DNA of 35,538 nucleotides from contig JANQHR010000164.1 of NCBI GenBank assembly GCA_028282585.1, positions 1 to 35,538 of the forward strand, written 5' to 3'. Shown piece after piece: positions 1 through 35,538 of the stretch. The notes beneath the pieces are model-generated. The model was not told the DNA's origin. It searched no databases and saw only the letters and a list, made by a program, of their open reading frames with translations. A program made the translations under genes and the position numbers. The DNA is from Bacteroidales bacterium (GTDB taxonomy: Bacteria; Bacteroidota; Bacteroidia; Bacteroidales; UBA12077). The number at the start of each line of letters is the position of its first letter. The stretch's first letter is position 1.

Positions 1-355
1 ACAATAAACGATTCTCAATACGATAGTATTTAAAAGAAGTTGGAGCAATTTGAGTAAATACTAAAGATGCAAATTGATGATTATAATGAAAACCCTGATT
101 TATTGGGTGGAAAACTTGGTGTTGCCTTGTAGTTTTTCTAATATGCTAGACTTATAAATAAGCAAGAACTATATGATTATGGTTTAGAGCTAATGTATTT
201 GATTTTGAAGATATAAATAAATCATATACATAGTGTCGGACTAGCAGTTATATGATCTTTAAAAGAAGAAGATTAGGAGCTATTTTTATGTATTATTGAA
301 TAGGCTTTTGACAAAATAACGATTACAGGAAATTTTAACCTATGATTTTTATATA
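1..355 (+). pseudogene. lanC: Degraded lanC (lanthionine cyclase) N-terminal relic
   Basis: Frame +1 from 28 reads I*KKLEQFE*ILKMQIDDYNENPDLLGGKLGVAL*FF*YARLINKQELYDYGLE. It aligns without gaps to LanC2 (IEKKIIRFEEILRSNKESYAQSQGLMGGTIGIALYFLYYAKLMDKQEPYDIGLE), 26/54 identities by hand count. Further patches: HIHSVGLAVI*S vs HTHAGGLAGIGS, LKEED vs LREDD, AFDK vs ALDK, and YDF near 341-349. Multiple stops and frameshifts. Confidence 0.85.
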
Positions 356-491
356 AATCCAAGATTGCAAGAAAAAAGCAATTATACATTAAAAGGCCAG
401 ATAAATTATATGTTTTTGTTTTTAAGTAACTTAAAACTTGTTGTAGAATACTTTAAGGCCAATTGTGCTTTTTTAAAACAACTTATTTAAA

Positions 492-1304
492 TTATACAAA
501 AAATTTATTAAGTAGGTTTTTAAACAATTTACTATCCGGATACTTCACTATAGCAACTTGCAGTATTGCCAATGCATCAAATCTACATTCGTTTTCTAAA
601 AATATGAAAAACAGAAATAAATAGTCCATTTTATTATTTAATGGATATGCAGATATTATTCGAATTTCTTCTTCTGGAAGTAACCTGAAATATCCTTTAG
701 CGCTATTACTTCCATTATATAACCTCCATGTATATGATTTGTCGTGTTCAAAAATTGAATTATTAAAATCAGGTTCATAAATAGGGAATTTTAACGTCAA
801 AATTAAAGAGTCATTATCTTTATGAAATATATATAATTTTGCATCTGGAATAAAATCCCCGACTGTATAGAATTTTATATTGGTTTTGTCATAAACATTT
901 GATTCCAACGGGTAAATTGTGAAACTGCTTCTTTCGTTGTTATATAGGTTAGGAAGATAAAAAGAAGGCCTGTTTATAAATTTTGAGATTTTATTTAAAG
1001 TTGAAATTCTAATCCCTGTTATTTCCAGGCTTGTATCAGTTTTTATCTCAATTTTTTCTCCCGCATAAAGAATGGTTTCATTTCCATTTGTATCTATTAG
1101 GCTAAGCTTTCCTTCTTGAATCTCAATTCGATGATTATTTGTATAAACCTGTAGTGAATCTAATTTTCTTTTTTCTCCGTTAACTCTTATAATGGTATGT
1201 TCCTCAAGAGGTAATAAAAGAACGGAATAATTAAATGTTTTTTGAGCTTTAAGCGAAATGAACGAAAAAAGAATAAATACGCTGATTATAACAGATTTTC
1301 TCAT
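492..1304 (-). CDS. Secreted hypothetical protein, DUF928-like C-terminal region
   Basis: 270 aa ORF with SPI signal peptide ending SLKA|Q. The C-terminal YTWRL...GYFRLL...FLENECRFDALAILQVAIVKYPDSKLFKNLL resembles the DUF928 pattern (YxW...G.iR...WYDAL..L.....P......LL). Family call by eye. Confidence 0.6.
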   Translation of the reverse strand: MRKSVIISVFILFSFISLKAQKTFNYSVLLLPLEEHTIIRVNGEKRKLDSLQVYTNNHRIEIQEGKLSLIDTNGNETILYAGEKIEIKTDTSLEITGIRISTLNKISKFINRPSFYLPNLYNNERSSFTIYPLESNVYDKTNIKFYTVGDFIPDAKLYIFHKDNDSLILTLKFPIYEPDFNNSIFEHDKSYTWRLYNGSNSAKGYFRLLPEEEIRIISAYPLNNKMDYLFLFFIFLENECRFDALAILQVAIVKYPDSKLFKNLLNKFFV

Positions 1305-1312
1305 AAAAAAAA

Positions 1313-1320
1313 TAGTTTTG
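1313..1320 (+). promoter_or_regulatory. Bacteroidota sigma-A -7 element upstream of the histidine kinase
   Basis: TAGTTTTG matches TAnnTTTG, 32 nt before the GTG start, in a 48-bp divergent intergenic region. Confidence 0.45.
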
Positions 1321-1352
1321 TAAAACGAAGGTATGAATTTAAGTACTAAAAG

Positions 1353-3176
1353 GTGAAAAAAAGGCTTTTTTTTATAATACTGGTAATATTAATTGGTTTA
1401 TTCATAATTTTTTATTTTACCATATTTTTTGGAAATCAAGTAAGAATAAATTACGACGAATCAGATAAGAATTATGAGAACGCATACAAGTATTTAGAAC
1501 TAGGCGAATATCTAAAGGCTTATGAGTTTGCTATGTCTTCATATTTAATTGAAAAACAAGGCAAAGAAGGTAAAAGGTATGCAGGGGCTCTTAATTTACT
1601 AGGAAATATATATGAAAAAACCGGCCTTTATATAAAAGCTTTGGAAATGCATTATGAATCTCTTGAAATACAAAAGATTCATTACAATGAAAGGGGCATA
1701 GCAAATTCGTACCACAATATAGCTCATTTAAATATGATTGCAGGAAGGTATGATAATGCATATAACTTTTATAGAAAAGCACAGGAAATTTATGAGAATC
1801 TTCAAGGCGATTCTTTAGATTTAATGGAGAATAGAAAAAATCTTGTTAAGATTTATTTGTCAATGGGGAACTATTTTATTACTCAAAAGGATTCAACTCA
1901 AGCGTTTATTTATTTAAAGAAAGCCTTGGTCTTAAGTAAAAAAGATAATGACAGGTTAAATATTGCACAATCTTTTTTGTATTTAGGGAATTGTTATTTT
2001 CAGTGCAATGATTATTTATCAGCTAAGGATTATTATTTGAAATCATTGGAGTTGAATATCGAAGAAAAAAACAGGATTGGCATAATTGTTAACAAAATAA
2101 ACGTAGGAAGGATTTATTATTTATCAAATAGAATAAATGAGTCCATTAATGCTTTAAACTACGCTTTAGATATTGCGGCACAGGTTAATGCAGGAAAACA
2201 AATAGCAGAAGCTTCGGAATTGTTATATTCAATATATTCCGGGATGCCTGATTCTATCGAACAAACAAAAAAATATGCAGCAGTATTTTTAGATTCAAAA
2301 AAATACCTGCCAAATGAGGCTATTCAGGACTCAATCATTCAAAAATCAATAAAATATGAAGTAATATCTAAAAAAAATGAAGAAATTTTAATAGAAAAAT
2401 ATAAAAGGAAAATTACTATAGTATTATTTATTGGTTTGTTAATTGCGTTTGTAATTGGTGCTTGGTTAATTTATGATCGCAATAGGTTAAAACAACAAGC
2501 TTTATATACGAAAAAAATGTCAAATGAAAAACTACTTCGTTACAGGGAGGTATTTAGTGCGATTGAACAAGAGAGAAAAAGAATAGCCGTAGACCTTCAT
2601 GATAGTTTGGGCCAGACGTTAACGGCAACCAGGTTAAGTTTTTCCGGATTAGAGGATTTATTAAGGTTACAGGGAGAGAACGGTAGAAAAAAATATAAGG
2701 ATACAATTGACTTGTTAGATATGTCAAGCAATGAGCTTCGGAATATTTCATTTAATATTATGCCGGGTACTTTGATTAAATTTGGATTAAAGTCTGCTGT
2801 TGAAGAAATAATTCATAGAATCAAAAATAATAATGAGGTTGAGGTTAATTTTAAATCAATTGGATTTGATGAACCCGCTGGTGAAGGGCCGGAAATAATA
2901 ATTTACAGAATAATTCAGGAAATATTGAATAACATACTAAAACATGCACATGCAACGATTATAAATATATATCTCGGAAAAGAACTTAATACGGTAAATC
3001 TAACAATTGAAGATAATGGTGTTGGTATGGAAGATTTTGAGAAACACAAAAATAAGGGTTTAGGTTGGAAGAGTATTTTTTCAAGAGTAGAAATGTTAAA
3101 CGGAAATATAAAAATTAAAACTGAGCTTGATAAAGGAACAAAAATTGATGTAATATTCACTAGTAACAATCTTTAA
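1353..3176 (+). CDS. Membrane sensor histidine kinase with extracytoplasmic TPR repeats (HisKA_3 + HATPase_c)
   Basis: N-terminal TM helix, several TPR-like repeats (ALNLLGNIY, SYHNIAHL, YLSMGNYF, FLYLGNCY, INVGRIY) and a second TM (ITIVLFIGLLIAFVIGAWLIY). H-box ERKRIAVDLHDSLGQ, N-box QEILNNILKHA, G1 DNGVG, G2 GLG. Confidence 0.93.
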   Translation: MKKRLFFIILVILIGLFIIFYFTIFFGNQVRINYDESDKNYENAYKYLELGEYLKAYEFAMSSYLIEKQGKEGKRYAGALNLLGNIYEKTGLYIKALEMHYESLEIQKIHYNERGIANSYHNIAHLNMIAGRYDNAYNFYRKAQEIYENLQGDSLDLMENRKNLVKIYLSMGNYFITQKDSTQAFIYLKKALVLSKKDNDRLNIAQSFLYLGNCYFQCNDYLSAKDYYLKSLELNIEEKNRIGIIVNKINVGRIYYLSNRINESINALNYALDIAAQVNAGKQIAEASELLYSIYSGMPDSIEQTKKYAAVFLDSKKYLPNEAIQDSIIQKSIKYEVISKKNEEILIEKYKRKITIVLFIGLLIAFVIGAWLIYDRNRLKQQALYTKKMSNEKLLRYREVFSAIEQERKRIAVDLHDSLGQTLTATRLSFSGLEDLLRLQGENGRKKYKDTIDLLDMSSNELRNISFNIMPGTLIKFGLKSAVEEIIHRIKNNNEVEVNFKSIGFDEPAGEGPEIIIYRIIQEILNNILKHAHATIINIYLGKELNTVNLTIEDNGVGMEDFEKHKNKGLGWKSIFSRVEMLNGNIKIKTELDKGTKIDVIFTSNNL

Positions 3177-3186
3177 TGAAAATATT

Positions 3187-3855
3187 ATGAATGTTGATAA
3201 TAAGATAAAAGCTATGTTAGTTGACGACCATCCAGTTGTTCTAAACGGCTTAAAGAATTTGATTCATGATATAGGCACTGTTGAAATTATTGCAGAAGCT
3301 TCTAATGGTAAAAATGCACTTGATATTCTTGAAAAATATAGTATTGATATAGTTATTACAGACATAAACATGCCGGAGATGGATGGTATTGAATTAACGA
3401 GAAACGTTAAAAAAAGATATCCTCATACTAAAGTACTTATACTTACAGCGTATAATGAACGGGAAATATTGAAAAGGGCATTTAGCTCTGGAGCAGAGGC
3501 CTGTATATTAAAAAATACGAGTAAAAAAGAGTTGTTAGAGGCGATAAATAAAATTATTGATAATGGATATTATTATTGTGATGAAATACTATCCATAGCG
3601 AGGGGAATACATAAATGTTTTGAGTCGAACATAGAACAACCCGTAATATTAAGCCCTCGTGAATTGGAAGTTTTAGAATTAATACTTCATGGGTTTTCAA
3701 ATAAAGAGATTGCTAATAAGTTAAATATAAGTTTCCACACCGTAAGCTCACACAGGAAAAATACAATGAAAAAAACAGGAAGCCACAACGTATCCGGTTT
3801 GTTCAGTTATGTTCAAAAATTCAATTTATTCCCTGCACTTTTCGAGGAAAACTAA
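3187..3855 (+). CDS. NarL/FixJ (LuxR-HTH) family response regulator
   Basis: Receiver motifs VDDH, TDINMPEMDG, LT, LK. C-terminal LSPRELEVL...SNKEIA..LNIS.HTV..HRKN. Starts 10 bp after the kinase. Confidence 0.95.
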   Translation: MNVDNKIKAMLVDDHPVVLNGLKNLIHDIGTVEIIAEASNGKNALDILEKYSIDIVITDINMPEMDGIELTRNVKKRYPHTKVLILTAYNEREILKRAFSSGAEACILKNTSKKELLEAINKIIDNGYYYCDEILSIARGIHKCFESNIEQPVILSPRELEVLELILHGFSNKEIANKLNISFHTVSSHRKNTMKKTGSHNVSGLFSYVQKFNLFPALFEEN

Positions 3856-3890
3856 CCAAAATAAGTTAGTACCTTTCAAATAAATTAAGG

Positions 3891-6800
3891 CTAACTTCCA
3901 ACTAACAACCATGCACCCCAGTATTTAGGCGAAGCAGTTTTGGGATTTTTTATTAATGCCAGTTTAGCTTTCCTTAGTGCTTCCGTATAGCTTTTTCCAT
4001 CAAGTATATTTTTGTAAAACTGAATCATTAAATCTTTAGTCTGTTCGTCTTGAACATCCCATAATGAAAATACAATATTTGGAACGCCAGAATATAAAAA
4101 CCCTCTGGATAAAGAAAGAAAACCTTCTCCCAGAATTAACTTTCCTAAACCACTTTTACATGAACTTAAGACCAGGAGGTTTGCATTTGATAAATTCAAA
4201 TTATATGTTTCTCCAGCATATAAAATCCCATCTTCATCATTTAAATCATTCATTTTATTGGTATCTGGTTGTGAAAATGCAATTCCTGATAAATTTGGGT
4301 ATAAGTCATTTGTAAAACTATGGCTGGCGATATGAATTAATTTATACTTTTCAATATTTTTTTTAAAGTTCTCTTCACTTGCTTCTTTATGAAAAAAACC
4401 TTTTGCTTCTTTTTTTTGGTTATGATATAATTGCACGATTGATTTTACCTCACTTTCGGAAAACTCAAGTGGATTCAGGTATGTAAAATCATTACTTACC
4501 GAACGGGTTGCCGATTCTATGCCGGTTGTATCAGCAATCCAATCACTTGAAACAATAAATCCATTATTTATTTTTGGGTCAAAGACCGGGGCAAAACCAA
4601 TAAAGTTATTTTCCGTGGCAATCTGGTTCTGTTCTTTCTCTTTGCTGTTCAACCATAATGTAGCAGTATGATGATAAGAGATAGAATAATCCTTTATTAA
4701 GAAATTTAATTTGGTTAAATCTTTTGTATAAATATCTTTTTTACACAAGGTTTCGAAAGGAACATAATATAAACTGCCATCTGGCACAACAACCAGATTG
4801 TTTTTCCCTTCCAGGTATTCTTCTAAGGGTTCTATCAAATAATTGTAGAGGTATGTACTGTTTTTTAGTTCTTTCTCAGCAAAATCAGATTTAATATCAA
4901 GGTAATAATTCATGACTTTTTCATTAAACAGGCTGTCGGTTTTAATGGTTTTTATTGTGTGGTTCTTATTAGTAACCAAACTAATAAATAAGTTGGTATC
5001 ACCAACAAAATAATTAATTAAAACTGAATTTTTGTCGAGTTTTTTTTGAATATCTGCTATTTGAGCTACTTCTTGTTTATACTTTAAGTTAAAATAATCG
5101 GGATAATCATTCTTGATTACGTTAATCAGGCTATCATACTGAATTGAGTAATTAAGTAACCTATCCTGGTAATTTTGGGCCAAAAGAGTGTCGTAGCCAT
5201 CTCTTTGGGCTTTTAAGCGTTGAATTTTTGTTTCAAATTTGCGCCTGTTTTGGGTGATATCTTTTTCCTTTTGCTGCAAAGAATCGGACACGTTCCAGTA
5301 TTGCTTGATTTTCAGGTCATTCAAATAAATACTTAAAGTAGCGCTTTTGGATTTTTCTATAAACTCAAAGGCTTTTTCCAAATTATCATTATTGGCATCT
5401 TTTTTATATAACTCCAAAGCGACTTCCATAGCTTCTTCGTACATATACTTTTTAGTTTTACTAAGAAGTAATTGAGAATTTTCGTGACTGTAATCTGTAC
5501 GAATTTTATGAATTAAATTAGAAGCTAAATCGTATGTTAACAACGAAGCGCGTAAATCAATCATTGCATCACTTTCGTTTTTGTATAGTCGGAAAAATGC
5601 TTGTGCTTTACCCCTTAAGGTTCGATATAACTCAGGAGCAGAGAGTGCATTAAAATGATTTGGGTTATTGTATATATTAGAATCGTTAAAATCAATTAGA
5701 TTTGCCATCAATGCTTCTTGATAATAATTTAATGTTGACTTAAAATCTTTTTCGGCATCGCTAATTAAGGTCATCTTATTATAAGCGTCGGCCAGGTAAG
5801 GATGGTAACTTCCATAAATATGCTTTCTAATTTCCAGCGTTTTTTGAAAATATTTTAATGCATTTTCATAATCCTTTTTGTGCGAATAAATGATTCCAAT
5901 GTTAGTATATAGTTTTGCAACGGTATGATGTTTTTCTCCATTAGTTTGTATTCTAATCTGTAAAGCTTTATTGTACGATTCAAGGGCTTTGTCATAATCT
6001 TTTCTAAAATTATATATTACACCAATGTTAGTATAATTATTGGCTACATTAGGGTGGTTTTCTCCATAAATTGATATGGATAACTTTAAAGCTTTTTCAT
6101 TATATTCCGATGCTTTTTCATAATTGTATATATTACGGTATGCAGCTGCCATATTAGTATAGCAAATTAATGCAATGTTGTTTTTTTCATTTGCACTAAT
6201 ATCTAAAGCTTTATGATAATATTCTAAAGCTTTAATATAATCGCCCATGTAAAAATATGCAAGCCCTAAACTAATATAACTTTTTGCTAAATCAGGGTGG
6301 TTTTTTTCTAATACCAGCAGTCTTATAGTTAAAGATTCCTGATAATATTTTTGTGCTTTACTATAATCTCCTTTAAACAAATAAATAGCTCCGATATTCA
6401 TATAATTAGTTCCCACATTCGGATGGTTTTTGCCGAAAATGTGATTAGTCTGTTCTAATGATTTTGTTAAATATTCAAGCGCTTTGTCATAATTACCTTT
6501 ATATCTATATAATACTCCAATGCTATTATAGGTTTTGGCCACTTTAGGGTGATATTCTTCATGTGATTGAATAGCAATATTTAAAGACCTGTTATAATAT
6601 TCTAATGCTTTGTCATATAATCCTTTGACTTGATATAGTAGTCCGAGGTTCAATAAAGGGGCTATTAAGTCAATATGATTATTTCCCAATAGTTCTTGAT
6701 ATGCTTCTAATGATTTTGTATAGTATTCAAGCCCTTTATCATATTTATTTAAGCGATAATATATGTAACCTTTATTATTCCATATCTTTGCTTTTTTTAG

Positions 6801-7256
6801 TTTTGATATACTGTCATCTCGTGTAATCATAGTAAGAGCACTTTGATAAGATTGAAGCCCTTCTTCGTAACTACTTAATTTTTCATATATAACTCCTTGC
6901 TCAATAAGATTTTCAACTTGTTCATAGTTTTCATGTTTGGTATTTCCTAAAATGTGCTTTTGTGATAATTCAATAGCTATTTGGATGATCGTTAAAGCAG
7001 AATCGGGAATGAAAGCCAGGTTTAAAGATTTAGCTGCTAATCGATAATTCTTTACCGTATTTAACCAATCTTTTTGCTGATTATAACCTTTTGCAGACAT
7101 CGTAAAATAATTAGCAGCACTGTCATATTTAAATGTATCGTAAAAGTTTTTAGCCTTTTGTTCCCAATTGTGAACGTTAATACTATCTGCCTGCTGGCTG
7201 TAGATTAAACCTATATTTAAGGTTATACATAAGGAAAATGTAACAAGTAATTTCAT
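3891..7256 (-). CDS. Secreted TPR-repeat CHAT-domain (caspase-like, clan CD) protease
   Basis: Signal peptide (…LIYS|QQ) and about 10 TPR-like repeats. CHAT motifs: LYNYLIEP, VVPDGSLYYVPFETL, HIASHS (His codon 4320-4322), DGILYAGE, LVLSSCKSG (Cys codon 4158-4160), SLWDVQD, ALRKAK, PKYWGAWLLVG. Confidence 0.93.
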   Translation of the reverse strand: MKLLVTFSLCITLNIGLIYSQQADSINVHNWEQKAKNFYDTFKYDSAANYFTMSAKGYNQQKDWLNTVKNYRLAAKSLNLAFIPDSALTIIQIAIELSQKHILGNTKHENYEQVENLIEQGVIYEKLSSYEEGLQSYQSALTMITRDDSISKLKKAKIWNNKGYIYYRLNKYDKGLEYYTKSLEAYQELLGNNHIDLIAPLLNLGLLYQVKGLYDKALEYYNRSLNIAIQSHEEYHPKVAKTYNSIGVLYRYKGNYDKALEYLTKSLEQTNHIFGKNHPNVGTNYMNIGAIYLFKGDYSKAQKYYQESLTIRLLVLEKNHPDLAKSYISLGLAYFYMGDYIKALEYYHKALDISANEKNNIALICYTNMAAAYRNIYNYEKASEYNEKALKLSISIYGENHPNVANNYTNIGVIYNFRKDYDKALESYNKALQIRIQTNGEKHHTVAKLYTNIGIIYSHKKDYENALKYFQKTLEIRKHIYGSYHPYLADAYNKMTLISDAEKDFKSTLNYYQEALMANLIDFNDSNIYNNPNHFNALSAPELYRTLRGKAQAFFRLYKNESDAMIDLRASLLTYDLASNLIHKIRTDYSHENSQLLLSKTKKYMYEEAMEVALELYKKDANNDNLEKAFEFIEKSKSATLSIYLNDLKIKQYWNVSDSLQQKEKDITQNRRKFETKIQRLKAQRDGYDTLLAQNYQDRLLNYSIQYDSLINVIKNDYPDYFNLKYKQEVAQIADIQKKLDKNSVLINYFVGDTNLFISLVTNKNHTIKTIKTDSLFNEKVMNYYLDIKSDFAEKELKNSTYLYNYLIEPLEEYLEGKNNLVVVPDGSLYYVPFETLCKKDIYTKDLTKLNFLIKDYSISYHHTATLWLNSKEKEQNQIATENNFIGFAPVFDPKINNGFIVSSDWIADTTGIESATRSVSNDFTYLNPLEFSESEVKSIVQLYHNQKKEAKGFFHKEASEENFKKNIEKYKLIHIASHSFTNDLYPNLSGIAFSQPDTNKMNDLNDEDGILYAGETYNLNLSNANLLVLSSCKSGLGKLILGEGFLSLSRGFLYSGVPNIVFSLWDVQDEQTKDLMIQFYKNILDGKSYTEALRKAKLALIKNPKTASPKYWGAWLLVGS
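5700..6800 (-). repeat. Tandem ~42-aa TPR repeats (kinesin-light-chain-like) inside the CHAT protein
   Basis: Recurrent HPx(V/L)AxxYxN(I/L)GxxYxxxGxYxKALEYxxxSL units, e.g. EYHPKVAKTYNSIG, KNHPNVGTNYMNIG, KNHPDLAKSYISLG, ENHPNVANNYTNIG, EKHHTVAKLYTNIG. Boundaries approximate. Confidence 0.85.
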
Positions 7257-7282
7257 GTAAAATCAATTTATTAAATTCTATA

Positions 7283-7321
7283 TCCCATAATCAGGTGATC
7301 AAAAATACACCTTAAAGGGGA
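7283..7321. promoter_or_regulatory. Two candidate NarL-like 7-2-7 sites flanking a minus-strand -7 element for the CHAT gene
   Basis: TCCCATA-at-CAGGTGA (7283-7298) and TACACCT-ta-AAGGGGA (7306-7321), both imperfect inverted repeats. CAAAAATA (7300-7307) reads TATTTTTG on the minus strand. Confidence 0.3.
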
Positions 7322-7442
7322 TTGTTTTAAAAAAACACAAGTTATAACATTGTTAAATAATTTCAATAGTTATTAAACCAAACTAAAGTATAAATCTAGA
7401 ACAGATTTTTAAAATGATAAATATCCTTAACAAAAATATATT

Positions 7443-7484
7443 AACCCTATGGCGGATACCGAAAAGCCATTAAAAGAGTAGGTA
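7443..7484 (+). ncRNA. Candidate small structured RNA element upstream of the precursor gene
   Basis: GC-rich island in AT-rich DNA: CCTA…TAGG closing helix, ATGGC…GCCAT helix and an internal GG-ATA-CC. Reminiscent, from memory only, of the Bacteroidota Flavo-1 motif; not verified. Confidence 0.3.
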
Positions 7485-7507
7485 CTTATTTTTTAATTAA
7501 AATTATT

Positions 7508-7702
7508 ATGAAAAAGAAAGATTTATCAGGAAAGCTTAACCTAAACAAGATTAAGATTTCAAAACTTCAAGCATCAGGAATTAAAGGAGGGTGGATATCA
7601 CATTCTTTATCACCTAATGTTACACAACCATTGTGTGAAACTGATGAGTATAATACATGCCAATGTAATAGTGTGTATTGTACAGATGCAACTTGCCCGT
7701 AA
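7508..7702 (+). CDS. lanA: Class I lanthipeptide precursor (LxLxKx5L leader, double-glycine cleavage site)
   Basis: Leader MKKKDLSGKLNLNKIKISKLQASGIKGG (28 aa). Core WISHSLSPNVTQPLCETDEYNTCQCNSVYCTDATCP (36 aa; 5 Cys, 4 Ser, 5 Thr). Directly upstream of lanC. Confidence 0.93.
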   Translation: MKKKDLSGKLNLNKIKISKLQASGIKGGWISHSLSPNVTQPLCETDEYNTCQCNSVYCTDATCP

Positions 7703-7713
7703 ATATTGAAATT

Positions 7714-7780
7714 AAAAGCTGCCTTAAGGGCTAACTTATAATAGCTATTGATATTTTAAGCTAATTAAGGCAGCTTTTTT
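7714..7780 (+). terminator. Long stem-loop / intrinsic terminator after lanA
   Basis: Perfect 14-bp inverted repeat AAAAGCTGCCTTAA (7714-7727) / TTAAGGCAGCTTTT (7765-7778), with a central palindrome AATAGCTATT and a trailing T-run. Confidence 0.75.
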
Positions 7781-7844
7781 GCCTTGTATTGATTTTGGCA
7801 AACATAGAGTTAAAGTATATACATTTTGCTATTATTAAATTAGA

Positions 7845-9050
7845 ATGAATAAGGATCAGTTGTATGGTAAGTTAAACGAGATTAATGAAGTTTTAACGAG
7901 AAAATTTCATAAAGAAGGTGATATTGGGATTTTAGAAGGTAGTGCAGGAATATCATTGTTCTTTTTTTATTATTCGAGATTCAATAGTTCTAATGAAAGT
8001 GAATCCTTTGGGGCTAAAATTATAGAAAATGCAATAAATAAAATTAATGAGGGTTATTATAATCCGTCATATTGCAGCGGTATAGTAGGTTTAGCATGGG
8101 CTATTGAATTATTGGTTGAAGAGAATTTTATAAACGCAGATACTGGTCATATATTCAATGATTTAGACGATACTTTTTATTCAATACTAATCTCTGAAAT
8201 CAAAAAAGGGAATTATGATTTTCTTTATGGAGCATTAGGATACGGTAATTACTTTATAAAGAAATATAAAAATACGAAATCAAAAAAGTTAAAAGATAGG
8301 TACAGAAATTATATTTTAGAATTGATATCTCAGTTGCAGAAAATATCTTATAAAGATAGAAATGGTTTAAAATGGTATTCATATACAGATAAAGTGCATG
8401 AAATTGAAGGTTGCAATTTAAGCTTATCTCACGGAATGCCGGGAATTATTATTTTTTTAGCCAAATTGCATAAATTCAGCGATTTTAGTAAAATCGTTGA
8501 ACCCCTTCTGAAAGACAGCATTAAATATATATTAAGTTGTGAGAATATTAATGTTAGTATTTCCTTATTTCCCAACCGGTTTCCTTTGAGAAATCAAAAT
8601 GCAGCTAATAGCAGACTTGCATGGTGTTATGGCGACTTAGGTGTTGGGATGTCAATGTGGTATGCTTCAAAAGTACTTAATGATAAAGCTTTAATGGAAA
8701 ATGCGGTTCGAATATTAAAGCATTCTGCAAAACGACAAACAACTGCAAAAACGATGGTTAAAGATGCTTCCATTTGCCACGGAGCATATGGGATTGCACA
8801 AATTTTTAATAGGGCCTACAAGGAGGCCAAGGAAATAGAGTTTAAAGAGGCTGCTAATTATTGGATTATTGAAGGTATAAATATGGCAATCCATAAAGGC
8901 GAATATGCAGGTTATAAACAATGGGTAGATAAAGAAAACTGGATAGGTAAGGTTGGGTTGCTTGAAGGTATTGCCGGCATTGGGTTAGTTTTAATTGAGG
9001 CAATGTCTGATATTGATTTAAAATGGGATGAATGCCTGTTGTTATCTTAA
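7845..9050 (+). CDS. lanC: Lanthionine synthetase / cyclase LanC (copy 1)
   Basis: YDFLYG, LSLSHG (catalytic His), LAWCYG and ICHG (Zn ligands Cys, Cys, His), GLLEGIAGIG, C-terminal WDECLLLS. Confidence 0.95.
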   Translation: MNKDQLYGKLNEINEVLTRKFHKEGDIGILEGSAGISLFFFYYSRFNSSNESESFGAKIIENAINKINEGYYNPSYCSGIVGLAWAIELLVEENFINADTGHIFNDLDDTFYSILISEIKKGNYDFLYGALGYGNYFIKKYKNTKSKKLKDRYRNYILELISQLQKISYKDRNGLKWYSYTDKVHEIEGCNLSLSHGMPGIIIFLAKLHKFSDFSKIVEPLLKDSIKYILSCENINVSISLFPNRFPLRNQNAANSRLAWCYGDLGVGMSMWYASKVLNDKALMENAVRILKHSAKRQTTAKTMVKDASICHGAYGIAQIFNRAYKEAKEIEFKEAANYWIIEGINMAIHKGEYAGYKQWVDKENWIGKVGLLEGIAGIGLVLIEAMSDIDLKWDECLLLS

Positions 9051-9160
9051 TTTGTAGGCGTTATATAGTTGTTTTAAATAAAAAGTGTGCATTTTTTGTC
9101 CAAAAATAACGGGCTAAATCATCCATAAAGTTGGTATTTATAAATTTTAATCAAAATACG

Positions 9161-9215
9161 TTTAACGAAAGAAACCAAAATAACTACGAAAATGGCAAAA
9201 AAACTTACGAAATCA
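9161..9215 (+). promoter_or_regulatory. Three ACGAAA direct repeats at exact 21-bp period (candidate LytTR-type operator)
   Basis: ACGAAA starts at 9165, 9186 and 9207 in the 362-bp lanC1-lanC2 spacer. Confidence 0.5.
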
Positions 9216-9369
9216 ACTTTGTTTGTCAAAAGAAACCAAGTGCATTTAATAGTTTAAATTGATTATAGATCCGATTTTTTATATTTAAAAAATGAAAAGT
9301 AGGTTGTCAATAATAGTTAGATGAAATGTCAAGGTTCGTAAAAAATTGTTTAAATGAGATATTAACAGG

Positions 9370-9395
9370 AGCTAGTAAATTGTATTAGCTTTTTT
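9370..9395 (+). terminator. Weak hairpin plus T-tract just upstream of lanC2
   Basis: AGCTAGTA-aattg-TATTAGCT (one G-U pair) followed by TTTTT, ending 17 nt before the ATG. Confidence 0.35.
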
Positions 9396-9412
9396 ATTTA
9401 AAATAATTCGAA

Positions 9413-10633
9413 ATGGCTTGGAGTGATGTAATGCCAAAAGGCAAAAAACAGGAAATCGAAAAAAAAATAATTCGGTTCGAAGAAATTTTAAGATCTAATA
9501 AAGAATCGTACGCACAATCACAAGGTTTAATGGGTGGCACCATAGGTATTGCACTTTATTTCCTTTATTATGCTAAGTTGATGGATAAACAGGAACCCTA
9601 TGATATTGGCCTTGAAACATTAGAATCCGTATTCGAATCTATTAATAATGGTTTTAATTACCATACACATGCTGGCGGATTGGCAGGTATAGGATCTGTG
9701 ATTGAACTTTTAAGGGAAGATGATTTGATTGAACTGGATTCTAACGATACTTTAGGTGCTTTGGATAAACATCTTTATAAAATGATGATGCATGAAATAA
9801 AAAATAAGAATTATGACTTTTTACATGGAGCCGTTGGAATTGGGTACTATTTTATAAGAAGAAAATCAAATAAAAGCTATAAAATCTATTTAACTGACCT
9901 TATTGAAGAATTAGATAAAAATTCAACAAAGGATGAAGAAGGTATTAGGTGGTTGTCAGTATTGGACAAAGAAAAAAAAACAAAAGGATTTAACCTGAGC
10001 TTATCTCACGGTTTAGCAAGTATTATAGTTTTTTTGAGTAAGGTATACAAAGAAGGTATTGCAAAAGAGAAAACATTAATATTGCTGCAAGGTGCAGTAA
10101 AATACCTTATTAATCAAAAATTGGATACTTCAAAGCACAAATCAAATTTTCCTTCTTGGGTTTGCGAAGGCGAACCTTCAATGTATAGTCGAATGGCCTG
10201 GTGTTACGGAGATTTAGGTATAGGAATTGCTTTATGGCTTGCTGCTGAAAATACAACTAATGAGGAATGGAAGAATAAAGCAGTCGAAATATTGTTACAT
10301 ACAACAAAGCGAAAAACAGCGAAAGAAACTGGGGTTGTAGATGCAGGTTTATGTCACGGAACAGCAGGAATTGCACATATTTATAATCGAATGTATAACT
10401 TTACAAATCGAAATGAATTTAAAGAATCAGCAGTATATTGGTTTAATAAAACCTTAGAATTAAACATCTATAATGATACTTTATCAGGTTATAAAGCTCA
10501 TCGAAGCGAAAAATATGGTGGTTCATATGAAGATTTCGGATTCTTGGAAGGAATTGCAGGAATTGGATTAGCTTTTATTTCAGCAATTTCTAATATTGAA
10601 CCTGTTTGGGATGAAACACTATTTCTAAGTTAA
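9413..10633 (+). CDS. lanC: Lanthionine synthetase / cyclase LanC (copy 2)
   Basis: YDFLHG, LSLSHG, MAWCYG, LCHG, GFLEGIAGIG, WDETLFLS. All catalytic and Zn-binding residues appear present. Confidence 0.95.
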   Translation: MAWSDVMPKGKKQEIEKKIIRFEEILRSNKESYAQSQGLMGGTIGIALYFLYYAKLMDKQEPYDIGLETLESVFESINNGFNYHTHAGGLAGIGSVIELLREDDLIELDSNDTLGALDKHLYKMMMHEIKNKNYDFLHGAVGIGYYFIRRKSNKSYKIYLTDLIEELDKNSTKDEEGIRWLSVLDKEKKTKGFNLSLSHGLASIIVFLSKVYKEGIAKEKTLILLQGAVKYLINQKLDTSKHKSNFPSWVCEGEPSMYSRMAWCYGDLGIGIALWLAAENTTNEEWKNKAVEILLHTTKRKTAKETGVVDAGLCHGTAGIAHIYNRMYNFTNRNEFKESAVYWFNKTLELNIYNDTLSGYKAHRSEKYGGSYEDFGFLEGIAGIGLAFISAISNIEPVWDETLFLS

Positions 10634-10638
10634 AATAT

Positions 10639-12873
10639 ATGAAGGAAAACACGCGTTATAAACCCTTTGATAAATTTGTTCTTAGAACTCCTTTAAAGCC
10701 ATTTAGTTATTTACAGGAACTATTTTCAGATTCGGATAGTAACATTGAAAGTATTAAAAAGGAATTACAGAACCCAATTATTAAAGAGTCTATTTTTCTT
10801 GCATCTCCTGATTTTTTTGAACAGCTAAATGCCTGGTTAAATGGTAAAGAATTGGTCAAAAAGGATTTGGACCGTTTATTATATTCAGTAACAAAATACT
10901 TAAGCAGGTTATCATCTCGAAGCACACCATTTGGATTATTTGCGGGTGTTTCAATCGGTCGATTCTCCGGTAATAATCAAATTAATATTCCTGATTTATC
11001 CGAATACAAGCGAAAGCTACGTCTGGATATGAATTATACCGTTGCTCTTGCAATTCATTTATCTAATATTACTGAAATTAAAAAACAAATCAGGTTTTAT
11101 CCGAATACAAGTAAATATATTTCCGGAAATCAAATACGCTATGTTGAGTACAGTTATAGAAATGCAAAAAGAGTGCATCATATAGCTGCAGTAGATAATA
11201 CAGAATACCTTCAAAAAGTATTAAATAAAGCAGAATCAGGAAAGCATATAGAAGATTTGGTCAAAATTTTAGTTGATGATGAGGTTACATATGAAGAAGC
11301 TGAATATTTTATCAATGAATTAATCGACAATCAAATTTTGATTTCAGAACTTGAGCCATCTGTATCAGGCGATGATTTATTAGTTCAGACTATTAATATT
11401 TTAGAAAATCTTGAAAAAATAGATGAAATAGTAACAAAGCTTAAACATATTAAATCTGATATTGATAATATTAATTCACTTCCCCTAGGCATTGATATAT
11501 CAAAATATTTTGAACTAATTGAGAAGATAAAAGCATTGGGAGTTGATTTTCAATTGAAATTTTTATTTCAGGTTGATATGGCAAAACCTGTTAAAGAAAT
11601 TCAAATAAGTAACAACATTCCTAATAATATCTTAAAGGCTTTAAATATTCTTAACAGGATATCACCGAAACCAAGTGAAACTAACTTGACAAAGTTCAAA
11701 GATTCTTTTTATGAAAGATATGAAGATGCTGAAGTACCATTATTACATGCCTTAGATACAGAGACCGGAATCGGATATCTTGATAATAAATCAGGTGCAG
11801 GAATACCTTCACCACTTGTTGATGAGTTAAACTTACCGTCCCGAGTTGGGGATTCTTATAAAATGAATTGGGATTCTTACAACTCATTTATTCTTAAAAA
11901 ATACCTTCAAGCTATTAAGAATGGTGATTCTGAAATCGAAATTATTGATTCGGAAATTGAAAAAATTACTCAAGAACCAGATTGGACAGATTTGCCAAAA
12001 ACAATGTCGGCAATGGTCCAGTTATTTAAACGTGATGATGAAGACCTGGTTTATATAAAAAATTGCGGTGGGTCAAGTGCAGCAAATTTATTAGGAAGAT
12101 TTGCGTATACAGATGAAACTATAAATGATTTTGTTCAGGAAATAGCTGATTATGAACAAAGTATTGAATCAGAAAAAATACTTGCAGAAATAGTTCATTT
12201 ACCTGAATCAAGAACAGGTAATGTGCTATTGCGTCCGATTATTCGAAAATATGAAATACCTTATTTGGCAAAATCTAATATTGACGAGAGGCTTCAAATA
12301 AATCCGGACGATTTAGTGATTTCGATAAAAAGAAATAGGTTAGTTCTTCGTTCTAAAAAACTTAATAAAGAAATTATACCCCATTTAAGTAATGCTCATA
12401 ATTTTTCTTATAATGCATTACCGGTGTATCAGTTTTTATGCGATTTACAAACTTATAATTTACGTGGAGGAATTGGATTTACTTGGGGTTCATTGCAAAA
12501 TGAATTTGAGTATTTACCCCGAGTAAGATATGGAAATGTAATTTTTTCTTTAGCTGAGTGGAGAATTAAACAAGAGGATTTTGAAAAAATTGTAAAACTT
12601 GAGAATGACGAAAGTTTACGAGCTAAATTTAGAACGTGGCGAAATAATTTAAGCATCCCTTCTTGGGTTTCATTAGTTGATGGAGATAATAAACTAACAC
12701 TAAATCTGGATAATGTTTTATGCATTAAAACTTTAATATCATTGGTTAAAAAGAGATCAGGTTTTACACTTACGGAATATTACTTAAATAAAGAAAATGC
12801 ATTTATCAAAGATAACAACGATATATACGCAAACGAATTTATTTTTGCTTTCAAAATAAGTCAACAACAATAG
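10639..12873 (+). CDS. lanB: Lantibiotic dehydratase, glutamylation domain (N-terminal half of split LanB)
   Basis: FVLRTP, IFLASP, RSTPFGLFAG, LLGRF, RTGNV, YLPRVRYG..IFSLAEW, GDNKLTL. 744 aa and lacks the elimination domain. Confidence 0.95.
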   Translation: MKENTRYKPFDKFVLRTPLKPFSYLQELFSDSDSNIESIKKELQNPIIKESIFLASPDFFEQLNAWLNGKELVKKDLDRLLYSVTKYLSRLSSRSTPFGLFAGVSIGRFSGNNQINIPDLSEYKRKLRLDMNYTVALAIHLSNITEIKKQIRFYPNTSKYISGNQIRYVEYSYRNAKRVHHIAAVDNTEYLQKVLNKAESGKHIEDLVKILVDDEVTYEEAEYFINELIDNQILISELEPSVSGDDLLVQTINILENLEKIDEIVTKLKHIKSDIDNINSLPLGIDISKYFELIEKIKALGVDFQLKFLFQVDMAKPVKEIQISNNIPNNILKALNILNRISPKPSETNLTKFKDSFYERYEDAEVPLLHALDTETGIGYLDNKSGAGIPSPLVDELNLPSRVGDSYKMNWDSYNSFILKKYLQAIKNGDSEIEIIDSEIEKITQEPDWTDLPKTMSAMVQLFKRDDEDLVYIKNCGGSSAANLLGRFAYTDETINDFVQEIADYEQSIESEKILAEIVHLPESRTGNVLLRPIIRKYEIPYLAKSNIDERLQINPDDLVISIKRNRLVLRSKKLNKEIIPHLSNAHNFSYNALPVYQFLCDLQTYNLRGGIGFTWGSLQNEFEYLPRVRYGNVIFSLAEWRIKQEDFEKIVKLENDESLRAKFRTWRNNLSIPSWVSLVDGDNKLTLNLDNVLCIKTLISLVKKRSGFTLTEYYLNKENAFIKDNNDIYANEFIFAFKISQQQ

Positions 12874-12878
12874 AAGAT

Positions 12879-13772
12879 ATGCAAAGGAAATTTATAATAG
12901 GAGATGAATGGTTATATTATAAGATTTATTGTGGTCCAAAAACAGCAGATGAGATTTTAATAACTATTATAAATCCGGTACAAAAAGAACTAAAAAAAAA
13001 TCAAATTATTGATAAATGGTTTTTTATTAGATATAATGACCCTAATCCACATATTAGGGTGAGATTTCATTATAATAAACCAGAAAATGTATCCATAATT
13101 ATTAACGCTATAAATCAACAATTAAAGCCATTAATAGAAAAAGATATTGTTAACAAAATACTAATTGATACATATAACAGGGAACTTGAGAGGTATGGCG
13201 CAAATACTATAGAATTAACCGAAAGCTTATTTGCGTTTGATAGTGAAATGATTGTAGAATTTTTAGATATGATTGAGGGTGATGAAGGAGAAGTAATTCG
13301 CTGGTTATTTGGTATGAGAGCTGTTGATTCTTTATTAACAAGTTTTTCTTATAATGAGGAAGGAAAATTATTAATAACGGAAGGCCTTAAAGAAGGATTT
13401 GGAAGAGAATTCGGTATGAATAAAATGCTAAAACTTCAGTTAGATAGTAAGTTCAGAAGTGAAAGGAAATTGATAAATGATTTTTTTGCAAATAAGTATG
13501 GAGATGAAGATATTTCAGAATTAATAGATGTTATAAATCTTAAATCAAAAAAAATTAAACCTATTGTAAATAGTATATTAGAATTGAAAAAAGAAAGTAA
13601 ACTCGAACGTTCTTTAAATGATTTTATGGGGAGTTATATTCATATGTTATTGAATAGGCTTTTTAAAACAAAACAACGTCTTCATGAAATGGTAATTTAT
13701 GATTTTCTTTTTAGATATTATAAATCAGAAATTGCAAAGAAAAAATATAAGCCTAAAGCTAAAACTGCCTGA
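12879..13772 (+). CDS. lanB: Lantibiotic dehydratase, glutamate-elimination domain (C-terminal half of split LanB)
   Basis: EWLYYKIY, WFFIRYNDP.PHIRVRF, YNRELERYG, F..DS, SYIHMLLNRL. Has its own ATG 5 bp after the preceding stop, in a different frame. Confidence 0.93.
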   Translation: MQRKFIIGDEWLYYKIYCGPKTADEILITIINPVQKELKKNQIIDKWFFIRYNDPNPHIRVRFHYNKPENVSIIINAINQQLKPLIEKDIVNKILIDTYNRELERYGANTIELTESLFAFDSEMIVEFLDMIEGDEGEVIRWLFGMRAVDSLLTSFSYNEEGKLLITEGLKEGFGREFGMNKMLKLQLDSKFRSERKLINDFFANKYGDEDISELIDVINLKSKKIKPIVNSILELKKESKLERSLNDFMGSYIHMLLNRLFKTKQRLHEMVIYDFLFRYYKSEIAKKKYKPKAKTA

Positions 13773-13840
13773 TAATCAAATTATATTTTCACTTTTCACT
13801 TTAAATACCTATTTTAGAAATCTAATTAAATTAATAATAA

Positions 13841-16042
13841 ATGTCTTTCCCTTTCTATAAACAACTTGATGCAATGGACTGTGGCCCTACCAGTCTTAGA
13901 ATGATTGCCAAGTATTACGGTAAAACTTACTCTCTACAAACTTTACGTGATAAAAGTTATATAACACGCGAAGGAGTTTCAATGTTAGGAATAAGTGATG
14001 CGGCTGAGGCTATTGGTTTTCGGTCAATGGGAGTACGAATTTCTTTTGAACAGCTCATTGCAGAAGCTCCATTACCTTGTATTGCTCACTGGAATCAGAA
14101 TCATTTTGTTGTTGTTTATGATATTAAGAAAAAAAGAAATGGTGATTACATAGTTTATGTTTCTGATCCTGCTCGTGGACTAATAAAGTTTACAAAAGAG
14201 GAGTTTATGAAAGGTTGGGCAAATACAAAAGAAGGAGGAGAAGAAAAGGGTTTGTGTTTACTTTTGGAAACTACGCCTGATTTTTATGCAGCAGAGGATG
14301 AAAAAATAAATAAGTCAGGATTTAGATTTTTGTTTTCTTATTTACGACCGTTTAAAAAGATTATAACCCAGCTTTTTCTTGGTTTACTTGTTGGAAGTTT
14401 ATTACAATTAATTTTCCCGTTTTTGACTCAAAGTATAGTCGACAAAGGTATTAATACACAAGACTTAAACTTTGTAACTTTAATCATAGTTGCTCAACTG
14501 GTACTAATATTTTCCAGAACAATAGTTGAATTTATTCGAAGTTGGATTTTACTGCATGTTGGAACACGAATTAATATATCCTTGATCTCAGATTTTTTAA
14601 TCAAGTTGATGAAGCTTCCGGTAGCCTTTTTTGATACCAAAATGATTGGTGATTTAATTCAACGCATAGGAGACCATAAGCGTATTGAAGATTTTTTAAC
14701 ATCATCAACATTAAATATACTTTTCTCTTTTATTACACTTGTAATTTTTGGTATTGTTCTCTTGGTATATAATGTTAATGTATTTATCATCTTCTTATTT
14801 GGTAGTGCACTTTATACTTTATGGGTGTATTTATTCATGAAAAAGCGTCGTGAATTAGATAATAGAAGGTTTGCTCAATTATCTGATAATCAAAGCAATG
14901 TTATTCAATTAATAACCGGAATGCAGGAAATAAAGCTGAATAATTGTGAGAAACAAAAACGTTGGGAATGGGAGAGTATACAGGCAAAGCTTTTTAAAGT
15001 TAATATGGCTAGTTTATCATTAAATCAATACCAACAAGCTGGCGGTGTTTTTATTAACGAAGTTAAAAATGTGATTATAACTTTTATTGTCGCAAAAGCG
15101 GTTATAGATGGTAGCATGACTTTGGGTATGATGTTAGCTGTGCAATATATTATTGGACAGTTAAACAGTCCAATTAATCAGATGATCAGCTTCTTACAAT
15201 CAACGCAAGATGCAAAAATAAGTTTGGAGAGATTAGGTGAAATACATGGTAAAGAAAACGAGGAATCTGAAGAATATCCTAAAGTAGATATTTTACCTGA
15301 GCAAAGAGATTTAAATATTGATAAAGTGTATTTTCAATATGAGGGACCACATTCTCCTTTTGTATTAGATGATGTTGAGCTTAATATCCCGGGAAAAAAA
15401 ATAACAGCAATTGTAGGAACAAGTGGAAGCGGAAAAACTACATTAATTAAATTACTTCTTGGATTTTATAATCCTACAAAAGGGAAAATTACACTTGGTG
15501 ATTTATATCTCGATAATTTAAGTAATAGAATTTGGAGAGATAAATGTGGAGTTGTTATGCAAGATGGTTTTATTTTCTCTGATTCAATAGCAAACAACAT
15601 TACGGTTTCAGATGAATATCCGGATAGGGAAAGTCTATTGAGAGCAGTAAAAGTTGCTAATATACAAGATTATATTGAGTCATTACCACTAGGTTACAAT
15701 ACAAAAATTGGACAGAATGGTGTTGGGTTAAGTCAGGGTCAAAAGCAACGGATATTAATTGCAAGAGCCGTTTATAAAAATCCGGAGTTTATATTTTTCG
15801 ATGAGGCAACTAATGCTTTGGATGCAAATAATGAAAAAATAATAATGAAGAATCTTGATGATTTTTTCAAAGGTAAAACAGTTGTTGTGGTTGCACACAG
15901 ATTAAGTACTGTAAAAAATGCTGACCAAATAGTTGTATTAGAGAAAGGAAAAATTGTTGAGGTTGGAAATCACTCAGAGCTTTCAAAGAAAAAGGGTGCA
16001 TACTACGAACTTGTTAAAAATCAACTTGAGTTAGGTAATTAG
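13841..16042 (+). CDS. lanT: Peptidase-containing ABC transporter (C39 peptidase + TMD + NBD), LanT/PCAT
   Basis: QLDAMDCG (catalytic Cys), HWNQNHFVV (His), DPA (Asp). Walker A GTSGSGKT, signature LSQGQKQR, Walker B FFDEAT, AHRL. Confidence 0.96.
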   Translation: MSFPFYKQLDAMDCGPTSLRMIAKYYGKTYSLQTLRDKSYITREGVSMLGISDAAEAIGFRSMGVRISFEQLIAEAPLPCIAHWNQNHFVVVYDIKKKRNGDYIVYVSDPARGLIKFTKEEFMKGWANTKEGGEEKGLCLLLETTPDFYAAEDEKINKSGFRFLFSYLRPFKKIITQLFLGLLVGSLLQLIFPFLTQSIVDKGINTQDLNFVTLIIVAQLVLIFSRTIVEFIRSWILLHVGTRINISLISDFLIKLMKLPVAFFDTKMIGDLIQRIGDHKRIEDFLTSSTLNILFSFITLVIFGIVLLVYNVNVFIIFLFGSALYTLWVYLFMKKRRELDNRRFAQLSDNQSNVIQLITGMQEIKLNNCEKQKRWEWESIQAKLFKVNMASLSLNQYQQAGGVFINEVKNVIITFIVAKAVIDGSMTLGMMLAVQYIIGQLNSPINQMISFLQSTQDAKISLERLGEIHGKENEESEEYPKVDILPEQRDLNIDKVYFQYEGPHSPFVLDDVELNIPGKKITAIVGTSGSGKTTLIKLLLGFYNPTKGKITLGDLYLDNLSNRIWRDKCGVVMQDGFIFSDSIANNITVSDEYPDRESLLRAVKVANIQDYIESLPLGYNTKIGQNGVGLSQGQKQRILIARAVYKNPEFIFFDEATNALDANNEKIIMKNLDDFFKGKTVVVVAHRLSTVKNADQIVVLEKGKIVEVGNHSELSKKKGAYYELVKNQLELGN

Positions 16043-16044
16043 TT

Positions 16045-17370
16045 ATGGAAATTACAAGAGATGAAATAGAAAAAATTGAACTTCGAACAAATGAGGTTCA
16101 AGAAATATTAAATCGACCGCCAAAATGGATAGTAAGATGGGGTATTACCATTGTATTTGTAGTAGTTGCAATTATTATAATTAGTAGTTGGTTTTTTAAG
16201 TATCCGGATATTATTTCAGCAAGAGTAATTTTAACAACAGAAAATCCCCCCGCGCCTGTAATTGCAAAAGTTTCCGGTAGAATTCAAAGTTTACTGGTTG
16301 TTGATAATGAAATGGTTATACAAGGTCAGGTTGTCGGGATTATGGAAAATCCCGGGGCCTATGAATCCGTTAATTCACTATCTGATCAAATTGAAAAATT
16401 TGAATTAAATTTTGCTGAAGGAAAAACTTATACCTTAGGTAAAACCATTTTAAACTTAGGTGAAATTCAGTCTTACTATGCAAGTTTTTTCAAATATATT
16501 GATGAATACAACAATTTCATTCAACTAGATTATCATAATAGAAAAATTAGCCAGTATAAAAATGAATTGGTAAAATATGATTTATACCTGACCAATTTAA
16601 AAAGTCAGAGTAATATTCTAAAGCAAGAGTACCTATTGACAAAAAAGCAGTTTTTACGTGATTCAACCTTGTATTTACAGGAATTGATGTCTGAAGCAGA
16701 TTTTGATATTTCTGAATCAAATTTGTTAACTAAGTCATACAACTATGAACAAAATAACATTTCTATAACTAATGTTGAAATACAGGTAGAATCATTAAAA
16801 CAAAGTATATTAGAATTGGAACTTCAACGGAAAAGTCAGGCAAATACTTTAGTAAACCAAATACGGGAGTCTTATAAAAATCTTGACCTGGCTATTCAGA
16901 ACTGGAATTATAAATATGTTTTAAAAACTTCTACAAATGGAATTGTTACATTTAATAAATTCTGGAATGAAAATCAAAATGTAAAAGTTAATGAAACTGT
17001 TTTAACAATTATCCCGCAAGATGAAGGGGATATTATAGGGAAGGTTCAGTTAAATTTCCAGGGAGCCGGGAAAGTTAAGGTTGGACAAAAAGTTAATATT
17101 CAATTTGCTAATTACCCATACATGGAATTTGGCATGGTTAAGGGTATTGTGAATTCGATTTCCTTAGCTCCTAACGATGAATTTTATACAGCTGAGATTG
17201 GATTACCTGATGGGTTAATAACTTTTTATGGTGAAACATTAGAGTTTAAACAAGAGATGCAGGGTTCAGCAGAGATCATTACCGAAGATAAACGATTATT
17301 GGAGCGAATAATAAGACCTCTTAGATACGTACTTAATAGAAATACAAATATTGAAAGAATTAAAAACTAG
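16045..17370 (+). CDS. HlyD-family membrane fusion (periplasmic adaptor) protein
   Basis: N-terminal TM after EVQEILNRPPKWIVRWG, a long coiled coil, and GKVKVGQKV…YPYMEFGMVKG. Follows the ABC exporter by 2 bp. Confidence 0.93.
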   Translation: MEITRDEIEKIELRTNEVQEILNRPPKWIVRWGITIVFVVVAIIIISSWFFKYPDIISARVILTTENPPAPVIAKVSGRIQSLLVVDNEMVIQGQVVGIMENPGAYESVNSLSDQIEKFELNFAEGKTYTLGKTILNLGEIQSYYASFFKYIDEYNNFIQLDYHNRKISQYKNELVKYDLYLTNLKSQSNILKQEYLLTKKQFLRDSTLYLQELMSEADFDISESNLLTKSYNYEQNNISITNVEIQVESLKQSILELELQRKSQANTLVNQIRESYKNLDLAIQNWNYKYVLKTSTNGIVTFNKFWNENQNVKVNETVLTIIPQDEGDIIGKVQLNFQGAGKVKVGQKVNIQFANYPYMEFGMVKGIVNSISLAPNDEFYTAEIGLPDGLITFYGETLEFKQEMQGSAEIITEDKRLLERIIRPLRYVLNRNTNIERIKN

Positions 17371-17373
17371 GAA

Positions 17374-18099
17374 ATGTTAAAACATCCATTCGGAGAATAT
17401 AAATTCGATATTAAATCATACAATGCTGGTAAAGACGGTAATTTAACACTGCCATCTTTATTTCTTTTTTTACAAGAATGCGCCTGGGATAATGCCCGGT
17501 TAAATGATTTTGGGTATGAATTTTTAAAAAGTAAAAATGCATTTTGGGTACTATCTCGTATTTTAGTTCAAATGGATAAGTATCCTGTTTGGAAAGATGA
17601 AATTAAAATTAAAACCTGGCCAAAGGGTACGGACGGTATATTTGCTTTGCGCGATTTTGAAATAATTGAAAAAGAAAATGTTATCGGGAGGGTTACAACA
17701 TCGTGGTTAATATTGGATATAGATACAAAACGGCCACAAAAGTTGGATGGGTTTAATTTTTTTCACGAGAATTTTATCAAAGAAGAAGCAATTGCCGAAA
17801 GGCTTGGGAAGATAAATTTTACAGGAGGTTTGGAGAAATTAGATGTAAGAAAAGTATATTATAGCGATCTGGATATTAATAAACATGTAAATAATGCAAG
17901 CTATGTTAAGTGGGTTGTGGACACTCATTTCGCAGAAAAAAATTTTCAGCAGATAAATGAATTTGAAATCAATTTTATTTCCGAATTGGCGTTAAACGAT
18001 GAATTTACTTTATATCAGGGGCAAAATACGGAGGGCAAAAAGTTTTATGTCATAAAAAATGAAAAAGGGCAAGATGTTTGTAAAGTAAGCATAAAATAA
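17374..18099 (+). CDS. Acyl-ACP thioesterase (FatA/FatB-like double hotdog fold)
   Basis: LQECA, WVLSR, IKTWP, A.RDF, TTSWLILD..T.RP, and catalytic-region DLDINKHVNNASYVKW. Confidence 0.88.
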   Translation: MLKHPFGEYKFDIKSYNAGKDGNLTLPSLFLFLQECAWDNARLNDFGYEFLKSKNAFWVLSRILVQMDKYPVWKDEIKIKTWPKGTDGIFALRDFEIIEKENVIGRVTTSWLILDIDTKRPQKLDGFNFFHENFIKEEAIAERLGKINFTGGLEKLDVRKVYYSDLDINKHVNNASYVKWVVDTHFAEKNFQQINEFEINFISELALNDEFTLYQGQNTEGKKFYVIKNEKGQDVCKVSIK

Positions 18100-18123
18100 A
18101 AACCGGAATTAACTTCCGGTTTT
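18098..18123. terminator. Bidirectional intrinsic terminator
   Basis: AAAACCGGAA-ttaac-TTCCGGTTTT between convergent genes. Confidence 0.85.
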
Positions 18124-18128
18124 ATTAT

Positions 18129-18509
18129 TTAGAATGGTAGATCGTCTGCTTCTTCCGACTCGGGAGGCAAATCATTAAGGGATGGTGGTGGAGTTGAGTC
18201 AAAACCTGCTTGCTCTGCTTGTACCTTCTCTATTCTCCATGCATCAAGATTGGTAAAATAGTTCACTTTACCATCTCGTTCCCACTTGTTGCCTCTAATA
18301 TTAAAACTTACCTTTACTTCATCATTTACTTCAATATTATCAACTAAATTACATCGATCTTGTGTAAGCTGGAATTTTATGTGATCGGTAAATTCCATTC
18401 CTCCATTCGATTCAGTTTTTTCAATTACAAACTCGCGTTTCTTAAAACGGTCATTAACCTGAATCGTATTATATTTTTCTATAATTTTTCCTGAAATCTC
18501 GAAACTCAT
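18129..18509 (-). CDS. DUF3127 family protein (SSB-like OB fold)
   Basis: MSFEISGK…FKKREFVIE…FQL.QD…V.VSFNIRG..W…YF.NL.AWRI with an acidic DDLPF tail. The ATG at 18509 is preferred to the TTG at 18521. Confidence 0.85.
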   Translation of the reverse strand: MSFEISGKIIEKYNTIQVNDRFKKREFVIEKTESNGGMEFTDHIKFQLTQDRCNLVDNIEVNDEVKVSFNIRGNKWERDGKVNYFTNLDAWRIEKVQAEQAGFDSTPPPSLNDLPPESEEADDLPF

Positions 18510-18510
18510 C

Positions 18511-18948
18511 TTATTCCTCAATAATATTTATTTTTTCAATTTTATCTCCTTGACTTATTTGATCAATTAACTCAAGTCCTTCATATACTTTGCCGAAAAC
18601 AGTATGGTTACGGTCTAAGTGTTGAGTATTTTCTCTATTATGACAGATAAAAAATTGAGATCCTCCTGTATCTCTTCCTGCATGTGCCATGGAAAGAACT
18701 CCTTTATCGTGATATTGATTATCACCATCCAGTTCGCATTTTATGGTATAACCAGGGCCTCCCATACCAGTTCCATCCGGACAACCACCTTGAACTACAA
18801 AGTTTGGAATAACTCTGTGAAAAGTCAATCCATCATAGAATCCTTCTTTTGATAATTTTACAAAATTTTCTACAGTACCCGGAGCATCTGCTTCGAAGAA
18901 TTTAAGTTTCAAGGTACCCTTTTCTGTTATAATTTCTGCTTTTTTCAT
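18511..18948 (-). CDS. Cyclophilin-type peptidyl-prolyl cis-trans isomerase
   Basis: [40 protein letters not shown]. Confidence 0.96.
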
Positions 18949-18960
18949 ATTTATAATGAT

Positions 18961-18992
18961 AAAAAAGCAAGCGTAAATAGTACGCTTGCTTT
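18961..18992 (-). terminator. Intrinsic terminator after the FKBP gene
   Basis: AAAGCAAGCGTA / TACGCTTGCTTT 12-bp stem, with an A-run at 18961-18966 (U-tract on the minus strand). Confidence 0.85.
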
Positions 18993-19011
18993 AAGATTAT
19001 AATTATTAAAA

Positions 19012-19740
19012 TTACTTGTTATTTTGTTCGCTAGCTATTACTTCAAAAAGTTCCACTTCGAAAATAAGAGCCATATTTTCTTCAATCTTTCCACCTGGAC
19101 GTACATTCTGCCCATAAGCTAATTCAGTAGGAATATAGAATTTATATTTAGCACCTTCTTTCATTAATTGAAGTCCTTCTGTCCAACCTTTTATTACCCT
19201 GTTTAAAACAAATTCAGCTGTATCACCTCTTTCCACTGAGCTATCGAAAACAGTCCCGTCAATTAATGTTCCATGGTAATGACATCTAACTTTATCCGAC
19301 TCACTTGGGTTCATTCCGGTACCTTCTTTTATAATTTCGTATTGTAATCCACTTTCGGTAGTAATAATGCCAGATTTTGCCTTGTTTTTATCTAAAAATG
19401 CTCTTCCATCTTCTAAGTTCTTAGCTAATCTTTCTTCTCTCATTTTAGTTTGTTTTTCTCTTAGTTTGGCAGAATAGTTTCTTAGAAACTCCTGAACTTC
19501 TTCTTCACTTATTTTAAGTTCATTTTCCTCTATTGCATCCTTCAATCCTTGCGCAAAAATTTCATAATTTAACTCATCAATGGCACTTCTTTTTAAATTT
19601 TTGCCAATATCCGTTCCAATGGAATAACTTAAAGTATCAATTTCTTGTTTTAATTTTAAATTTCCTGTTTTTGTTTGTCCACAAGAGCTTAAGATGATTA
19701 TGGCACCAGCCAGGAATAGTAACACGTTTTTAATTTTCAT
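19012..19740 (-). CDS. FKBP-type PPIase (Mip/FkpA-like) lipoprotein
   Basis: Likely start MKIKNVLLFLAGAIIILSSC (lipobox). FKBP_N SYSIG, then SGLQY, V.CHYHGTLIDGTVFDSS, VIKGWTEGL, IPTELAYG, LIFEVEL. Confidence 0.94.
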   Translation of the reverse strand: MKIKNVLLFLAGAIIILSSCGQTKTGNLKLKQEIDTLSYSIGTDIGKNLKRSAIDELNYEIFAQGLKDAIEENELKISEEEVQEFLRNYSAKLREKQTKMREERLAKNLEDGRAFLDKNKAKSGIITTESGLQYEIIKEGTGMNPSESDKVRCHYHGTLIDGTVFDSSVERGDTAEFVLNRVIKGWTEGLQLMKEGAKYKFYIPTELAYGQNVRPGGKIEENMALIFEVELFEVIASEQNNK

Positions 19741-19833
19741 AATATTTAGTTTTAATAGTTTATTAGAATTAATAAGAAATGCAAATTTGATCAATTTATT
19801 TGTAAATGACAAAATCTTAGTTTTTAAAAAAAG

Positions 19834-20499
19834 TTAATTTATATCTTTTATTGCTCTTAATATATGTCTTTTTCCTTTTGGACCCGAAAGTCTTTTAACC
19901 TTAAAACCAGCACTTCTTAAATTGTTTTTTACCATACCTTTACTGCTGTAGGTTGTTAAGGTACCATTATTATTAAGTGTTTCATAAATCTTACTAAAAA
20001 TTTTTTCGGTCCACATATTAGGTTGCTTGTCAGGAGCAAATGCATCGAAATATATAATATCATATTTTTTCTCAAATTGGAAAATATTAAAATCAGCATG
20101 TATTTTTTTTAATTTGAATTTATCAGAGATTTTAACTTCTTTATCCCAGGCTGAACCATGCATTTTAAGAATGATTTGCTCCTGACCGTGTGGTAGGAAG
20201 TCATTAAACCTTAAACTTTCAATAATACTTTGATTAATTGGATAAAGTTCAATAGCTTCATAATCAATTTTTATTTTTCTTTTCAAAGTTTCCAAATAAG
20301 TTAACACTGCATTTAATCCGGTACCAAATCCTACTTCAAATATTTTGATAGAATCCAAATTACAATAATGTAGCCCTGATTTAATAAAAACATGCATTGA
20401 TTCATTAAAAGCACCATGTATTGAATGATAATGTTCATCAAATTGGGAATTATACAATGTATTTGAGCTATCCGAAGTATTTACTATTCTTAAATCCAT
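19834..20499 (-). CDS. mnmD: tRNA mnm5s2U34 methyltransferase (MnmC N-terminal domain only)
   Basis: HYHS..GA..ES.HVF, EVGFGTGLN, YFDAFAP.KQP.MW, TYS.KG.V…L..AGF, GP.GKR. Confidence 0.9.
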   Translation of the reverse strand: MDLRIVNTSDSSNTLYNSQFDEHYHSIHGAFNESMHVFIKSGLHYCNLDSIKIFEVGFGTGLNAVLTYLETLKRKIKIDYEAIELYPINQSIIESLRFNDFLPHGQEQIILKMHGSAWDKEVKISDKFKLKKIHADFNIFQFEKKYDIIYFDAFAPDKQPNMWTEKIFSKIYETLNNNGTLTTYSSKGMVKNNLRSAGFKVKRLSGPKGKRHILRAIKDIN

Positions 20500-20513
20500 C
20501 TTTTTATGTAAAA

Positions 20514-21434
20514 CTATTGTTTTTTAAGTAAATCATTTACTGCATCTTCCGGACGTGAAAATAAAAAATTAAAACCTTCTGATTCAAGCTTTATAGAATG
20601 AACTTTTTGATTTGAAAGCAGTAGCTCATGAGCCATTTTTCCAAACAGTTGATATAAAAATATTTTGGGAACCTTTAACCAAACCGGTCTTTTTAATGAT
20701 TTTCCAATTATTTGGTTCAAATGTTTGGATTGAACTGGTTGTGAAGTAACTAAATTGTAAATTCCATTTGATGATTTGTTATTAATCAAAAACTCTATGG
20801 CCCTTATTTCATCTTTAATGTGAATCCAGGAAATCCAGTTGTTACCTTTCCCAAAATTGCTCCCAAGGTATAATTTGACAGGCTTCACAAGCTTAGGAAA
20901 TATTCCTCCGTTAGTTCCTAAAACAACCCCAGTTCTGATAATGATTCTTTTAATTTCGTGTGTTTCTAAGTCTTGGGTTGACCGTTCCCATTTGTCTGTG
21001 ACATATGCCAGAAAGCCTTTCCCTTTTGGTGAATCCTCATTACATTTATCAATCGTGTTGTATCCATAATATCCGACTGCTGAAGCCTGGATTAATAATT
21101 TTGGTTTTTTTTCCGATATCACTATAGCTTCTGATATTAACTTTCCAATATCTATCCGGCTATTTAAGATTTTTCGTTTTTGGCTTTTAGTCCAAAACTT
21201 TGATGCAATATTTTCGCCTGCAAGATTTACAATTACATCCATGGTAGAAAATATTTTAGATAATGTTTTAACACTTTTAAAATCCCAGGTAACAATATTT
21301 ATTGAATCATTAAATATCTTTTTCGCCTTATCGGGGTTTCTGGAAATTACATTCACATCAAATGATTTCTGAAGATGATTCGTAAGCTCTTTTCCAATGA
21401 AACCAGTTGCCCCAAATATTAGTATTTTTTTCAT
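20514..21434 (-). CDS. TIGR01777/YfcH-family NAD-dependent epimerase-like oxidoreductase
   Basis: GATGFIG, VNLAGENI, W…K..ILNSR, ASAVGYYG, RTGVVL, SWIHI.D. Confidence 0.92.
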   Translation of the reverse strand: MKKILIFGATGFIGKELTNHLQKSFDVNVISRNPDKAKKIFNDSINIVTWDFKSVKTLSKIFSTMDVIVNLAGENIASKFWTKSQKRKILNSRIDIGKLISEAIVISEKKPKLLIQASAVGYYGYNTIDKCNEDSPKGKGFLAYVTDKWERSTQDLETHEIKRIIIRTGVVLGTNGGIFPKLVKPVKLYLGSNFGKGNNWISWIHIKDEIRAIEFLINNKSSNGIYNLVTSQPVQSKHLNQIIGKSLKRPVWLKVPKIFLYQLFGKMAHELLLSNQKVHSIKLESEGFNFLFSRPEDAVNDLLKKQ

Positions 21435-22726
21435 TGATAAACCTTTTTATATGTTTTTAATGCTCTTTCTCTTGCAAACTTATGATCTACAATTGGTTTT
21501 GGGTACCTTGATGTGTTTAGCTCAGGTATCCATTTTTGTATATAGATGTATTTACTATCAAATTTTTTAGTTTGTATAATAGGGTTAAAAATTCTAAAAT
21601 AAGGAACAGCATCACAACCAGTGCTGGCAGCCCATTGCCAGCCACCATTGTTTGAAGAAAGTTCATAATCTAACAATTTTTCTGCAAAATAAGCTTCTCC
21701 CCAGCGCCAATCAATTAGTAAATGTTTAGTTAAAAAGCTTGCTGTTATCATACGTAATCGGTTATGCATATAGCCCGTTTTATTTAGCTCTCGCATTCCG
21801 GCATCTACTATAGGATAACCTGTTGTTCCATTGCACCAGGTAAGAAATTCCGTTTCATTATTTCGCCATTCAATAAGATCAAATTTTCTTTTAAACGACT
21901 GATTAACAATTGCAGGGAAGTGCCATAAGATCATCATGTAAAATTCTCTCCAGATTAACTCATTTAGAAAGATTTGATTAAGTTCCAAGGTAACTTTAAC
22001 GAGTTTTCTAATGCTTATTGTTCCAAACCTTAAATGAACACTAAGTCTTGAAGTACCATTTTCTGAAGGGAAATCTCTTGTTTTATGATACATGGAAATA
22101 AGGTCATGATTTATAACTTTTGGGGGAATGCTTAACTTAGTTTGGTTAAATCCAATAGATTTTAAACCAGGAAACTTAAATGGCCTTATTTTAATAAAAT
22201 TTGGAAATAATTCTTTAGTATCATAATTGATTATTTTGGTTTGTTGTAATTTTTGTTTCCACGTTTTTGAGTAAGGAGTAAATACAGTATAAGGCGTTTG
22301 ATCTTTTTTTACGATTTCCGCTTTTTCGAAAATAACTTGATCTTTAAAAGAGTATGTAGAGATATTCTGAGTTTTTAAGTAATCGTTAATTTCCTGGTCT
22401 CTTTTTATAGCATAAGGTTCGTAATCAGTATTATAATAAACTGATTTAATATTGAAATTTGAGACGATCCATTTAAAGGCATCTATTGGTTTACCTGTTA
22501 AAAATAATAGTGTACTTTCATATTTCTGAAGTTCAATATTAAGATTTTTCAATTCATTATAAATGAACTGAATTCGCCTATCATTTTTATTATCAAGTTT
22601 GTCAACTATGTTGGAATCAAATATAAAAATAGGTAGGACATTTCCCTTTTTAAGAGCGTTTTGTAAACCATGGTTATCGTTTAACCGAAGGTCTCTTCTA
22701 AACCAGAAAATAGTTACATTATCCAT
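21431..22726 (-). CDS. phrB: Deoxyribodipyrimidine photolyase / cryptochrome-photolyase family
   Basis: WFRRDLRL.DN, TSRLS.HL.FG.IS, ELIWREFY, GTTGYPIVDAGMREL..TGYMHNR.RM, NNGGWQW, RIFNP. Confidence 0.94.
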   Translation of the reverse strand: MDNVTIFWFRRDLRLNDNHGLQNALKKGNVLPIFIFDSNIVDKLDNKNDRRIQFIYNELKNLNIELQKYESTLLFLTGKPIDAFKWIVSNFNIKSVYYNTDYEPYAIKRDQEINDYLKTQNISTYSFKDQVIFEKAEIVKKDQTPYTVFTPYSKTWKQKLQQTKIINYDTKELFPNFIKIRPFKFPGLKSIGFNQTKLSIPPKVINHDLISMYHKTRDFPSENGTSRLSVHLRFGTISIRKLVKVTLELNQIFLNELIWREFYMMILWHFPAIVNQSFKRKFDLIEWRNNETEFLTWCNGTTGYPIVDAGMRELNKTGYMHNRLRMITASFLTKHLLIDWRWGEAYFAEKLLDYELSSNNGGWQWAASTGCDAVPYFRIFNPIIQTKKFDSKYIYIQKWIPELNTSRYPKPIVDHKFARERALKTYKKVYQ

Positions 22727-22947
22727 TTAATATTTAAAAATAATTAAACAAAATATTTCAAGAAAACTAATAGAAAGGTACTATTAAATCTTAATAATTA
22801 TATCATTTAATTTTGGATTTTAAACAAAAGACAATTTTATTTGTTCATGATTTATTTTTAAAGTTTATACAAATAAAATCGTTTCGATAATGAACCATTG
22901 AATGTGTTCATTGTTTAAACATTTGAAATCACTACATTACTTTATTT

Positions 22948-23829
22948 ATGGCAAGTTATTCAATCAAAGAGTTGGAAAATCTATCTGGTATTAAAGCGCA
23001 TACGATAAGGATTTGGGAAAAGAGGTATGGAATAATAAAACCAGCCAGAACAGATACAAACATAAGATTTTATTGTGATGAAGATCTAAAACGATTGTTA
23101 AATATCGCAATTCTTAATCGTCATGGAATGCGCATATCTGACATATCTAAATTATCAGATCCCGAAATGTCGGAGAAAGTAATCAATGTTTCATCAGATT
23201 CATCAAGTCCAGAGAGTAGTGTAGAGAATTTGATTATTGCAATGGTTGAAATGGATGAATTTAAATTTGATAGGATTTTATCCAGGTACATTATGCACGA
23301 AGGATTTGAAAATACTGTTATTAAGGTAATTTTCCCATTCTTTGAAAAGATTGGCATTTTATGGCAAACTGGAGCCATAAATCCTGCCCATGAGCATTTT
23401 GTATCCAACTTATTTAAACAAAAGCTCATGGTGGCCATTGATAATATTGTAGTACCGGAGCAACAATCTAATAAGAAGTTTATTTTATTCTTACCAGAAG
23501 GTGAATATCACGAGTTGGCTTTATTGTTTTATAATTATCTAATTAAGAAATCAGGTAAACTTGTTTATTATCTTGGAAGTTCAATACCATTTAATGATTT
23601 ATTGGAAACAATCAAAATGGTAGAAGCCGATTATTTATTTACTGCGATTACTTCATCTTTGAACAAGGAGGAGTTAATAGACTATTTAAATAATTTATCG
23701 GATAAATTTTCAATTCGGAAAATTTTTGTTACGGGTCTACAAGTAAAGGAGAATATAGTTAGATTTCCTTCTAGTGTTCTGAAAGTCTCATCACCTATGG
23801 ATTTTGCTGAAACGTTAAAAAATCTTTAA
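22948..23829 (+). CDS. MerR-family regulator with B12-binding domain (CarH/LitR-like)
   Basis: YSIKELE.LSGIKAHTIRIWEKRYG HTH; W-x9-EH (WQTGAINPAHEH); GEYHELAL (ExHxxG variant); YLG..IP. Confidence 0.9.
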   Translation: MASYSIKELENLSGIKAHTIRIWEKRYGIIKPARTDTNIRFYCDEDLKRLLNIAILNRHGMRISDISKLSDPEMSEKVINVSSDSSSPESSVENLIIAMVEMDEFKFDRILSRYIMHEGFENTVIKVIFPFFEKIGILWQTGAINPAHEHFVSNLFKQKLMVAIDNIVVPEQQSNKKFILFLPEGEYHELALLFYNYLIKKSGKLVYYLGSSIPFNDLLETIKMVEADYLFTAITSSLNKEELIDYLNNLSDKFSIRKIFVTGLQVKENIVRFPSSVLKVSSPMDFAETLKNL

Positions 23830-23856
23830 ATTACTTAGACTTGTTCTAAATAACCC

Positions 23857-23885
23857 ATCCTGCTTAGGTTTAAGCAGGATTTTTT
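23857..23885 (+). terminator. Intrinsic terminator after the MerR gene
   Basis: ATCCTGCTTA-ggtt-TAAGCAGGAT followed by TTTTT. Confidence 0.88.
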
Positions 23886-24055
23886 GTTTAGTTATGTGTT
23901 AAGTGTATAACATAAATGTTAAACAAAAAAATACATCGTAAACTTAATTTAGAACCTAGAGGTAAAAAAGTAACTTAATGCTTAAATAGCAGTGTTTTAC
24001 GCATTGAATCTTATTTAGAAAGTGCTTGTATAAAGGCAGTTGTAGGCTTTTTGAA

Positions 24056-24088
24056 TTTGGATTTTTGTTTATTTAGGTTGTATATTTG
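24056..24088 (+). promoter_or_regulatory. Bacteroidota sigma-A promoter for the ECF sigma gene
   Basis: TTTG (24056-24059), 21-nt spacer, TATATTTG (24081-24088). Overlapped by TGTTTAACA (24087-24095). Confidence 0.65.
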
Positions 24089-24116
24089 TTTAACAAATTA
24101 TTTAAAACATACAACT

Positions 24117-24620
24117 ATGACAGCAATTGAATTTAATCATCAACTTATAGGTTTAGAAACTAAACTTTCTAGGTTCGCCATGAGTTTGACCTCAAATAGG
24201 GAGGAAGCACAGGACCTTTTACAAGAAACTTATTTAAAAGCTCTATCACACAGAGATAAATTTGAAGGATATTCTAATTTAAAAGCATGGGCTTTTACAA
24301 TTATGAAGAACACTTTTATCAACAATTATCGTAAACAACAAAAAGAGAATACGCATAACGATACTACAAAAAATCTATATTTTTTGAATTTATCTCGTGA
24401 GTTATCACCTTCTAGGCCTGATAATGAGTATACTACGTCAGAAATTACTAAAGAAATTAACAATTTATCAGAAGAATTTAAAAGACCATTTACAATGTTT
24501 TTGAATGGTTATAAATACAAAGAAATTGCGGATAAATTAGGATTAAAGATAGGTACTGTTAAAAGTCGAATATTTTTTACAAGGAAGAAATTAATGGAAA
24601 ATTTGAAAGATTTTCAGTAG
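24117..24620 (+). CDS. ECF (sigma-70 group 4) RNA polymerase sigma factor
   Basis: Likely start MTAIEF. Region 2 AQDLLQETYLKA…NLKAW.FTIMKNTFIN.YRK; region 4 GYKYKEIA..L….GTVKSRIF..RKKL. Confidence 0.93.
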   Translation: MTAIEFNHQLIGLETKLSRFAMSLTSNREEAQDLLQETYLKALSHRDKFEGYSNLKAWAFTIMKNTFINNYRKQQKENTHNDTTKNLYFLNLSRELSPSRPDNEYTTSEITKEINNLSEEFKRPFTMFLNGYKYKEIADKLGLKIGTVKSRIFFTRKKLMENLKDFQ

Positions 24621-24646
24621 TCAATAGTTAATATAAATATTTTCAG

Positions 24647-24696
24647 AGAACTTTTTGGGAGTGACTAAAACGAACCAAAAAGTTCTTTTATTTTTT
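24647..24696 (+). terminator. Hairpin between the convergent sigma and SRPBCC genes
   Basis: AGAACTTTTTGG (24647-24658) / CCAAAAAGTTCT (24675-24686), followed by a T-rich run. Confidence 0.5.
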
Positions 24697-25123
24697 GAGA
24701 CCTATAATCAAAAATCTCTTTTACTCGCTTTTTAATAATTAATTTATGCAATATTTTTCCAATAAAACCAAGTGGTAAGTCGTAAAACAAAATATCTTGC
24801 ATTTCAACACCTCCCTCAATTTCCTTAAAATGATGTTCATGATGCCATATTTTATATGGCCCTTTAACTTGATTATCAATAAAGTATTTGTATGGTTTAA
24901 TTTGCGTAATTTCAGTTGCCCAGTTCACAGATATTCTGAATAACGGACTCAGGGTATAAGTAATAATCATTCCAGGATACATCTCGCCGGCATCAGATCT
25001 TAAATGGATTTTAAACCTTAGATTTTCAGGAGTGATTTTTGCCAGGTTTTCTGGTTTTGAGAAAAAATCCCAAGCTTGCTTAACAGAGATTGGTATAGAT
25101 TGAATTCTCCTTAATTGGTACAT
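24665..25123 (-). CDS. SRPBCC (START-like) family protein
   Basis: AWDFFS.PENLAKITP, G.IITY, W.TEIT, F.D.Q..GPY..WHHEHHF. Confidence 0.9.
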   Translation of the reverse strand: MYQLRRIQSIPISVKQAWDFFSKPENLAKITPENLRFKIHLRSDAGEMYPGMIITYTLSPLFRISVNWATEITQIKPYKYFIDNQVKGPYKIWHHEHHFKEIEGGVEMQDILFYDLPLGFIGKILHKLIIKKRVKEIFDYRSQKIKELFGSF

Positions 25124-25287
25124 TTATGCAAATAATTTACAAATAATTAATGTATAACAAGAAAACTTAACATTAGTTGGAGTTTATAGATTAAAGATAC
25201 TAAATATTTAAAGAATAATTAATAAAAGTTAAAGCTAAAAAATGAATTTAGTGAATATATTTCGTTAATCATAAAACAACAACACGA

Positions 25288-25782
25288 ATGGGCTTTTTAA
25301 AAAATATCAGATCAATCTTTTACAAAAAGTTACAAGTTCCAATAATCAGTTTCTTAAATGAAGGGATGGATCCGAAAAAACTTACTTGGGCAGTCGTTTT
25401 TGGCTTTATCTTCGGCATTTTCCCAGTTGTTGGTGTTACCACGATTCTTTGCGCTATTGTGGCTTTAACTTTTAGGTTAAATATGGCTGCTATTCAGTTG
25501 GTGAATTATTTCGTTTACCCTTTACAGTTATTACTTATTGTTCCTTATATGAAAGCAGGAGCAAACTTATTTCATATTGAAGAGCTGGTTCCTTTAACAA
25601 ACTTTACAAAACAATTTAGTATGGGCGATTTATTATCAGGATTTACAGTGTTAACTAAAGCATTTACCGGTGCAATCATAATTTGGATATTCGTTGCAGT
25701 TGTAAGTGGTTTTGTTATTTATAAAATAATTTATCCTATATTTAAACGCATTGTAAATGTTCAAAATTATAATCCGGTTTAG
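25288..25782 (+). CDS. DUF2062-like membrane protein
   Basis: P.KL….V.G…GIFPV.GVTT.LC…A..FRLN….Q.VNY; several hydrophobic segments. Confidence 0.75.
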   Translation: MGFLKNIRSIFYKKLQVPIISFLNEGMDPKKLTWAVVFGFIFGIFPVVGVTTILCAIVALTFRLNMAAIQLVNYFVYPLQLLLIVPYMKAGANLFHIEELVPLTNFTKQFSMGDLLSGFTVLTKAFTGAIIIWIFVAVVSGFVIYKIIYPIFKRIVNVQNYNPV

Positions 25783-26556
25783 ATGGTTGATTATCATTCA
25801 CATTCTATTTATTCTGATGGAAAAAATACTTATAATGAAACTCTTAACCAAGCTATCAAAAAGAATTTAAAAGAATTTGGTTTTTCTGATCACTTGTGTA
25901 TATACTATCCTGATTGGGCAATTAGAAAAGAAAACTTTCCGAAATTAATTAGTGAAATTAACGAAATTAAAAACCGTAAGAACCTTTCATTAGAAGTAAA
26001 ATTTGGACTTGAAGTTGACTATATTGAAGATCGTGAAGAAGAAATTCAAAATTGTTTGGATTTATTTCCATTAGATTATGTTATTGGATCAGTTCATTAT
26101 GTTGGGAACTGGAATTTTGACACAAAAGCTAATGGTTATCAATCTAAAGATATTGATCAATTTTATGCGGAGTATTATAGACTTATTCAAAAAGCAGCAC
26201 GATCCGGATTATTTGATATTATGGGACATATCGATGTTGCCAAAAAGTTTAATTATTTCCCAGGTTTTGATTTGAATCCTATTTACGAGCAAACAGCAAA
26301 AGTTTTTTCAGAATCAGATGTCGTTATAGAATTAAATACCAGTGGAAAAGATAGGCCATGTAAGGAATTCTATCCGTCTGATAGATTTTTACAGCATTGT
26401 TATGATCATAATGTACCTGTTACCCTAGGGTCTGATGCTCATCATGTTAATGATGTTGCAAGGTACTTTCCCGAAGTTTTAGAAAAATTAAAATTAATTG
26501 GATATACTCAACTGGCTAGTTTTACTAAAAGAGAAAGAAAATTCTTGGATATTTAA
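25783..26556 (+). CDS. PHP-family histidinol-phosphatase (HisK/HisJ-like)
   Basis: DYHSHS..SDG, FSDH, GLEVDY, GSVH, GHID, ELNTSG, GSDAH. Confidence 0.88.
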   Translation: MVDYHSHSIYSDGKNTYNETLNQAIKKNLKEFGFSDHLCIYYPDWAIRKENFPKLISEINEIKNRKNLSLEVKFGLEVDYIEDREEEIQNCLDLFPLDYVIGSVHYVGNWNFDTKANGYQSKDIDQFYAEYYRLIQKAARSGLFDIMGHIDVAKKFNYFPGFDLNPIYEQTAKVFSESDVVIELNTSGKDRPCKEFYPSDRFLQHCYDHNVPVTLGSDAHHVNDVARYFPEVLEKLKLIGYTQLASFTKRERKFLDI

Positions 26557-26804
26557 GATTCACTATCTTCCAATGACTTTAAAAACTGATCTAAAATCGC
26601 TTTTGCACTTTCAAAATTCCTATTAGAAACATAAAGATTTGCTTCAGAATCAGGATAGCCACCTCCAAAACCGGCAGACAATCCTGATTTCATTTCATTA
26701 CGTATTAAAGAACCAATTTTATTATCTTCTAATATCTCTTTTAAAACATTTGTATTTATCTCTGTTCCTGTGTATAATAGAACTAAATCTTCATGATCAG
26801 TCAT
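26553..26804 (-). CDS. DUF2007-like small putative signal-transducing protein
   Basis: 83 aa; YTG…..LK.ILEDN.I….N…SG…GFG……LYV…..A..IL. Confidence 0.7.
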   Translation of the reverse strand: MTDHEDLVLLYTGTEINTNVLKEILEDNKIGSLIRNEMKSGLSAGFGGGYPDSEANLYVSNRNFESAKAILDQFLKSLEDSES

Positions 26805-26849
26805 AGCAACTTAAATAAAGTTTATTCATTAAATGTAGCAAATAATTTT

Positions 26850-28919
26850 TTATTCAGCAGTATTTGTATTGTTCATTTTACGTTTCAGATACTGATAATA
26901 TGCAATTTGAGCTCTTACCTTAAACTTATTATTTTGCACGTAATTATTAACTTGTTTTGCATCCAGCATTCGTGCTTTAACATTATCTTTTAATTGAACA
27001 TTAAGCATATGCTTCAACTCCTTTTTAATTTCTTCATCGTATATAGGGCTCGTAAGCTCGATTCTATTATCCAGATTTCGTCCCATCCAATCTGCTGAAG
27101 AAATGTACATTAGTTCCTGACCGGCATGATAAAAATAGAAAATACGCGAATGTTCCAGAAAACGGTCAACAATACTTATAACCTCAATATTTTCACTTAA
27201 TCCTTCAATTCCTGGTTTAATAGAGCAAGCACCACGAATGATTAATTTTATTTTTACGCCAGCATTGCTTGCTTCATATAATTTGTCTATCATTTGTTTG
27301 TCAACTAAACTATTCATTTTTACAATTAAAAAAGCTTTTTTCCTCTGCTTAGCCCTTTTAATTTCAAAATCTATTAATTCAGTAAAATGAGACCTTGTTC
27401 TAAAGGGAGAAAGTATTATATGTTCAAATACATGTTGTTTATAGTTTTTATCGAAAAATTCAAATACTTTTACACATTCGTCTGTAATTCTTTTGTCGTA
27501 GGTAAACAATCCTTCATCGCAATACAATTTAGCAGTGCTTTCTTGAAAATTTCCTGTACCGATATACACAAAATGTTCAAGTAATTTATCGTCTTTACGA
27601 GAAATTAGACAAAGTTTGCTATGCACTTTTAAGCCGGGTATTCCATGAATAACCTTTATACCATTCTCTTGAAGAAGATTTGACCATCTAATATTATTTT
27701 GTTCATCAAATCTCGCTTGAAGTTCAATTAAAACAACTACTTTTTTTCCATTACGAGCAGCGTTTATTAATGTATTTATAACCTTTGACTTTTTAGCCAC
27801 ACGATATAAGGTAATTTGAATTGCTTCAACTTTTGGATCAATTGCTGCTTCAAGAAGCATTTCAATAAAAAAACTAAAAGATTGATAAGGGTAATGTAAT
27901 ATATGATCTCTTTTACGAATTTCGTTTAAAATACTTTTGTTGTGTTTAAAATATGCAGCCGGTAATGGAGGCATAGGTTTATTTTCCAAACGTTTTGCAC
28001 CAATATTTGGAAAATCTATAAAATCTTTAAAATTATGATATCTACCTCCGGAAATAATATTATCCTCATTATCCAGATCCATTTGTTTTTTTAGAAATTC
28101 CAATAAATCAAAAGGCATTTGAGCATCGTACACAAATCTTACAGGTTCTCCTTTTTTTCTTTGTTCTAAACCTAATGACATTTTTTCCATGAAACTTTTT
28201 GAAATATCATCATCCAAATCCATTTCTGCATCACGTGTAATCTTAATGTTGTAGGCTTCTATATTATCATATTCAAAAATCGAGAATACATCGTTAATAC
28301 AATATCTTACAATGTCATCTAATATTATAATATACTTCTTTTTTCCGTTTGGTGGGAGAATAACAAATCGAGATAAGATATCTGTTGCTAAATCTAAAAG
28401 AGCATATTGAGTGGTAAAGTCTTCTCCATCATTCGACAGTTTTACCGCAAAATATATGTTTTTATCTTTTAACTCTGGAAAACTTCCATTTTGACCCAAC
28501 ATAATCGGAGTGAGTACTGGTCGAATTTTATCGTTATAATAGTTTTCAACGAAAACAGCTTGTTCTTTTGTAAGTTGTTTTTCGTTAATAACAAATACAT
28601 TGTGGCCTTCTAGCTCTGTAATTAAACTATTGTATGTTTTTTCGAAAGTGATTTGCTGATTAATAACTATTTTTTGAATAGAATCCAGAACTTGTTTGGG
28701 TGTTTTATGCCCTAAAAGAATCTTTTCCTTACCCCAAATGGCAGCAAGTCTTCTCATAGTAGCCACACGAACTCGAAAGAATTCATCTAAATTATTTGAA
28801 AAAATACCAAGAAAACGCAATCTCTGTAAAACCGGGACCGACTTATCTAATGCTTCCTGCAATACTCGTTCGTTAAACGAAAGCCAGCTTATTTCTCTAT
28901 TTATAAATCTTTTACGCAT
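26850..28919 (-). CDS. ppk1: Polyphosphate kinase 1
   Basis: FINREISWLSFNERVL, SNNLDEFFRVRV, LHYPY.SF, TLYR, EL.ARFDE..N, LKVHSK, RFLEHSR, SSADWM.RNL. Confidence 0.97.
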   Translation of the reverse strand: MRKRFINREISWLSFNERVLQEALDKSVPVLQRLRFLGIFSNNLDEFFRVRVATMRRLAAIWGKEKILLGHKTPKQVLDSIQKIVINQQITFEKTYNSLITELEGHNVFVINEKQLTKEQAVFVENYYNDKIRPVLTPIMLGQNGSFPELKDKNIYFAVKLSNDGEDFTTQYALLDLATDILSRFVILPPNGKKKYIIILDDIVRYCINDVFSIFEYDNIEAYNIKITRDAEMDLDDDISKSFMEKMSLGLEQRKKGEPVRFVYDAQMPFDLLEFLKKQMDLDNEDNIISGGRYHNFKDFIDFPNIGAKRLENKPMPPLPAAYFKHNKSILNEIRKRDHILHYPYQSFSFFIEMLLEAAIDPKVEAIQITLYRVAKKSKVINTLINAARNGKKVVVLIELQARFDEQNNIRWSNLLQENGIKVIHGIPGLKVHSKLCLISRKDDKLLEHFVYIGTGNFQESTAKLYCDEGLFTYDKRITDECVKVFEFFDKNYKQHVFEHIILSPFRTRSHFTELIDFEIKRAKQRKKAFLIVKMNSLVDKQMIDKLYEASNAGVKIKLIIRGACSIKPGIEGLSENIEVISIVDRFLEHSRIFYFYHAGQELMYISSADWMGRNLDNRIELTSPIYDEEIKKELKHMLNVQLKDNVKARMLDAKQVNNYVQNNKFKVRAQIAYYQYLKRKMNNTNTAE

Positions 28920-29020
28920 ATTGGTGTATTTTATTTTTCAAAAATCCAAAAATCATTTGGCTTTTAAAAATACAAAATAATAATTTAACAAAAACTTAAA
29001 TCTGGCAGTATATTGGGGTT

Positions 29021-29719
29021 TTATGAGATTATGTCGATATTCTTAACATGAATTAAATTCATCTTATCCAGGTTAAGAGCAGTTAAAAATCCAAGTAAGT
29101 TTTTTTTAACATAAACACATCCGGAATCAATATTAATCACATCGGAATTATTATCAATTCTTTCTTTAATTTCATTTTTACTAATAGGAGTATGACCATG
29201 TATAATTTTTTTGCCATTTGTATAAGAATGGTCATTTTGTTCGAGACGCGTCCATAACATAAACTCTAGTTCCTCAAATGGATTAGAGGATATAAAATTG
29301 AATCCAGCGTGTACAATGAAAAAGTTTTCAAGTTCAATAAAATAAGGTAGGTCATTTATGAGTTCATAATAGTATTCCGGAATATAATTTCTTATACTCT
29401 TATTTAAATTATAAGTTCTACTAAAACTGGCGATTGTACTTTCTGCTCCGTTATAATACCAGTTTGAAGCGTATATGGGTGAATTTTTGGAATATGCATC
29501 TAAAAACATCTGTTCGTGGTTTCCTTTAACTCCATTAACTGTTATACCATCTTGTTTGAGTTTAATTAAGTAATCGATAATTCCTTTTGAGTCAGGTCCA
29601 CGATCAATTAGATCACCAACAAAATACAACTCAGGATTTTGATCATTGCGAAATATTTGCTCTATTAACTTTTTTAAAGTTTTTAAGCAACCATGAACAT
29701 CTCCAATACAATAGCGCAT
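29021..29719 (-). CDS. Calcineurin-like metallophosphoesterase (PphA/ApaH-like Ser/Thr phosphatase)
   Basis: GDVHG, GDLIDRGPDS, GNHE, VHAG, HGHTP, IDSG. Confidence 0.92.
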   Translation of the reverse strand: MRYCIGDVHGCLKTLKKLIEQIFRNDQNPELYFVGDLIDRGPDSKGIIDYLIKLKQDGITVNGVKGNHEQMFLDAYSKNSPIYASNWYYNGAESTIASFSRTYNLNKSIRNYIPEYYYELINDLPYFIELENFFIVHAGFNFISSNPFEELEFMLWTRLEQNDHSYTNGKKIIHGHTPISKNEIKERIDNNSDVINIDSGCVYVKKNLLGFLTALNLDKMNLIHVKNIDIIS

Positions 29720-29799
29720 ATTTTAAATTTTTAATAAATTACGTAATCCGTTTAGAATTGTCAAGCAATTATTTAATTTTAGATTTGAATAAGGAACAT

Positions 29800-30504
29800 A
29801 TGGAAAAGCTATTTGTTGTCATTATTGTTATTCTCATTTTATTTTCTGTTAGGGAAAAAACCAGATACGAAAATATTTTTGGTGAATCGTACTTGGAGGC
29901 GATCGAATTTCTTAACGCAAATGATAGTATTATTAATAAGTACTTAGATTATGACCAACGATCTAAAAACGAAAAATTAGCTATTGTTTTTCCCGAATTA
30001 ATAAAATATACACTATACCAGGATTTACTTGAAACAACAGCTCTAGAATTGATTTATACAAATTACGGCAAACGTTATGCTGACTTTTCTATTGGTTACT
30101 TTCAGATGAAACCATCTTTTATTGAAAACCTTGAAGTTGAGATTCTGAAATATTCCGAACTAAAATCAAGGTACTATAAGTTAGCTACATTTGATGATTT
30201 AAGCCCAAAAGAAATAAGAAAAATGAGAGTTGAAAGACTAAAAATGATAGAATGGCAATTAATATATTTGAATTGTTTTTATGATTATTTAAGTTTAATA
30301 TATAAAGATGAAAAGTGGAAAAATCGGAATCAAAAAGTTAGGTTTTATGCAACTTCTTACAATTACAACTTTAAGGCTGATAAAAAAGATATAGAAAATA
30401 GACTTAACCAGAAATTATTTCCTTACGGAAAACAAAAAGGGAATAAACAATATTCCTATTGTGAGATTTCCGTTTATTACTTGAATAATCTATCTGACTA
30501 TTAA
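29800..30504 (+). CDS. Membrane-anchored hypothetical protein, possible lysozyme-like fold
   Basis: The likely start MEKLFVVIIVILILFS at 29800 avoids overlap with the phosphatase gene. Motifs VFPEL, DFSIGYFQMKPSF, ATSYN. Confidence 0.6.
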   Translation: MEKLFVVIIVILILFSVREKTRYENIFGESYLEAIEFLNANDSIINKYLDYDQRSKNEKLAIVFPELIKYTLYQDLLETTALELIYTNYGKRYADFSIGYFQMKPSFIENLEVEILKYSELKSRYYKLATFDDLSPKEIRKMRVERLKMIEWQLIYLNCFYDYLSLIYKDEKWKNRNQKVRFYATSYNYNFKADKKDIENRLNQKLFPYGKQKGNKQYSYCEISVYYLNNLSDY

Positions 30505-32129
30505 CTGTAAAGATACCTTTTGATTTTTTGAGTTGCTGTTTTTTCAAACGGAATGGTTTGAGGAACAACTGCATATACTCTTGAAAATTTATTCACTTTC
30601 GAATTAATATATGTATGAAGCTCATCGATTAATTCATCTGCTTTCTTTTTAGCAAAGTGAACGGCCTCCTCTTTTAAATGTTGAAATTGTTTTTCCAATT
30701 CTTCATAATTAAAGTGAACAAGGGCAATCAATTTTCCTTTCTTTTCAACAACAATTGATTCTAAAACATATTTAAAATTATTTATAATTGATTCTATTTC
30801 TTCCGGGTAGATATTTTCTCCACTGGCACCAACGATCATATTTTTAATTCGTCCTTTTATGTATAAGTATTTGTCTTTATCAAAAAAACCACGATCGCCT
30901 GTTTTTAACCAACCATCTTCAGTTAAAACTTCTTTTGTAAGTTTAGGTTCTTTGTAATACCCTTTCATTACATTATCACCTTTTGCCCATACTTCGCCTT
31001 CTCCGGTTTTTGGATCGGGATTATTAATTTTAACTTTAATTCCATCTAATATTGGGCCGGTTGCCCTGTACTTTACATTTTTAGGATTAGCACCTGATAA
31101 GAAAGGAGCACATTCTGTTAACCCATAGCCTATTGCATAAGGAAATTTTGCCTCTCTTAAGAATTTTTCTACTACCGGATCTAAAGGAGCACCTCCAATC
31201 CCAAAGAATTCCAATTTACCACCAAATGTTTTTTTTAGTTTCTTACCGGCAAGCCTGTTTAATATTTTTCTTATAACTGTAACTTTATAAAGCAATGCCA
31301 TAAATGTACTTTTAGTGAATGTGGGGAGAACTTTGTTTTTATAGATTTTTTCAATCACCATTGGAACACTTAGAATATGTGTTGGTTTTACCTTTTCCAT
31401 TGCAGGAATTAATGCATTTGCAGTTGGTGGTTTTTCCAGGTAATAAACAGAAGAACCTCTCATAATAGGCATGATCAAACCTAAAGTATTTTCATATGCA
31501 TGAGAAAGCGGTAATATGGAAAGAAAACGATGGTTTTGTTTAACGTTTTCAACATTTAATAACTGGATTGCTTCAAAAACAATATTTTTATGCGTTAGCA
31601 TAACTCCCTTTGATTTCCCAGTTGTACCAGATGTATATATTATTGAAGTAATATCCTGTTCGTTAATTTCAATTTCATTGAATCCATCAATATTCTGAGA
31701 ATGATTGCCTTTTAATACTTCCAGATTATCTGTGAATATAATTGTATCTATTACATTCTTAGATACACTTTCTATTTTAGGAAACATTAGTTTAGAAACA
31801 AAAACGGCTTTTGTTTCCGAATGCTCAAGAATATTTAAAATTTCAGATTCATGAAAATCTGGTAATAAGGGCACTGCAATTGCACCAATTGAAGCGATCG
31901 AGAAGAAAGCGATCCCCCAATTAGGCATATTCCTACTTAAAATGGCGACTTTATCACCTTTTCTTATACCAAGTTGGAATAAAACCTTTTTAAGTTTATT
32001 TACTTCATTTTGAAAATCATGATAAGTTAAGTGTTTCTGATTTACATATGATAATGCAATATTTTCACCATATTTCTTAAAACTATTTTCAAGTAAACTT
32101 GGTATTGTTAGTTTTTCAATATTGATCAT
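30501..32129 (-). CDS. Long-chain fatty-acid-CoA ligase (AMP-binding)
   Basis: IIYTSGTTGKSKGVML, GYGLTEC, NVMKGYYK, GWLKTGD.G, GRIKN…..GENIYPEEIE. The ATG at 32129 is preferred. Confidence 0.93.
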   Translation of the reverse strand: MINIEKLTIPSLLENSFKKYGENIALSYVNQKHLTYHDFQNEVNKLKKVLFQLGIRKGDKVAILSRNMPNWGIAFFSIASIGAIAVPLLPDFHESEILNILEHSETKAVFVSKLMFPKIESVSKNVIDTIIFTDNLEVLKGNHSQNIDGFNEIEINEQDITSIIYTSGTTGKSKGVMLTHKNIVFEAIQLLNVENVKQNHRFLSILPLSHAYENTLGLIMPIMRGSSVYYLEKPPTANALIPAMEKVKPTHILSVPMVIEKIYKNKVLPTFTKSTFMALLYKVTVIRKILNRLAGKKLKKTFGGKLEFFGIGGAPLDPVVEKFLREAKFPYAIGYGLTECAPFLSGANPKNVKYRATGPILDGIKVKINNPDPKTGEGEVWAKGDNVMKGYYKEPKLTKEVLTEDGWLKTGDRGFFDKDKYLYIKGRIKNMIVGASGENIYPEEIESIINNFKYVLESIVVEKKGKLIALVHFNYEELEKQFQHLKEEAVHFAKKKADELIDELHTYINSKVNKFSRVYAVVPQTIPFEKTATQKIKRYLYS

Positions 32130-32323
32130 AACTCCCTTTATCAACTGTTTAAAATAAAAACAGTTCTTTAATGTATTTAGATGGTTTAACGTTTCAAAAA
32201 TAATATTTAAATTACGTAAAGAAAATTTTGAATTAATAAGATATCAACAATATTAAATACGTATTGTTTGAAAGAAAAAAACTGATTGAACATTAATCAG
32301 CTGTAATAAAAATTAAATTCGTT

Positions 32324-32920
32324 TTAAAAATTAAGGTTGACACCGATTCTCACTGAGGAATAATCTAATTCGAAACCTTCATATTCATCATCAGTAGTTT
32401 TAGCCAAGTCGTATGCTATAATTACTTGCGGATTAAACCTTTTGTTATTTATACTTACCCCTGTTTGGAATCTTGGATTTACAGAACTACCTGAAAAGTC
32501 TTCAAAACTCATACTATTAGATAATAATCCTACTCCAATAATTATACTGTTCTTTTTTGTTGGCGATAGTGGTGCCAGGAAGTTTGTCATCATACCACCC
32601 GAAAACTTTGTAAAGTTATATGTTTTATCAGCACCAGTTATAACCTTTGGCGAAACTGAATATTCAATTAGAGGTTGTATTTCGACCAAATTGAAAAACC
32701 TAAAGCCAAAGCCAATCCCCATATTAATATTTAAAATTAGATCGCTAGTGCCAGATGTAATATAATAACTGCCAAGATCATTTTCTATCCATGCATTAAC
32801 ATCTTCAGGATTATAAAAACCAAAGTGAACAGAAGGAAAGAATTTAAAATCAAAAACTTCTTGAGCAGAAACGTTTAATGAAATTAAAAAAGCAATGGTT
32901 AATAAGATATGTTTTCTCAT
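32324..32920 (-). CDS. Putative small outer-membrane beta-barrel protein
   Basis: Signal peptide ending VSA|Q, alternating amphipathic strands, C-terminal RIGVNLNF (terminal Phe). Confidence 0.7.
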   Translation of the reverse strand: MRKHILLTIAFLISLNVSAQEVFDFKFFPSVHFGFYNPEDVNAWIENDLGSYYITSGTSDLILNINMGIGFGFRFFNLVEIQPLIEYSVSPKVITGADKTYNFTKFSGGMMTNFLAPLSPTKKNSIIIGVGLLSNSMSFEDFSGSSVNPRFQTGVSINNKRFNPQVIIAYDLAKTTDDEYEGFELDYSSVRIGVNLNF

Positions 32921-33002
32921 AATAAATGAATTTTGTTAATCAATTCAGATTAAATACTAAACAAAATTATGCGAAAGTATCATAAAAGCCAAATATTAAT
33001 AG

Positions 33003-34157
33003 TCATTTAATTTCATCAGAATAATAAGCTTTTACTAAATTTCTTAAATTATAGGTAGAAGCCATTACTTCTCCGTAAGCGCCACATGATTGTATCTCAA
33101 TGAAGTCACCTCTCTTTATTTCAGGTAGGTTAACGGATTTACCAAAATAATCTGCAGATTCGCAAATTGGACCTACAATATCATATTTTTTCTTTGGAAG
33201 TTTAGATGTTAAATTTTCAATATTGTGATATGCCTGATATAGTGCAGGTCTAATCAATTCTGTCATACCTCCGTCTACAATGGCAAAATCTATATTAACT
33301 CCCTTTTTTACATAAAGTACTTTTGTAATTAATGAGCCACACTGACCTACCATTGATCTTCCTAATTCGAAATGAACTTTTTGCCTGGGCAAGAGTTCAA
33401 GTAAATTGCTGAATAAAGCAAAATAATTACTGAAATCGGGGATAGGTTCTTCCCAGGGTTTTTCGTAATTAATACCTAAACCACCACCAACATTAATTTC
33501 TTTAATTTCTATATTCTGATTTATAAACCACTTCTGAATTTCATTTATGCGGAGGCAAAGTTCTTTAAATGCCATTAAATCTCTTATTTGTGATCCGATA
33601 TGAAAATGTAACCCAATTAATTTTATATTTTTTAAATTTATAATTAATTCTACTAATTCATGAAGTTCCCACATATTTATCCCAAATTTATTCTCTTCAA
33701 TGCCTGTTGTAATGTAATGATGAGTTTGGGCATTTATATTGGGATTTATACGCAAAGCGACTTTAGCTAATTTATTTTTTGCTTTTGCGAGATCATTAAT
33801 AACATTAAGCTCCGGAAAAGATTCACAATTAAAGCAAAAGATATTATGATCTAAGCCAATATTAATTTCCCAGTCAGCCTTTCCAACTCCTGCATAAACA
33901 ATTTTATTAACATCAAATCCAGTTTCAATAGCTTTTTGGATCTCGTTTCCACTTACACAATCTGCTCCAAACCCATTATCACTAATTAGTTTTAGAATTT
34001 TAGAATTTGAGTTGGCTTTTAGTGCATAATGTACAAAAAAACCATATTTTTCAGATTCTGTTTTAGCTTTTTGGATCGTTTCAGATAAAAGATCCATATT
34101 ATAATAGAAAAACGGAGTTTTTAAATGTTGGATTAATTTTGTATCGGTATTACTCAT
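33003..34157 (-). CDS. lysA: Diaminopimelate decarboxylase
   Basis: TPF..Y, YALKAN (PLP Lys), DCVS.NE, ENKFG, HFHIGSQ, NVGGGLG, ELGR, RPALY, GPICES.D, GAYG..MAS.YN. Confidence 0.97.
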   Translation of the reverse strand: MSNTDTKLIQHLKTPFFYYNMDLLSETIQKAKTESEKYGFFVHYALKANSNSKILKLISDNGFGADCVSGNEIQKAIETGFDVNKIVYAGVGKADWEINIGLDHNIFCFNCESFPELNVINDLAKAKNKLAKVALRINPNINAQTHHYITTGIEENKFGINMWELHELVELIINLKNIKLIGLHFHIGSQIRDLMAFKELCLRINEIQKWFINQNIEIKEINVGGGLGINYEKPWEEPIPDFSNYFALFSNLLELLPRQKVHFELGRSMVGQCGSLITKVLYVKKGVNIDFAIVDGGMTELIRPALYQAYHNIENLTSKLPKKKYDIVGPICESADYFGKSVNLPEIKRGDFIEIQSCGAYGEVMASTYNLRNLVKAYYSDEIK

Positions 34158-35469
34158 TTGTAAAAAGATTTTCGTTTAGTAATTGCAATGCTTTCACTTT
34201 ATCATCGCACTTTACAAGTAATGTAACATTATGATTACTACCTCCATAGGATATCATTCGTATTGGTATATCTGCTAATGCATTAAAGATTCTTCTTGCT
34301 AATCCCTTTTTTTCTGCTATAAAATCTCCTACTACACATATTATGGATTGGTCCTTAACAATTTCTACTGTACCATATCTGCTTAATTCATCTTTAATGA
34401 GATTTAAATGTTCACAATTGTCAATAGTGACAGAAACTGCAACTTCTGAGGTTGTAATTACATCTACAGGCGTTTTATACATTTCAAAAACCTCAAAAAC
34501 TTTACGAAGAAATCCATATGCTAACAGCATTCGACCAGATTTAATCTTTATGGTGGTGATATTATCTTTTGCAGCAATTGCTTTAATCTCTTTTCCATTC
34601 GATGTTGATTTGATAATAGTACCTTCGTCGAAAGGATTCATTGTATTTTTTAATCTTACAGGAATTCCTAAATCCTTGCATGGTCGAACACTGGATGGAT
34701 GTAGTATTTTTGCCCCGAAATATGCTAATTCGGCTGCTTCTTCAAAAGATAACTCACGAATAACTGAAGTATTATTAACAAAACGAGGATCACCATTGTG
34801 AAATCCATCAATATCGGTCCAGATCTGAATCTCTTTCGCTTTAATAGCTGCCCCGATCAAGGAAGCTGTATAATCGCTACCTCCACGTTTTAAATTATCT
34901 ATTTCACCAAACGCATTTCGACAGATAAAACCTTGCGTAATAAATAGCTTTTCACTAGGATATTTTTGTAGCTCACGTTTAAGGTTTTCTTGTATGTAAT
35001 ATTCATCGGGTTCCATTCCACGGTCAATTCTCATAAAATTTAGTGCCGGTAAAAGAATTGAATGAATTTTTTCTTCTTCGAGCAGGAAATGAAACAGAGC
35101 TGTGGATAAAAGCTCACCTTGCGCCAGTATAGCTTTTTCCTGATAAACAGTAAAAGATTTCCGGACAAAGCTTTTAATATAATTAAAGTGACTATTTATT
35201 AATTCATTTCCTTTATTCAAGAAAACTTTAGTTTTAAATAATTCGGAAACAATCTGGTGATAATACTTTTCAAGTTTTTGAATGATTTCTTCAGCCGCTT
35301 GTTTTTTATCATTTTTTAGATTTTTTGTGATTTCATCTAATAAATTGGTCGTACCTGCCATTGCAGAAAGTACAACAATTTTTGGTTCATTATCATTTGC
35401 TATAGGCATCAATGCTTTTAAACGTTCTGATGTTCCTACAGATGTACCACCAAATTTTAATACTCTCAT
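34150..35469 (-). CDS. lysC: Aspartate kinase (monofunctional, ACT domains)
   Basis: VLKFGGTSVG, VVLSAM.GTT, GELLS, RGGSDYTA, WTDIDG..DPR, ELAYFGAKILHP; overlaps lysA by 8 bp. Confidence 0.96.
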   Translation of the reverse strand: MRVLKFGGTSVGTSERLKALMPIANDNEPKIVVLSAMAGTTNLLDEITKNLKNDKKQAAEEIIQKLEKYYHQIVSELFKTKVFLNKGNELINSHFNYIKSFVRKSFTVYQEKAILAQGELLSTALFHFLLEEEKIHSILLPALNFMRIDRGMEPDEYYIQENLKRELQKYPSEKLFITQGFICRNAFGEIDNLKRGGSDYTASLIGAAIKAKEIQIWTDIDGFHNGDPRFVNNTSVIRELSFEEAAELAYFGAKILHPSSVRPCKDLGIPVRLKNTMNPFDEGTIIKSTSNGKEIKAIAAKDNITTIKIKSGRMLLAYGFLRKVFEVFEMYKTPVDVITTSEVAVSVTIDNCEHLNLIKDELSRYGTVEIVKDQSIICVVGDFIAEKKGLARRIFNALADIPIRMISYGGSNHNVTLLVKCDDKVKALQLLNENLFTNE

Positions 35470-35492
35470 TTTTTAATTATTATCTATTAAAC

Positions 35493-35524
35493 AAAAAAAG
35501 GTTTACAAAAACTGCAAACCTTTT
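35493..35524 (-). terminator. Intrinsic terminator-like hairpin 23 bp upstream of lysC
   Basis: The minus strand reads AAAAGGTTTGCA-GTTTT-TGTAAACCTTTTTTT. Confidence 0.65.
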
Positions 35525-35538
35525 ACGATTATTTTATA

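What the first reader, a model, noticed from the sequence alone, without database searches (positions are those of the whole stretch)
492..17370. Lanthipeptide cluster joined to a secreted caspase-like (TPR-CHAT) protease, a TPR-sensor two-component system and a DUF928-like protein: candidate RiPP-linked proteolytic signalling system
Seen: the CHAT gene and lanA are head-to-head across one 251-bp intergenic region. The four-gene module (DUF928-like, TPR kinase, LuxR regulator, TPR-CHAT) is bracketed by lanC sequences on both sides (relic at 1-355, intact copies from 7845), so it sits inside the lan locus rather than just beside it. The kinase sensor and the protease both carry extracytoplasmic TPR arrays. 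Known: TPR grooves bind peptides (RRNPP regulators, kinesin light chain), TPR-CHAT proteases are typically auto-inhibited and switched on through the TPR region, and lantibiotics such as nisin auto-induce through two-component systems. Leader removal here is already explained by the C39 domain of LanT, so CHAT is not needed for it. Inference: the exported lanthipeptide may act as a ligand, inhibitor or activator in a circuit running peptide -> CHAT protease -> DUF928-like substrate/adaptor -> TPR kinase -> LuxR -> lanA/CHAT promoter. I know of no characterised system with this composition.
Basis: partly seen in the sequence, partly recalled or inferred. Interest (0 to 1): 0.85.

Follow-up and report, generated by a model that had tools for sequence, protein, structure and literature searches.

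The report
Lanthipeptide cluster beside TPR-CHAT signalling cassette
An ordinary Bacteroidales lanthipeptide gene cluster sits next to a rare four-gene envelope-signalling cassette with a caspase-like protease, and such proteases turn out to be paired repeatedly with genes for exported double-glycine-leader peptides, which hints at an undescribed peptide-linked signalling or protection system.

Summary
The genes, their orientations, the 251-bp CHAT-lanA spacer and a decayed lanC fragment (window 34-273, not 1-355) are all there.

The lan cluster is a known Bacteroidetes class I type: split LanB, two LanC, an LxLxKx5L...GG leader, a C39 exporter and HlyD.

The four-gene cassette is a 270-aa periplasmic protein, a TPR-HisKA_3 kinase, a NarL/LuxR regulator and TPR-CHAT. 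It is portable and rare, and it is not lan-specific:
- 0 of 39 other lanB loci in the order carry it.
- Only 2 of 12 loci of the 270-aa family hold lan enzymes.

A broader link is real:
- All 3 complete cassettes abut genes for GG-leader peptides, either lanthipeptide or disulfide type.
- In a relative, CHAT and lanA were duplicated as one unit.
- The genome's second CHAT also faces GG-leader peptide genes.
- 4 of 40 arbitrary TPR-CHAT genes do the same, against about 0.02 expected.

The 270-aa protein is not a detectable DUF928 member. It almost always neighbours a periplasmic TPR sensor.

Best reading: a regulatory and sensing cassette for exported GG-leader peptides, with the role of CHAT still open.

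The parts
34..273 (+). Decayed lanC fragment (pseudogene relic), at the contig's left end
   Evidence: tblastn with LanC2 residues 17-104: 41% identity, several in-frame stops, E 2e-14.
492..1304 (-). 270-aa exported protein ('p270'). Member of a rare Bacteroidota family with no Pfam model; likely partner of periplasmic TPR sensors.
   Evidence: No Pfam or NCBIfam hit. 58 related clusters among 1.84 billion representatives. AlphaFold2 pLDDT 91.4: two beta-sandwich domains plus C-terminal helical hairpins. Adjacent to a TPR-sensor gene in 11 of 12 family loci.
1353..3176 (+). Sensor histidine kinase. TM, periplasmic TPR array, TM, then HisKA_3 and HATPase_c.
   Evidence: Pfam. Hydrophobic segments at about 1-30 and 350-376. 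13 orthologues at 45-71% identity, with H416 invariant.
3187..3855 (+). NarL/LuxR-family response regulator (receiver + GerE HTH)
   Evidence: Pfam Response_reg 4.3e-30 and GerE 4.7e-18.
3891..7256 (-). Exported TPR-CHAT caspase-like protease, 1121 aa, with an intact His/Cys dyad
   Evidence: CHAT E 5.8e-57 plus TPR families. Signal-peptide-like N-terminus. H979 and C1033 are conserved in 49 of 49 aligned CHAT proteins.
7282..7322 (.). Imperfect palindrome 26-66 nt upstream of the CHAT start codon. Candidate operator.
   Evidence: Conserved in both CHAT-lanA spacers of the relative, L006 8905-8946 and 12830-12871. Only this site in the genome shows the extended arms among the loose-pattern hits. 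As RNA it folds no better than shuffles, z -1.48.
7451..7483 (+). Conserved block just upstream of lanA (promoter or 5' leader element of the lan operon)
   Evidence: Aligned in the window and in both L006 spacers. Also present upstream of lanA in G008, which lacks the cassette.
7508..7702 (+). lanA precursor. The 28-aa leader has the LxLxKx5L motif and ends in GG. The 36-aa core has 5 Cys and 9 Ser/Thr.
   Evidence: Translation. Weak NF038153 class I leader match, 20.5 bits against a cut-off of 22. Leader motif as described for Bacteroidetes in PMC7268733 (passages read).
7714..7786 (+). Hairpin followed by a U-run after lanA (terminator or attenuator-like)
   Evidence: -27.3 kcal/mol, z -2.49. 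Terminator-like site at 7766-7786.
7845..9050 (+). LanC cyclase 1
   Evidence: LANC_like 5e-46.
9413..10633 (+). LanC cyclase 2
   Evidence: LANC_like 2.1e-48. 38-40% identical to LanC1.
10639..12873 (+). Split LanB, glutamylation part
   Evidence: Lant_dehydr_N 1.2e-158.
12879..13772 (+). Split LanB, elimination part
   Evidence: Lant_dehydr_C 4.2e-74. TIGR03891 7.1e-73.
13841..16042 (+). LanT: C39 peptidase-ABC exporter (PCAT)
   Evidence: Peptidase_C39 2.4e-33, ABC_membrane, ABC_tran.
16045..17370 (+). HlyD-type membrane fusion protein
   Evidence: HlyD_3. TIGR01843 3.4e-25, below its cut-off.

Best explanation
**What it is.** The window joins two units.

- Unit 1 (7508-17370) is an intact Bacteroidetes-type class I lanthipeptide operon. 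Its peptide is exported and stripped of its leader by a C39-ABC/HlyD system.
- Unit 2 (492-7256) is a portable envelope-signalling cassette. It has a two-component system whose kinase carries a periplasmic TPR array, a periplasmic 270-aa partner protein, and a periplasmic TPR-CHAT protease with an intact catalytic dyad.

**Most likely working.** The cassette is the regulatory and sensing device of the neighbouring GG-leader peptide locus.
- The kinase ectodomain, together with the 270-aa protein, senses the exported peptide or its effect on the envelope.
- The NarL-type regulator acts on the conserved palindrome in the CHAT-lanA spacer and drives both divergent promoters.
- The TPR-CHAT protein is a peptide-specific periplasmic component, either a receptor or a protease. 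Its TPR array, not its protease domain, differs between copies paired with different peptides.

**Shown:** gene content, topology by sequence, conservation and recurrence of the pairing, and the conserved spacer elements.

**Inferred:** who binds whom, the direction of signalling, and the substrate of CHAT.
For: 1. **All three complete cassettes face a GG-leader peptide locus.** They share the same order and orientation.
   - The window.
   - G016:C161, also with lan genes.
   - G341:C108. There the gene facing CHAT encodes a C39-VKOR protein, followed by a Cys-rich GG-leader peptide gene, with no lan enzymes.
2. **CHAT and lanA were duplicated together in G016.**
   - Two tandem CHAT genes each face their own lanA-like gene.
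   - A regulator fragment lies between the copies.
   - Each spacer has the same palindrome.
   - The two copies differ mainly in the TPR region: dN 0.33 against 0.04 in the CHAT domain.
3. **The pairing recurs elsewhere in this genome.**
   - The only other CHAT gene (C108) faces two GG-leader peptide genes and is flanked by an ECF sigma factor.
   - A decayed copy of the 270-aa gene with kinase fragments lies beside another GG-leader peptide gene.
4. **The pairing recurs across the order.**
   - Of 40 arbitrary TPR-CHAT genes, 4 have a divergent GG-leader ORF within about 430 bp.
   - One of these is followed by a PCAT 56-62% identical to the window's LanT, then HlyD.
   - At this genome's density of such ORFs, about 0.02 would be expected.
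   - The pairing occurs in two separate CHAT clades (quick tree).
5. **The 270-aa family sits next to a periplasmic-TPR signalling gene in 11 of 12 loci.** The neighbour's output varies: HisKA_3 or HisKA kinase, SpoIIE phosphatase, or CHAT.
6. **Complex prediction gave weak support.** The 270-aa protein was folded with the kinase ectodomain.
   - Score 0.57; best of 3 controls 0.00.
   - The mark was reached by 58 of 80 solved complexes and 2 of 110 mismatched pairs.
   - At 0.60 or under it was reached by only 7 of those 80 and by both mismatches that passed.
   - The runs agree in at least 62% of contacts, and the partner's pLDDT is at least 70.
7. **Another same-genus genome has other regulators in the same place.** In G008 the orthologous lan cluster has TPR, HisKA and three LytTR genes where the cassette sits here. 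This fits the idea that the position is a swappable regulatory slot.
Against: - **Lan clusters elsewhere lack the cassette.** None of 39 lanB loci from 37 other genomes of the order has a CHAT, 270-aa or HisKA_3-core match within the fetched stretch. 26 of the 39 stretches were the full 20 kb; the rest were cut by contig ends.
- **The 270-aa family is mostly peptide-free.** Only 2 of 12 loci hold lan enzymes. Only 5 of 12 hold a GG-leader ORF by my pattern, and one of those is 8.4 kb away.
- **Most TPR-CHAT genes are unpaired.** 36 of the 40 sampled show no such peptide gene.
- **CHAT is common, the 270-aa family rare.** CHAT is in 219 of 401 genomes. The 270-aa family is in 7 of 401 by the profile, two of them weak matches that I later dropped.
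- **The two lan-linked cassettes are from one genus.** They may share ancestry and are not independent.
- **The palindrome was not found upstream of the 270-aa or kinase genes**.
- **The paralogue contrast is ambiguous.** dS is also higher in the TPR region (0.63 against 0.24), so the contrast may partly reflect gene conversion or a mosaic origin.
- **No binding, cleavage or expression data exist.**
Confidence: 0.5

Rival explanations
1. CHAT is a producer self-protection device. It is a periplasmic protein that captures the cognate peptide through its TPR array and cleaves any that re-enters the periplasm. The two-component system induces it when needed. This would work like lantibiotic immunity or resistance proteins under two-component control.
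For: - The lan operon has no recognisable immunity gene.
- In G016 each lanA-like gene has its own CHAT copy, and the copies differ mainly in the TPR array. That one-to-one pattern is typical of bacteriocin-immunity pairs (established knowledge, recalled).
- CHAT is exported and its dyad is intact.
- The kinase core is closest to the LiaS-like, HisKA_3 envelope-stress type.
Against: - The peptides paired with clade-2 CHAT genes have short, acidic, Cys-free cores that do not look antimicrobial.
- Immunity genes are usually co-transcribed with the bacteriocin gene, not divergent (recalled).
- 0 of 39 other lan loci carry CHAT, so those clusters must rely on something else for immunity.
Confidence: 0.2
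2. There is no functional coupling. The cassette is an independent envelope-sensing system that landed beside the lan operon by rearrangement or transfer. GG-leader peptide genes and such cassettes simply share variable genomic islands.
For: - The cassette is patchy: 2 of 56 genomes of the family and 7 of 401 of the order.
- A lanC relic on its far side suggests rearrangement.
- Lan loci elsewhere lack it.
- Several 270-aa-family loci have no peptide gene nearby, for example beside pfs-luxS or MacB-type permeases.
Against: - The head-to-head pairing recurs with three different peptide types and in two CHAT clades.
- The CHAT-lanA unit was duplicated together with a conserved spacer palindrome.
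- The chance expectation for the sampled pairing is about 0.02 against 4 observed.
Confidence: 0.15
3. CHAT is a second-step maturation protease. It trims or activates the exported peptide after C39 has cut at GG, as extracellular proteases do for some two-step-processed lanthipeptides.
For: - CHAT is an exported protease with an intact dyad, encoded next to the precursor gene.
- CHAT copies are paired with individual precursors.
- Two-step leader removal is known for some lanthipeptides (recalled, not checked in a paper here).
Against: - C39 alone accounts for leader removal.
- 0 of 39 other lan loci need such an enzyme.
- This does not explain the constant company of signalling proteins, whether a two-component system or an ECF sigma factor.
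Confidence: 0.1

Closest known systems
Bacteroidetes class I lanthipeptide clusters (pinensin type; Walker et al. 2020, PMC7268733, passages read)
   Same: Split LanB, LanC, a leader with LxLxKx5L ending in GG, and a C39 protease encoded in the cluster. 38 of 401 genomes of the order carry LanB.
   Different: None of the 39 comparison loci has the TPR-CHAT, 270-aa and HisKA_3 cassette. This cluster has two LanC genes and a lanC relic.
Lantibiotic auto-induction by two-component systems (NisRK/SpaRK type; recalled)
   Same: A kinase-regulator pair sits next to a lanA promoter. It may work alike, sensing the exported peptide and inducing the operon.
   Different: - The kinase here has a periplasmic TPR array and a HisKA_3 core with a NarL/LuxR regulator.
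- There are two extra periplasmic proteins.
- The organism is Gram-negative.
- Membership is not claimed, and induction is untested.
DdvA-DdvS of Myxococcus xanthus: an anti-sigma factor with a periplasmic TPR-CHAT sensor (PMC11506125; abstract and passages read)
   Same: A periplasmic TPR-CHAT with a His-Cys dyad is placed in a trans-envelope signalling pathway with an unknown protein or peptide signal. In this genome and order, clade-2 CHAT genes are flanked by ECF sigma factors.
   Different: - The window's CHAT is a free exported protein with a signal peptide. It has no anti-sigma domain and no membrane anchor.
- Its partner is a two-component system.
- Its neighbours are peptide genes, not defence islands. 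PADLOC gave only generic TPR hits.
Bacteroidetocins (class IIf; Coyne et al. 2019, PMC6671954, passages read)
   Same: GG-leader, four-Cys peptides with a thiol oxidoreductase in the locus. This resembles the C39-VKOR plus Cys-rich peptide beside the third cassette, and the Cys-rich GG-leader peptides beside the 270-aa genes.
   Different: That paper's text mentions no TPR protein and no histidine kinase (0 occurrences of either term). No sequence comparison with bacteroidetocins was made here.
Separase-securin and craspase (TPR-like arm plus caspase-like protease under allosteric or pseudosubstrate control; as summarised in PMC11506125)
   Same: A helical-repeat arm joined to a CHAT-type protease that rests inactive until a partner binds. 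The small unstructured acidic peptides encoded beside clade-2 CHAT genes recall a pseudosubstrate partner. This is a lead only.
   Different: Those systems are cytoplasmic. No Cas or cohesin-like partners are present here. The resemblance is by architecture only and was not tested.
DUF928 (PF06051) proteins next to CHAT genes in cyanobacteria (recalled; no paper holds both terms)
   Same: A small exported protein encoded beside a CHAT protease. 13 of 49 relatives of the 270-aa protein give weak PF06051 hits.
   Different: - The window protein gives no hit at E 10.
- PF06051 was found in 0 of 401 genomes of the order, with no positive control.
- Atlas neighbours are unnamed Bacteroidota families.

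Membership tests
Class I lanthipeptide biosynthetic cluster (Bacteroidetes type) | LanB dehydratase with glutamylation and elimination parts | tested here: met
   Lant_dehydr_N 1.2e-158 and Lant_dehydr_C 4.2e-74, on two adjacent genes.
Class I lanthipeptide biosynthetic cluster (Bacteroidetes type) | LanC cyclase | tested here: met
   Two LANC_like genes, 5e-46 and 2.1e-48. The Cys and Cys-His motifs expected of zinc ligands are visible in both translations; their assignment as ligands is recalled.
Class I lanthipeptide biosynthetic cluster (Bacteroidetes type) | Precursor with a recognisable leader and a Cys plus Ser/Thr-rich core | tested here: met
   The leader carries LxLxKx5L and ends in GG. 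The core has 5 Cys and 9 Ser/Thr. NF038153 scored 20.5 bits, just under its cut-off of 22.
Class I lanthipeptide biosynthetic cluster (Bacteroidetes type) | A thioether-bridged product is made | not testable with these tools
   Needs mass spectrometry of the producer or a heterologous host.
DUF928 (PF06051) | Match to the family model over its cut-off | tested here: not met
   - No hit for the window protein at E up to 10.
- 13 of 49 relatives hit only weakly, best E 4.6e-4.
- 0 of 401 genomes matched, but the search had no positive control.
CHAT (PF12770) caspase-like proteases | CHAT domain with a catalytic His and Cys | tested here: met
   E 5.8e-57. H979 and C1033 are invariant in 49 of 49 aligned proteins. 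Their assignment as the dyad follows the family description and PMC11506125.
NarL/LuxR-type two-component system | HisKA_3 + HATPase_c kinase with a receiver + GerE regulator, encoded together | tested here: met
   Pfam. The genes are 10 bp apart. H416 is invariant in 14 orthologues. Phosphotransfer was not tested.
DdvA-type TPR-CHAT anti-sigma factors | N-terminal cytoplasmic zinc anti-sigma domain and a transmembrane helix ahead of TPR-CHAT; cognate ECF sigma next door | tested here: not met
   There is only a signal-peptide-like N-terminus and no other domain. The neighbour is a two-component system.
Type III-E CRISPR craspase (TPR-CHAT Csx29) | gRAMP/Cas7-11 and a CRISPR array in the locus; cytoplasmic protein | tested here: not met
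   - PADLOC gave only generic TPR hits for the cassette proteins.
- The neighbouring genes are as listed.
- The protein has a signal peptide.

The most novel reading that the evidence does not exclude
Exported TPR-CHAT proteases of Bacteroidales are cognate periplasmic receptors for GG-leader exported peptides. The peptide lies in the TPR groove and switches the caspase-like domain. The protease then relays the signal by cleavage to a two-component system, here through the 270-aa partner or the kinase ectodomain. In the other clade it relays to an ECF sigma/anti-sigma pair. This would be a proteolytic peptide-sensing pathway, like quorum sensing or kin sensing, not described in Gram-negative bacteria. 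Lanthipeptides, disulfide peptides and short acidic peptides would all serve as alternative signals.
Probability: 0.2. Interest if true: 0.85.

Novelty: new variant of a known kind. Interest (0 to 1): 0.62.

Why it matters
How Bacteroidota regulate, sense or protect themselves from their own ribosomal peptides is almost unknown. Few products have been isolated, and no regulatory circuit has been worked out.

Exported TPR-CHAT proteins are very common in this order (219 of 401 genomes), yet none has a known function. The only characterised periplasmic TPR-CHAT, DdvA, has an unknown signal.

A repeatable genomic pairing of TPR-CHAT genes with GG-leader peptide genes gives both fields a concrete, testable candidate:
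- a ligand or substrate for these proteases;
- a regulator or guardian for these peptides.

It also names a new partner family, the 270-aa protein, for periplasmic TPR sensors.

Tried and rejected
- **Defence-system reading.** PADLOC gave only generic TPR hits. Rejected.
- **DUF928 membership.** Not met.
- **Fold search for the 270-aa model.** Only generic tandem Ig/FN3 matches, TM about 0.2. Uninformative.
- **Protein Atlas.** The nearest clusters are unnamed Bacteroidota proteins.
- **More loci of the 270-aa family.**
  - The genome-contig scan returned 2 loci, both already known.
  - The metagenome scan with A1 found none.
  - The metagenome scan with the kinase alignment returned 43 loci, all only distant kinases at 23-37% identity. 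They were not used.
- **Two weak profile hits dropped from the locus count.**
  - G405:C21: E 4e-8, and the ORF carries a T9SS sorting domain.
  - G126:C1: E 4e-6, with no TPR neighbour.
- **Sigma-70 promoter scan.** No better than shuffles, 53 found against a mean of 52. Bacteroidetes promoters are not covered by that tool.
- **Palindrome as an RNA hairpin.** Not supported, z -1.48.
- **Genome-wide search for further copies of the palindrome.** The loose pattern gave many chance hits and no second site with extended arms.
- **Positive selection on the TPR region of the G016 paralogues.** dN/dS is 0.53, not above 1.
- **Tree.** The careful tree did not finish; the quick tree was used.
- **Supplements of the cited papers were not seen.** Co-occurring Pfam tables in the supplements of PMC7268733 could list CHAT or TPR genes in lan clusters.

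Full report
**1. What is in the window**

The window is a whole 35,538-bp contig of a 4.89-Mb, 173-contig assembly with 32% G+C. A same-genus genome's record is titled as a Bacteroidales metagenome-assembled genome.

- 492-1304(-): a 270-aa protein with no family match.
- 1353-3176(+): a kinase with TPR repeats, HisKA_3 and HATPase_c.
- 3187-3855(+): a receiver + GerE regulator.
- 3891-7256(-): a 1121-aa TPR-CHAT protein.
- 7508-7702(+): a 64-aa precursor.
- 7845-9050 and 9413-10633: two LanC genes.
- 10639-12873 and 12879-13772: a split LanB.
- 13841-16042: a C39-ABC exporter.
- 16045-17370: an HlyD protein.

Other details also check out:
- CHAT and lanA are head-to-head across 251 bp.
- The lanC relic is real but lies at 34-273. 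It is 41% identical to LanC2 residues 17-104, has in-frame stops, and scores E 2e-14.
- Because the contig starts there, 'bracketed by lanC' cannot be extended upstream. The syntenic relative has no such relic.

**2. The lan part is ordinary**

- The leader carries the LxLxKx5L motif and ends in GG. Walker et al. describe exactly this for Bacteroidetes class I precursors, together with C39 proteases and split LanB (PMC7268733, passages read).
- LanB is found in 38 of 401 genomes of the order.
- A hairpin with a U-run follows lanA (z -2.49).

**3. Topology and catalytic residues**

- The kinase has hydrophobic segments at about 1-30 and 350-376 on either side of its TPR array, so the array is periplasmic.
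- CHAT and the 270-aa protein start with signal-peptide-like sequences.
- In an alignment of 49 CHAT proteins, H979 and C1033 of the window protein are invariant. The protease is probably active.
- Nearly all sampled TPR-CHAT proteins of the order begin with such N-termini.

**4. The 270-aa protein**

- It has no Pfam hit even at E 10 and no NCBIfam hit.
- A profile search of 1.84 billion representative proteins found only 58 relatives at E up to 0.001.
- 13 of 49 relatives give weak DUF928 hits, best E 4.6e-4.
- DUF928 itself matched in 0 of 401 genomes of the order. That search had no positive control.
- The AlphaFold2 model is confident (pLDDT 91.4). It shows two beta-sandwich domains and C-terminal helical hairpins. 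Foldseek found only generic tandem Ig/FN3 matches.
- The family is rare and patchy: 1 of 36 other genomes of the genus, 2 of 56 of the family, and 7 of 401 of the order.

**5. What travels with what**

I examined 12 solid loci of the 270-aa family. Two weak hits were dropped.

| Feature in the locus | Loci (of 12) |
|---|---|
| Next-door gene encodes a periplasmic-TPR signalling protein | 11 |
| - TPR kinase (HisKA_3 or HisKA; one locus is a decayed pair) | 8 |
| - TPR-SpoIIE phosphatase | 1 |
| - TPR-CHAT | 2 more |
| Sel1-repeat neighbour, with a C14 caspase two genes away | 1 |
| CHAT present | 6 |
| lan enzymes present | 2 |

The constant partner of the 270-aa protein is therefore a TPR sensor, not a lan gene.

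A complex prediction of the protein with the kinase ectodomain gave weak support:
- Score 0.57; best of 3 controls 0.00.
- The mark was reached by 58 of 80 solved complexes and 2 of 110 mismatched pairs.
- At 0.60 or under it was reached by only 7 of the 80 and by both mismatches that passed.
- The runs agree in at least 62% of contacts, and the partner's pLDDT is at least 70.

**6. The reverse test**

- I fetched 39 lanB loci from 37 other genomes of the order. 26 were full 20-kb stretches; the rest were cut by contig ends.
- None has a CHAT-domain, 270-aa or HisKA_3-core match.
- In G008, a same-genus genome, the orthologous cluster (LanC 60%, C39 79%, HlyD 65% identical) has two TPR proteins, a HisKA protein and three LytTR proteins upstream of lanA in place of the cassette.

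**7. A broader link is supported**

The complete four-gene cassette, in the same order and orientation, occurs three times:
- in the window;
- in G016:C161, with lan genes, at 50-68% protein identity;
- in G341:C108, at 36-66% identity.

In G341 the gene facing CHAT encodes a C39-VKOR protein. It is followed by a Cys-rich GG-leader peptide gene, with no lan enzymes. This is the bacteroidetocin kind of peptide (PMC6671954, passages read).

In G016 the pairing was duplicated:
- Two tandem CHAT genes each face their own lanA-like gene.
- A regulator fragment lies between the copies.
- Four more Cys-rich GG-leader genes lie just beyond the 270-aa gene.

In the window's own genome:
- The only other CHAT gene faces two GG-leader genes with short acidic cores and is flanked by an ECF sigma factor.
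- A decayed 270-aa/kinase pair lies beside another GG-leader gene.
- A further TPR-HisKA kinase on C151 is followed by one more.

In a sample of 40 high-scoring TPR-CHAT genes from 38 other genomes:
- 4 have a divergent GG-leader ORF within about 430 bp.
- One of these is followed by a PCAT 56-62% identical to the window's LanT, then HlyD.
- This genome has 11 such non-nested ORFs in 4.89 Mb. That density gives about 0.02 expected in the 40 upstream windows. This is a rough figure, because it uses one genome's density for all.

A quick tree places the pairings in two separate clades:
- the cassette clade (4 of 4 paired);
- a second clade (5 of 13 paired), whose members otherwise sit beside ECF sigma genes.

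**8. The spacer**

Two blocks are conserved between the window and both G016 spacers.
- An imperfect palindrome lies at 7282-7322, 26-66 nt from the CHAT start. It is found only where CHAT is present. G341 has a shorter palindrome in the same place. As RNA it is not unusually stable, which favours a protein-binding site. NarL-family regulators commonly bind inverted repeats (recalled).
- A block at 7451-7483 lies just ahead of lanA. It also occurs in G008, which lacks the cassette, so it belongs to the lan operon.

**9. The G016 paralogues**

- Their CHAT domains are nearly identical (dN 0.04).
- Their TPR arrays have diverged strongly (dN 0.33) and differ by about 88 residues.
- dN/dS is 0.53 against 0.17. 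dS is also higher in the TPR part, so gene conversion or a mosaic origin is an alternative to divergence in specificity.

**10. Reading**

- The cassette is a portable periplasm-sensing regulatory unit. TPR-CHAT proteins in this order belong to trans-envelope signalling neighbourhoods, with either a two-component system or an ECF sigma factor.
- The nearest characterised case is DdvA, an anti-sigma factor with a periplasmic TPR-CHAT sensor and an unknown signal (PMC11506125, abstract and passages read).
- The recurrent pairing with GG-leader peptide genes makes those peptides the best candidates for the signal, substrate or regulated output.
- I favour a sensing and regulation role (0.5). The rivals are self-protection (0.2), mere adjacency (0.15) and second-step maturation (0.1).

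**11. Novelty**

- Only one paper holds both 'CHAT domain' and 'lanthipeptide', and it is unrelated.
- None of the listed papers on bacteriocins, RiPPs or quorum sensing holds 'CHAT domain'.
- The only paper with 'TPR-CHAT' and 'periplasm' is the DdvA study.
- No paper holds 'CHAT domain' with 'DUF928'.
- A Bacteroidales RiPP survey notes TPR, kinase and regulator genes in some clusters but not CHAT (PMC10352776, passages read).
- Supplementary tables of these papers could not be seen.

The lan cluster is known. The cassette and the CHAT-peptide pairing appear undescribed, and their function is unproven.

Noticed in passing
G000:C108:19495-25923 (locus L009 4496-10925): ECF sigma factor, three unnamed or TPR genes and a 916-aa TPR-CHAT gene. 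The CHAT gene faces two near-identical GG-leader peptide genes whose cores are only 11-12 residues long, acidic and Cys-free.
   Followed up: partly
G000:C108:64746-66006 (locus L008): Decayed copy of the 270-aa gene (43% identical, two stops) with fragments of a kinase 57-67% identical to the window's. A Cys-rich GG-leader peptide gene follows.
   Followed up: partly
G000:C151:4433-6921: A lipoprotein-like TPR-HisKA kinase with a periplasmic TPR array. A Cys-rich GG-leader peptide gene lies 560 bp downstream.
   Followed up: partly
G000:C123:1862-2026 and G000:C114:377-2029: An orphan lanA-like gene with an LxLxKx5L...GG leader lies near one contig end. On a 2-kb contig there is a 408-aa LanC-like frame, followed by a frame resembling the N-terminus of the C39-VKOR protein. 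The assembly may hold further peptide loci that are broken across contigs.
   Followed up: no
L095 (G259:C71) 5591-8535 and L096 (G132:C116) 6896-8694: Lan clusters with 11 and 7 tandem precursor genes. The precursors share one leader but have very different Cys-rich cores, lying between lanC and lanB.
   Followed up: no
L025 (G132:C30) and L026 (G259:C1), about 5883-11837: Regulator, TPR-HisKA kinase and 270-aa-family gene lie directly beside pfs (MTA/SAH nucleosidase) and luxS, the autoinducer-2 synthesis pair. Seen in two genomes of one genus.
   Followed up: no
L027 (G341:C21) 7492-11783 and 18776-19000: A 270-aa-family gene with an unnamed 253-aa gene and a Peptidase_C14 (caspase) gene on the same strand, and a Sel1-repeat gene facing it. 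A lanA-like GG-leader gene lies 8.4 kb away.
   Followed up: no
L079 (G008:C1) 6118-8832: In the same-genus lan cluster, a 904-aa gene with MG2/MG4 macroglobulin and TonB-plug-like matches lies between lanC and lanB.
   Followed up: no
window 21431-23829: A DNA photolyase gene is divergent from a MerR + B12-binding regulator (a CarH-like light-sensor architecture).
   Followed up: no
window 9051-9412: A 362-bp non-coding gap lies between the two lanC genes. It shows no similarity to any cluster protein.
   Followed up: partly
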